DNA of 64,000 nucleotides from Moniliella sp. 'wahieum'. Its lineage: Eukaryota. The translations under genes were made by a program, and so were the position numbers. The notes beneath the pieces are model-generated. The model worked only from the letters and a program-made list of their open reading frames with translations, was not told the DNA's origin and made no database searches. Positions 1 to 64,000 of this stretch are shown piece after piece (position 1 is the stretch's first letter; each line of letters begins with the position of its first letter). The stretch spans positions 62,001-126,000 of the forward strand of contig RSEE01000081.1 in NCBI GenBank assembly GCA_003971905.1. The letters run 5' to 3'.

Positions 1-880
1 CGTTGCAGGACATAGATACCGCCAGCTCGGGACCCTCCGACACAAGAACTTTGATACGACCTCTTTTGGAGCGAATGCAGCGGTAGGGAGCGTGCGTCCT
101 GATGATCCACATTCTGTCACGTTCGGAAGGACATTGATATGCAGGAGAGCAGACCACTGGTAGCGCGGCAAGGTGTTGTTCCTAGAACCCTGAGTACGAC
201 AGAAGAAAGGGGGCTATGAAGCAACAGGATTAACAGGATTGCAGTCATGAAAAAGGAGACTGTTGACTGAATATTGAGAGGTGCGTCCCCAGTGGCTGGC
301 TGCCTGCCAGAATCCTAGCAAGCAGGGGGTCTGCTTTCAACTTGAACACAAAGGGGCTAGCTAGAAGCGCAGGTGTGTGCGGCGGGATGCTACAAAAGCC
401 ATGGGCGGCAGAAAGGCAGGGTGAGCTGACCCGCGTCAGGCGTCAGGGGGGGGTCAGCTACGCACAGTGCGAGGCGCCTGGCGCGTGCAGAGCCCTGGCC
501 GCGGTGATGGATGAGACGGATGAGCGGAAGAGGGCAGGGGCAGAATATGGAAGGACCAGCAGGACCTCGGTTCGTGCAAAACGGCAAGCGGATGATCATC
601 AGGCGAGATGGGGGGGGTGGCGCGACAGACTGGCAGATGGTCGAGTGGGCCCAGGCAGAGGCATCTGCCTGGCCAACACGCGGTGGAGGACGAAAAAAAC
701 CCAGCCGGCCGAGAAAAGCGATTTGAGTTTGGGGTGCGCAGCCGGTTCTGGCCGATGCGGCGCGGTGCGCGGTGCGGCGGGCTGCCGGCCAGGGCCGGGA
801 TGGGCGCGGGGGCAGTGTCGGGCGGCGGCGGCGGCGGCGCGTGAGGTGGGATTCTGGTTTGGGCGGGATTTCGGCGGGGA

Positions 881-950
881 TTGGGTGGGAATTGGGTGGG
901 AATTGGGTGGGAATTGGGTGGGAATTGGGTGGGAATGGGTCGGGCGGGGG
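881..950 (+). repeat. (TTGGGTGGGAA)x5 11-mer tandem repeat followed by further G-runs; G-quadruplex-competent
   Basis: Five copies at 881-935, then GGGTCGGGCGGGGG. Lies ~350 bp upstream of the ATG at 1293. Confidence 0.9.
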
Positions 951-1292
951 CGTGTGCGGTGTTCCCAGGCATTCGCCAGAATCGGGGCGGCAGACGCAAA
1001 CGCAAACCCCACTCCTGGCCCGAGCGCGGTGGCCTCCGCCTCGACCGGCCAACCACCGTCGCTGCTGCTGCGCCCACCGCCATGTCCACCGCCCCGCCGC
1101 CGCCGCCAGCGCCCTCCCCCTCCCCCGGCGATGCGGTCGGTGTGCTGCGAGCACGCCTCCACGCCCTCGACGCCGCCCTGGCCCACGTCGCCCCCTCGCC
1201 ACCGCCCTGGCCGACCCCCACCGCCGGCGCCGCTCCCAGCGTGCGTCCGCAGCCCCTCCCGCCCGCCTCCTCCTCTCCCGCCCCCGCCGCCT

Positions 1293-4200
1293 ATGTCCGC
1301 CCCACCCTCGCCCCCGACGGCCCCGTCGGCCTGCCCCTCTCCGCCTTCCCGGCCAGAGCCCCATCCGAGGGACAATCCGGCCGGCACCCGCCGCCTCTTC
1401 CCTTCCTATGCTGCTGCCCGTGCTGCGCTGGCCAAGCAAACTGCTGCGCTCACTGCCGAGCGCGAGCACGTGCGTCAACTGGTCATCGAACACGCCTCCG
1501 CCGCGCTGCGCTCGGCGCTAGGTCTGGCTGCTGGGCCACAGCAGGACGGCGAGCCCCTGCTTGACCTCGATTTGGACCGCAAGACCGAGGATGGCCTGCC
1601 GTTTGTCGACCCGGTAGAGCGCCTGCCCGAGGAGGAGGAGGATAAAACAGCCGGTGCCGGTGCCGGTGCCGGTGCCGGTGCCGGATCGGACGACAAGATC
1701 CCCCTTTCTGCCTGGTCACATCTCCAGGGCGGCGCGGCGACGATCGCACCCTTTACGCCGCAACGGGTGGATGCCGAGGAGCGGCGCAAGTGGATTGACC
1801 AGATGTTTGCCCAAGCCGGGCTCGACGAGGACGATACGTCTTCGCCCCCAGCACAGTCCGAGACGGATGTGGCAACGTCACCAGACAAGCCTGTGTCTGC
1901 TGCTTCGACGTCTACTTCTGCTCCTGCTTCTGCCTCTGCCCCTGCCTCTGCCTCTTCTTCTGCTTCTGCTTCTGCTTCTGCTTCTGCTTCTGCTTCTGCT
2001 TCTGCTTCTGCTTCTGCTCCTGCTTCTGCTTCTGCTCCTGCTCCTGCCACCCCTCCCCGTACCGACCTCTTGTCCTCGCCCGAACTGCGGCCGCTGCCTC
2101 ATAGCGCCGACTTGCCGCCGCCGCAAAAACCTGCGCTCAAGCGACACTTGTCCTACACGCCGTGTCCCAGTGGAGCCGGAACGCCAATGGGTATGTCGCC
2201 GACACGGGCGAGAGCATCTCGATGGCCAACTTGCCTGGTCATGCGGTCCACCCACCTTCCCTATTCGCTCTCGGACCACGATGGTGTTAGTTGGCAGCCT
2301 CCGCCCAAGGCGTTTGGCGCCTCGGGGTTTAAACGGGGCTTTTTGAATCTCAATCCCCACTCGGACGGGCCAAGCATTCGTCCGACGCCGTACCGGGTCC
2401 CTCGGTCTGGCGCGCGAGGTAGAGTCCATCCCGCACCACCATACCGACGATACGTTGGCTTCGCAGGACGACGCTCCCACCTCGCGCACGGAAGGATGCC
2501 CCCTCGCCCCGCCCTTGGACCAGGTGGGTGACCAGGCAGAGCGCGGCAGGTCCCCGTCCCGTCCCCCTTCCTCTGCGGGCACAAAGCATGTGCGCATCGT
2601 CTCCCCCCTCGCCTAGTCAGCGATGGCATTCGCATGTGTGGGAGGATCACAAGGCAGCATTAGATCTGAGCAAGCCGCTGCGTAACCTCAAGGTCTCCCC
2701 TACCGTCCGAGAAGATCTACAAAGGGCAGAGAATATGCAAGTGGTCTTGGCTCGACCCAATTCACAACCTCCCCCTCCGCCCTCGACCTCGCACGAAGAA
2801 GAGCTGGCATCTCTGCCCCCCTCTCCGCCTACTAGGATGGCCAAGGACGAGCCGGATGAAGATTGACAGACGAGGCGGCGAAGATCATTGCGCTGTTGGG
2901 TGCCGACCAAATCGCTTCCCAAGCGGCCGGCGTGGCGGTACCAGGCACCAGTGCGGCGGCTGCACCTCTGTCCGATGAGCTGGCGGCGTGGCGCTACCGC
3001 GTCGGCCGCGCCGAACCAACGGTATCCCCTGCGCCCTCGGCCTCTGCTCGACCAGCTCTTGCGCGGGACGTGGTAGAACGAACGCCGAGCAAACGAGCAC
3101 CGACTAAAGACCTGTACGTCGTACCTCTCGCTTGGCGGTCCGGTCCCGACGCCCTCAGCGGCCCAAGCGCATGCCGACGCCGTCTCTCCTCCATCTTTGG
3201 TGCCCCTCGCTGCGCCTCCGGCCGACTTGGACTCGACGGCCAACGTGCCTTCGCTCGTTTCTGCCCTGCACCACATTCATCCTTCGCCTACGCCCTTACC
3301 CACGCCTCCTGTCACAGGGTCCAACTCGCCCTCGGTACTGGCGCTGTGTCCCCGCGTTCTCTTCCTACTTCCACTTCCGATCCCCACTTCCACTTCCCCA
3401 CTCCACTTCCACTTCCACTCCACTCCTACTCCTACTCCCTCTAACCCATCTGCTTTCCTCCCCTATTTCCGCCCGGTACCGACACCCACACCGGCTAAGA
3501 CTAAGCCGGCTAAACGTGCCCTGTTCGGTGGGTTCCTCAAGCTTAATGCCGTCGCGTCTTCGGCTACTGAACCTTCCAACTCCCTTCCCCCAAATCCTGA
3601 GTCTGAGTCTGAGCCTGCGCCTGAGCCTGAGCCTGAGTCTGTGCCTGAGCCCGAAGCCAAGCCCAAAGCCAAGCCCGATGAGCCTGAGCCCGAGTCCACA
3701 CCCGAAGCCAAGCCCGAGCCTGAGCCTGAGCCTGAGCCCGAGTCCACACCCGAAGCCAAGCCCGAGCCCAACGCAGCGGCCGCACCCGGATATCAACGCG
3801 GGGGAGACGTTGCGTGAGCAAGCGCTTCCTGACGCCTCTCCTCTGCTCGCTCGCTCCGCGCGAAGAGGCGGAAAAGAGAAGGCGAGCCTGCTGCGGCCGG
3901 GGTGGCCGTACGATCGGGAACGACCGATGCTTCGGACGAGTCGGACGAGTCGGGGAACGAAGTGGGGCACGGGCCCCAAGCCGCGTTGGCCACGCGGATC
4001 CGCCAAGCAGGCCCGAGGACCAGTGTAGGTATCTCGGCCTTGGACCGCGCCGTGTTGGCGGAGGAGTCAGCGCAGGGGACGACCAAGCTGCCACATGCGC
4101 GGCCGACCAAGGCGTACGCTGCGTCCTTGGCTCGTCGGCGGCGTGGGCGGAAGCGGTGGCCCAAGCGGCGCGCTCTACCTCCGAGTCCGAAGCTGAGTCC

Positions 4201-5869
4201 GAGGCCGAACCAGCCCAGTCGTCCAGTCCAAGCCCCGACGTCGGTCTCACGTCCGCTTCGATGTCGCGGACGAGGAGTACCGTGCGTCGCCACCGGGTTC
4301 ACCGGGGCCGTCGCCGCACGCGTGGGGGAAAAGTACGCTTTTGCCTCGCGCGCGTCCGTGTCGGATGGGTCTGAGTCGGATACGGTGCGTCGCGTCCGGT
4401 TTGCAGCGTCGAACCAAGCCTACCGAGCTCCGGAGGACGAAGCTGGCGTGATGGGAGCGCGCCCGCCCACGGGCACCGTGACGACCGAGCCGCCGAGCGC
4501 CAAACCGCCCAAGATCAAACGCCGAGCCGTGTAGGCACCACGGCCGACGGCCAGCCCATCCTTCGTGGTCGAGGCCAGATTCGGTTTACTACTTCGTCGG
4601 ACGAGCTGGGTCGCAGTCGGACCGGTTGTCGGACAGGTCTGGTCCTGCGCCCTCTCACGCTGCCGATGTGGTGCGAGGGCGTGGCCAGATCCGGTTTGCC
4701 ACCTCGTCCGAGGCAGCCGATGCGCATTCCGGGAAAGACGGGTACGATACCGACGAGCCTCCGTCCGAGGTGGTGGAACGGGCGCATTCGGGCGCAAGTA
4801 GTGGCGAAGCGCTCCGGGCGGCACGGGAACGTGCGGTGGCCATGACCAAAGCCGCCTCGTCGGAGTCGTCGGTGTGGGGATCGGAAGAGGGCGCGGAAGG
4901 AACGAGGGAGGAGTGGAGAGGACGAGCCAGGGTGGCGGAAGTGAGTCGGTGGGTGCGGCAGGGGACGATGAGCAGGATCTGGGGTCGGATGAGGAGGAAG
5001 AGGAAGATGACGACGATGAGGATCCCATGTTGTCCGAAGAAGAGTACACTGCTGAGGACCTGGCTGCGCTCCGGCCCACGTTTGATGCCGAGTGGGGCGA
5101 GGAGGAGGAGGAGAAGGAGTCGAACGAGGATGACGAGGCTGATTTGGACTCGGCCTTGCACCTGGCTGAGATCCAGAGGGAGTACGCACGGATCAAAGCG
5201 GGCATTTGCAAGACCGGCATCGATGGACCGTATCCTTGTCCCAAGACGAGCATCCTCTTGACCCGAGCACTGGCGAAGCCATCACCACCACGCCCTCTGC
5301 CCTGGCGCCGATCGAGGCGGACCAGTCGGGGGGGAAGGGCAAACCGTCGCGTTTCAAACAGGACCGAGTGGCACGTGCGTTTGCAGCCCATGCGGCGGCC
5401 CAGGCCGGTGCGCCGGGCTCGGGAGCCAGCCTGGGACAGGGCACCGGCCTGCCCGAGGGCCAGATGGGCACGCCCAAACCCGTGATGGTCATCCCGCACT
5501 TGGCGCCACTGCGCACGACGCGGTCGGTGCGCCGGTGCAGGAACAGGATCTACGCTCAGCGCGCGGCGTGGAGCTGGAAGGTGCGTCGGACGAGGAGATG
5601 GCGCTTGCTCGAGATGGCCAAGGAGCGTCTGGGCTGGACGCGACGACGGAAGCGCCGTCGGGGTCTGGGTCTGGGTCCGGGTCGGGGGCTGCGCGGCCGA
5701 CGGAGGTGGGGGCGGTGCAGGAGCGCGGGCGCGAGCCGCCTTCGATCGGCCGGGCGAGCCGGGCGAGCGGGACGGAGGCCACGGTGCGGCGGCGGCGGAT
5801 GGACCAACGTCAACGGCCAAGCCAAAGCGCATGTCGCGCTTCAAGGCGGAGCGGCTGGGGCTTCGCTGA
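1293..5869 (+). CDS. Bud27/URI-like protein (DUF3835-type C-terminus), long and low-complexity, split by several indels
   Basis: N-terminal '[13 protein letters not shown]' resembles the NEEGLP motif of fungal URI proteins. '[19 protein letters not shown]' (~5140-5200), 'KPSRFK' and terminal '[14 protein letters not shown]' (5831-5869) match the fungal Bud27/URI C-terminal pattern. Joined across several ORF fragments. Confidence 0.65.
1909..2046 (+). repeat. (TCTGCT)n coding microsatellite, poly(Ser-Ala)
   Basis: Directly visible hexamer run inside the CDS. Confidence 0.9.
3595..3770 (+). repeat. Glu-Pro repeat region with a duplicated '[14 protein letters not shown]' unit
   Basis: GAGCCT/GAGTCT hexamers and a ~40-nt duplicated block. 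Confidence 0.85.
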
Positions 5870-5909
5870 GGCTCGATGAGAGGAGCACGTGGGAAATGCA
5901 TCGACATGT

Positions 5910-6100
5910 CCATTCCATGTCCAGTCCAGCCATCCATTCGATCCTCCATGCTAACCCTCCTTGTCTCCCACGATTCCATCCCATTCTGTTCCATCCATTC
6001 ATCCATTCCATCCATTCTATCACCATTCCATTCCATCCACTCCATCCATTCTCTTTCCCCCATCCCATCCATCCATCCTGCCTTCCAGCCCAGCCCATCC
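5910..6100 (+). repeat. Degenerate (CCATT/CCATC)n pentamer satellite in the 3' flank of the Bud27-like gene
   Basis: Many ccatt/ccatc units, directly visible. Confidence 0.8.
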
Positions 6101-6295
6101 GACGGCAGATAGACAGCAGGCGACTTGTACAGGAATACATGGCTTCACTTCACATCCCACCTGCGCAGCTTGAAAGTTGCAGCCCCCCAACCCTACGCCC
6201 CGTGACGCTGCACCTCCGCCAGCGCCAGCAGCCGCACTCACCCGAGGCACCGCCCCCCACCCCCACCCCACCACCACCCTTCCCCCCCCGCCGCC

Positions 6296-8484
6296 ATGTC
6301 TGCGCCCGCCGCCCTCGACCCCTTCGAGTTCACCCCGCCACCGACCCCCCGTACCCGCCACCATCGACCCCTCCCCTTCTCCCGCCGCCCGCCGCGGCCG
6401 CTGCGCGCAGGACGGCTGGACCCCGCCCGAGTCCGTCCCGCTCCCCGCCTCGACCACTGCGCTGCTCGACCCCTCCTTGCCGCCCTACAGCCCCACCCCG
6501 CACCACTCCCCCTTCGCCTTGGACGACGAGGAGGACAGGGCCGAGCCTGTCGCCACGCCTGCCCCCAACCCTGCTCCCGCTTCGCCTTCCCCTGTGCCTG
6601 CCAAGTCCGACCTGCCCGCCCCCGCCCCCGCCCCTGCCTCTGCCGTGCCCGCCCCCCGCCCCGCCTAGCGGGTCGGCCGAGCCCGCGGTGACCGAGGTGC
6701 GCATCGTGGATGCGCACAAGGCCGGTGATGCCAAGGGGGCCGGGTACATTGTGTATGTAGCGCGAGCCAAGTTGGCCAATGGTTTCCCTCGAGGCGGCGC
6801 GCGGCGGTACAACGAATTCGAAGCGTTTCGACATGCTTTGGTTCGGCTCTACCCCGTCCACCTTGTTCCGCCATTCCCGACAAACATTCTCTCGCCGAGT
6901 ACGCCGTCAAGCAGACGCGTGCAGTGGACGATGCAACGACGATCGCACGGCGTAGGCGGATGCTGCAATCGTTTTTGCGCCGTCTCGCCACCCACCCCGT
7001 CTTGGGCCACTCGCCTGTTTACCTCCACTTTTTGGATGGTCGTCTGTCCTGGGCGCATGTGGTCGCTTCGCCGCCACTCTCGACCCTGCCGCGGTCTAAC
7101 TTGCGCGCTCCGACGCACGACGTGGCGCGCGTCGGCCCAGCTGCCGTCCCGCCTGGCGCCACCGACGCCGACTTGGACGATCCCGATGCGTTTCGCTTGG
7201 CAGCCAGTGTGGCAGCTGAGGCAGCGGCGTACGACGCGTTGCCCCTCCCTCCTGCTTCGACGGCGCTGCGTGAGCCCGACACGCACTTTCAAGATGCCGA
7301 AGCGTTTACCGATAGCTTCACCACCCACTTGACGGGCACGATGGAAAAACAATTGTCGACTGCAAAAGCGGTGGCACGAAGCGGCAGCCGACTATGCCGA
7401 ACTGGAGCGGTGTTGAATGCGTTTTCGTTGACTGAGCAAGGCCGTTGGCCGAAGCGATTGAGCGGTGTGGTCAAGCGTCAGACGCTTCGTTTGTTGCGAC
7501 CGGCACGATGTTGCAGTCGTGGCAGGAAGACTTTAGTGAGCCGTTGCACGAGTATGCGCAGTACGGTGCCATCTTGCAAAAACTGCTCCAGTGGCGGCAC
7601 ATGAAACATGCCCAAGTCGAGGCTGTCGCAACGGGGCTCGAGGCACAGCGGGCGCAGTTGGAGGAACTGGAGGCGGTGGATGCCCATGCAGGTCGGTTGA
7701 CTGGCGCGCTGCAGCGCGGTGGCCGGTCCGGCTTACAAGCTGCCTTGGCATCCTCCAGTCCAGGCGGGGAGGATGGGGTGCGAGATGGTGTGAATAGTCT
7801 TGCGCCAGTCGCTCCCGCTCCCTGGGGCGACCTCGATGCCCAGCTCCAGCCTCAGCCCCAGCCCCAGCCCCAGCTTCGCTGTCCATCTACGGCAGTGCGG
7901 CAGAAGATGCCGAGTCGGAGGATTGGGTGGGAGCGAGCTCGAGTGCGACGGGAGAAACGGCTTCCAGCATGCCGGCCGGCAGCCGCACCAGTGCCGCGCC
8001 GGCACCCGCGCCAGGAAGCATTGCGCGTGCTGCGTCTGCGGCGCGAGTTGCTGCGGGTGGGACTGGGGGGCGGTTTGGTACGTCTGGGTTGCTGGGTGCG
8101 TTGGGCCATACGCTCTCTTCGATGCTGGATGTTGATCCGGAGGGCACGCGGCGCTCGACGGCCGCTCGGTTGCGCGGTCAATTGGCTGCGCTGGAAGGGG
8201 GCTGGGGTCTGGCGGAAAGGGACTTGGCTTATGCCAACCAGACCATCCAAGCTGATCTCGACCGGTTCCAACGTACCAAAGTCACTGACTTTCGCCAGAT
8301 GCTCATCCGGCTCGCTCAGGCCCACCGCGCTGCGGCGGCCGAGTCGTTGGAGGCGTGGCAGGCGGCTCAGCGCGCCGTCGAAGCCATCCCTGCCCCGGAA
8401 GGTATGCCCGAGTCGAGTCTACTTCGCCACCAGCAACGCGAAGGCTCTGCCCTCCCTTCCAATGACTTTTCCTCCTCGACCTAA
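6296..8484 (+). CDS. SNX41: Sorting nexin Snx41/Atg20-type (PX + BAR), frameshifted
   Basis: PX motifs 'YIVY...RRYNEFEAFRHALVRLYPVHLVPP', 'IARRRRMLQSFLRRLATHPVL...HFLDG'. BAR region 'EPLHEYAQYGAILQKLLQWRHMKH', 'ANQTIQADLDRFQRTK'. Confidence 0.85.
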
Positions 8485-10373
8485 GGCCTCGGATTGCTCC
8501 TTCCAACATCAAGTCAACTTGGGCTTGGGATGGTGGAATGGTGGAACGGTATGGTGATCGCTTGGCCGTCTCGGATCCTCTCGCATCCTCTCGGATCACT
8601 CCCCCCCCACCCCGTCTTCTTCCGTTCCTCCTTCACACTTCCTCCTTCCCCCTTCACACCCCTTCGCTTTTCCCCTTGCTCTTCCTGCACTTACCTATCG
8701 CCTATCGACTGTGATGGGCTGGGGCAGAAGAGCACATCGCACACCCCCCCTCCCCCTTGATGTCTGCTCCTGCTTACCCTTAGGCCCCACCTCCACTCCC
8801 CCACTCCCCCGCTTTCCCCTTTCCCCGCTCCCCGCTCGCTCCCCAGCAAAGATAAGATGGGAAGTGCCACCGGGGGTGGACGTCGACTGGCCACAGCGCT
8901 TCCCTGTTCGTTTCCGACCGAGTACTGAGTCCTGATTCAATATTCAGGCCCAATTGATTGCTTTATATGTGCTTGGAGGCCGAACAGGCCCCACCGTCAC
9001 GGTTCCCCGGTCAGACGCATGGAACCGGCCGCGCGCTAGCTACTACCATACAAACTTATATCATCCAGGCGTGCTACCTCGTTCGAGCCGAACAGTGACT
9101 AGTGACTAGTGACTTGGCTTCATGGGACTGACACTATACATCCATTAACCATGAGTTGAAACGCGCGCCTAGCCCAGTGGAGAGGTGGGTCGTTTTCCCG
9201 CCCATCGACGTGTCAGAGCGGGGCGAAGCACTGATGAGGATGCTGGATACCGCCGATGTTGGATACCGATGCTGGATACCGATGCCGGCGGATAGAGAGA
9301 CGGCGGGGCGTTGTTGGATAGGTGAGTCGGAAGACCGGCTCGCGAGGACGTACAAAAGCCAATGAGATGTGCGAAAAGGGTAGAAACATGAGGACATGAG
9401 ACATGAGGCACGAGGCATGCATGACTAGATGACTGGGGACGAGGTGACTGCAGTGGCGATACTACCATCCATACTTCGCTAGCAGTCGTGATGGACGCAA
9501 TGCGCGTGATCATCTCAGTACACTCAGTACACTCAGTACTCACTGCGCTGCCCCCCCTCCATCAACGTTCAACCCCCAAGTCCCACGCCACCAATGTTCG
9601 TCCAGGCAACCCAGGCAAGAATATGCCCTTCGAAAGGTGCGTCCAGGAGATGTTGGCGAGCACAGGCGTACCCAATGTCCCGCCCCCGTACCACGGCCAG
9701 GGTCCATGTGCCTCACCGCGGGACCGAGCCACAGGTATGTGAGGAACGCACAACGGGGAAGGGTGTAGGGTCAACGTTCAACGTTGGACGATTGTTTGCA
9801 TAGGGTGGGCGTCCAGAGATCCAGAGTGGACATTCCCTTGCTCGGTTGGCTCACTCTCACCAAGCAGAAACAGGTGCTGCTGGCTGCGTGGAGAATGCGC
9901 TTGGGCAACCTGGTGATCCGAGTGCCCCTTGTTTCGGTACCACCCACAACCTTGCCCACCCAATCGCCGCCTCGTGCGTGCGAAACCGCAGACCGAGATG
10001 ACAAGCCGTACAAAACCGTGCGCCCTGACCGAGCACAGGGGGGACTAGGCCCACGCCTCCCAACGTGTGCGCTCAACACATTGCATACGCCCCCCAGTAA
10101 ACTGGGCATCGTGCCTGGCCGAGGCGCTACCACGCAGGCCGTTCAGGCGAGGAGAGCCGAGGCCGCGGGCACCATCCAACGCAGGGCCGTACCGCGCGAC
10201 AGAGCAGCAGCGCACAAAAGTAAAAGAGAAGGCGGTAAGAGACCAAGGACGTTGGTAGCATCATATCACCGAGGAGGCGACCTGAGACTTATTTCTTATC
10301 CATCCCGATCGAGCGTTCCACTGCAGCTCCCAAGGAGCTTGGTCTAGTTGCTGCGCCAGGTCGGGTGGGCACC

Positions 10374-11344
10374 TTACTTGGGCCCATGTTGTCGCCTCGT
10401 ATTGGTTGTCAACTTGGCTGCCAACCGACGCGCAGCTACCGAGGAAGAGGGAGCGCGATGAAGGGAGGGAGGAGGAAGACAAGGAAGACAAGGAAGAAGA
10501 AGTAGAGCCCAGGGGGCGGGTTGTAGTGTGGGGCCGAGAGCGCGAGGCAGTCTGCTTGGCCTCATGCCACAGCCGATGTGCCTCCTTCGTCGGTGGAGGG
10601 GGCAGAAGCGACGGGAGGACGCCCAGCCAAGGCGGGCACGCACTTCGTCCTCGTTGCGCTGCACACCAAACGCACGCCACTTGTCCTGCCGCAAGTGCGC
10701 ACGCAGTTTGGCGTTCTGCTGCGCTGGATCGGACCAGAACTTGTCCTGGTCCTCTTGCAGTTCGGCCGTGCGCTGCTCACCCCGCCGCCGCACCCGCTCC
10801 GTTGATCGAGTCTTTTCCCGCACGGTAAATGGGTCTTCTTCCTTAGGTGCCAACCCATCGGCAACTGTAGCGGGGGGGGAGAGGAGGTAAGGTCAGTACT
10901 ATTATCCCGGTGCAAAATCAACGTGACGAAGAGAAAGAAGAAGAAAACAGACAACGTACATTCGTGGCTCCAAGTTCCTGCTCGTTCATCGTCCCAGGAC
11001 GTGACGCGCTCCCGCACGCCATGGACAGCAACGTAGCGTGTATGTTGGGGATCGGTCTCGATGGCAAAGCGAGCAGAGCAGGAGGGGCAGGAGGCGGAAA
11101 GCGCCAGACAGGGATGGAGATACGTAGATACCTGTTTCTTGTCCGCATTGAACCGCCGTCCTTTGGCGATCGACTGGCCACACGCTTGGCACACCACATC
11201 CACCGGCATGGCAAAGCGCACGACCAAGCTTCCGTGCTCAGCTAGCTTGCGCGCGCGCGCGCCCAACGGATGGGCTTTGTTGAAGGGCTCGTAGCGGGGG
11301 TCCATGTCGGGCGGGTAGTACCGCCCCATGTTGAAGCCCTGCAT
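10374..11344 (-). CDS. CWC16-family splicing factor, CCDC130/Saf4 (YJU2B) type
   Basis: 'MQGFNMGRYYPPD...HPLGARARKL..GSLVVRFAMP...CQAC...GRRFNADKKQV', 'CPSC...IETDPQHTRY', 'EDPF', 'WSDPAQQNAKLR'. Probable intron ~10870-10960. Confidence 0.9.
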
Positions 11345-12826
11345 GGTGGGGCAACCGCCGAGCACGCTGCGCTCGCGCTGGGCCAGGGAAGACGGTGGAG
11401 GGCAGGCGGTGGCAGCCTTGGTGGTGCGCTCCGGGGCTGACGCAGGCGATGGCGCTGCAATGTTCAAACGTCCATGGAGGATTTTGATTTCACCAGCTGC
11501 TGACGTACTGTGGTTCAGTCGACGTCACGTGACGAAGGCCGCAGGCTTGATATGACGTCAAGCTTCAAGTGTCGCGTCGTACGGAAAATCGTCTGGTCTG
11601 CGTCAGTACTCAGTACGTACTCAGACGAAGAGGGCCCTGGGGACATGATGGGTACCATGGGTGCCCATCTCGGGGGAATCAGATCTCAGATCGGACGTTG
11701 GACCCGTAGAGGCGGCTCCGCAGGCAAGCCAGCGTGGGCTGGCCACCGGCTACCCTGTCCGACCCTGTCCCACGTCGAGAGGGGGATCGATCTAGCCGAG
11801 GGATCTGGCCTCTGGGATCGCATCGATCGGAACACCGACAAGCGCAGAGGGGCGCCACGCCAGAGCTAGCGCCTCCCAAACGGTACAACATACACCGTAG
11901 TACCACACGATACATACTAGAAGTAGGCATTCTCTTCCGTCTGGGCTTCTGCAGGCCAGCATTGCCTCGCTTGAAGCTCACAGCTCCCCTGGCTTAGCTG
12001 CTAACGTAGCCGACGTAGGGCCTAGGGCCTAACGCGTGCGTAACGCTAACGCGCAACGGAGAAGGCGATTGAGAATTGAGATCTCAGAATTGAGTCTAAG
12101 ATCTGAGATCAAGACTGGGATCTGAGATCTGAGAATGCACTGCTCCACCGACGGCAGCGCGAGCTTGTGGCATGTGAGCCGCTGCGCTGCATTTGCAATT
12201 GGGAGCCATCAAAGACTATCGACAGCGACGCCCTGAGTCCCAGGCCTTAGGCCTTAGGCCGGCCTTAGGCCCCTTCGACCTGATGACGCGGACGCCCCTG
12301 GACGCTCTGTCCTACATATATCGTACGGGGCCCTGCGGTGGCTGGGCGTGCCTGGGCGCCTGGACCCGCATGCACATGCTCTTTAGATCGTAAGAGGTGG
12401 ATGATCGATGAGGCGGATCGAAACCCCAGGTTCTCCGATGCTCACAAGTATTCAATGCTTGCGGTGCAGCCAAGAATTAATGCGACCTGCGCCGCGTCAA
12501 GAACAAAAAAGACCACGAGGCAGGCACGAACGAGCGAGGGAGGATCCCCTGGATCCCCCCACACCTCCCCCGTGTCACATGGAACTCTGGACTCACACTC
12601 TACGCAAGCTATCCCTTAAGGCACAATTGGTAGGCAGTAGGCGCAGGCAGGCTCCAATGCACACCCCACACCCCAGCACCCAACACCCAGATACGCCGAC
12701 ATCGATTCGACAGACTAGGAAAGAAAGCCGAAAGCCGCAAGCCGCAAGCCAAACGCCAAACGCGGGGTGACGGTGACTAGATGACTAGGGAGTGTGCTGT
12801 GGGGCACGACTTGCAGAATCATATCA

Positions 12827-14884
12827 CTAGTCACTTGCGGGATCACTTGTGGGGTCACATGGGTCACATGCATCACATGAGGGGGTTGGGCCAGTGACAC
12901 TAGTGATAGGGACTAATGAATCGACCAATTCCACTCGGTCCACGCGGGTTCCAGCTGAGCCACAGAGGGGAGGAGGCACTGTTGCCAATCGGGTTTGGGC
13001 GGTGCGCTCCAGCTGGGAGGGACGACGCGGCGGAGGTAGGGGAAGGTGGGTCGGTGGTGGCGGGACTGGTCCTGGCACTGGTTCGGAGGAGGGGGGACGG
13101 GCGCGGGATGCGGGACCCAGGGCCGCAGGGCGGATCCGTCGCCAAATACGTCGTTGAACGGTACGCGAACGAGAGCCGGAAGGAGAGGAAGAACGAGAAC
13201 GAGAACGAGAACGGGAATGGGAATGGGAATGGGACTGAGAAGGAGAATGAGAACGAGAATGAGAATGAGATCGGGAACGGGAACGGGAATGGGAATGGGA
13301 ATGGGAATGGGAAGCAAGTACTGATCCTGATCCTGGTCCTGGCCCTGTTGCTTGGGTTAGTCCTTGGGTTGGGCCTGGGGTTGAGCCTGGACTGTCGCGT
13401 ACCACAGCGACGGGAGGCAAGTGGGGCCAGAGAAGAAAGTAGCGTCGATCTTCAGGGTGGGGAGGGCGACCGAGCAAGTCACGTTCGGCCTGGCTTAGTG
13501 CGCGACGACGTACGTACTCGGCCCCACGCACCACACACTCCAGCTGCGCAACCAGCGATAACTCGTACTGGTACGCGTGCACGCCCAACCCATGGTGAAG
13601 CGTACGTTCGGTCGCGTTGGCGCTGGTCAGCGCGCAGTGGGACGCAGCACGTTTCACCTCCACCTCCACCTCCTTCTCCTCCTTCTCCGCCGCCGCTTCC
13701 ACATTCACTTCCACTTCCATACCTTGCGATCCGGACAACTCGACACTCGGGTGGCAGTTGTCTCGCGGGTAACAGGCGCAACGGGCGAAACGGGCAGAGC
13801 GTGGGGCGACAGCGACAAGCACACAGACGCAGGCTCAATCGCAGTCGCAGTCGCGTCCCTAGAACAGGAAAGGTCAGAGACGAACACCTTATCACTGTTA
13901 CGGGTGCCTTTGCTCCGCCCTCCGGCGCACGGGCACCATCCCGATCATCATCACGATCATCATCACGATGACCATCACGATTGCCATCACGATCACGACC
14001 ACGATCACGATTACGATCCAAGCTGTACTGCCGTGCCCAGAGAGCGGTGATGGGCACACTGTTGGCGGGACGTTCGCGGAGTGGCTCGGGGGAGGCGGAG
14101 GCGGGGGCGAGATGGGAGCCAAACTGGTCCAGGTCCAGGGGAACTCGGACTGAGTTGGGTCGCGGTCGGCTGGACAATCGGCTTGCAAGGCTCACACGTA
14201 GCGGTAGTGGCAGCGCGCGGGTCGTCAGGCGTATGCGGGTCGCGATGGCCACGACCACGATCCCGATCACGAGGTGCACGGTCTGAGACGAAACGTGGCG
14301 CGAGGGGGGGGGAGGGAAGGACGAGAGGAAGGAAGGGTGCTGACAGATTGACTGTGCCCTAGCCCTGGTTTGAACGCCGTCTGGGGCGAGGAGGGGGAGG
14401 GACAAGAACCAGAACCAAAACCAAAACCAAAACCAGAACCGGAACCAGAACCAGAGACAGAGGGGCCACTTTGGACGCTGGTCGCGACGGTGCTGGTGCT
14501 CGAGGTGGTACGATACGAGGCCATGCGCTCCGACATGCGCTCCGACTCGGCCGACGTGGACGTAAACGAACTTTGGCATGCGATGGAAGAGGTGGACGAG
14601 TCCCATAGGCGTGGGGCTAGCGGCGGGCGGATAGCGCGGGCGGAAGAATGTGAGGACACATCCAAGGCCAAGGGCGAGGGGGCGTAGCCCAAGGGAGCCT
14701 CAGAAGAAGAAGAAGGAGAAGGAGAAAGAGAAAGAGAGAGGGAGCCAAACCCGCGGGGGGGGCCGGGGCGGGTGGGGTAGACTCGGTGCTTGCGCGGCGC
14801 TTCATTCTGGCTTGTTGACTGACACAGGAGGGCGAGGGTGCGCTGATGCCGGGACGGGGGCGGAGGATGTAGCGGAGGGAGCAC
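12827..14884 (-). CDS. Hypothetical Ser/Pro-rich low-complexity protein (fragmented)
   Basis: Overlapping minus-strand ORFs (12827-13822, 13479-14606, 14267-14884) with one globular-looking segment 'HAYQYELSLVAQLECVVRGAEYVRRR...YFLLWPHLPPV'. CT-rich leader upstream on the minus strand. No family recognised. Confidence 0.45.
13193..13312 (-). repeat. GAGAAC/GGGAAT hexamer repeats, encoding (SH)n/(SR)n on the minus strand
   Basis: Directly visible. Confidence 0.85.
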
Positions 14885-16523
14885 AAAGGGGGGAGAGGGA
14901 GAGATGAGCGAGGCGGGCTACCGCGTCTGCGTCTGTGTGGAGTAGGTGTGGCCGGGTGAGGGGCAGAGGTTTGGAGGGGGGGGGACGGAAGAGGAGGGCA
15001 TGCGGAGGGGAGGGGAGAGGGCAAAGCAAAGCAAAGCAGTGTCCAGGCCAGGGCAACTAGAAGCGAGGACCACAGCGTTGCCCCGCACGCAAAAGGAGGA
15101 GGAGGGGAAAAGGTGGAGGAGGGGACGATGACGGTGTGGGACCAGAGAGGAGAGAGGTGATATTAGGCGTGGACAGGTGGGTGCCGAGACGACTGCCGGC
15201 CATTGGCTCCCTCTTGGCAGACAGCCGCGCGGCCACCGTCGGAGGATCGATGATGGTTGGTCCCGGTTTCCACCATTCTATCGATGGATCGGGGAGATCT
15301 GAATATCTGAATCTGAGGTGAGGATCTCAGTCTGAGATACTGACTAAACGGCTGAGCTCAGCCGCTTAACTGAGCGTCTGAGTCTAACCACTAGTCCCTA
15401 CGCCGTGTACGATCCTACAAGCGTACTCAGTCTGGTACTCCGTGTCGTCAGCGTCCTCAATGTGTAGTCAGTACTCAGTGTACTCGGATTCAAAGTTACT
15501 CCGCACTACGTACTACCCCTTCTGTAGCGCTTTGGAGGCGGGGGCTGGCGTGGCCTGGATGATATGGATGCGGCCGACAGGGTGACATGTGGCGTGCGCC
15601 ATGTGGCGGAAGCATCGATCATTGATCATCGACCATCGATCATCAATCCGACGCCGACAGCCCCCTTGGGATCGATGATCCGTCGCTGCCATCCCACATC
15701 CCACACTCAGGAACGACGCCACCAACCCCCGGTGCTCCAGTGCTGCCTGCCTGGCTGCCCCAGATCGCGCCCCATCCGACGGTCGCATCGATGGACGAGC
15801 GTCGCTGCGGCCAATGCCCGATGCGACGGAAGCGAGGCAGAGAGCAGTGCACGGCAGGGCACCCTCCGCTACCCGTCAGGCGTCAGGCGCGGACACTGAG
15901 CGCGTACTGAGCTCAGGACCTCACATTGTCACTGGTGAGGGCCACCGCACTCTGGCTTCTCCACGTGGGTCGATCGGTAGGCGCAGCACAGCACAGCACA
16001 CGCTCAGTACTCGCCGTACTTACCGGTCACTAGGTCCCTAGTCGGACTAGTCGGACTAGTCAGAGGCCAGATCTCAGATCTCAGATCTGAGACCTCATTT
16101 CAGACCCAGGCAATTCCGCATTCTGTATTCCTTCAGAATGGCCTCTTGTGTACATTTGTGTACGAGCCAAGCCACCCCTCTGCTCATCGAGCTCATCGCT
16201 ATGTGCAACGCAGGCACCCAATAGCCCTTTCCGATCCACGCCTCTCCCCGCACCCATTTGGGCAGGCGAGCAGTGTTTCTCTCCTTCGTGCTCTCGTCAT
16301 CGATCATCGACCATCGCGCCACCCTCCACATCCTTCATCGACGCCTGCCCGGTGCGCACTGGCACGCTCGCCAGAGCTTCCGCTTCCGCACGACATCCTC
16401 CCTGTCCCGCTCCACCATCCAATAGTTGTGCCGCTGTTGTGCAAAGTTTTGTATACCTGCAAAGAACGACCGAGGAGTATTTATACCTGTCTTACTCAAA
16501 TACTGCGGGATCTGAAGGCCAGA

Positions 16524-16638
16524 GACGTCGTGACGTCACTCCTCTGAAGGTCAAATTTGTTGCCAACGTCACTACCTGAAACGGTCATCAGATGATACGT
16601 CGTCAACGTCACCCCCCTCTGACGGTCAGATACGTCAG
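16524..16638 (+). repeat. Three imperfect direct repeats ACGTCAC-n-CTGA-n-GGTCA, rich in CRE-like ACGTCA
   Basis: Copies begin at ~16533, ~16566 and ~16606. Confidence 0.65.
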
Positions 16639-17616
16639 CGAGGTGTCCATGGGCGGCATCCGACAAATCTGGTCCTCTTAGGCTCGCTCTCCCTATAATG
16701 GGTTACTACAGCTACTACACATACTACTACTCTTCTTTTCGAGCACCATCGAATGTTGTGCAAGCGTTTTTGAGGGTATACTGTTTTGCGTTGCGATGAG
16801 TCAATATGGATTTGTGGGCTCGCCATTGAGACGTCTTGGAAATGTATAAGCGCGAAATCACTCAGTCCCAGAATCGTCTGTGCGGTCGTCGTCATCGCCG
16901 TCTGCACCCTCTGCACCAAGAGAGGTTGACTGCAGTGCCTTCATTGTCCCCTGGCGAACATGCGACAGAATTCGATAATTCTTACCCAGTGTGGCAGGGG
17001 CGTGACATTGTGCGTCGCTTGCGCTGTCTTGATCGTCATCTACTGTATCATTTGCCTACGCGTTTTCCTCATCAGCTGCCGCTGAACGGCCAAAAATCAG
17101 CTTTGCATCGGGCTGCAGGCGGTCATAGTGACCGGAAATGGGGCTGAACACACATTGACATTGGAATGGGGCGAGATGGTGCGGATCGAGAGGGTATGTA
17201 CGATGATGGTTGGGCCGTCGGGGGTCGAATAGAGCAAAAGCCAATTCGACAAGGAAGCCAAGTGCAAGATGCGCACTCAACAACCTCTCCGGACGAACAG
17301 CACACACATCTTGGAGATGACAAAAAACTGGTATAGTGCAAATAATAGCCAGGGCCGGTTGGGTTTGGGACCGATGGTGTCATGATAATCAACCCCATCC
17401 CTCTAGAAATACGCATGTTTTCTCGGGGTCAGGTAAGGTAGTATCCTCTCACCGCTGCGCTCTCAGAGTGTTCAGTGCTTGGTCCGCTTCTAGCTACCAG
17501 GAAGCTTTTCTTTCGAGGACTTCCCGTAACACGGGCGGTCATGAAAAATGAATATGTTGCTTCGGCCAACCAAATCAGCCAAAAATGAATTACCCCTCCC
17601 GAAGGAGGTTTGGATA

Positions 17617-17685
17617 CTTTGGCCACATGAGGCTAAGGGTTATGGCCACATGCGGTCAAGGGCTTTGGCCATATGCTTTCAAGCG
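17617..17685 (+). repeat. 23-bp imperfect tandem repeat x3
   Basis: ctttggccacatgaggctaaggg / ttatggccacatgcggtcaaggg / ctttggccatatgctttcaagcg. Confidence 0.8.
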
Positions 17686-17836
17686 CTTATCCCAAATGCG
17701 CAAACGCTTAACTGTTGATTGGATGTGTGCTTGTATCGGCTCTCTAACCGGCTGGTTGGGGCTCGCATCAGTGCAGAAAACTAGTAGAAATTTACAGGCA
17801 GGGCATCACTAAGGTATAGAATGCATTCTAAAGTCA

Positions 17837-18702
17837 CTATGAAGCGATTACACGGCAACCACGGTTAGATGCGAAGTAGGACGGAAGTCCCACAACGTAA
17901 TAGTTCAGTGAGCTGCACAGCAAGTGGCAGGTTAGTGTTAGGGGAGCGCGCACTAGGGAGGAGCTGGCCAAGTCAGCAGCAGCATACAGACAGTTAGCGA
18001 GAGACATAGAAGTTGTGCGACGGACTCACGGGTCAAGCGGTCAAGTCAGCCAGTAGCAGGGACAAGCGGTATGAAGTCGGAATGTACACGGGTAGGGAGG
18101 ACGAGGTCAGGAACAGCGTCGGCATATGACAGATGGGACGTACGATGGCGAAACAGGTCATATGAGTCGAGGCGAACAAAGCGAGACGACCCAACTGTGA
18201 GATTAGATTCCGTGCATCCAGCAGCTGAGATACCGTGTCAGTGGCAGGACAACTCCAAGATCGAAGGACGGAGGATGTACGCTGGCAAAAGGTAGACTAG
18301 CCAAGTGAGAGGACCACAGACGAGGCAAACCATGCGAGCGACACAGCCAAAGTGAGCAGACGGACAAGGGTGGTCCGAAGTCGAGAGAAACGGTGCATAC
18401 ATATCGCGCATGCGACCCACATGGTCAGCAGAAGTGACGGGAATGTTGCGAAAGCGGGTATGTACGAAGGCGCTGCGGACCATATGAAACGAGGACAAGA
18501 TGGCCCGCGAGGGGGAGTCTGTGTATGCAGGCGGCAGGGCCAGGTAAGCAAGAGAGCGCTGGCGGGAAAGAGAACACGTACGACAGAAGCAATGCACGGA
18601 CAGTGAAAGGGAGAGGCGGTGTGATGGTGCAGGGGGGGTGTCCAACAGCGGTACAGACGACGAGGAGGACGGAGTGTGACGGGAGAGGGAATGGATACGT
18701 AC
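17837..18702 (-). other. Dense cluster of spliceosomal donor, branch-point and acceptor motifs (putative multi-intron or nested-intron transcript)
   Basis: Minus-strand donors GTACGT/GTACAT/GTATGC/GTGAGT at 18702, 18581, 18465, 18400, 18280, 18143, 18087, 18029. About 11 CTRAY-like branch motifs. Long AG-free stretches. Confidence 0.55.
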
Positions 18703-20438
18703 GGCTGCAATGCAGACCAGGCGCCGAGGGCTGGGGGCGGGACGAGGAAAGCGGGCAGTAAGCAGTGCAGGCATCAGCGATGGTGATCTTGGTGGCCAAG
18801 GGAAGAAAAGGGTACTATTGCGCTGTGGCACAGAACACTCTGCAATCTGCTGGCTGAAGAGAGCGGATACCAGTTGCTACGGGGGCAATGAGAGGGGCGA
18901 CGGTGAGGAGACATGATGCAACCACAGAGCAGCAGGAGATTAAAGGGGCTCTCTCAGTGGGAAGCACCAGACCACAGACCCGCTTGGCAGAGTACATTGA
19001 CTAACCAAGCGTGAGCCCAAGTGACTCTCTCTGTGCGAAGCACTACAGCGCAGGCTACTCGAATAGAGGCAGGCGCCCGAGTGTTGAGCCACCTCCACTT
19101 CCTTATTGTCACTACCGTCTTTCGGCTTCTTTCGCTATGTGCCTCCTACCTACAAAACCTTCTAACCCCGCCTCTTTTCTCACCTCTCGGGTCCACTTTG
19201 CCCTTGACCCTTGCCTCGTCTCTCGCCTCGTCCCTCTCGCGCATGGTCCCCTTTCTCGCCTTTGGCTCGTTTCCCTCTTTGCTGTAACCCTCTTGGTCTC
19301 CCCTTGTTCCCCTTCTCTTCTATAAAACCTGCCTATTCTTAGATCCAATGATGATGGCCCAAGCCGCGACCATTCTTTCTCCTTCACCCTTCTTCTAGCC
19401 CCCCCACTTCTAGAAGAACACCTTTCGATCCGCTCACTTGCCCTCCCCCCACCCCCACAGTACGATTGCATCACTCTCGAAGACCATCCGGACTACAGAT
19501 CTCATCAGTATACTCCTTCATGGAAGAGGGAAGATGGCTTATAATAGCCTCTGTAACTCACGTGCAATGCCATCCACCACCCACGGTCTGCTCTTCTGTT
19601 TCGGATGGTACCCTGGCCTGGAAATGGGGGGGCGTGGACAGGGCGGGGGAGCAGGTAAAGCGCAGGGGCAGCGTGAGCAGGGAGGGGTGTGGGTGTGTTG
19701 TAAATGGGAGGGGCCACGCCACGTGACCTGCGCGTGCGACAGCGAAGGCTGGCAGACTAAGTATTTGAAGTGTGGTGCCGGTGATTGGCTCGTGGGTGAC
19801 CGGTGATTGCACATTTCAAGTGCCACGCCAAGCTGAGCGGCAAGCAAGCTGCATGGGCGGGGCAGGGCACTAGGCCACCCTGCGCTCACCCCAGCGCGGC
19901 ACCACCCCCACGAGGACTGGCACCAGGCGGGGGCCCCTGCCCGACACTGGCGCACTGCGTGGACGGCCGACGTGGCTGGCGCGTGCGCAGGGGCAGTGTG
20001 GTGTGTCTCTGCTGCCCCGTGCGGCTCGGCTGGCGGTGGCGGGCAGAAGCACGGGGGCAGCGAGACGATGCCAGCGGGAGCGGAGCGGCGCGGTGCCCAA
20101 CGCCAACGCGTCAACATCGGTGGCTGGCGCGCTGCTGGGCAGCCTGGCTGCTGCCTTGCTCCTGGCTGCTCCTCCTCCTGCTCGGCTGGTCGAACACCAC
20201 CACCTCATCCCTTCCCCCACTCCCACTCCCACCCCCACCTCCACTTCCTCCTTTCCCGCCCAGCCTCCCCTCCCGATACCCCTCCCTGCTTGCCCCCCTC
20301 TCCCTTCTGCTCCTCTGCGAGGACATTGTTTGCTGCATCGACTGCGTCGACCTCCCCTTGAAGCCCGAGCCACCCTTCTCCCGCCCTTCTTCCGCCTGCC
20401 TGCCTGTCTACCTGTCTACCCTTGTCTCTCGCTCCGCC

Positions 20439-21350
20439 ATGCACCCTACTTTGACCGAACGCCCTACCCGGCGCTCTCTGACCGCGCCGCCCTCCTCTCC
20501 ACCCTCCGCACCGGCGGTGTGGCCGCTGCCACGCCCTCCGCTGCCCCCACCGGCGCCGCTGCGTCCCAGCTGCCTCCCCTCCATCTGGGTCAGGGCCCCG
20601 ATGTATCTCTCCAGCACATCCAGCTGTCCCAGGCCCAGGCCCAGGCTCAGGCCCAGGCTCACGCACTCCATCTGCAGAACCCCGCATCGCTGCTGACCCA
20701 GCAGCTTGCTGCTCAGCAGCAGCAGCAGCAAGCCGAGCTCGCCCGCCTCCTTGTGCTCCAGCAGCAACACCAGCTCCAGCAACTGCAGCAGCAGCAGCAG
20801 CTCTTGCTGCTCCAGGCGCTGCAGCCCAGGCCGTGCAACAAGCCCAAACTGTCCAGCAGGCCCAAGCCGTGCATCAAGCACACCAACAGCACCAGCACGG
20901 CCTTCACCCGCTCGGCTATGCGCCTGCGTCCGACGTACCGGGCCAGCGGCACTCGTGGGCGCCTGAACCGCGTCGGTCCAGCGCACGCTTCTCCCCACTT
21001 CGACCGGCCGGCCACGTCGACCTTGGCCTTGGCTCCTGCCGCGCCGCAGCGGCCCGTGTCAACGGCCAACTTGGCCTCGAGCTGGCGCTCGGGCCAACGC
21101 TCCCCCCCGGCCGCGGCCCCGCCGAGCATTGTGATTGATGATATCTCCCAACTCTCCCTGGGAGGCGAGGAAGTGCCCGCTGCAGCTACCGCGCGCGGCG
21201 GGTCAAGGACCGGGAAGGTGGACCGATTCGTATGCCCCGTGGCCCCCCACCGATCCCGCCGAACTGCAAGCCTCCAACTTTCTTGCCCGCGCCAATACCA
21301 AGGTCCGCCGGGACGCCATTCGTGTTTTGGCTTCGGGACGGCACTCTTAG
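20439..21350 (+). CDS. Conserved fungal hypothetical Gln-rich protein with C-terminal 'RxPRGPP...NF..R...RR.A' motif (frameshifted)
   Basis: PolyQ/(AQ)n region. After restoring one C in a homopolymer the C-terminus reads 'PIRMPRGPPTDPAELQASNFLARANTKVRRDAIRVL', a motif I recall from uncharacterised fungal proteins. Confidence 0.6.
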
Positions 21351-22545
21351 GTCCAAGCCCTAGACTGGGTGACTACCTACACCTATCTACCTTGGAGTTG
21401 CTCGTTCCCACAATGGCTCCGCATTCGTTTTTTTTCTTCTTCTTTTCTTTCCTTGCTGTCTCTTTCTCTCTTTTTCTTTTTCTTTCTTTTTGTCTTTCTT
21501 CCCTTTTTTGTCTTTCGTTTCGTTCTTTGTCTTTCTCAGACCCCTCCTGCTTCCTTTCCACTCCTACTTTGTCATTCGCTTTCGGGGGGGAGGGGGGGCG
21601 TATTTCCTTGTTCTGTTCTTGTTCTTGGCCTTTTATCTCTTGTGCATCCTGTTCCCGTTCCTGTTGTTGGGGCCCTGCTGCGCTGAGCCGGTCCTTGGAC
21701 CACCCCTTTCCTCCCTTTCTGGTCTTGTCCCGTTCCTTGGCCGCACCTGGACACTGCGCCCCAGCTCCCAGCCCCAGCTTCAGACCCTAGCAAACCCCGC
21801 ACGACAGCCTGGAATGCCCTTGGTTTCAATGGCCTGCCCTGGCGCCGCCCTGTCGTCATCCACTCCCCAATCCCCCATCTCCAAACTCCACTCTCCAATT
21901 CTCAAAAACCCAGTCCCCCATCTTCCCATCTACTAAACAAACTGAAACTGACCAACTGCATCCCGTTGTACCTATCTTTGTTTTGGTTGCGGTTGTCTAG
22001 TCCCATACCGTTTCGTCTCATCGATCTCATCTCAGATGTCAGATATCCTGTTGTGGCACCCCACTCGTTTCGTCTTCCCCTTCTCCCTCCCTCCCTTTCT
22101 CTTGCGTCTTGCGTCTTGCGTCTTGCGTCTCCTGTAGCCACGCTGGTGTCCTACCGTCCTTAGCAAATGACAAGCACGCAGGAAGGCAATGCTGTTGTGC
22201 TTTGCTTTAAAAGATAGTCCCGGCGTTTGAGGGGGTTGTATTGCCGAGAGTGAGAACGAAGTAACTTGCCGAAGGCCTGTGCTCTCGATGGCGTTAATTA
22301 GACCTTGGGCTTTGGGCGAAACGGCGAAGGACAAGGACCCAAACCAGAAAAATAAATACCAAATGGCATGCCCAGGGCGGAACGCCGGGGGGCAGGCAAG
22401 GCGGAATTCCATCGGCTGGAACCAATCAAGGGATCTGGCGAGGCGACTAAGATCTCAATTGAGGATTGAGGCCGGAGGGAGTACTGGCCTGGACGCGACG
22501 GCTGGAGCGGGGAGACAAAGTTGCTTGCCACCAGCCAACTTGACC

Positions 22546-23448
22546 ATGGCAGCGCCAACCTCGCATGTGTCGATGGAGACAGTCGCTTCGGAGCGGCGGA
22601 CCGCGCTTCTGGCCCTGCGCAAGCACAAACTCGATGAGGAAGCGGGTAAGGTGCCGGTGGGTCAGAGCGAGGTGATTGACGCGCTGGTCCAGCGCTGTTT
22701 CCGCTCGTTTGATCCCAAGACGCGCCAGATGCGTCGGACGGGCGTGGCAGAGGGCGTGGAGGATACAGTGGAGATGGGTACGTTGCACTACGCTATGCTA
22801 CTGTTTGGGTTGGTTTGGGGGTTGGGTTGGGTTTGCATGGTGGGATGCAGGCAACGGAAGCTAACCTTGTTTGGTGGACACTTACTAGCTGTCGATGGCC
22901 TGCAAGCCAGTGTGCTGGCCTTGGACGAGGTGAAGCGAGGTGAAGATATTGTATGTGCACTCTCTTGGTGATGTGTGCCGGCACGTACCAACTCATTTCC
23001 CAGTGTGGATCAAGATCACTGACCCCATCTCCCCATCGCAGGACTTGCTCAACATTGCGCCCCAGCGACCCAACTGGGACTTGAAACGCGACCTCAAGAA
23101 GCGTCTGGCCAAATTGGAGAGGAGACCAAGAGGCGATCAACACCTTGATTCGTACGTGCTTCCATCCTTCTCCCCATCCCCCTATCCCCCTAGCATCCTA
23201 GCCTTCTAGCCTCCTATCCCCATATCCCTTTGCCTGTTCCACAACGTGGACTTGCTCCCGCTTCTCTCTTTCAACACGACGACCGAACTAACTTAGGTAC
23301 TGGCAGGTCGGCGCATCGGAGGCCAAGGTGCCACGGGCACAGTCGACACGGCCCTTGCCCATCTCGCGCGGACGAGCCAGCAGAAGAGAGGAGAGACTCG
23401 GACGAGGGCGAACAAGAGCAGCGAGAGGAGCAAACGGAATACTACTAA
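22546..23448 (+). CDS. CWF18: Pre-mRNA splicing factor Cwf18 (CCDC12); introns 22778-22888, 22951-23041, 23152-~23306
   Basis: 'ERRTALLALR', 'FRSFDP', 'DLLNIAPQRPNWDLKRDLKKRLAKLERR'. Canonical GTACGT/GTATGT donors, CTAAC/CTGAC branch sites and YAG acceptors. Confidence 0.92.
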
Positions 23449-24027
23449 ATCGGCGGATGGGATGCGTTCCACTTGATTCCCTGATCGGCCTGATCCCTAT
23501 GCTTGCTGGATAGCCGCCCTGGTTCCAGGGGAGGTGGATGGGCAAGGGAAAGCTGTGCTGCGGGGCCGTGGTTATGGCTGTGACTTTGGTTGTGGCAAAT
23601 AGGTGGAAGTGAAGCATGACTCTTGAAGCCACGTGGGTTGGGACCTGGTATTTGCTGTCGCTCGCAAGGGCCAGTCCCTAGTCCAGCCCCGTTGGCCGGA
23701 AGGATAGACAGAGCCTACTATGGCTCATTGGTAGCAAGTCAGCACCTAGGAACTGGGAAAGCTCTCGTCCTGATGCGGAATGCGCGTCATCGCAATCGCA
23801 ATCGTAATCCGATTGACTGGATCAGCTCAGCCAGTGTTTCAAAACAACCCAGACGCAAAATTGTCTGTCAAAAAACGATCCCCAGCGCCTTTCGGCTTGT
23901 GGGCGGTCAGGGTTCGCGCCACCGCCCTCAGCACGTTTTGTTGTTGCCGCCCCACCTCCACCTCCACCTCCACCCCCACATCCACCCCCACATCCCCCGT
24001 CCCACCCCCTCTCGCGGCCCAGGTTCA

Positions 24028-24369
24028 ATGGGCGTGAAGCATGCTGTGTATCTGCACGCACAGCACGTGTACGGGTGCCGGAATTGCCATGCGCACCTCA
24101 CCACCCGCGCCGAGTGCATCTCTGCCAACTTTACGGGCAAGCATGGTCCTGCGCTCTTGGTGGAGCAGGTGACCAACGTGATCCCCGGTAAGGCCGAGGA
24201 ACGGACGATGCGAGAACGGCACTACACGGTACGAGACTTGACGTGCTCCCAGTGCGGGTCTTACCTCGGCTGGCATTACGTCCATGCATACGAGAATGAC
24301 TCGGCCTACAAACAAAACAAATCCATCTTGGAGACCGACTGCATCGTCTCTGTCGGGCGCGAGGGGTAA
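24028..24369 (+). CDS. Yippee/Mis18-family zinc-binding protein (YPEL/Moh1-like)
   Basis: 'YGCRNCHAHL...ISANFTGKHGPALL..VTNV..G.AEER...CSQCGSYLGWHY..AYE...YK..K.ILE'. Confidence 0.93.
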   Translation: MGVKHAVYLHAQHVYGCRNCHAHLTTRAECISANFTGKHGPALLVEQVTNVIPGKAEERTMRERHYTVRDLTCSQCGSYLGWHYVHAYENDSAYKQNKSILETDCIVSVGREG

Positions 24370-25053
24370 GCCTAACCAGCTTCGCAGCTTCACGATGCAA
24401 GCTTCAAGCTTCAAGCCTCATGGTTCACGGTTTAAGCTACCTTCAAGCTTCATGCATCATGCATCATGATTCAAATGCGAACCGCCTTGGCGCCTGGACA
24501 TCGGTGCCTGGACGACCCTGCCGCGCCCACACCATCGTTCTTTGACCTGGGCTTTACTTGTGTCTTGTCTTTTTCTTTGCTCATCCAACTGTCCGTCCTG
24601 TATCCATCTACCCCCTACCCCCAACCCCAACCCCCAACCCCCCAAAAGATGCACTGAGCATGTCCATCTGTATACTACCTACTACCTACTACCCCCCGAC
24701 CCCTGTCCACAGTCCCGTCCAGTCCAGTCGGGCGGGGACCGCAACCGCACGGCAACTACAACGGTAACAGCAACCGCAAGCATGCACGTTGCATCCGCCT
24801 ACTTCGACGGGGTGTGTGGTCGTAGAATGAACAGTCATTGGCGCCCATGCGAGCGTTATTGGACTTTTTGGGCGGGGTGATGAGGTGCGACAAAAGATGG
24901 GTAGTACGGCGCCAAAGCCCCCCCCCCCCCCCCCGAGGGGGCAAGCTAGAAAGGAGCGATCTCCAATGTAGAAAGCAAGATCGCATGGTACATGTCACAT
25001 GTCACATGTCACGCTCGTGCCTGGGCGCCCCGCACCTACTGAGGCCATGGGTC

Positions 25054-28000
25054 TTACTTTTCCTTAGCTCCTGAGCGCGGGACTGGCGCGCGCGGCCGCG
25101 GTGGCGGGCGGCGCGAGTAGCCTTCGTACGTGTACGTCTGGTAGAATTGTCCGGCCGAGGGGGAAGTGTAAGGCCAAGCCTGGGTCATGGGCGAGGGGGA
25201 GACAGAGACGCCCTGCCCAATGGTAGGGAGGGAAGTGACAGCTGGTTGCATCGGAGGCAAGGATGGCACAGCTTGTAACCCCTGTGGCAAGGTGGAAGTA
25301 GCATGCTGCATTCCTTGCATTCCTGCATTCCTTGCATTCCTTGCATCCCCGGGGAAGGGGAGGACCGCGTTGCAGTCCAGGCGAACGGAACCCTTGTTGA
25401 ACAAATGGCTGAGCAGGCGAAGCGACCGGGTACGAGTACGTCATACCCATCCCCATCCCACCCCGGGGGAAGCAGTAGCAACTGGGGCCACAGCCGACAC
25501 AGACACAGATACAGCAGGGTACCCTTCCCTCTTCCCGTACGACGGCACCATGTATCCCGGATTGAGCATGCCCTGGTAGAACGGAGGGTAATCCCAGCCC
25601 ATTTCCGACCCAACTCCCTAGTGGCATGAGGATGAGGATGAGGATGCGAATGGGCATGGGCATGGGGATGGGTTAGGGTATGGGTCGGAGGGGCCGAGTT
25701 CGAGTTCGAGCTCGAGTTCAGGTTCGAGTTCGAGTTCGAGTTCGAGTTGGGTCCCGACTCGCGGCGCGACTTGTCCCGTAGGGCACTTAGGCGCGCAGGT
25801 GGCATCTCAGTTTGCGCGCTGGAAGTCTCGTTGGTCCTGCTCTTGCTGGGGTCCTCCTGCACCGGCTCAACTTTCTCGGGCAGAGCCTTACTCTGTGCCC
25901 AGACCTGCTTGATCACCGAGGGCAGTTCCGTCGAGTCGGTGGGCGAACTTCCCACGGGATCAACAAGAGGAAAAGATCCCCAAGGATTGTCCATGTGTTT
26001 CGTCAGGGATTCCTACAGCAAATTTGTTGTTAGCTCTCGACCGGTTACCAAGACACACAAAGATGACAACGTACGGTTCCGGAATTGGTCCCCCCCGAGT
26101 GAGAGGTAGTAGGGAGAGGTAAGAGACTGTCTCCTGGTTTTAACGGGTGCGGAGCAGGGGGAAGCGCATGGCGCTGAGAACCGTCCCAGCGCTGAGCGGT
26201 CGGGGCACATGTGACGGCGACGCAGTATGCTCAGTCGACTGAGACGATTCCCCAGGTCAGTAAGAGGCGTAACCCTTCGCCAGGAAAGTGAGTCGACTCC
26301 AGTTCCCGACGACGACGTCGACTCTCCACCTGAAGTTGCCGGGGCCGTCGACGCGGTTACCGAGTGGGCCGGGGAGCCATCGCCGTCAGGCGTCTCCGCT
26401 TCGGATGCGTGAACGATGAGCACAGGTTCCTTCCCCGGAAGAGTGATGCGGGCGGAAGCTTCACCCTCACGGACATCAACATCAACCCACTCCTGGTCGG
26501 GAGGGGCACTAGCCACATCCAGCTGCCCTAGGAGGACAGCGCCCATTTCCGGTTCAGGAGGGTGAAGCAGCGGTGCGCTTCCCCTCTCTAGACGGCGGCG
26601 GGGGAGTTTGACAATTTTCAGGCCCCGGAGTGGGGGACAAGATTTTCCCTGCCCTGCATAGGCCAACAGGCCATACCATTGTGCTTGTCCGCTTGGGGAT
26701 CGGTTTGGGAACTGACTCGCTTGGGACGGTGGTTTAGCTTCGATGCCACTTGTTCCTCATCCTGGCAACTTGGGCGGGAGTAAGGGACCGTGCGGGCGAC
26801 GAGGGGAGACGGACAGTAAAGCGGTTCCAGACGGGTTTCCCATCCATCGGTACTTCAAGGGCGGTGACGAATGCCCAGATCGGGCGGGGCGGGATGAACA
26901 TGCGTGTGGGTTTGACGTGGCATCGCGTAGTGGGTGCGCTCATTGCCGTAGCGCGTGTGTTGCAGGTTCGGGAAACAACAGACGTTCGCCGCGAGGGTAG
27001 AGAGACCGTAGGCTGAATACCACGGCTCTGTTGCAACGAGAAGGAAGCGGGGGCAAGCGGTTGCTCCTTAGGATGCACTTGGGGCGCTGCAACACTGTGT
27101 AGCGCAGTGTCCTCTCCGGGGCAGACTGCGCCCTTCGCGCAATCTCAAGCTCCTTCCGGAGCCGATCCCGCTCAGCACGTAGTAGGGCGAGCTGAACGGA
27201 TTGGTCCTCTTCCTCCGGGGGGCAACCTCCGCACGTACCGCCGTCTCAATCTCAGCTTTAAACCTGTCCAGATCTGGACCACGTCTTCTCCGCCGCCCAT
27301 CATCGTCTCCCGTAGCCACCGGGCCTCGGGGTTGGATCGGTTTCGAAGGAGGAATGCCTTTTCACGGAGCTCTCGCGCCAACGCTCAGCACGCTCAGCAC
27401 GCTCAGCACGGGAGCCGGGGCCGCCTTCGTTTCCCTCACCTCCTTCGCGCGAACCTCCGCTTCCCTCTCCTCTTTCGCACGAGCTTCCTCTTCCTTGGCC
27501 TCTTTCGCACGAGCTTCCTCTTCCTTGGCCTCTTTCGCCCTTACCTCCGCTTCCTTTGCCTCTTCGCCCTCGCCTCGCCTCCGCTTGCGCTTGCCTCTCC
27601 TCCTTGGCCCTTGCCTCCGCTTCCTTTTCTCTGCGCTCGCTGCAAGTTTCTCGCCCAAGGCCACAGCGCGTGCACGAGCTCGAGCCGCCTCCAGCTCCCG
27701 CCTCTTCTCCTCCTCTGCTCGCCGTTGACGCGCGCGCTCAATCGGGGTCAACGTGCTGGCACTGGTACGGTCTGCTTCCACTTGCGCGGAAGCAGCGACA
27801 GCGGTGCGCACAGTTGGTTCGCCGGATACAGCAGGTGCAGGTGCAGGTGCAGGCGCAGGCGCAGGTGCAGGAGTCGGAGCAGGAACAGAAGCGGACTTGT
27901 GACTGCAAGAGTGGAGCGGGAGCGGGAGCCGGGGCGGGAACGGGTGGTGGTGGTGGTGTGGGAGACGGGCTGAACCGGACGTGGAGACGGTACCGGCAAC

Positions 28001-28284
28001 GGAAGCGGCGGCGGGAGACACCGCCTGATTGGTTGGCTTCGCTGGCGGGCTGAGTTTGGGTTGGAGTTTGGGTTCGAGTCCCGTCTGGGAAGGGGAGGCA
28101 GAAGTGGAAGTGGAAGTAGAGGCAGAGGCAGAGGCAGGGTGCCTGCCGTGCGGAGAGGGCGTAAGAGATGGGACATCTTGCCGCCCTTGGAGACTGCGTT
28201 TGACGCCACCCCAAGGCGGCGGCCTAGTTTCCACGGGGGGCTGGATGCGCGTGGAAGGTGCAGGGATAGGCGAAGGTGCAGTTA

Positions 28285-28351
<67 letters not shown>

Positions 28352-29464
28352 AGTCGCAGGGGTTGGCGCTTCCTTTGTGACGGGAGCTAGGGGCAGGGCC
28401 GGGGCGGAAAACCGGAGCCGGAACTGGAACCGGAACCGAAACTGGAGCCGGGGCAGGTTTGGCATCTCCATTGGGCGCAGGTTTGTCCACCTTATGTTCG
28501 ACTGGTCCTTGTGGTTTAGCGAGTGAAGCGTGCCGTTGGGCCAACGGTCCCATCCCCTGACAGCCGTCTGGATCTTTTCCTGGACCACAGGATCCAGGGG
28601 GGGGTGGTGGTGGTGGTGGTCCATCGGAGTGTGGCTCTGGCCCGGGAACCGAGGCAGAGGCTCACCGTCAAAGTCCGTCACGCTTTTCTGGCCCACACGG
28701 AGGTTGGGACGGTGCTTGAGGTCGGGATGGTGAGGGTGGGGGTGAGGGTGAGGATGAGGGTGAGCAGTATGCGTCGGCGGCGGAGGCTGAGTGTGAGGCA
28801 AAGGGGAAGAGGAGGAGAGGAGGAGGAGGTTGAGGATGATACATTGTGTATGTGATGCCATCCGTAAATGGCATCTCACCTAGAATGTCATCGTCGTCCA
28901 ACTCGTCCCAGGCGGGGCCTAAAGGTTCAGGCGCAAGATGGCGGACGGGATGGGATCCTAATGCGCTCTGGCTGCGTGAGGGAGACTTGTTCTGCCCATG
29001 AGGGTGGGAGGGATGGGTATGGGGATGAGGCTGGACCTGAGCTTGAGCTTGGGCTTGAGCCTGAGCCTGTACTTGCGCCCGCGCTTCCGCGGCAGTGGGG
29101 AAAGCCGAGGGGGCAAAGGCGGGTGCGGAGCGCGGCAGAGGCCCCGGGGCCAGGCGAGTAGGACCGTTGCCAGCTCCAGCTGAAGCATCAGTAGAAGAAG
29201 CGGGGGTAGCAGCTGACTTGGTCCAGGGCGCCGGCTTGCCCGGACCTGAAGACGCGCGGTCGAGCCAAGCGAGGGAGACGCCTGGCCCGACAGACCACGG
29301 GCGACGCAGCGCCCCAGCGCGGGACGGGCTTGGTGGAGGTGGCGAGGCGCGGGCGGGTGGTGTGGTGCCAAGGCGTGCGGGCGGGTGCAGGGCGGAGGGC
29401 GCGGCGGGCGGGCTGCGTGCGAGCGGAGGCGAGGGCACGGCGGGGGCGAGCGGGGGCGAGGCAT
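25054..29464 (-). CDS. Large low-complexity protein, PRRC2/BAT2-like (fragmented by indels)
   Basis: 'WDELDDDDILGEMPFTDG' and coiled coil 'IERARQRRAEEEKRRELEAARARA' resemble the PRRC2/BAT2 conserved motifs. Continuous minus-strand ORF chain including 'KPVWNRFTVRLP'. Confidence 0.5.
27452..27560 (-). repeat. 30-nt coding repeat ('AKEAKEEEAR')
   Basis: gagcttcctcttccttggcctctttcgc repeated, with degenerate flanking copies. Confidence 0.8.
28281..28352 (-). repeat. (GTTGCT)n microsatellite, poly(Ala-Thr) on the minus strand
   Basis: About 11-12 hexamer copies. Confidence 0.9.
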
Positions 29465-29841
29465 GGTCGGCTGAGGCGGCCTTTTGGCGGAACTGGCGCG
29501 TGATGCTGGCGGAGCTGAAGAGGCGTGGCTTGGCCGCGGGGGCCGTGGCGGTGGCGGTGGCGCTGGAGGAGGCGCTCGCGGGGCATTCGCGGTGGCGGTG
29601 CGTGGCTGTGGTGCTGCCGCTGAGAAGCTCGAGCGCTGGGCCATCAAAGGCGGTGGGGATGCGGACCAGCTGGGAGGCGCCCGGCGGAGGCGAAGCTTGG
29701 GCGTCGATGCGCCTCGCCCCGCCCCATTCCGCCCGTTCCGCCTGCTGCGCTGGTAACCCTCACTCAGGCCTAACACCCCCTGGACGCACCAGCCAGCCTG
29801 CCCGATGGGAACAGCTCCACCACCACCACCACTTTCCCCCC

Positions 29842-30962
29842 ATGGCTGCGCCACAGGTCCTGCTCCATGCGCTGCCCGTGCTCCAGATCGGCGAGCACGC
29901 CACCCGCGTCGCTGCCGCTGCCCAGAGTGCCGCCCAGCCCGCCCCGCCCGTCGTCGGCGCTCTCTTGGGCACCACCCCCAGCGACGTGCACATCGAGGTG
30001 CACATGGCTCTGGAACTGGCCCTGTCCCAAGGCAAACTGCCCGTCGGTCTGCTCACCGACCGCCTGACTCAGGCCCAAGCTGTCTACCCAGCCCTGAAGC
30101 AGGTGGGCTGGTATGCCTCGGTGGGAAGCACCAGCACGCCCGGCGCAAGCACAAGCGCAAGCGCAAGCCCAAGCGCAAGCCCAAGCGCGGAAGAGCAAGT
30201 GCTCCTGGCCGGTGGGGAGGAAGGTATCTTGGTCCGTTTTGGTGTTGATCCCAGTGGTAGCCAAGACTTGCCATTGGACGTCTATGCGCTGCCTTCGCTC
30301 GTGCGCTTGCCCAAGGAGAACGTGGCGATTGTAGCTGCTGGCGCCGAACGAATCGCAGTGGATGGAGCGGCCCACGCTCGGCCCCCACCGCCACCCACAG
30401 TTCCCGGTGAGTTGCCCCAGATCGAATCTGATGCACCGGATGACCACCTCCTAGCCCGGTTGGATGCCTCTCACACGGCTCTGGACCAATTGGGACAACG
30501 TGTCGAGGCCTTGGCGGGTACGTTGCACGTCTTGCCTCTCTCTCTGTCCCTCAGCCTCAGCCTCTCCCTCTCCCTGGCGCAAGCACCTCGGACGTACCGC
30601 AGCCCCTGGCACAAGTGTACCCCGACCTACCCCACCACCTCCTTCGTTCCCTCGCCACTGTTGCCGCCGTGCTCCCGGATCCTGTTCCGGACGAGGAGAT
30701 GCGTTCTCCCCCCCCCTCGGGCGCGGAGGCGGCCCCAGACCAGCCCCAAGACTGGCTCGCTCCAGCAGCGTTGCAATCCGAGTTGCAAGCCGAAGAGGCG
30801 GATGTGTTACTAGCCACCCAGCTGGCTCAGCTCACCCAAGGTTGGGCCGAACTCAACGAATTGGTGGGCAAGTTTGAGTTTGCTCGCCAAACTGAACCTG
30901 CGGCGTTGCAGCATGCCCCCCCCGACCCCCCTTCCCACCTCTCCCAGTCGGCACTGGCGTAG
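29842..30962 (+). CDS. CSN6: COP9 signalosome subunit 6 (inactive MPN domain)
   Basis: 'VLLHALPVLQIGEHATR...VVGALLG...IEVHMALEL...RLTQAQAVYPALKQVGWY', 'AERIAVD', and C-terminal 'DVLLATQLAQLTQG...LNELVGKF'. Confidence 0.85.
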
Positions 30963-31165
30963 ATCCAGCCTAGCAATAGCATGGCGGGCGGTTTGCCAGT
31001 CTCGTGTTCGTATCTCGTGTCCCTTGTTCTTCTGTATCTGGTCTCTGGTCTCCGTCTCTGGTCTCGGGTCTCTGGCCTCGGGTCTCTGGTCTCGGTCTCT
31101 ATCTTCTACTAGACCCGGGACATGGATAGATTCCAATGCTCATAGATCAGAGACCATCGATGAGG

Positions 31166-32817
31166 TTAGAGCTTGGTCTGGGACTCGAGTGCCGTGCGTA
31201 GCGGCTCGAGCATACGCGCCACACGTTCAGCCCTTGCGTTCGCAGCAAACTCAGTGAACCACGTCATGTCCTCCACGACAGATCCCAGTGCCTCGACCAC
31301 CCAGAGCGAAGGTAAATCCACCAACTTCATCCGCACACTGCGCGGAGCCAAGGCCAGGTGCACCCCGCCCACCCCATTGAGGTCAACTTGCACCCGACAC
31401 CAAGTGGAAGAGAGGCATGGTATCGTATGTACGCTTCAATCGCAGGTAGAAGCGCTACCTCTCCTGCTACCCCTACCTCTATCCCCTTGGGCGGCGGGAG
31501 CAGCGCGTCCGCCACCACCCAGGGCACCATCAGGCTGATGCTGGACAGGTCGGGGCTAGGGGACGGCGTAGCGGAAGGGAGAGCGTATGTGAGACTCAAG
31601 GGTCCTGGGTCGAGGGGAGAGCGGTGTCGAGGTGAGAGGAGAGGGTGTGGGATTCAGTTCTTGTTAGTGAGACGGCGCGTTCGGTCAATTGGGCCAACAA
31701 GTCAACAGACGAAGATAGCCCTCCACCGGCGGAAGAAACGGCCGTATCAAACTTGGCTACCAACCAGGCGATCGTTTGGTCCACAGCTGCCTTACCCACC
31801 GCCCCAGCGGCAGCAGGTGAACTCGTCAAGAGTACAGGGTAAAGAAGTGTGCGGGAACCGACGTGTGCCCGCTCGGAACCCAACGACGACGGGAGGAAAA
31901 TCAAGTGACACAGTAACGGACTACCGCCTTCAGCGGGTGGAGTCAGTTCAATCTCCATTGCCCACGCTTGAGACGGGAGCAGAACCGGGGTACTGAGACC
32001 CAGAGCGCCTACCCAAGCCATTCTGACAGAGGAAACGACCGCATTGGGATTCGGTGGTACCATGCGGCGTTTCTTGCTGCTGCGCTGAGGTGAGGCCCTG
32101 GAAGAAGGCGCGCGTTCACGGTCACGTTCGCCTTCACGTTCGCCTTCACGTTCGCCTTCACGTTCGCCTTCACGTTCGCCCTCCGTGTCCCCCACTGCTC
32201 CCACTTGTTCTCTCAGCCCATCCGCATCGGCCAGGCGGAGGTTGAGGTACTGCTCCACTTCAGTTGCGAGCGTGGCAAACGCATGGCCACCCAACGTCTC
32301 GTCCCCTCCCTGAGCGGGAGGCGGGTGGAGCGGAGCGACACTGTACACGTGCATTGTGCGATTGAAAAAGAGTCCTAGTTCCCGCCACCCCCCATGCTTG
32401 GGTCAGTATCGCTCCTACATACGAACGCACGAACGCACGAGTGCACGTGTGCACGCCCGACCCAATCTAGAAAAGACACATACGGCGAATCGAGTACCAC
32501 GCTTCTGCCTCTTGGTCCGCGGGAGTCGGGTCGGCCTGGACAGTACGCAAGAGATGGCGTTGAGCTTGTCGCTCGGCGCGTTCCTTGGCTGCGTCCGAAG
32601 GCTCGACGGGAAGCTCTGACTGCGGCTGAGGCTGTTCGGTGGGCTGGACGGGCGCTGAGATGGGCACGGGAGGAGGAGGGTGTCGCGGCGATCTTCGTAA
32701 GGGCACAGCAGAGTCGGTAGCTTCTGCACTTGCTCTGCCCCCGCTTCCACTTCCACTTCCTCTCCCCCTTCCTCTTCCTCTTCCTCGCCCGCGACGAGGA
32801 CTGGCACGTGTGGACAT
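31166..32817 (-). CDS. CENPL: Kinetochore CCAN subunit CENP-L (Fta1/Iml3 family); intron 32375-32483
   Basis: Spliced 'LFFNRTMHVYSVAPLH' matches the CENP-L 'WxLYxLxPLY' block. 'YPVLLTS...TIAWLVAKFDT' matches 'LPLxL....IxxWFQxxFD'. C-terminal 'IEAYIRYHASLPL...RMKL'. Confidence 0.75.
32123..32181 (-). repeat. 12-nt repeat (CACGTTCGCCTT)x~5, encoding (EREG)n
   Basis: Directly visible. Confidence 0.85.
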
Positions 32818-35688
32818 GGTGGGTTGGTTGAGCTAGGCAAGGCGCGAGGCGGCCAACGCGTGCCGCCCAATGCGCATGGCCGCCGCAATTTCACACCGCA
32901 AGCGCTACGCTCCACCGACGCGTCGCGTCCGTTTCAAAGTTTTCTTTCTGTAGGAGGATCGATTAGGTAACAGAGTGGAGAGCGTTGAAATGTTTTCACC
33001 TTTGGACTGGAAGGATGGCATTGTGCATCACGCATCGTGTATCATGCATTGTGTATCGTGTCCCACCAGTCACTGTGATCTGATAGCATCACACACTACA
33101 TCACATGTGACAGTAGCGGAGTTGGTGGGTGTTCGGCATGCGGATGCGAATTGGACCCAGCGCCCACCAGCCAACCCAGCCGCACCTTCTTCTTGTCGCC
33201 CTGCTCCCACGTCCCATTTTCCACTCGAGTGTACCACTTACTCAGTATTCAGTCTGAGTACGAACTCAGTTACTCACGGTACTCACCACAACTCAGTGCA
33301 CTACGCTCTCCCAATCGGAATCCACTCCCAGTCCAAACCCACGACGGCCAAATGCATTGAGAGGCGGTTCGGAATGGGGCGGTCCATCGGTATCTTCTCT
33401 TCTGTATCATCGATCATCAGGGGTCGTCATCGTTCATCAGGCGTCACTGGTCACCGCTCGCCGTCCTAAACGTCTAAATCTAAACCCTCATCCACGTCTT
33501 TTCCTTTGTGGGCCTTCTATAGAAATGGACGTGTTCTAGGAGAAGGCTTGTTCCCACACGCTCGATCCATTGGGCCGCGTGCGGCATTTAATTTGGCCCC
33601 GTTGGATTACTGGGTCCATGCCAAACGCCAACGGTTGGTTGCTGGTGCATGGTGGTACCTTCCAGCCAAAACAGAGCGGTGTGGATGTGGTCGTAATCTG
33701 GTAGCACAGTATAGTAAAACGTTTGATCTCGCTCCAATTTCCAATTTCTTCGTCTCGAGCGTCTCGCTTCTTCCCTGTTTCTTCCACTTCGCACCAGGTC
33801 CTCTGTTCTTGCTTCTTCCCCACGAACGATTGCTACGCCCCTTGGCCGCGCCTACTTCCCGATTCTGGTCTCCCTTGCCTTAGCCCTGACTGTGACAGCT
33901 TCCAGTGGCCTTTTGCCCGACCTGCCACTTGTTCGTAGCGTGCCAGCAGTTGGTTCCGCTTAGTCCTTAGGGCGCTTAGGGCTCAGGGAGGCCCGTTCGG
34001 TGCTCAGTGCTTCACACCGTTGCAAACTCGACTGGGACTAAGATGAGAGGATACGATGCTAGGATGCTGAGAAACGGGATGAATATACCGATGAATAGTT
34101 AACCGTTAACCGTTAACAGCCAAACTACGGCAACATCTAAGATCTGATATCTCAGATCTGGCGTTAAACGTTGAACCTGTTGAACGTTGAGAACGTAAAA
34201 CGGTGTGCAAGAAGGGGGGGGAGAGAGAGTGGCGGGGAAGAAGGGAGTCGGACGGGGAAAGAAGATCCGTCTGGAGGTGTGGGGATAGTTCAAAAACGGA
34301 AAAAGGGACAAAAAGGGGAACCCTTGGAAACGGAACAGAAGGCCCGCGCGACGTGTTCTTTTTGCACACTCAGAGTACTCAGTTACTCGGTGCACCATAT
34401 ACTTTCGTGCGAGGCGTGCGAGTGTGCACAAGAGCCTCTGTATATGCACGTGGGACGCCCTGTCCAGTTTGCGCTCCAAAGGGGCCCAAGGAATGTTTGG
34501 GGTAGTTTCAAGAAGGGTAAAGGTGCCAGTGTTTCTACTGTGAGAGGATAGCTGTCCCCCACTGATGTGTGCAAAAGGTCTAAGCACATTGTCTCGACTC
34601 GCCCACAAAAAAAGCAAGTATATCAGAGAGGCCCTCTCTTTCCAGATCCGGCACCTAACGAGAGGGTGTGTGGGGGACACGAGGGGCTCAGGAATATACG
34701 GCTGGCAGAAGACGGGCCAGGACACGCCAAGACGATGCCACGCAACCATGCCGTACCAAGGTGAATTCGACAGGGCACTCGTCTGGACTGGGGGGTATTG
34801 GTGGGTGTACCGAGTGCGATCGTATGTACGGCCATCCGTGTGATGTGACAAACGACAGTGGTGGTGGGCTGGTGACATGGGTGGGCTTGGGTGGCATGTG
34901 CGTGTGAGGGTGCTGGCGGTGGATGATGGATGGGTGCAGCGGGGCAGTGGATCTGCGATGCAATCGTGACGCGTGATGCGTGAAGGCTGATGCTGATAGG
35001 GACGCTTGAACAGTTGAACAGTGGTGCGAGCCGAAGGCAGAGCCGAGTGCGCAAGCCCCGCGCATGGGTGGGCCACGGGGCGAGTATGCGTCGCGGCCTG
35101 GCGCGGGACGAGTGGCGGGGGCCGAGTGCATCGCGAAAGTCAGCAGGGCGCATGGGCAGGCGAGGGCGCAGGTAACTAGTAACTAGCCACTGCTGCCCAC
35201 GGTGGCCTCCAGCCACCCGCCCATTAGCGCGCACCCGCACTAGCCTGCTCTTGCTTAGCAAGCACCCATGCGCTTGTGCGTGCCCAAGCGCATGGGCAGC
35301 ACGCCGTGCTTGAATGCTGCCCGGGTGGTTGTTGCTCCTCTTCTTCTCTCCCACACCACCACCGCCCAGCCCTTGCTCCCCGCCCCCGTCCTCCTCCCCT
35401 CCCCGTTTTTTTCCCCCCTGCGCCCTTTCGCGCCCCCCCTCCCCCCCGCACCAGTCCGTTGTGCCTCCCCTCCCCCTCCCATGCCCATGCCCTAAGGCCT
35501 GCCTGCCCTTCTCTGCCGTCCCGTCGCATCTGCATCCGCATCCCTCCCGCCTCCTTCGCATCCATCTCCCTCATTCTCTCTTCTCTGGTCGTCGTTCCTC
35601 TTCTCGTCTTCATCTTCCGTCCCCCCTCTTCTCGTCTTCATCTTCCGTCCCCCCTCTTGTCCTCCACCGCATCCGTGCCCATCCGCAC

Positions 35689-36473
35689 CATGGCCCTGCA
35701 CCCACGAGAGCCTCTTCGCTCCCCCGCCCACGCCCATCTCTCCCCCGCCTCCTCCTTCCCTCTCTGCCACCCTGCGCCCAGCCCAGCCCAGGACACCCAC
35801 CTCGCTTCTTCCGCCCGCATGGTCCGCACGTACGTACGCCCCAACCGGCTCCGACCTGTCCCTCCTCCTCGGCTGACCCCATCCTGACTCCCCCTCCCCA
35901 TCCTACAGCTTCTCCATCCCTGTCGCCACCCACGCCGAGCACACTGAGCAAACCGCTTCCCGCACCTGGCGCCCCACAGCCACCTTCCACCCCCGCTGTG
36001 CCTCGGGCCTGCCAGCCCTAGGCCCAGGCCCGGTCCCGGGCCCCGACGAAACACAGGAAATCCTGCTGGGCATAGGTCTGGGCCTGGGCAGCAAACCCGT
36101 CTGGCCTACTGGCACAGCACCCTTTTCCCTCCGCTCTCTTCGCTCTCCCTCCTCTCGCTCTCCTCCCTCTCGCTCTGGCAAGGTTGCCGCCACCGACGAC
36201 GCCCTTTGCGAAGGACTGGACGATGGAGATAAGGAGAACCGCCAGGTCCCTGCGTGGTGGAACTACGGTCGCACCGACTGAGACTGAGACTGGGTCCGGG
36301 ACTGGGATCGGGACTGACAGCATGCCAGCCCTGACCTCGGGAAGCTTGACCCCCCCGCGTCCGAGTCCACGTCCAGCTTGCCCACACCTACTTTTCCTAC
36401 TGCGCCGTTCCCCTTGTTGGGCCACCGGACGTTCCCCAAGGACGTCCCGGAACCCGAGGGGTACTTTGTCTAG
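35689..36473 (+). CDS. Hypothetical small Pro-rich protein with a probable intron (~35830-35908)
   Basis: CT-rich leader, ATG at 35689, a GTACGT...CTGAC...CTACAG intron, and an open frame containing 'DKENRQVP'. The end requires indel correction. Confidence 0.35.
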
Positions 36474-36767
36474 TCGATTCCCGTTTCTTCTCTCTTCCCT
36501 TCCCCCCTCCCCTTGTCCCTCTCCCACTCCCTCTCCCTCTCCCTCTTTGCATTCCATCTCCCGTCGTCCGTGTCGAAAAAAAAAGCAACAAGATAAGCCA
36601 CTGTTCTCGTATCTGCTCATCATACTCATTTGCCTCTCGCGCCTCGCAAGCGGGGTTGTATAGATAGCGGAGGGATGGTGCCAAGTACCAACAAAGTATT
36701 GGCTTCGTGGCCTGATGCATGTGACAGCTCCATGAGCAAGGGGGGGTACAGGGGGAGAGGTTACCGG

Positions 36768-39347
36768 TTAGTTTACGTTCCCCTCCGCGTGACACGCACA
36801 AAGATGCGAAACAGGCTGAGCTGTGAAGAAGGACAGAAAAAGGAGAGGTTGAATGGCGGGAGAGGGGAGAGAAGGAGTACCACAGGAAGTCAGTATGGGA
36901 GAGAGCAAGGCAGCGCCTTCCAGAGAAGGCACCCGTTCAACCAACGTTCAGTGTTCACGTACGGTCAAGGTGATCATGTAGGCGACCAAGCTGATGCAGG
37001 ACAAACCAATGAGAAAACATTGTAGGCGACGAATGTATCCTCGTCGGGGGTAGGCAAGTCGTGGTTGGGGGTAGTAAAGTAATTGTCCCATGCCAAAGCC
37101 ATTTCTGCCGACCACATACCTACAAAGATAATCTCGATACTCGTTCCGGCCAATTTCGACCGCACGCTCCACAGGCCAATTGGGCGTCCAAAGTACTCGA
37201 GCCAGACTTGGAAGAAAATATGGGCAAGCGTGAGTGGGGCAAAGATCAGCCCCAATAAGGGACTTACACCGACGATCGATTCTACTCCTTCGGTATGCAG
37301 CGTGCGCCGCTCACACACTGCCACGGCAAGTGTGCACGATGTGATGACCAAGTTGATACTTCGCACCAGTAAGGGCGCAAACGGATGGTGCAACAAAAAT
37401 CGTCGCCACCACGTCCACGACGCGTACCCACGTACTACGTGTGCATCGTAGTACCCCCCAACATCACTTTCGTCCCACTTCTTCGTTTTCTTTCGTTTTC
37501 TTCGTTTTCTTGGTGTTGTTGTTGTTGTTGGTGGTGTCTCTTCGTCTCCCACCGCCTCCGCCCCCTCGTCCACGCAAAAGAAAAAACACCGTACCCCCCA
37601 ACCGGACCTTCGCCCTCCTCCTCGTCCACCCCGGGACCATTCACACCGTACTGGTCCTCTCCTTCTCCCTCCTCCTCCATCCACGCACGCCACGGCACGT
37701 TCCACCGTTCTTCCCTCGCCATTCGGACCGTCACCACCTCCTTCTCCGAGCGCACCCACTCCTCCCACCCGTCCCATCCGTGTGATCCGTCCCATCCGTC
37801 CCATCCGTGCGATCCATGCGATCCATGCCACTCGCGCCACGCGACCGACGGCACGGTACGCACCGCCAACCCACTCATGCGTACCAAGTCGCCCGGGCTC
37901 AGCCTCGTGCCCACGCCCACGCCGCCAGGACCAGCGGCAAGGTCCACGTGCGAGGCACCTCTTGGCCCCGCCGGTGACCCCGACGCCAAGCCCAACCCCG
38001 AGCCTGGTGGTTCCGTCGGCGACGCGGTTTTGGTGCTGCCGCGACGCAAGAAGAGCGCAGAGGGTAGGCGGAGGTACGCCTGCTGCAGAGGGTGGATGTG
38101 CAGGTGCATGTGGTGCTGGAGCTGCGGGAGGTGAGAGGTGTACTGTGAACCAATGGGGAGAAGTGGCGCGTTCGGGTGCTGGGTCGGGTGCATGCGGCCT
38201 ATTACCCGCCCGCTAGCAGGAGGGAGGGAAGTGGAAGCATAAGACGCAGAGGACGCATAGGACGCATGGGACGCATGGGGAGCAGGGGAAACAGGTACCC
38301 CAAGGGGCGCGGGGGAAGGTTGCGTGTAAACTGCGGTGCGCCAAATGTCTGAGCTGCCTCGATAGCCACGTTGGCAGGTAAAAAGCTTTGTGATGGATCA
38401 TCGTCGGTCGTAGTACCGCCTTGTCCTCTCCCCTTGATGGTCCATTTACGTATTCTTACCTTTGCCTTTGCCTTTACCTTGCGCCGCTGGTGCCGCTTGG
38501 ACCAGTAGGAGCCGCTCTGCACGAGCCTCTGGCGCATCGCTTGCCCCAACCTAAGGTGCTCCGATGGCGATAGCATCCGCGTAGCGTCTGGCCACTCGTC
38601 GGTTTCTGGTCCCTCACCACGAATTTGACGGTCCGGGTCCAACGACTGGGTGGGGCGCAAACTCTCCCCGGGCGCGTATTGCCTCCCCCCCTTCCTCCTC
38701 CTCCTCCTCCTCCTCCTCCTCCTCCTCCTCCTCCTCCTCCTCCTCCTCCTCCTCCTCCTCCTCCTCCTCCGCCTCCGCCTCCGCCCCCTCTAGACCGGGA
38801 CCTGGGGCGGGGCGCATCCCATTCCTCGTCCGAACAATACACCTCGTCGTCCGACACATCTTCAAACCCAGACCCGTACTCGTACTCGTACTCACTCAGC
38901 GCACTGGACGCTCGCACTGGGTCGAGGTGGTGTTGGCTAACCACGTCCCGTAGACGCGATAGACGTACGCGCACAGCTTTGGGATTCTTTGTGGTCACAG
39001 CGCTGGAGGCAAGGCAGGCCGGGGATGCGGCAGGATCGCGTTGCGCATCGGGCGAAATGGTGGCGGTCGGGGATAGGCAGAGCGTGGTGGGGGCCGAGTT
39101 GGTCCGCGTTCCAGGTCCAGGTCGGAGCAGAGGTCGAGGGACGGGACGGGGGTCGGGCCGAGTACTAGGTGGTACAGGCGAAGCAGGCGAGACGAGCAAG
39201 GTAGGTGGTTGAGTTTTGGCATGCGGATGGGTTTTAGCAGACGATTGGGTTTTGGTAGTTTTGGTAGTTTTGGTAGGCAAACATCGTCTTCGACCGAGCT
39301 GGCTAGTACCCAGGGAGGTACAACATTTACCTGCACACCGGGGGCAT
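36768..39347 (-). CDS. SRF1: Srf1-like regulator of phospholipase D (multi-TM C-terminus), fragmented
   Basis: 'VPPWV' near the N-terminus. 'RFLLHHPFAPLLVRSINL...VWLEYFGRPIGLWSVRSKL...WSAEMALAWDNYFT' and terminal exon 'LSLFRIFVRV'. Confidence 0.8.
38691..38785 (-). repeat. (CCT)n trinucleotide tract of ~26 units (poly-Glu or poly-Gly in the Srf1 N-terminus)
   Basis: Directly visible. Confidence 0.95.
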
Positions 39348-40822
39348 GCCTGGGGAGAAACGGGGACGGGAACGGCAAGGGCCCAATGTGTGGCTATATA
39401 CGGAGGGGGAAAGGTGGGATTCACCTTGCTTTTTCCATGCAGCTTCGAGCTTCAAAACTTAACCTTCAAGCTTCAAGCTTCAAGCTTCAACTGAAGGGCT
39501 CAGCTCGAACGCGGGGAAACGTACGAAGTGCGCAGCGTCAGGGCCTCTAGTCCTCAAGCTTCAAGCTTCAAGATCGATCAGTATACAGAGTTGGACTGCA
39601 CGACAATGTCAACTTCAACTTCAACTCCGTGTGCGGAACGGGTGGGGCAAGACGTTGCATGTTACATGTTGCTGGCTGAGCATTCGCTGAATGCTGAATG
39701 GTATCGTTCATTCAGTGGTTCGTGCAGTACTCAGTCTCATCGATCTCAGTACTCATCAGTCGCTGTGACATGTGACATGTGACCACATTCATCATTTTGT
39801 GCATTACTGTGATTAATGATTGGAGAGATCAGACAGATCTCAGAGAAGAGATCGCGATCGGGGGGGGGGATAGTCGATAGACACTCGGTACTGGGCAGGC
39901 ACAATGCGCAACCTGACATTAAGAGGAACTACTACGTACTACGCGAGGCTTCTTTCCTTCGCGCTTGGCGCTTGGCGTTTACGCGTTTTACGCACCAGTA
40001 TAGGATGGTGTGTGTATTCTGATGCTTTCAGGGGCCTCACCGATCATCGATCTTCTTAGGATCTTAGGCCTCTCTGAGGCCTGAGCCCCAGGCCTCACGC
40101 CCTTGGCTTGCCGCAGCCTCAGCGCCTCAGCGCAGCGCAGCATCACAAAGCTTGTCCGTGTTGCCGCGATGCTCCGCAGGCGGTGGAATATGGAATGGTA
40201 GTATCTCCAGGTGTTGGTTCTGCGCATTCGCATATTCACAATCATTAATCACGCGTCACACTCATCTGAATTTCTTGGCAATGTCGCACTGGTCGTGTTC
40301 GTTGAACGTTCAACGTTGAACGTTGAACACTGAATGTGGTGAGCGTTTGAATGGAGTCGATATATACGGCTCTGGTTTTCCCCACAGCACCGTCACCTGG
40401 AACGGGGAACCAAAGTGCTGTTATGCTTAGTGTGCTTATGCCGTGTGGTTGGGGGGCAGAAGACAGCAGCTGTGGTTCAAGGTCCAAGCTTCAGTGGTGA
40501 ACGTTGGACGTTGGACGTTGGACCCAGACGGAGGTGAACTATGACATGATGACAGGAGCCAACAGAAGGGGTCTCTCTCTCGCCTCTACACCCGCTCGGT
40601 TCAACGTTCAACGTTCAACCAGGATCCAAAGCAGGACCTAACGTACGAGCCACCGATTGATCTGTCCAAGGATTTATACCCCTAACTGGGGGGTTCCACC
40701 TCGGGACCCCCCTCCCATGACACCTATAGTATACCTCACTCACAAGTTTGCAAATGCACAGTTGCGTTATAGATTCAACAACTGTCCCGCAAGCTGATAT
40801 CCTAGAACTTGTGTTTGCTTGG

Positions 40823-41882
40823 TCAGCTATGCCTGCGGCTCCGCCTCCTCCTCATCCGCTGGTTTCTCCTCATTGGGCGAGCTGGCTGGGTCTCTCCCTT
40901 TTTCTCCGCCAAGACGTGGCGCACCACCCGCTCGACCAGACGTTCCATTGCCGTTGTCGTCTCTTCTCCATCTTGAGGAGCGTTCCCACTGGTTGCCAAG
41001 GCACCCTGAACAGAGCGTACCACAAACTTGCCCGCCATGTCAAACTCCACGTTGACCAACTTGCCAAGGGCAAACGCGGCCATATCAATGACCGACTGCG
41101 AATGCGCAATGAGCATCACAGTAAACTCCACCGTGTCCGCTTTGACGGGAGAGAGAGGGAAAGTCACTTGATTCGCCTCGTACTCTTCCGGCGAAAGCTG
41201 TGCTTGCTCTGCGGTCAACGCCCCTCCTCCAGGAGGAGACACATGGATCAAAGTGAGACTGACGCCGTTGACGCTAATGTACCCTTTGGGGATCAGGTAC
41301 GGAGCCAAGGTGGCTGGTCGAGGAAGCTCTGGGTCGGTAGCAAGCCGGACCGTGAGCGTGACTGCATTGCCCGTCTGACTGTGCCCAACAATTTGGCCCA
41401 CCGTATCAACGTGGCCTTGAACCACGTGCCCCCCAAACCGTGCGTGGCCCGCCATGGCACGTTCACAGTTGACCCTCTGTCCCGCCTTGAGGTCTTTCAA
41501 GTTGGTCCGACGTAGTGTCTCGGGCGCCAGTCCCACCTTGAACCATCCCCATCCTCCGTTTTGGAGAACTCAGTGACAGTCAGACAGGTACCTATCGGTA
41601 CGCCATAACAAGGCAAGCGAAGGACAGAGTTAGAACAGAGTCAGAACAGAGTCAGAATAGGTCAGAATAGGTCAGAACAGGTCGAACTTGCTTGTAACCC
41701 TTTCGAATCCGAAGAAAAGAACGTACCATCCACCGCAATGCTGTCCCCCAAATGGCAATCGTCCAAAATGGAAGCTGCTTGCCGCCAACGGTCAGGGAAA
41801 GCCGTTGCCACCCGCCTTGTGTGGCGTCTACTTCTTCGACGGCGCGAACGGGAGTGGAGATCTCAACGAGTCCGGTGAACAT
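40823..41882 (-). CDS. RIB5: Riboflavin synthase; intron 41592-41726
   Basis: 'MFTGLVE', spliced 'DGTCLTVTE', 'GLAPETLRRTNL...VNCERAM...RFGGHVVQGHVD', 'KGYISVNGVSLT', 'VNVEFD'. Confidence 0.97.
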
Positions 41883-42986
41883 GGAGGGCGTAGTAGAAGG
41901 TGGGGAGAAAGGGGTGGGTTGGGTGTGGTGGTGCGGAGGGTACAAAGGGCAATGGGAAGAACGTGTTGGTACGACGCTAAACTCTGAACGTTGAACGTTG
42001 AACCCTCGCGTTGCTGTGGAGCCAACAATCCCTATCCCATCTCAGCCAAGAAGAGTCGTTAAATACACCAGGCGTTGTGGGGTGGTCCACTCTCTCAAAC
42101 ATCACACCGGTGGCGCCCATCCACTTCACTGAGATGTTAAGCTCCTGGCGATACCGTCAAGAAGCCCCTGGGATATGGGCTTAGTTGGGAATGCAATAAG
42201 GGGACATTGCTGTGGGTAGGGGCATGGGGCGGATGCTGAGAGTCCCCTGGTTACTAGTTATTTTATAGCGCAAGTAAGGGGGAAGGGGCGACACCCCATT
42301 AGTACCACGGCGTACTTACGAAGTCCACTGATCCCATCATCTACATCTAAAAGCAACTGAAGCGACCTACCAAGTCAAGCCACACCATCAACAATTTGGT
42401 ATGCTCACCGGTCACCCCGTTCCACCCGAAGTGAGGAGCCGATAGAGAACTCGAGCTGTCCCATTCGGCTGTTTCTGCCCCTTCCTTGAGCTCCTTACGA
42501 GAATGAACTCGGAGGAGATGGATGTTTTCATCAACGAAAGTCATCCGAAAGCCCCCCGCTGCACACGACCTATTTTGCTCCCGTTCCACCTACCGTGCTG
42601 ATCCGCCGTGGGATCAGAGACACCCACCCACTTTGACTTGCGCGCAGGAGACAACAAGGCACAGGCTGAGGCAGGAGTGTACGACACCAGACGGATAGGG
42701 GGCACGTTGGGTGATGGTTCGCAGTGGCTGGGAGCCGTTGCTGGCTTGCCGGATGGTGCGAGTCAATCACAACCGTTTGAAATACCCTGGCGGGCCTCGC
42801 TGACGTAACACCATGGATTACATCTCACGATCTCACCCCTGGTCCTACTGCCTCGTGAAAGACCTATAGCAAGGGCGCTTCCTGGCTTCTCGAACTTATG
42901 GCTGCACGCTGGTACCTATCATCGCCCCAAGGAAAATGTACGAAGGCATAGAATGCATACGTGGTCAAGCACAGAGCTCGAATTTT

Positions 42987-43970
<984 letters not shown>

Positions 43971-44911
43971 ATGGGTGCTACTCGTGGCCAGAAGGAAGCT
44001 TGGTTTGCCAAGCTCAACGAGCTGCTCGAGGCTTACAACTCGATCTTCTTCGTCAATGTCGACAATGTCGGCTCGCAGCAGATGCACCAGATTCGTGCTG
44101 CTCTCCGTGGCAAGGCTGTTGTCCTGATGGGCAAGAACACCATGGCCCGCCGTGCCATTCGCCAGATCGTTGGCGAGAAGCCGCAGTACGAGAAGATCCT
44201 GCCTGCTGTCCGTGGCAACATTGGCTTTGTCTTCACCAACGACGACCTGAAGGAGGTTCGTGACTTGATCCTCGAGAACCGTGTCGCTGCCCCCGCTCGT
44301 GCTGGTGCCTTTGCGCCCGCCGATGTGGTTGTCAAGGCTGGCAACACCGGTATGGAGCCCGGCAAGACCTCGTTCTTCCAGGCCCTCAACATCCCCACCA
44401 AGATTGCCCGTGGTACCATTGAGATTGTCTCGGACGTCCGTGTGGTGGAGGGTGGCACTCGTGTCGGCACTTCGGAGGCGACGCTGCTCAACATGCTCAA
44501 CATCTCCCCCTTCACCTACGGTATGAGCGTCACCTCGATCTACGACAACGGCAACGTGTTTGACAACTCGGTGCTGGACGTCAAGGAGGAGGACCCTTGT
44601 TGCCTCCTTCCTGGCTGGTGTCCGCCAGATTGCTTCGATCTCGCTCGCGATCAACTACCCCACCATTGTGTCGGTACCCACTCGCTCGTCAACACCTACA
44701 AGGACCTCATCGCCATTGCCCTGGCGACCGAGATTGACTTTGAGGGTGCTGCTCAGGCCAAGGAGTACCTCGCCAACCCCGAGGCGTTCGCCGTCGCTGC
44801 TGCTCCCGCTGCTGCTGCGGCGGCGCGGCCGAGGCTGCCCCCGCCGAGGAGAAGAAGGAGGAGGAGGAGGAGGAGTCTGACGACGACATGGGCTTTGGTC
44901 TGTTCGACTAA
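43971..44911 (+). CDS. RPP0: 60S acidic ribosomal protein P0 (uL10); indels after ~44595
   Basis: '[27 protein letters not shown]', '[14 protein letters not shown]', terminal '[13 protein letters not shown]'. Confidence 0.99.
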
Positions 44912-45300
44912 ACCTTTCTTCGTTTCTTCTTCCCCAACCCTGCTCCAACTCGGTACGCTGCTGCACTCGTCCCCGTACAGTGTTGCAATGCTGTCAAAAT
45001 GCATCCTGGAGCCGCTTAGGCTACCGGTTCGCACGTTACCTTGCGTTCGATGTTTGCTTGCCATAGCCCGTTGTTTCATATCATAGCCTTTCGTTTCCCA
45101 CCGCGTTTGGTGTGACTTTTCTATGTGTACGCTCGGCACGGAATGTGCAAGATGGAGAGAGGACGTGGTAATAGTTCCGTGAGGGCAGACATTAAGAAGG
45201 GGAAGTATGGACAGATGAAATACAGCCAGGTGATGGGGCAGGAGGGCGGTCGCAAGCGCAAGCGCAACGATAATAGGAGTGACAGTGTCCCTCCTTTCGC

Positions 45301-47734
45301 CTAGACGGCGAGGCACAGCCGAACGAGGTACCAGTCGCGCCGCCTTGCTGGAACGTATCGTTGATCGCTTCCCCCGAGCCGTACATGCCCAACCTGACAT
45401 GGCGTACGAAGCCATGGCCAACGTCAGCAGCGCCGCCTTGGGCAAGACGGAAGGTAAGGTCATACCAGCAAACTTGCACTGGCCCCCGAAAAATGCGCGG
45501 TGCCAGCGGACCAGTTGCGCCAACTGTCCACCCGCTGCGCGCCACTGTACGGCGTGTACTCGCCATCGCCACTCATGGCGTCGTAGTGCATCCACCACGC
45601 CAGGGCAAACGTAAAGGGGAACGAGTAGCTGAAGTTGACAATGGCAATCGCACTGATCAGTCCAGCCACAGTCTGATCTGAGGAATGGCCGAAGCAATCA
45701 CGTAGCTCAAGATCCAGTAAAACGACGACCACGGGATCCAGAGCCACCAGCCTGGCACCAAAAGAATACGCACAAGGGTATGGGGAGTCAGCATGAGAAG
45801 CACGTTGGTCAGTGAGGCAAGGAAATGATGACGTACCAACTCGAGTGGTTAGCTTGGGTCCACGGAAAGTTCCTCGACCAAACCAATGTAAGACGTTTTG
45901 ATGCCAACTGCAGCATAGATGGCAGTAGCAGCGACCGAGGTGAGAATGTTGAGGACATTGCACAGGTCACGAGCTCGGCCGGCGGCCATACCCTGGAAGG
46001 AGAGTGCCAAGGTCCATTGACCCGAGTAGCAGTAAAAGTAGATCGAGTAGAATAGGTACACCACCAAAATCAAAACCTGGGCCATAAAGCAGCCCTTGTA
46101 AAAGTCTCGCGGCCGGCGCATTTCTGCCATCATCTCAATGAAGACCATGGCGCCAGCATACTGACACACAAACAAGTAGATGGGTTAGTGGGTTTGCGGG
46201 GCCTGAGAGAGAGGAAGAAAGCAAAGAGAGAGAAACGCAAAGAGAAGAGAGAAGAGAAATAAAGAGAAGGGTAGGATGGGAAGGGGGAGGGGCACTTGTG
46301 CTTCATCGGGGGGGGTTCAGCGTTTAGTACTCACAGCAAAGACCATATTGTTGATACCATTAATCTTGCTTGGCAGGGAGCCATGAACAAAGGCCGAGAC
46401 AACGATCGGTTTGGGCGCCGAGTCGAGAGAGACCGTTGTTCATCACAGCAACCCAGTCGATCCCCTCGTTGCGAATCACACCCATCGTAACAAACACAAT
46501 GGTCAGGTTAACGACAACAGCAACGTTGGACACCATGGCCATGCCCGCAGCGTTCGGATCTCTGCAATCAAGGTGCCAAGGTCAGTACAACGTCCAAGGC
46601 AAATGGGTGGCAGGCAAGACGAACGGTTGACTACGATACCGAGCAAGGCCCACACCAGGACGCTCACAGTAAAGCATAGTGTGTGACCAGGCACGTTGGT
46701 GATGAGCTGGGCAAATGAAAATGAGAATAAGCGACAAATTAGTACTCCCATTCCCCCTTTGGTCCAAAACGAAAAAGAGGAGCCTACCTGTTCAAGGCCC
46801 ATGCCCGAGCCAAGAATGATGGTGGCTACCATGAACACAAGTTGGATAGCTTGAAGAATGCTGACCAGGTGGCGGAACCAAGGACCGATCAGGCGTTCGC
46901 CCAAGTCCGAATACGACCGGATGGGGAAACGGGAAGAGTCGAGTGCACAGAAGCAGACTTGCAGCAGCCAGCCACACAGTGCTGCCAATACGCCCATCTG
47001 CCAAACAAAGTACAGTTTGATGTCAGTATTAGTCCCCCTTTGAGTACATTGACGATGCTCTGGAGGCTGTTGAGAGGAAGCGTAGTAGTAGTAGTGGCCA
47101 GATAGGGCTGCTACCAGCCCAGACGTATACCCATGTGCACAGCAGACTTACCACCACATAGAGAATTGTTCCTGGAACAAGGCCGACCTGGGATTGGGCG
47201 TAGGGGGAGGAGATGGGACCAAAAATATCAGTGACAATCAGGGCGAAAACACTACTAACGCCAGTGAGCCGAAGAGCGCGGTGAAGGTCAAGCTCTTGAA
47301 CAACCTCAGGCTCCAAACCCTCGTACTGGGGCGAGGAAGCAGTGAGGTCGGTAGTGAGTGTGACATCAGGTTTGCCCACCTCTTTCTCGGTAGGGGGTTC
47401 ATCCAGCGCGGCTGACGCACGCGCGGGCTTGGCTTGCTTTTTGGTAAAGGAGCGAATGAGGTCGCCTGCCGGGTTGGTACCACGAATGCCTTGGCGGTAC
47501 TCCTCCTCCTCCTCCTCGCGCTGAACACGCGCCCAGTAATGGTACTCCTCAATTGATGCGCCATGAAAGCCATGGTACTCGAGACCACGGGCAATGCGGT
47601 CGTGCGAAGGCGCCGGTTAAACGCAGGAACCACAGCTTCGTCCGATCCCACTGCTTTTTCGTCGAGCGCGTGCGTGTATTCGCCAAGCTGTGGCCCGGAT
47701 CTTGCAACGAGAGGCCCGCCAGGGTGGCCGACAT
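45301..47734 (-). CDS. Amino-acid/auxin permease family (Aa_trans, Mtr-like) transporter, multi-exon
   Basis: 'RALR..G..SVFALIVTDIFGP.SSPYA.SQVGLVPG', 'LDSSRFPIRSYSDLGER', 'YAGAMVFIEMMAEMRRPRDFYKG', terminal 'SFGCASP'. Confidence 0.9.
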
Positions 47735-50016
47735 GGTGATGAGAGTGGAGGGGGTGGTGGTGTGAGGGAAGCAAGTGGCGTAGCAGGCGAAGAGCGAAAG
47801 AGAATAACGGCCCGCACAGAGTGGTAAGAGAGAAGCAGGAAGAAGAAACAGCTGCTGGCAAGGGGGGTGGGAAGGGCGGACTGGGTAAGTTTGCAACGCT
47901 GTGGATCGGCTTAAAACAGCGGAAGGGGCCAGAGTTTTATACGCGTGAATATTGAATAATCCTGTGATCATCGGTGCCTGACGACATCCATGTGCTCTCT
48001 GCTGCCTGGGGGCCCTATCTCTTTGGGCAGAGGAGGTGGAAAGGTGTTCAAAGCGCTAACCTCATAGCCCGGCGCCTGTGGCATACGCCGAAGGCGATGG
48101 CCGCACTATCCAGCCCGCTCTCCACCCCACACGTATGCAGCGTGTGACATGTGCATGTGAGGCGTGAGGCTCAGGCCGGCAGGGCCCGATCATTGATTCA
48201 CCACGATAAGATAAAGAGAGTGTGGATCAAACCCCTCACGCGCCCTGCGCCTGGCGCCCTTTCGTTGGATCAAAAGCGGGTATGAACAGGAGCAAACACC
48301 GACGGACTATTCGTCGTATTGGATGGACTACCAAGAGAGCTATCGACTCAATGTGATGACTGGGACGTTTTCACCAGCGTTCCTGGACCGTTTCCAGTTC
48401 ACACGGTCCAATAACACATCCCATATCCCACCCCATCCCATCCAACGCCCCCAGGGGAAACGGCACCGCCGCCACAATTCTTTCACATGGAGGAGAGAGC
48501 GTTTACCTATATCCGCAGACTAGACGGATCATCGATCATACCTCCCTCTGAAGTCCTGTCGTCTATTGCTTGAGCTTCCGGTTCCCTTTGGACGCTGAGC
48601 CTCCGCCTCACGCTAAGCAGATGCTGGGCCATCGGTTGATGCGGACGTTGGGCGTTGAACGTGTTGAACCCGAACAGAGCCGTAGATAAAGCCCGGGCGC
48701 GGCTAGGGCGCACTCAGACAGATCTCACTGCCCGTTCTTTCTTTTCGGTCCAAGGGTGGGGGGGTGTGGGGCCCAAAAGGGTACGGAGGCAATAATGGAT
48801 GATGGAGGGCAATCCTTACTCGTCAACCATCAACGTCAACCATCGAGGGGAAGAGGACGACGAGCGGGAGGAAGGCAGGGTGCAGGTGTTGCCGAATGTC
48901 GGCCGACCGCCATTGAATGATGGCCACGTCGGGGCAACAGAGAAAGCAGCGGCTGAAATAGATATGGCCTGTCAATTACTGTCAATATCACTTGTCACGC
49001 ATCCCACAGCCCCGGGCACAAGGCAGGCGAGCGCGGGGTGCTGATGCGTGATGCGGTTGCCCCGGCCCGGGGCTTGGAGGGCGGCGCCGTCGGTCGAGTG
49101 CGCGGCGCCGCTGCGCTTCCGCCTGCAGCGGTGCAGCGTGCAGGGTGCAGGTGCTGGCGCCCCACCAGCCACTGCGGGTGCAGTCTCCAGCACATCACCC
49201 GTCCCATCATGCATCATGTATCCATCATGCATCAGTGACCCCCCCTCCCGCACTACGCCACAGCACGCCACATCCAGCCCGGCTATCTGAAATCTCGTGC
49301 ATCCACACAGCCGCTGTGCCGGCAGCGGAGAAGCCGCGTTAAACTTTTATCGCCCTCTGTCTGCGGCGCGTCGTCGGCGCCGCTGCTCCGCCTCAGCCGC
49401 TTCCTTCCCGCTTCGGCGCAGTAGCAGCCTCAGGCAGGGGATGAGGGGGGGGGGTTACATTTTACACGTTACGCTTATACGGTACGTTTCCTCCGCGTCG
49501 TGGGACCCAGGAACCCTTTGCCCACCCTCACCACCTCTATCTGTCTACGTCCGCCCTGCCCCTCCCCTCCCGTCGCTCCCGGGAGCACACACGAGCGTAG
49601 ATGGATGCGATCCAGCAGCATGCTTAGCGTTCGTCGTCGGAAACACAATGGACCCCGTGGGGGGATAGGAATAGGCAACTCTGGTCGGGGGAAGAACAGT
49701 GAGAAAGTGAGAAAGAAAGCGAGAAAGCGAGGGAGCAAGAGAGGGAAAAAGCGAAAGCAAGAGAACATGAGAACAAGAGAACAAGAAAGGGGTAGCACGA
49801 GCGTCTGGGGGCCAACACGGCTACCGAACCAAACATACCAGCGGCGGGGGGGAGAACGAGGGGATCAATGCTGGTTCAACGTCAACGTCAACGTTCAACG
49901 TTCAACGTTCACAAACCGCTCCTGGCCTCGGATGGGAACGAGGCCAGAGCCAATGCAAGTGGGGGGAAGAAGCAGAGGATTAAATGGAGGCTACGCGAGC
50001 CCTGTCCGGCCAGCCG

Positions 50017-55388
<5,372 letters not shown>

Positions 55389-56454
55389 TCCCCAAGTCCA
55401 GTTGCTCTTTGTACTCCTGGGATCGTGTGCGTCACAAGGAGCGTCGACAGCAGAAGGACGCCGCGGGCAGAGGAAGCGGATGGCAAGTGAGACCGAGCCT
55501 TGGGACGCGAGAAGCGACGGCGGATTATGGGGGCAGGCGGATCCGAGTCGTCGTCCTTCTCGCCCTCGTTGGGGGATCGTACGCGGGATCGAGGGCGGTG
55601 CGGGCAAGGAGCGGGTCAGGGCGGGGAGGGCTGCGGCGCAGAGGGCCCTCGTCGCGCAGGCCGAGCGCGGGGGGCAGGGGCGGGTCGGTGGTGGGATGGG
55701 AGGCGGAGGAGCTGAGTGCATAGGAGAGGGAGTGGGAGCGGAGCAGCGGAGGCAAGCTGGTGCGCTTGGATGCCAGGCGTGGGGGGGGGATGCGGGGCAG
55801 AGGCGCGGGGGGTGGCGCGGGGAGGGCGAGGGCGAGGCGAGGGCGAGGCAAGGCGGCGGGAGCACGGAGAGGAGGAGGAGGAGGGGGAGGAGGCCATGGC
55901 CGTGCACAGCCCACGCGAGGGCGGGGGGGGGGTGGCGGTGTGGGGGCGCGGAGAGAGAAGAAGAACAGCGTCTCTGCTGCGCTGCTCCGCTGGGCCGGAA
56001 CAAGACCAACACCAGCACGTGCCTCCGCCCAACAACCCAGCATCCCACGTGGAGCCCCGAGTACATTGAACATTGCAGATCCAGCGCTGCAACATTGCAC
56101 TCACCATCACTCTGTTACACCATGCTCCCCATCGCCATCAACATCATCAACATCATCAACATCCTTATCAACATCGTCCACATCAGTCATCCGTCATCAT
56201 CACACACCGCCCACGCCACCCCCCCCCCACCCTCTCCTTGCCTCACACAGCTTCTCACGCGGCAACATGCAAGTTCGAATTATGAAAAGCGGGCTGCCCA
56301 CCGCGCCTCCCCCCACCGTGGCACGGCAGAGGCAGCCAGCGGACAACACAAGAGCAAGATGATCAAAAAGGAACACGTCGCAGCAAAGCCAACGTCCTCC
56401 ATCCATAGAAGGCGGCAATCCATCCATCGCCCCCCCCCCCCACTGACGACCAAC

Positions 56455-59069
56455 CTACGTCGTCGATGCCGGCGGCAGCTCCTTGGCTGCGTTCATCATC
56501 GCCTGTGCCTTCTCCGCTTGGCCTTCGCGGTAGGCATCCGCTATCAAGCGCGACACGGCGCCAAGGTATGCGTCGCCCGGCTCGTTGCGGAAGAAAAAGA
56601 GAAGTGTCTCGGACAACTTGAGCAGCTCGGTCTGGGTCAGCGCAGCTTCCCGTTCTTGGCCATCCGCATGGCTGTCGTACGACCTCGTCCATACGTTGCC
56701 GCATGCAGATCAAATAGCCAACTGATCGCTTCCAACGGACCTTCCACGTGCATCACCCGATCTAACCCAGTCACCACATCTTGCAGACTAAGCCAGCCTT
56801 TGGAATCGGTATCCACCACCGGAACAAACGCTCCACCGTCTCGTGCTCCGGCACCTTGCGTTCAATCCGCTGTTGAAACCCATTCGAGACAATGTACTCG
56901 TCCCGCGCCACGTCGCCCCTCGCCCAAAAACAACCGGAACGCAGGCAAGCTGATCCGCATTTCCTTGTAGTCATTCTCCACGTCCACCTCGGCTGTGGCA
57001 CGGCGGCGGGCGCTTGTGCTTCCCCCGACTCGTCACCCGGCAGCCCGGGCAGATCGACAATTGGAACGGGCTCCGCTGCCCCAAAACGTGTCTTGTCCCC
57101 ACCGCCCCGGCCGGGGCTTGGGCAGACGTCTCACGAGGAAGGTGCTTGGCACGGTAAATGGCTTCGACCAGTTGGTCGTATAAAATCCGGCCTCGTCCTT
57201 GCTGAACCGGCCCATGTCATGCAAGTGCGCACGGCGGAACGTTTAGCAAACAACTCAATTTCTTGAATGATCTCGGTCCGGAACCGACGCCGTTCCGTCG
57301 CGATCGTCTCTTCGGTCACCGAGCCAAATTCGGGGAAAGCAACCACGAGCAGTTCTTGGAACTTCGTGATCTGGCGTTGGGGTTGGGACTGGTAGGATGG
57401 GCCGAGTTGCCCAGGCTGGCAAAGTAGCTTCATCAAATTTAAAAACGCACCATCGTCCGTCACTTCCAACAAGGCCTCGCCGTTGATTTTCAAAATGGCC
57501 AGACCAATTTGGAACAGCACGCGCGGACCCATTGCCATAAAGCAGTCACAGATCCGGAAGGCAAACACGAGCGGCATCGAGTTGATGTACAGCGAGAGGA
57601 ACCAGGGTAAGGAAGCCACGCTGAGCTGCACCTCGGTCTCAACCAAGTGGTCGTGCAAAAGAGGAAGCAACCGCTGTACCAGTTGCTCAAACACGCGCTG
57701 GTCCAGTAGCGTGCCCGACATGGATTGACTACCACCACCAAGGTCAGTTGGTTGCTGGCAAAAGCGGCGCACACAAGGCGCAATTGGGGGGAGGGGGAGG
57801 GGAGACGTACGTGTAGTAACCCGGCAGCAACCGATCGCACAATACATCCAGCAACCAGAAGCACTGTTCCTCCGACATGTAGATGAGGAACGCAGCTACA
57901 ATGATGTTCATCGCTTGGCAGTACCCTAGTTCGGGGTTCTTCCAACTGTACGCTGTTAGCACGCGCCGCAACGCCGCAAGCCCTTCCTCGGTCTGGTACC
58001 CGGGTACTCGGGCAAACTGCGATTGAGATCTTTCTCAATCTCCTCTGTGCTCGTACTTCGTCGTCCGGCATGGGCCTTGAGGATCTCGGCGTACTCGCCA
58101 GAATGACTAAAGCGGTGGTAGATGCTGCCCGTCATCAGTTCCCACAATTCACCCCTCAATCGGTTGGGGAGCCTACTTGGATCAGCCGCGTAAACTGCGG
58201 GTACCGAAGTAGGGTCATGTTGCGTCCGTGCGACAAGAGGTAGTCCCGCCACAACTTCATTTTAGAACGTTCCCGCAGCCTGACAAGAACAAGATCAGAT
58301 TCCAGGGTTAGGGTGGGTCAGTCGGTGTAGTGGACCTACGGTGCAGGCCCTGTCAACGTGTCAACGTACTTCCGTGGGTCACCAGGGTACTTGTAAATCG
58401 CACCCAGGCCGGCCAAGCTGTGCTCGCCCTCCCGCTCGCCGGTAAATTCGTCACCTTGTCGGCTCCTCGGTGAGAGCGTCTGTCGTCCGCCAGGGCATGA
58501 CGTACGATCCATCGGAGCAAAAGTCGTGCACAAAGGGCTTGAGACGCTTCATGTTACCCAGTTGTTGGCGCACTGGTCACGCAACGCGGAAGAGAAGAGC
58601 TCGCACTGCGGACGCAGCGCATTGAGCTGGACAATCTGATCCGGGGGAACCCGAGAATTGAAACGGTGCAGGGGGAGGGGGGGGGGTAGGGTCAGGATGG
58701 GAGACGCAAGCAAGAAGAAGGAGGAGGAAAAGTACGATCTTCAGCCATGCCACAGCGATGAGGCTGAGGGCAAACACGTTGGACCGCTGCACGTCCAGCC
58801 GCTCGACGCGGCGGATGCAGTAGAGCGGCAAGGACACGCGCAGGAGCGGCGGTCGAGCGAGGCGAAGCACAGGAAGGACTCGGTGAGCGCCAGGCGGCCC
58901 GCATACACCTGGTCCTCCTGCAGCTCGGGGCCGACGGAGGGGGAGGAGAGAGGAGAGGCGGGGAGCTCGTCGAGGGGCGCCTCGGTGGAGGGCAGGGTGA
59001 AGGCATAGGCGAAGAGCTCGGAGCGGGTGGGCTGGCGGTAGCGCGCGAGCGATGGGCGATGGTGGACAT
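56455..59069 (-). CDS. MDR1: TBC-domain Rab GTPase-activating protein with GRAM-like and EF-hand regions (Mdr1/Gyp2, TBC1D8/9 type)
   Basis: '[11 protein letters not shown]', '[14 protein letters not shown]', '[22 protein letters not shown]', 'LLDQRVFE', '[11 protein letters not shown]'. Confidence 0.92.
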
Positions 59070-59543
59070 GGCGGGGAAGATGCCCGGGGGAGATGGCGGT
59101 GTGGCTCCACGTTGCTCCGCTGAGGCTCAGACGCTAGCGGCGGGGGCGCTTACCTCATCGCTTGGGGGGCGCACGGCCACGGAGCAGGGCGCGTGCTCAC
59201 GTAAGCGCACGTGATTCAGCAGCGCCGGCACGCAGCCTGCGCCTGCGTCTCAGACGGCGCATGGCGGCGGGGGGGCAGTGTCCGGCTGCGGCGCTGGACG
59301 CCCAGCACAGGCACGCACGGGGGGCGGGGGCGCGAGACAGGCGCTGTGCCGGGGCGTGCGCTTCCGAGACAGGCTATTAAGTGCTCAGGCTGAGCGCTAA
59401 GCCTTAGCTAGTCCGACTGGGGCGACGACGCACGGAGGCTCAGCCGCAGCACTCAGCGCAGCCGCGGCTTGGCGCTTCTCCGGCCCTCACCTCCATCTCC
59501 ACCTCCACCTCCACCTCCACCTCACCTCCACCCCTGCCCCACC

Positions 59544-60612
59544 ATGCGCGGCTTTGGAAAGGCCATCTCTCGTGCCCCGCACATGCTACCAAGCGGGGCG
59601 GCCTCCCCGCCACCGCCGACCCCGAGTACGACGCCCTGGTCCAGCGCTTCGAAGACCTGGCCAAGTGCGCCACGCGCATGCGCCAGGACGCGGCCTCCTA
59701 CCGCCTGTGTGTGCAGAACATGCTCTGTCCTCCACCGCGTTTGGTGCTGGCCTTTCCAAGTTCTTTTCCCCTCGGCAGCGAGCCGCATGACTTGGTCGAG
59801 TCCCAGCCGCAGGGACGCAAAGCCCTCGCCACCCTCCCGGGTACGATGCGCTGATGGCCGACGTGCGCCAGACGGTCGGACCCGAGATTAAGCTGATTGA
59901 GACCAAGATTGTGGCGCCGCTCAAGGACTTTGAAAGCGGTGTGCGCGGCCATCCGTAAGAACCTGACCAAGCGGGACCATAAGCGGGTCGACTTGGAACG
60001 CCGCCTCGGCTCGTACGAAAAGGTAAAAACAAAAGGAGATCAAGACGCCCAAAGACGACAAGCACTGTTCAAAGTCGAACACGACTACGAGGCCAAGTCC
60101 GATTTCGATTACTTAACGATGCACTCAAGGCGGAGCTGCCACAGTTTTTATCATGGCGGTCAAGTTGGTGGTACCGCTGTGGTATTCGCTGTATTACATG
60201 CAGATCAACATCTTTACCTTTCGTACCATCTCATGGCACGCTTTTGGGACGACAAACTTCCTCTCGACAGGGAAGCCGAGACGATCAAGCCAGACTACCT
60301 CGCTGCACGGGTGACACGCTGGAGAAGATGGAACAGCTGTCTATCCATCACGATCCTGTGGCATCGGCATTGGTGATTGAGCGGTCCAAGATAGCCAAGG
60401 GCGCAGCCATTGTTGAAGCCAAGAAACGCGCTAGTGCAGAGGGGTATGTACCGGACAAACCGAGACGAGAAGCTCCTTATGTGATTGCCCTGTATGACTT
60501 TACCGCCCAAGCTGTTGGTGACCTCTCCTTCTCCGCCGGAGACAAGATCGAGGTCGTGTCGCGCACCGATTCGAGGCAGGATTGGTGGACGGGTAAGGTG
60601 CGTGGGGGGTAG
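59544..60612 (+). CDS. RVS167: BAR + SH3 protein, Rvs167/Hob1-like (frameshifted)
   Basis: 'MRGFGKAISRAPH', 'IRKNLTKRDHKRVD', SH3 'YVIALYDFTAQAVGDLSFSAGDKIEVVSRTDSRQDWWTG'. Exact orthology among BAR-SH3 paralogues is uncertain. Confidence 0.8.
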
Positions 60613-62194
60613 AGGGTGTCTTCCCTGGAAATTACAGTCGCGATCCGTGATTCGGTTGTGACGTGGGCACAAAAACAAGATACCCACATCCTTCTTGATA
60701 CCTTTCTCCTCCCCCCGCCGCTCGAACCGACTGTCCACTTGGGCTGGATGCTAGCCCAATATGCATACGACGTGTTACGCTCCTCCTTTTGATCACACAA
60801 CGACACAATTGATGAGTTCAGCGGTGATTCGTTTGCTTTGTTTGGAGTCTCTTTCTCCTATCGACAATCGATTTTAAGGACGTTTATTTGCTTTTCCTTC
60901 TCCCCCCGTCGGGCATAGTGAAATGAGTACCAGGTATTACGAGTTGAGCAGAACCAAGGGGTAGGAGCATTGACAACGAATCGTGTACAGGAGAGGTCGT
61001 ATACGTCTCCTGGTGTGGAGATGAAGCAGCGAGGGGAAGAAGTGAGAGGAAGAACTCTGGATGTCAGTGCCAACTCGCTTGGCACTGACAAGGCTGAAGG
61101 CAGAACGTTGAACATTCCCAAAGTTTTGCAGGCTGTTCAAAAGTGTTCGTTCAGGCCTCTCGGGCCTCAGCCGGTAAAGAAATACCCCTTGCTTAGGGGT
61201 CAGGCCCAAAAGCTTCAAGAGCCTTGTTCGCACTGCAATTCCTATATTCATAGACCTCGATCTGTCAGGTTTTACCGGGAACCCCACTTGTTATTGTGGA
61301 TCGATTGATCGATTGATCGGCTTGCTCAGACCTGGCATAGGATACTAACTTCAAGCTTCACCCCGCCCCGTACTAAGTACTGGTATCTTCATTGGGGATG
61401 GGGTTGTATTCTATCCAACAGTGCACTTTTTAGGTGGAGCCAAAAACCTATATACAAGGGTGGCTCGTGCGTCACAGATAAATGGTCATTGTCTCATCAG
61501 TGTCTTTTTACTAGTTACTCCCCTTCTTTAACTGTTCGCTAACCACTATGTACCGCCATCAATGTCTCCTCACCACTGTGGGACATCGTCGCGTCTATCA
61601 AACGGTGTTTCTTCATGCTATCCATCCGCGTTTGCTGTTGGGGCTACTGGTGTGTTGTGCCGGTGCCGGTGCTGCCATCAAAAAGTTGGTTGTTGTGGGA
61701 AGAGAAGGAAAATATACGCCTGACTAGCGTGAGTTTCTATACTCGCCAAGAGAGGGGTCCACCAGGGTGTCGACGAATGATGGAATGGGGAGGGGGGGGC
61801 GACTCAGCAAGAGCCGGTGGGGATGCGGCGGGGAGTTCGGCGATGGGTTGGGTCGAGGCAAGCGAGAGGTTAGTGGGTGGGTGCAAAAGCAGGCAGGATG
61901 GTCGATGGATCCGAGGCAGGTGGATTCTCTGTCGGCCAAAAAGCCACCCAAAAAGCCAGCTTTGCGGGGCGGCGATATATGCCCCACAGCCTAAGTCCAC
62001 ACTGCTCCCGTGCCCGCCCAGCCGCCTCGTGCGGACGCCAGGGGGCGGAATGGCGCACACAGACACAGTGCCCCGTCCCAGGGCGCTGCACGTGCTCTGG
62101 CCCAAAAAGCAAGCCTGCGCAGTCGGTCCGTAGCACCCCCGCCTCTCTTCACCCATCCACCGCCACCGCCATTGCCATCGCCATTGCCATCGCC

Positions 62195-64000
62195 ATGCCA
62201 TCGCCATCGCCTTCCACCGCCATCACCACCCCCACCACCATCACCCCCACCGCCTCTCCTCCTTCTGTACCTCCCGCCTCGCCAGGGCGCCATGCCCCCC
62301 CACCAGCCCAGACGGCGAGCCTGTGCCCGCAGCCCACCTGGTACGTTGCCCCTGGTCCTGCCTGCGGCTCCCCCCCACTGCATGCGCGTCCCGCCCCCCG
62401 CGCCTTGCACCTATCGAGACCGATATCGCTTCCTTGTTGGCCTCTGCGGCATGGCTGACCCCCCCCTCTCTGTTCTCTCCCGGTGCACTGACACCCGACC
62501 AGGCCCACAAATTGCGCCAATTTTACCTTGCATTTGACCGGCTCACGCACCAGTATCTTCACGTCTCCGACGCCCTTCGCCGCCGCGGGGGCCCCTCCTC
62601 CCTGCCCAAGGTTGATCGCCTCCCCCAGGACGACAGGAACCCGGCACGGGTATTCCCAAGGACGATGCTGCCAAAGACAAAGCGAAGCGCATCGAGGAGC
62701 AGCGTGAGATGGACAAGTGTCTGCAGACGTATGGCGGCTACTACCTACGCAAGGCATTCTACGACTTTGTCAAGGTCCGTACTTTCTCCTTCCTCCGTGT
62801 CCTGCTCTTCAAGTGCCAAAGGGAATGCTAACGTTGGTTATGATCCAGGCCGATTACGTCGACAGTGTCGCGCTGCGCTTCTTGCGTGCTCGCAAGTGGC
62901 ACGTTGATCGCGCTGTGGCCATGCTATGTGCCACACTTGGATTCCGCCTCGACATGGACATCGAGGGGCTTCTGGCCCAGGGCGAGAATGGCCTGAAGGA
63001 GGTGCCTGGCTTTCTGAATCAGTTTCGTCGTGGCATTTCGTATGTGCGTGGCAACACTGACGCTCCGGGCGAGCACCCCATTTACTACATCCATGTTGCA
63101 CGCCACTTTGCCAGTGCTCAGAAGATTGAGACGCTCCAACGATTTGTTCTTCTGGCTCTCGAGTCGACACGTCAATTGTGTACGCCTCCTTTGAAACATC
63201 CATCGTGTTGATGGACCTTACTGGCTTTGGCCTCAAAAACAGTTGCGTATCCCCTTCCCCCCTCCTCCTCTTTCTGGTTGTTGAACGATGCAGAGAGATT
63301 GACCCCTTTCTCACAGTGGACTGGCAAGGGTTCTAGCTCTGACTCGATCTCTCGAATCGTACTACCCCGAGTCACTGCACCACATGTACATCCACGCCGC
63401 TCCATGGATTTTCCGTGGCATTTGGCAAGTCCTCGCGCCAATGTTGGACCCCGTTGTCCGCGAAAAGATCACATTCACAAATAAGGTCCAGGATTTGGAA
63501 GAGGCCATCCCGGCGTACAAGCTTCGGGTTGCCATGGGCGGTACGATGGAGTGGGACTGGGACTACACTGAACCCGGCCCCCGTGAGAACAGTCTGTTGC
63601 AACATACGGACATTGCCGATCGCATTCGGGAGGAGCGGGACGCGTTGTGGGAGCAGTTTGAACAGGCAACCTTGACGTGGTGCCAATCTGCTTCGGACAA
63701 GGAAGTGCCCGACTTGGCTTTTGACCGCCTCGTTCTCCAAAAACAGATTCGTCTCAAACAGCTGCAGCTCAACCCCTTTGTTCGCGCCACTAATGTGTAC
63801 CAGCGCCAAGGTATTCTCACCGAGGCCAATTCCCACACGTGGGAGTACCCGCAACGTTCTGGCTCAATCCGGACTCAGACTGTTGGTGAACGACACGATA
63901 TTCCAGCTTTGGTCGAATGGCTCTTGGACCACCAGCAGGATATCTTTCTCGATTCGTATGGGACCCGGTTTGGAGCCTGTGGGACCGACCGTTCACCTGA
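62195..64000 (+). CDS. CRAL-TRIO (Sec14-like, Csr1-type) lipid transfer protein, truncated by the window end
   Basis: 'ALRFLRARKWHVDRAVAML', 'PIYYIHVARH', 'DLTGFGLKN', 'HAAPWIF', 'LDP'. Confidence 0.88.

Follow-up and report, generated by a model that had tools for sequence, protein, structure and literature searches.

Short arrays of 7-bp units, each a T-N-A triplet joined to a 4-bp palindrome, are real, lie outside coding DNA and occur throughout the genome of Moniliella sp. 'wahieum', where they look like healed scars that together make up a novel type of short repeat. Most likely, each unit marks a single round in which a cut-and-paste transposon inserted and was excised again. Excision footprints are known; their density here is very unusual.

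Heptamer arrays in the window and across the genome

A sequence-only reading of the window (the whole 64,000-nucleotide stretch analysed here) had listed 18 intergenic stretches of 7-mers made of T[C/G]A and a palindromic core. All 18 are present where it placed them, and in 17 an exact T[C/G]A-core-T[C/G]A match occurs one or more times; the exception is the degenerate TCGA array at 15613-15648, with 0. The window contains 47 such matches, against a mean of 1.5 and a maximum of 7 in 100 local Markov surrogates. Two stretches that had been listed under a single core (12068-12135 and 39726-39754) proved to be compound. The features are given below by window position, without strand, together with the state of the sister haplotype contig (C103) where noted.

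9094..9114, (AG-TGA-CT)x3, core CTAG; five units in the sister contig
9514..9539, repeated 9-bp form (7-mer, 2 inverted bases and 7-mer at 9522-9537); sister contig one unit fewer
9771..9786, ACGT-core array
11603..11624, GTAC-core array with a single exact unit pair
12068..12135, compound array of mixed cores, with a plain 7-bp duplication (12068-12081) and GATC cores; two additional AGCT units at 12108 in the sister contig
12242..12271, TTA/GGCC array, absent from the earlier list, with an 11-bp form at 12252-12269
15613..15648, degenerate TCGA-core array
15874..15912, plain TCA-centred 7-bp duplication (15874-15887) and 11-bp form (15895-15912)
16068..16092, GATC-core array with one spacer flip
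16182..16197, 9-bp form; single 7-mer in the sister contig
22458..22471, plain TGA-centred 7-bp duplication; single copy in the sister contig
24398..24468, AGCT-core (24398-24416) and TGCA-core (24450-24468) arrays directly past a yippee-like gene
24990..25012, CATG-core array; sister contig one unit fewer
33641..33654, off-consensus scar with triplet TGG and a flank-copied TGCA core; single site in the sister contig
39464..39572, pair of AGCT-core arrays; in place of the second (39554-39572), the sister contig has a single CC-TCA-AG site
39726..39783, compound GTAC/TCGA array (39726-39754, mixed cores) and CATG array, both differing from the sister contig by whole units
40300..40328, ACGT-core array with a spacer flip
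40569..40723, solo-LTR fragment of 155 bp from a ~860-bp family, containing the ACGT array 40599-40619
41985..42003, ACGT-core array upstream of a riboflavin-synthase-like gene
49206..49234, TGCA-core array; 21 bp shorter in the sister contig
49874..49911, ACGT-core array including two 6-bp units
61349..61360, single AGCT-core scar at the end of the originally described range
61506..61519, TTA/CTAG scar; single site in the sister contig

Across a 464-kb sample (the window plus 40 stretches chosen by coordinate), palindromic units were enriched at period 7 only among periods 3 to 13: they make up 187 of the 344 perfect period-7 arrays, against 10.7% expected, and 175 of these 187 have the form A....T. 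This upholds the proposed period-7 enrichment and disposes of generic fold-back at any palindrome, since the enrichment is confined to period 7 and T-N-A. The unit itself is broader than first described. The spacer is indeed C or G in part, but A or T in 38 of the 175 A....T arrays; the eight mixed-base palindromes are used, but GC-only cores (CCGG, CGCG, GGCC, GCGC) are also common and all 16 possible cores occur, giving a general rule of T-N-A with any 4-bp palindrome. Spacers do flip within arrays, but seldom (31 of 497 adjacent unit pairs). One array 20-mer is found 276 times genome-wide, compared with 3 for its reversed control, and the scar density of 0.69 per kb, extrapolated to 69.5 Mb, amounts to about 48,000 scars.

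The placement outside coding sequences also holds. None of 52 scar matches falls within gene spans, which were set by hand and are mostly supported by Pfam, although these spans (10,256 bp) hold 328 of the 2,032 TNA sites; similarly, coding-like period-3 flanks accompany 3 of 302 scar sites as opposed to 12.4% of random TNA sites.

Alleles before and after the gain of a unit

Homeologous contigs were compared over 123,524 aligned columns (two of eight extra homeolog pairs, L245-L248, were unalignable and left out). At TNA sites, 20 of the 52 clean 7-bp indels convert XX-TNA-YY exactly into XX-TNA-YY-Y'Y'-TNA-YY. Manual reading of the list shows that 14 of the 20 arose at a site without a prior repeat; the other 6 are unit gains in pre-existing arrays, which slippage fits equally well. 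Further indels fit the predicted product with at most one mismatch (5 of 7 at 14 bp, 5 of 22 at 9 bp and 3 of 26 at 8 bp), a few scars occupy non-TNA triplets, and the overall rate is about 1 scar per 130 mismatches. The large haplotype indels (1,017 bp, 462 bp and others) show no 7-bp TNA duplication.

Solo-LTR copies provide a second set of alleles. Among 17 of them, a biased choice made up of the top matches to the window copy, one TG-TCA-TG site has turned into a right-templated, a left-templated and a 9-bp product in three different copies, and one CC-TTA-TC site into two different products, which gives the direction of the change. The ACGT array at 40599-40619 has three units in the window, two in the sister contig and one in 12 of 17 other copies. 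Some of the gains at the GTTCAAC site may have been inherited in common.

The inserted bases repeat the adjacent flank in reverse complement, and the palindromic core is a copy of the two neighbouring flank bases: TNA+YY+Y'Y'+TNA+YY occurs 603 times against 3.25 expected, with neighbouring geometries near background or far rarer. As the core comes from the host flank and not from an element, the variety of cores, which had been taken as an argument against a transposon, does not exclude one. Footprints derived from element ends, which would have a constant core, were rejected because cores follow the flank and the non-templated junction bases show no fixed pair. First-unit inserts hold two inverted bases that are missing from the empty allele and are not a direct copy of adjacent sequence, which rejects a slippage-born microsatellite as the origin of first units; later units may be slippage.

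The junctions form a series (464 kb, both strands counted). Two 7-mers separated by 2 inverted bases were found 41 times against 0.4, by 1 inverted base 41 times against 1.2, and 7-mers flanking both inverted pairs 9 times against 0; plain non-palindromic 7-bp duplications number 90 against 2.8. The 8-, 9- and 11-bp forms, rarer than the 7-bp form, thus comprise two whole 7-mers around 1-4 inverted bases, and the retention of both 7-mers suggests that a 7-bp target was duplicated and the flanks were closed by hairpins.

A CACTA-like family with the same target rule

Outside the window, the same genome carries five near-identical CACTA-like copies of 4.85-4.97 kb, with ~78-bp inverted ends and subterminal, 11-bp-spaced TTCCGTA-type repeats at both ends. 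All copies begin CT-CACTG, not CACT[A/G] or CA. Their target duplication is 7 bp, not 2-5 bp: exact NN-TNA-NN duplications flank four of the five, and for one copy the sister contig carries the empty single 7-mer, i.e., the pre-insertion state. The C11 copy is flanked by two different TNA 7-mers. Element sites that were not selected by the search pattern are TNA-centred in 6 of 6 cases.

The copies hold apparent remnants of a Transposase_21-type core with visible H-x3-H and E motifs, and tblastn matched the element to P0041 at E values of 4e-9 to 9e-13 and, at 6e-6, to P0018 (Pfam Transposase_21); none of seven element reading frames matched Pfam, and no intact transposase was found for the family. 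No donor site was seen both filled and as a scar. A guessed end pattern gave 26 matches, 20 of which were inspected and none of which was an element, and a TIR scan of part of the genome's DNA found no element.

PIF/Harbinger elements (3-bp TNA/TWA duplication, DDE_Tnp_4) were rejected on the 7-bp duplication and the lack of a PF13359 match, hAT/hAT7 footprints, centred on the complement of the last flank base, on the even 4-bp palindromes seen here, and Kyakuja (KDZ), with 7-bp duplications and no inverted ends, on the inverted ends of the CACTA-like element. Searches for hAT (PF05699), Plavaka and KDZ (PF18758) transposases gave no match, with controls equally silent.

With 5-7 element copies for the extrapolated scars, the scar-to-element ratio is near 10,000, which is odd. 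Moreover, TGATG is found at 5 of 8 element sites but only 19 of 182 single scars (10%); as element sites are narrower than scar sites, the CACTA-like family may not be the sole author. Both observations would suit a transposase of similar kind that puts in very short or transient substrates and takes them out again immediately, working as a standing mutator and not as a mover of ordinary elements. Possible sources are the single-copy Transposase_21-type genes at three loci elsewhere (C17, C62 and C34:513-517 kb), which have no inverted ends within 10 kb and one of which is kept in two homeologous contigs. However, these genes are broken across several frames in the assembly, and a recently mobile, bona fide family with the same target rule exists; the observed scar rate would require only ordinary transposition rates. 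A longer-protein search with one of the loci gave no match. We consider this explanation unlikely.

A model for scar formation

We propose that the element inserts at a 7-bp XX-T-N-A-YY site and duplicates it, as seen for the CACTA-like family; this family or its relatives are the putative scar makers. Upon excision, both host ends would be sealed as blunt hairpins, as the junction series suggests, and opened mostly two bases from the tip to yield a 4-base palindromic overhang per end. Artemis is described as opening hairpins 1-3 nt back from the tip, most often at 2 (PMC3528771, in its accessible part). End joining with one overhang kept would add 7 bp (TNA-YYY'Y'-TNA or TNA-X'X'XX-TNA), joining with neither inverted pair would give a plain 7-bp duplication, and joining with one or both pairs atop two whole 7-mers would produce the +8, +9 and +11 forms. 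Since a scar would itself be a palindromic site with perfectly matching overhangs, re-hits would lengthen it into an array, helped by ordinary slippage from two units on, and scars would survive where harmless, outside coding DNA. The sequence-only reading was right to suspect a mutational process involving hairpin repair in place of one transcription-factor site, but the process is tied to T-N-A and the 7-bp geometry and is not generic.

More tentatively, an undescribed CACTA-related lineage that targets 7 bp centred on T-N-A and seals the flanks as blunt, RAG-like hairpins may act as a standing mutator. It would jump without multiplying, leave tens of thousands of stereotyped scars (~48,000) for a handful of copies and re-target its own scars, and would thereby be a main source of medium-sized insertions and of an entire microsatellite class.

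Template switching (fold-back synthesis during replication or repair) with slippage and without a transposon would accommodate spacer flips at about twice the frequency of the other transversion (31 vs 14), the slippage that can lengthen long arrays and the few scars on non-TNA triplets. It is nonetheless highly improbable, given that periods 3, 5, 9 and 11 lack enrichment, the T-N-A and 2+2 geometry is strict, the 9- and 11-bp forms hold two whole 7-mers, an element obeying the same 7-bp rule is present and, at 120 metagenome loci picked for an AGCT heptamer array, other-core scars number 0.03 per kb compared with 0.61 per kb here. A dimeric protein reading a TGA-N4-TCA dyad code had also been suggested. 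Such a code, or one like it, maintained by selection would agree with the intergenic positions and a 4.2x enrichment of the palindromic-core dyad, but it is hardly credible: the non-palindromic-core dyad is depleted (124 vs 177 expected, 0.70x), direct repeats prevail (393 vs 54), cores follow the flank, and sites are gained and lost between haplotypes and within dead LTR copies, with no conservation between haplotypes. T-N-A always places TGA or TAA on one of the strands; as a possible cause of selection this was dropped, since it accounts for neither the period nor the palindromic cores. Basecalling or assembly artefacts are scarcely plausible either: the assembly has many 1-bp errors (588 1-bp indels in 62 kb of aligned haplotypes), but many arrays have a counterpart at the same position in the sister contig, which was assembled separately, the arrays keep out of coding DNA, and the empty and filled sites of the element follow the same rule.

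Comparison with known systems

The following comparisons extend to the accessible parts of the cited sources. P nucleotides at V(D)J coding joints, which stem from RAG/Transib-type flank hairpins, are likewise even palindromes centred at the cut, with 1-3 inverted bases and 2 dominant (PMC3528771, PMC8533500). Here, in contrast, the two ends are copies of the 7-bp target duplication, so that joining gives a tandem repeat unit; untemplated additions are not dominant, and the germline scars number in the tens of thousands. In Candida albicans, yeast and plants, Ac/Ds (hAT) elements also leave palindromic insertions at empty donor sites when hairpins are resolved and the ends joined (PMC5873905). 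Those footprints are heterogeneous and centred on the complement of the element-adjacent base (odd symmetry), whereas the palindromes described here are even, have a fixed size and depend on T-N-A.

The fungal CACTA/EnSpm-like elements CNIRT6 and CNEST and the CMCT clade share inverted ends with CACTG, subterminal repeats and H-x3-H and E motif remnants with the family described here; they duplicate 2-5 bp (3 bp; TA), as opposed to 7 bp centred on T-N-A, and lack the two extra bases (CT) outside CACTG (PMC12810828, PMC12730594). Basidiomycete hAT7 and Kyakuja do make 7-bp target duplications in fungi but belong to other transposase superfamilies, Kyakuja without inverted ends, and the accessible part of the source reports no TNA rule or footprint series for either (PMC12730594). 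A literature search largely confined to open-access journals found neither a 7-bp CACTA-like duplication nor a repeat class of this kind.

In Ustilago maydis, 10-bp repeats have been suggested to be transposable element footprints (PMC4081816); by their description, they too are numerous, very short repeats between the genes of a smut fungus that have been interpreted as remains of earlier transposition. A motif search for the U. maydis heptamers ATTCACG/ATTCGTG, mentioned in the sequence-only reading, found no paper.

Implications

Tandem repeats would here be born from transposon traffic, and not from slippage or element sequence, and the alleles before and after a gain prove the first step. 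There is no indication of any function for the arrays. The scars amount to an extensive natural archive of cutting by a CACTA-like enzyme, probably through blunt flank hairpins, and of the way in which the fungus opens and joins hairpins, and they give an exact prediction for any excision event. If the standing-mutator proposal is true, the excision chemistry of CACTA-like enzymes would be recorded in bulk. The scars may also help to test the old idea that the tiny repeats of smut genomes are transposon footprints.

Heptamer arrays and their rule

The heptamer arrays are real. All 18 stretches named in the sequence-only reading, which had described T[C/G]A plus a 4-bp palindromic core, are present in the window, and exact T[C/G]A-core-T[C/G]A occurs 47 times there against 1.5 expected. 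In 464 kb, palindromic units are in excess at period 7 only (187 of 344 arrays against 10.7% expected), and 175 of these 187 consist of A....T plus one base. The pattern stands, but its description was too narrow: A and T are also found as the middle base of the triplet, and the cores include all 16 palindromes rather than only the eight of mixed base composition. The placement of the arrays outside coding DNA holds, since scar sites avoid it. Scar density is 0.55-0.79 per kb in contig groups with at least 50 kb sampled, whereas metagenome loci chosen for one such array carry other cores at 0.03 per kb (0.61 in this genome), which makes the grammar, among the sequences compared, particular to this genome. 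Flips of the middle base (31 of 497 adjacent pairs; transitions 23, other transversions 14) are a minor extra, partly mutation and partly inversion. A TGA-N4-TCA dyad code read by a protein, also proposed earlier, is ruled out: the dyad is depleted with a non-palindromic spacer (124 against 177 expected), and it is the direct form, TCA-core-TCA, that is enriched (393 against 12).

Homeologous copies as natural alleles

The assembly (69.5 Mb, 223 contigs; the window is C81:62001-126000) comes from a smut-related basidiomycete, as the ribosomal P0 protein of the window finds its nearest match in Tilletiaria anomala (82%). It holds several diverged genome copies, as in a hybrid, polyploid or mixed sample: the RPS31-RPP0 locus lies on at least six contigs, the sister contig C103 is collinear with the entire window at 3.6% mismatches, and C35 and C46 form a more distant pair. 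For window 42930-44915, compared with C103, C35, C46, C5, C27, C36 and C21, we counted RPS31 on 8 contigs, RPP0 on 6 and polyubiquitin at 4 loci. Frameshifts in many genes (43971-44911 and throughout, e.g. RPP0 near 44600), together with 588 one-base indels in 62 kb between window and C103, suggest long-read assembly without polishing. Further differences from C103 are a ~390-bp segment in opposite orientation (window 33729-34118), a 1,017-bp insertion in C103 at window 34621 (L049:7726-8742) that has no inverted ends and no evident target duplication, and ~420 extra bases in C103 (L050:4679-5098) at the end of an LTR fragment (window 40712-40724). Some 360 bp at window 16594-16953 match a non-syntenic C35 stretch at 77% and are probably another dispersed repeat.

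The core is a copy of flanking host bases. Arrays are most often 12 long, that is, TNA, core, TNA and two further matching bases, and the arrangement TNA+YY+Y'Y'+TNA+YY (Y'Y' being the reverse complement of YY) occurs 603 times against 3.25 expected, other splits being near background or far less frequent. The homeologous copies gave us a before-and-after comparison over 123,524 aligned columns, 4,750 of them mismatched, in which 20 of 52 clean 7-bp indels lie at a TNA site and match the predicted product, or its mirror image, exactly. By our reading of the list, 14 of the 20 arise at repeat-free sites, where slippage cannot produce them, and six extend an existing array by one unit.

Alleles in the window-sister alignment
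Window 12108, 12820, 15368, 39550 and 61507: exact 7-bp scar alleles
Window 33642: allele with TGG as the triplet, geometry unchanged

C17 is the gaining side in all four exact 7-bp scar differences between C62 and C17 (L072/L073), a hint that the subgenomes differ in activity. At window 60653 (L052:~5023), C103 carries a short run of (CGTGATT)n, a plain duplication centred on TNA, which resembles the Ustilago maydis heptamer mentioned in the sequence-only reading.

The direction of change is given by a solo-LTR family (~860 bp, ends TG...CA, 13 of 17 copies flanked by exact 5-bp duplications), in which one site has yielded different products in separate copies. Its TG-TCA-TG site became three different products in three copies and its CC-TTA-TC site two, while GT-TCA-AC is single in 12 copies and present as 2-3 units in five others as well as in the window and C103; these 17 copies, the top matches to the window's own, are skewed toward array-bearing ones.

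Junctions and a hairpin model

The target duplication behind the scars is 7 bp. With both strands counted, two whole XX-TNA-YY sites are joined directly in 90 cases (2.8 expected), with one inverted base between them in 41 (1.2), with two in 41 (0.4), and with 2+2 inverted bases, both sides contributing, in 9 (0 expected). Such a series is expected if blunt hairpins capped both ends of the duplication, opened about two bases from the tip and were then joined with varying overlap. A passage of PMC3528771 describes the same opening by Artemis at V(D)J coding ends, whereas Ac/Ds footprints, as outlined in PMC5873905, centre on a single complemented base. In 44 of 184 cases (background 10.6%) an isolated scar occupies a site that was palindromic beforehand, which fits re-targeting. 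Slippage may account for some of the length of long arrays.

A CACTA-like element family

A pattern search found a pair of CTCACTG element ends on C11. A DNA search brought the family to five near-full and two partial copies; the four that were aligned share 99.5-99.8% identity.

Element copies and their flanks
C35: GTTGATG both sides
C34: GTTGATG both sides
C23: GATCATG both sides
C29: CATCAAC both sides
C11:228241-233089 (L232:1241-6089): two different TNA 7-mers
C149, C66: orphan ends, flanks TNA-centred

The unlike C11 flanks suggest that two copies recombined or that the contig is mis-joined. C46, sister of C35, has an empty site with one GTTGATG. The copies contain an LTR fragment and mere remnants of a Transposase_21-type core, and are thus non-autonomous; searches for an intact transposase of this family found none. 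Transposase_21-type genes without inverted ends nearby lie at C17 ~556-559 kb (L066/L073), C62 ~282 kb (L072) and C34 ~513-517 kb (L074), the C17/C62 gene being retained in two homeologous contigs; any of them could be a domesticated or a helper transposase.

Published CMCT elements have target duplications of 2-5 bp (PMC12730594, PMC12810828), and duplications of 7 bp, as here, are on record for hAT7 and Kyakuja (PMC12730594). The element behaves as a CACTA element, yet departs from two defining features of that group. Parts of other sources suggest footprints for tiny repeats of U. maydis (PMC4081816), describe Muta1 excision as mostly precise when its duplication is present (PMC5225508) and, in a review of TE-derived tandem repeats, cover those built from element sequence, not excision scars (PMC9659126). 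Hairpin chemistry and the idea of excision footprints are already known; our literature search, with most subscription journals outside it, found no account of a TNA-heptamer scar repeat class.

Among the sites compared, none appeared in both occupied and scarred states. TGATG marks 5 of 8 known element sites but 19 of 182 single scars (other scar forms resemble the latter); as element sites are narrower, other or earlier families probably contributed. Scars number ~48,000 by extrapolation against a handful of element copies, an odd ratio, although one scar to some 130 mismatches could be reached without an extreme rate. We conclude that the scars are very probably hairpin-type excision footprints.

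Follow-up and report, generated by a model that had tools for sequence, protein, structure and literature searches.

Recursive splicing removes a long intervening sequence stepwise, as the tract described here might undergo; its ratchet points, in very long animal introns, are 3′ and 5′ splice-site motifs joined directly (YAG followed by GT), with a zero-length exon. In a strict stwintron, as defined in the available text of two reports (PMC5639578, PMC7138796), one U2 intron sits inside the donor, branch element or acceptor of another, and this external intron is functional only after the internal one has been excised. The same text describes fungal stwintrons, those of Lipomyces included, as canonical U2 introns within introns whose smallest unit is defined first, and adds that L. 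starkeyi can also remove the whole complex intervening sequence at once (PMC7138796, PMC5639578). In the sensu lato form of Lipomyces, the external intron carries the internal one at its very 5′ end, and in the two cases for which that text gives a distance the donors abut or lie 1 nt apart; the cases it describes have two units and lie in a coding gene. First-step-only or abortive substrates, as portrayed in sections of PMC4299874, PMC3792478 and PMC6643885, are non-coding and combine a donor and a strong branch with no well-placed AG.

The window, which is the whole 64,000-nucleotide stretch of fungal DNA analyzed, contains on its minus strand a 938-nt tract (17837..18774) that an earlier note had read as eight introns nested up to three deep. 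All eight donor-like hexamers, all 11 branch-like motifs and all eight YAG acceptors that it named are present on the minus strand where it had placed them, the spans it called free of AG on that strand (18027-18194, 18299-18472 and 18561-18704) are exact, and three donor and branch pairs do reach the next donor ahead of any AG. The non-coding tract carries a strand-specific cluster of splice-like motifs, and judged by its sequence this most likely marks a handful of ordinary short introns whose splice sites compete, not a demonstrable nest of eight. The motifs and composition are as follows.

17800..19050 (-): pyrimidine-rich (60-75% per 100 nt), AG-poor tract in a 100-nt profile
18702, 18581 and 18143 (-): donor-like GTACGT
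18465, 18280 and 18087 (-): donor-like GTACAT
18400 (-): donor-like GTATGC
18029 (-): donor-like GTGAGT
18549 (-): branch-like GCTTAC; 18429, 18050 and 17977, GCTGAC; 18357, GCTCAC; 18242, ACTGAC; 18207, TCTAAT
18111 (-): branch-like CCTGAC; 17998, GCTAAC; 17936, ACTAAC; 17869, TCTAAC
18519, 18297, 18282, 18225, 18195, 17964, 17913 and 17837 (-): YAG acceptors
17987, 17953 and 18420 (-): donor-like GTATGC, GTGCGC and GTGGGT, beyond the earlier list
18559, 18473 and 17953 (-): ends of YAGs beyond the earlier list
18253 and 18025 (-): ends of GAGs beyond the earlier list
18763 (-): start of branch-like GCTTAC beyond the earlier list; 18310 and 18202, TCTCAC; 18167, ACTCAT
17942 (-): start of branch-like CCTAAC beyond the earlier list; 17913, GCTCAC
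18465/18428 then 18400 (-): donor and branch before the next donor
18143/18110 then 18087 (-): donor and branch before the next donor
18087/18049 then 18029 (-): donor and branch before the next donor (AG inside the 18029 hexamer)

These motifs can be assembled into the following candidate introns.

18519..18581 (-): candidate intron of 63 nt, with GTACGT, CTTAC (non-consensus branch), 26 nt and CAG
18702 to 18519 (-): alternative donor GTACGT, 184 nt, own branch motif absent within 150 nt
18297..18465 (-): candidate introns of 169 and 104 nt, from donors GTACAT 18465 and GTATGC 18400
18225..18280 (-): candidate intron of 56 nt, with GTACAT, CTGAC 18241 and CAG 18225
18195..18280 (-): alternative 3′ end, 86 nt, with CTAAT 18206 and CAG 18195
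17964..18143 (-): three serial donors, GTACGT 18143, GTACAT 18087 and GTGAGT 18029
17913..17987 (-): canonical candidate of 75 nt, with GTATGC 17987, ACTAAC 17936 and CAG 17913
17837..17953 (-): canonical candidate of 117 nt, with GTGCGC 17953, TCTAAC 17869 and TAG 17837

Donor 18465 is followed by CTGAC 18428 and donor 18400 by CTCAC 18356, and TAG 18297 (with CTCAC 18309) and CAG 18282 are the first acceptors, common to both donors. CTRAC motifs lie 32-38 nt 3′ of donors 18143, 18087 and 18029 (at 18110, 18049 and 17997, respectively), and with CAG 17964, the first YAG after these serial donors, as acceptor, the candidate introns measure 180, 124 or 66 nt; the candidate 18029-17964 is the unit with the most canonical signals. 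GAG 18025 overlaps donor 18029. Candidates 17987-17913 and 17953-17837 cross 18029-17964 and one another and would therefore be alternatives, not parts of a nest. When ordinary short U2 introns were defined by a donor type found in placed introns, a CTRAY branch, the first AG 8-60 nt further on and a length of 56-180 nt, 18029-17964, 17987-17913, 17953-17837 and 18143-17964 (180 nt) qualified, as did 18581-18519 with a non-consensus branch and 18280-18225 with an unconfirmed GTACAT donor.

Introns placed in genes of the window have donors GTACGT, GTGAGT or GTGCGT, branch motifs CTGAC or CTAAC and YAG acceptors, which are the motif types of the tract; the Yju2-like intron 10959-10865, for example, has GTACGT, TACTGAC and CAG. 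The amino-acid transporter has four introns of 63-174 nt, placed against homologue P0002, with donors GTAGGC, GTTCGT, GTGAGT and GTACGT. An apparent intron lies 5′ of the start codon in the P0 gene and in the ubiquitin-S27a gene (GTGCGT, GCTAAC and CAG in the latter), both read from sequence alone, and untranslated introns thus appear to occur in this genome. These leader introns resemble the tract in signal types, sizes and AG-poor, pyrimidine-rich make-up, and those of the transporter (by homologue), Yju2-like and RabGAP genes resemble it in signals, sizes and composition. Multiple branch-like motifs occur in window introns as well, five in the riboflavin-synthase intron and three in a RabGAP intron. 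Overall, in its signal types, pyrimidine-rich AG-poor make-up and short-intron spacing, the tract read on the minus strand resembles the introns of this genome. The tract differs in its far higher density, with a donor and branch module about every 100 nt where the transporter gene has an intron about every 370 nt, and, unlike the gene introns of the window, it is divided by putative exons (the spacers between intron units) of 10-53 nt and has no coding sequence attached. Indels break the P0 gene (three frame changes), the kinase, the PX-domain gene and the transporter, about one per few hundred bases in genes, and since the assembly carries them, single motifs of the tract could be affected.

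The tract was compared with 2000 dinucleotide shuffles of itself. CTRAC occurs nine times against 2.6 in shuffles (P 0.0005), a count at the top of all 938-nt sub-windows on both strands, CTAAC four times against 0.6 and GTAC[GA]T six times against 0.5. CTNAY lies at +28 to +46 nt for 8 of 9 donors where 2.67 are expected (P 0.0002), and CTRAY for 6 of 9 (P 0.00045). This spacing test rests on motif positions only, not on composition. The minus strand carries 9 donors, 9 CTRAC and 17 CTNAY and the plus strand 1, 0 and 1; with 1 donor-like motif, 0 CTRAC and 115 AG on the plus strand, an explanation from that strand was rejected. From the pyrimidine bias and the strand bias of the motifs, we infer that the transcript strand is the minus strand. 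AG is found 15 times where base composition predicts 25 (observed/expected 0.59), the minimum of 2524 sub-windows, and the HAG count is also the lowest in the window. Fourteen tracts with at least 60% pyrimidine were found in the 64 kb, this one included; the other 13 have at most 3 donors of the types named earlier, at most 6 CTRAC and at most 2 donor and branch modules, compared with 9, 9 and 8 here. By 3-mer composition after masking of the motifs, the tract ranks second most intron-like in the window. The tract at 21301-22238(+) has an even higher pyrimidine content and is nearly free of donor and branch motifs, so pyrimidine composition alone does not create them.

Scored by the fungal consensus published in the available text of PMC7138796 (donor GURWGY, branch DYURAY, acceptor HAG), the motif excess is weak, with 3 GURWGY donors against 2.3 in shuffles (P 0.41), 8 GURNGY donors against 4.4 (P 0.066) and 8 DYURAY branch motifs against 4.2 (P 0.043). 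The most enriched hexamers of the tract are others than GTACAT and GTACGT, and no hexamer survives a look-elsewhere test, 25.7% of shuffles containing an equally enriched one. GTACAT, with A at +5, accounts for 3 of the 8 donors named earlier, a type not confirmed in any placed intron, and 3 of the 11 branch motifs (GCTTAC, GCTCAC, CCTGAC) do not fit DYURAY as given in that text (PMC7138796). The best-spaced donor and branch modules rely on GTACAT. The longest AG-free run is 176 nt, against 196 ± 50 nt in shuffles with an equal AG count, and donors and acceptors alternate in 8 runs where 10.9 ± 2.15 are expected (P 0.134). The motif density invoked by the earlier note exceeds chance for CTRAC, spacing and strand, and not for published-consensus motifs or hexamers; likewise, its AG depletion is borne out by the lowest count of all sub-windows, and not by the lengths of AG-free runs, which are ordinary for 15 AGs. 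Under strict rules (the published consensus with the donor loosened to GURNGY), four donors (18143, 18029, 17987 and 17953) have a complete intron, all in the final 300 nt. This score puts the tract in the top 5.9% of sub-windows, among intron-bearing genes, some of which score higher: the RabGAP gene has 8 such donors, and the cwf18 region has 6. The measure yields false positives, because one of the clusters it picks out, at 49701-51238 (+), lies antisense to a known gene.

The eight-intron nest three levels deep was not supported. As the earlier note had itself allowed, the pairing of brackets was a choice, and it arises only from selecting 8 of 11 YAGs. When introns shorter than 40 nt are barred, balanced nests result from 39 of 165 acceptor choices (24 reach depth 3 and 15 reach depth 4), and 8 donors and 8 acceptors interleaved at random are balanced 11% of the time. 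Every acceptor has a branch motif 8-28 nt upstream. Among 35 candidate complete introns (17700-19000(-)), none has a junction that rebuilds a donor or acceptor, and two create CTGAC across the junction. From the branch at every acceptor and the lack of rebuilt donors or acceptors it follows that no outer intron needs prior removal of an inner one, and the interruption that marks a strict stwintron ([D], [L] or [A]) does not occur in these 35. Both units of a strict stwintron are canonical, whereas the tract has 3 GURWGY, 8 GURNGY and 8 DYURAY sites, and the eight-unit set is not canonical, since only four donors have a complete intron even at GURNGY. Neighboring donors are 42-137 nt apart, unlike those of the sensu lato form, and up to eight or nine units in a non-coding context are claimed here, against the two units in a coding gene described for Lipomyces. 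The gaps from AG to donor are 1 nt (18282/18280), 2 nt (18705/18702) and 7 nt (18473/18465), so that the two motifs are not directly joined as at ratchet points, and the tract is less than 1 kb in all, whereas ratchet points lie in very long introns. The layout can be read equally well as tandem candidate introns, short and with two or three competing donors each.

Rfam gave 0 matches at the gathering score in the window and, at E ≤ 10 over 16000-20500, two sub-threshold matches at chance level, with no minus-strand snoRNA in the tract. A snoRNA host gene was rejected on this result and because candidate introns of 56-75 nt are too short. No tRNA was found, and a structured RNA was rejected because the fold z-score of the tract is +0.89 and 17430-17840 scores -0.31 on one strand and -0.49 on the other. 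Telomerase RNA, for which a template complementary to about 1.5 telomere repeats was taken as the criterion, was rejected because TAACCCTAA, AACCCTAAC and CCCTAACCC are absent from both strands of the tract (these represent a TTAGGG-type repeat; that of the organism may differ). The tract contains no tandem or dispersed repeats as judged within this window. Its nine donor-anchored units have 30% mean column identity and align only at a CGTAC core, the sequence autocorrelation peak (z 3.36) is below the shuffle threshold (3.55) and the donor period of about 61 nt is not significant (P 0.126), and an origin by tandem duplication was therefore rejected. Introner-like or repeated intron elements were rejected as well, there being no sequence-similar copies within this window. 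Reading CGTAC[GA]T and CATATG as transcription-factor sites was set aside because strand bias and branch spacing fit splicing better. A bacterial promoter and terminator scan has no bearing on a fungal locus.

The tract is flanked by the following stretches.

19050..19470 (+): pyrimidine-rich tract with TATAAA at 19322, in the 100-nt profile
17430..17836 (-): stretch without skew and of lower GC (46-52%), downstream of the array

The strand composition switches sharply at about 19050-19100, where the pyrimidine-rich minus-strand tract ends, and 19050..19470 (+) together with the switch near 19070 looks like a divergent promoter region; no TATA box supporting a minus-strand promoter was found near 19.05-19.1 kb. 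The divergent neighbor, a polyQ ORF at 19874-21787(+), had no matches. On the other side, 17430..17836 may be the 3′ end region of a minus-strand transcript; UGUA-type elements (17852 and 17796), a 23-nt tandem repeat (17617-17688) and a UUCG hairpin (17592-17609) lie in this region. Coding sequence downstream of the tract, as a 5′ leader would need, was not found among ORFs at 16.5-19.5 kb or in the frames of 16600-17460.

The best reading, possible rather than probable, has the minus strand transcribed into an untranslated RNA that contains a few short introns and donors in competition with one another. This would be a long non-coding RNA or, alternatively, a long 5′ leader, starting near the switch at about 19.05-19.1 kb and running leftwards to about 17.8-17.5 kb, and the tract would be its intron-bearing body. 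Ordinary U2-type introns, short (56-180 nt) and some four to seven in number, would alternate with very short non-coding exons, and several acceptors would each have two or three donors competing for them: 18702 or 18581 to 18519; 18465 or 18400 to 18297 or 18282; 18280 to 18225 or 18195; 18143, 18087 or 18029 to 17964; and then 17953 to 17837, with 17987 to 17913 as the alternative. Donor and branch pairs without an AG of their own would be competing or decayed sites within larger composite introns, and GTACAT could derive from GTACGT by CpG transition. Inner-first removal may occur and would not be required. While the motifs, their strand bias and spacing, their match to the window introns and the lack of coding signal are observed, we infer transcription, its direction, the transcript ends and the sites used.

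It is unlikely, though far from negligibly so, that nothing is spliced here and that the tract is pyrimidine-rich intergenic or promoter DNA, either not transcribed or not spliced, whose chance cluster of motifs was sharpened by picking them post hoc. Such a tract would suit a window with fourteen of at least 60% pyrimidine, published-consensus counts barely above shuffles, the failure of every hexamer in the look-elsewhere test, AG-free runs and donor/acceptor order as chance predicts, non-consensus motifs among the donors (3/8) and branches (3/11) and the lack of structure, RNA family or coding signal; it does not account for the far poorer motif content of the other 13 tracts, the composition-independent donor-to-branch spacing, the minimal AG count or the three or four fully canonical short introns that exist in the tract. 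A true multi-level nest, in which inner introns are removed first, by necessity or usually, so that outer donors reach later acceptors (18029-17964, then 18087-17953, then 18143-17913; and 18400-18297, then 18465-18282), is improbable. AG-free distances past donor and branch pairs are indeed long (127 nt for 18465/18428 and 81 nt for 18143/18110), once the downstream unit was removed an AG would lie about 39 nt (18428 to 18282) or 27 nt (18049 to 17953) away, the YAGs after each donor cluster are at least as many as its donors, and nested canonical U2 introns are removed smallest first in the Lipomyces 'stwintron sensu lato' according to the available text of PMC7138796. These points are offset by the 39 equally good acceptor choices, the random-like order of donors and acceptors, a branch motif at every acceptor, uninterrupted outer signals, outer introns of 180-508 nt that could leave in one step, the crossing of 18029-17964, 17987-17913 and 17953-17837, which indicates alternative use, a donor 18702 with no branch of its own and the unconfirmed GTACAT donors.

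A protein-coding gene with small undetected exons, its frames perhaps broken by assembly indels like those in the P0, kinase, PX-domain and transporter genes, is very unlikely. All three minus-strand frames are open over 18428-18773 and the codon score, although weak, comes close to the transporter control (9.4 against 11.4), but codon-position GC periodicity is absent over 17860-18900, stop codons are as common as in shuffles (19 against 17.2) and the inter-unit spacers are very short. Pfam gave 0 matches for three ORFs of at least 110 aa in the region and 38 further ORFs at 16.5-19.5 kb, and the longest ORF (212 aa), the one of the three long frames searched in the large protein libraries, had 0 homologues in two libraries by word search and exhaustive HMMER; a protein-coding exon set was rejected on the absence of periodicity, domain matches and homologues. 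We consider it very doubtful that the locus encodes a non-coding RNA whose eight or nine densely packed short-intron modules, several with no acceptor of their own, act through ordered, multi-level inner-first splicing or first-step holding of the spliceosome as a splicing-capacity sensor or decoy beside the Yju2-like and cwf18-like genes; a sensor or decoy role had been raised in the earlier note. A slimmer chance still is given to a spliceosome-engaging regulatory RNA that would stall or abort after the first step and lead to decay, 3′ end formation or small RNAs, or, in a variant counted with it, whose array would soak up U1/U2 snRNPs as a sensor or decoy. Orphan donor and branch modules are present, in functional analogy to first-step-only substrates, and sections of the literature describe fungal telomerase RNA 3′ ends made by first-step-only spliceosomal cleavage (PMC4299874), spliceosome-mediated decay in budding yeast (PMC3792478) and siRNA production triggered by stalled spliceosomes in Cryptococcus (PMC6643885). 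Two splicing-factor genes, Yju2-like 10565-11524(-) and cwf18-like 22231-22968(+), lie within 7 kb, but other sequence sets them apart from the tract and their proximity may be coincidental. The argument is one of analogy, and the tract has no telomere-template motif, RNA family, transposon features or fold signal, while AGs do follow the orphan branch motifs within 55-127 nt.

The locus carries a methodological lesson, in that a bracket pairing is easily drawn in a pyrimidine-rich tract (39 balanced solutions) and is not evidence of nesting. If transcribed and spliced as an untranslated RNA with competing donors, it would be unusually intron-dense and would offer, in a short-intron fungus, a natural test bed for the choice among closely packed donors and branch sites. 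Ordered multi-level removal, if real, would mean that the complex introns of fungi, described with two units in coding genes, can also comprise many units in a non-coding RNA.

The donor-like hexamers, branch-like motifs and YAG acceptors that the earlier note had listed for the minus-strand tract 17837..18774 were all recovered in place, and its three AG-free spans were exact. The inventory was extended by the donor-like hexamers GTATGC (17987), GTGCGC (17953) and GTGGGT (18420), three YAGs with their ends at 18559, 18473 and 17953, as well as two GAGs and several weaker branch-like motifs. Splice-type signals were confined to the minus strand; the clustering is genuine and specific to that strand. 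On the minus strand of the tract the palindrome CATATG is found at three positions (18125, 18163, 18486; 0.19 occurrences expected), and TTCATA and TCATAT are its most over-represented hexamers; this excess is not a splice signal.

Reference introns in genes of the window were as follows.

10959-10865, Yju2-like intron: donor GTACGT, branch TACTGAC, acceptor CAG
43537-43465, ubiquitin-S27a leader intron: donor GTGCGT, branch GCTAAC, acceptor CAG
from 43831, P0 leader intron: donor GTAAGT (then ACAT), branch CTGAC, acceptor CAG
41726-41592, riboflavin synthase intron: donor GTACGT, five tandem CTGAC/CTAAC, acceptor TAG
58369-58280, RabGAP intron: donor GTACGT, three branch motifs, acceptor CAG

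The ubiquitin-S27a and P0 genes each have one apparent short intron in the untranslated leader, as read from sequence alone. Four transporter introns (63-174 nt), placed against the homologue P0002, have donors GTAGGC, GTTCGT, GTGAGT and GTACGT. Every placed donor carries G at +5. GTACAT, which supplies three of the eight donors in the earlier note, was without confirmation as a donor among the placed introns, and in the P0 leader it overlaps the better GTAAGT. Most motif types in the tract thus appear to be splice signals of Moniliella sp. 'wahieum'. In the riboflavin synthase intron (41592-41726, minus strand), the five tandem units are ~10-11 nt long, each with CTGAC or CTAAC, and suggest that the branch site has expanded as a micro-repeat.

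Whether the tract motifs exceed chance depends on the yardstick. Against 2000 dinucleotide shuffles, CTRAC was found 9 times vs 2.6 (P 0.0005), CTAAC 4 times vs 0.6 and GTAC[GA]T 6 times vs 0.5, and for motifs of the type in the earlier note the tract ranked first over all 938-nt windows on both strands. It was also an outlier in motif density when compared with 13 other tracts of at least 60% pyrimidine: 9 donors (at most 3 elsewhere), 9 CTRAC (at most 6) and 8 modules of a donor with a branch-like motif 28-46 nt downstream (at most 2). CTNAY lay 28-46 nt downstream of 8 of 9 donors, where random placement of the branch motifs would give 2.67 (P 0.0002); 6 of 9 donors qualified when CTRAY was required (P 0.00045). 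After masking of the motifs, the tract ranked second in the window for intron-like 3-mer composition. The most intron-like composition was that of 21400-22000 (plus strand), a T/C-extreme stretch just 3′ of a polyQ ORF (19874-21787), with one 100-nt bin of 13% purine; since it has hardly any of the motifs, it was used as a negative control. Over 21301-22238 (plus strand) pyrimidine content exceeds that of the tract, yet donor and branch motifs are nearly absent.

A chance or compositional origin of the cluster is nevertheless a serious rival, if on balance an unlikely one. Under the fungal consensus given in the excerpted text of PMC7138796 (donor GURWGY, branch DYURAY, acceptor HAG), GURWGY occurred 3 times vs 2.3 expected (P 0.41), DYURAY 8 times vs 4.2 (P 0.043) and the loosened donor GURNGY 8 times vs 4.4 (P 0.066). 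Some hexamers in the tract are more enriched than GTACAT and GTACGT, and a quarter of shuffles contain one enriched as much as the tract's best. The claimed AG depletion stood in the count (15 AGs vs at least 21 in the 13 other pyrimidine tracts) but not in the AG-free runs, the longest of which, 176 nt, is unremarkable given 15 AGs. With the consensus applied strictly, apart from the GURNGY donor, only four donors of the tract had a complete intron, all in the last 300 nt; the RabGAP region had 8 such donors and the cwf18 region 6. The strict score placed the tract in the top 5.9% of windows, without uniqueness, and one strict-rule cluster sits opposite a known gene.

The earlier note had paired the signals like brackets into an eight-intron nest, three deep. 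A balanced nest can be drawn, but so can many equally valid ones: 39 of 165 choices balance, the note's pairing is set mechanically by which 8 of 11 YAGs are retained, and 11% of random orders of 8 donors and 8 acceptors balance. The observed order has 8 runs, vs 10.9 +/- 2.15 expected (P 0.134). A branch motif lies 8-28 nt upstream of each of the eight acceptors. None of 35 candidate introns leaves a junction that rebuilds a donor or acceptor; by the definition given in PMC5639578, then, the tract does not qualify as a strict stwintron, and none of the outer introns needs prior removal of an inner one. Inner-first removal would yield tidy branch-to-AG distances at two places: by our own count from coordinates, 18428 to 18282 becomes ~39 nt once 18400-18297 is out, and 18049 to 17953 becomes ~27 nt once 18029-17964 is out. 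Because definition of the smallest unit first is known in fungi (PMC7138796, in part), a nest is possible, if unproven. Fungal complex introns, as described in the sections available of PMC5639578 and PMC7138796, have two units and lie inside coding genes, and no multi-level nest appeared in the excerpts obtained from the literature on stwintrons, nested fungal introns and recursive splicing. We consider the nest improbable. The three most canonical candidates, all at the 3′ end (18029-17964, 17987-17913 and 17953-17837), cross one another, which is alternative use, not nesting. The layout can also be read as a tandem series of short introns, each with two or three donors in competition.

Genes in the window (GC ~60%) are eukaryotic and scattered over both strands, as identified with Pfam.

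10565-11524, minus strand, Yju2-like gene (Saf4/Yju2 family, pre-mRNA splicing factor)
22231-22968, plus strand, cwf18-like gene (pre-mRNA splicing factor; weak score)
minus strand, ubiquitin-S27a gene
in the window, genes for Yippee, riboflavin synthase (lumazine-binding), an amino-acid transporter, a kinase and RabGAP

The two splicing-factor genes flank the tract at ~6.5 kb (Yju2-like) and ~3.5 kb (cwf18-like), which may be coincidence. The ribosomal protein P0 gene (43971-45086, plus strand; best match, fungal ribosome structures) is divergent from ubiquitin-S27a, with ~430 bp between them (42990-45086). Single-base indels in the assembly interrupt conserved genes by frame changes (43971-45086, plus; 50237-51392, minus; 5170-7601, plus; 45306-45700, minus): P0 has three, with protein sequence conserved throughout, the transporter several relative to its homologue, and in the kinase and PX cases the domain is divided between overlapping frames that leave no space for an intron. 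The assembly's rate within genes seems to be about one indel per few hundred bases, so ORF-based gene finding is unreliable here. A short-period simple repeat at 14370-14470 translates, according to frame, into runs including WFWF, NQNQ and PKPEPE.

A coding reading of the tract was rejected, as codon-position GC periodicity was absent and the codon score weak. Pfam gave no match for ORFs of the region and 38 flanking ORFs, and a 212-aa ORF had no homologue by word search or exhaustive HMMER. The tract was no repeat in tandem, dispersed, unit-alignment and autocorrelation searches, and it contained no known RNA family, tRNA, fold signal or TTAGGG-type telomerase template.

In most placed genes, composition against Pfam indicates that the pyrimidine-richer strand is sense, which favours a minus-strand sense orientation for the tract. 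The tract's pyrimidine bias runs from ~19050 down to ~17800; within ~50 nt the bias passes abruptly to the plus strand, on which a pyrimidine-rich tract (19100-19470) carries TATAAA at 19322, and 19050-19470 looks like a divergent promoter region. The stretch 17430-17836, downstream of the array, has a lower GC content, no skew and UGUA-type elements, and may hold the 3′ end of a minus-strand transcript. A CCUCC-UUCG-GGAGG hairpin (17592-17609, minus strand) adjoins a 23-nt tandem repeat (3.1 copies, 17617-17688); no significant fold z-score was obtained for 411 nt around 17592-17688 on either strand. Within the apparently gene-poor 14.7-19.8 kb interval, a TGACGT(CA) cluster (CRE/ATF-like, 16535-16612) and a minus-strand TATAAA-like box near 16487 make 16480-16620 a second promoter-like region.

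Precedents for first-step-only and stalled-spliceosome splicing are reported in the available parts of PMC4299874, PMC3792478 and PMC6643885. Tentatively, and at somewhat less than an even chance, sequence features suggest that the tract is intron-type sequence in an untranslated minus-strand transcript, which would contain a few ordinary short introns with competing sites.
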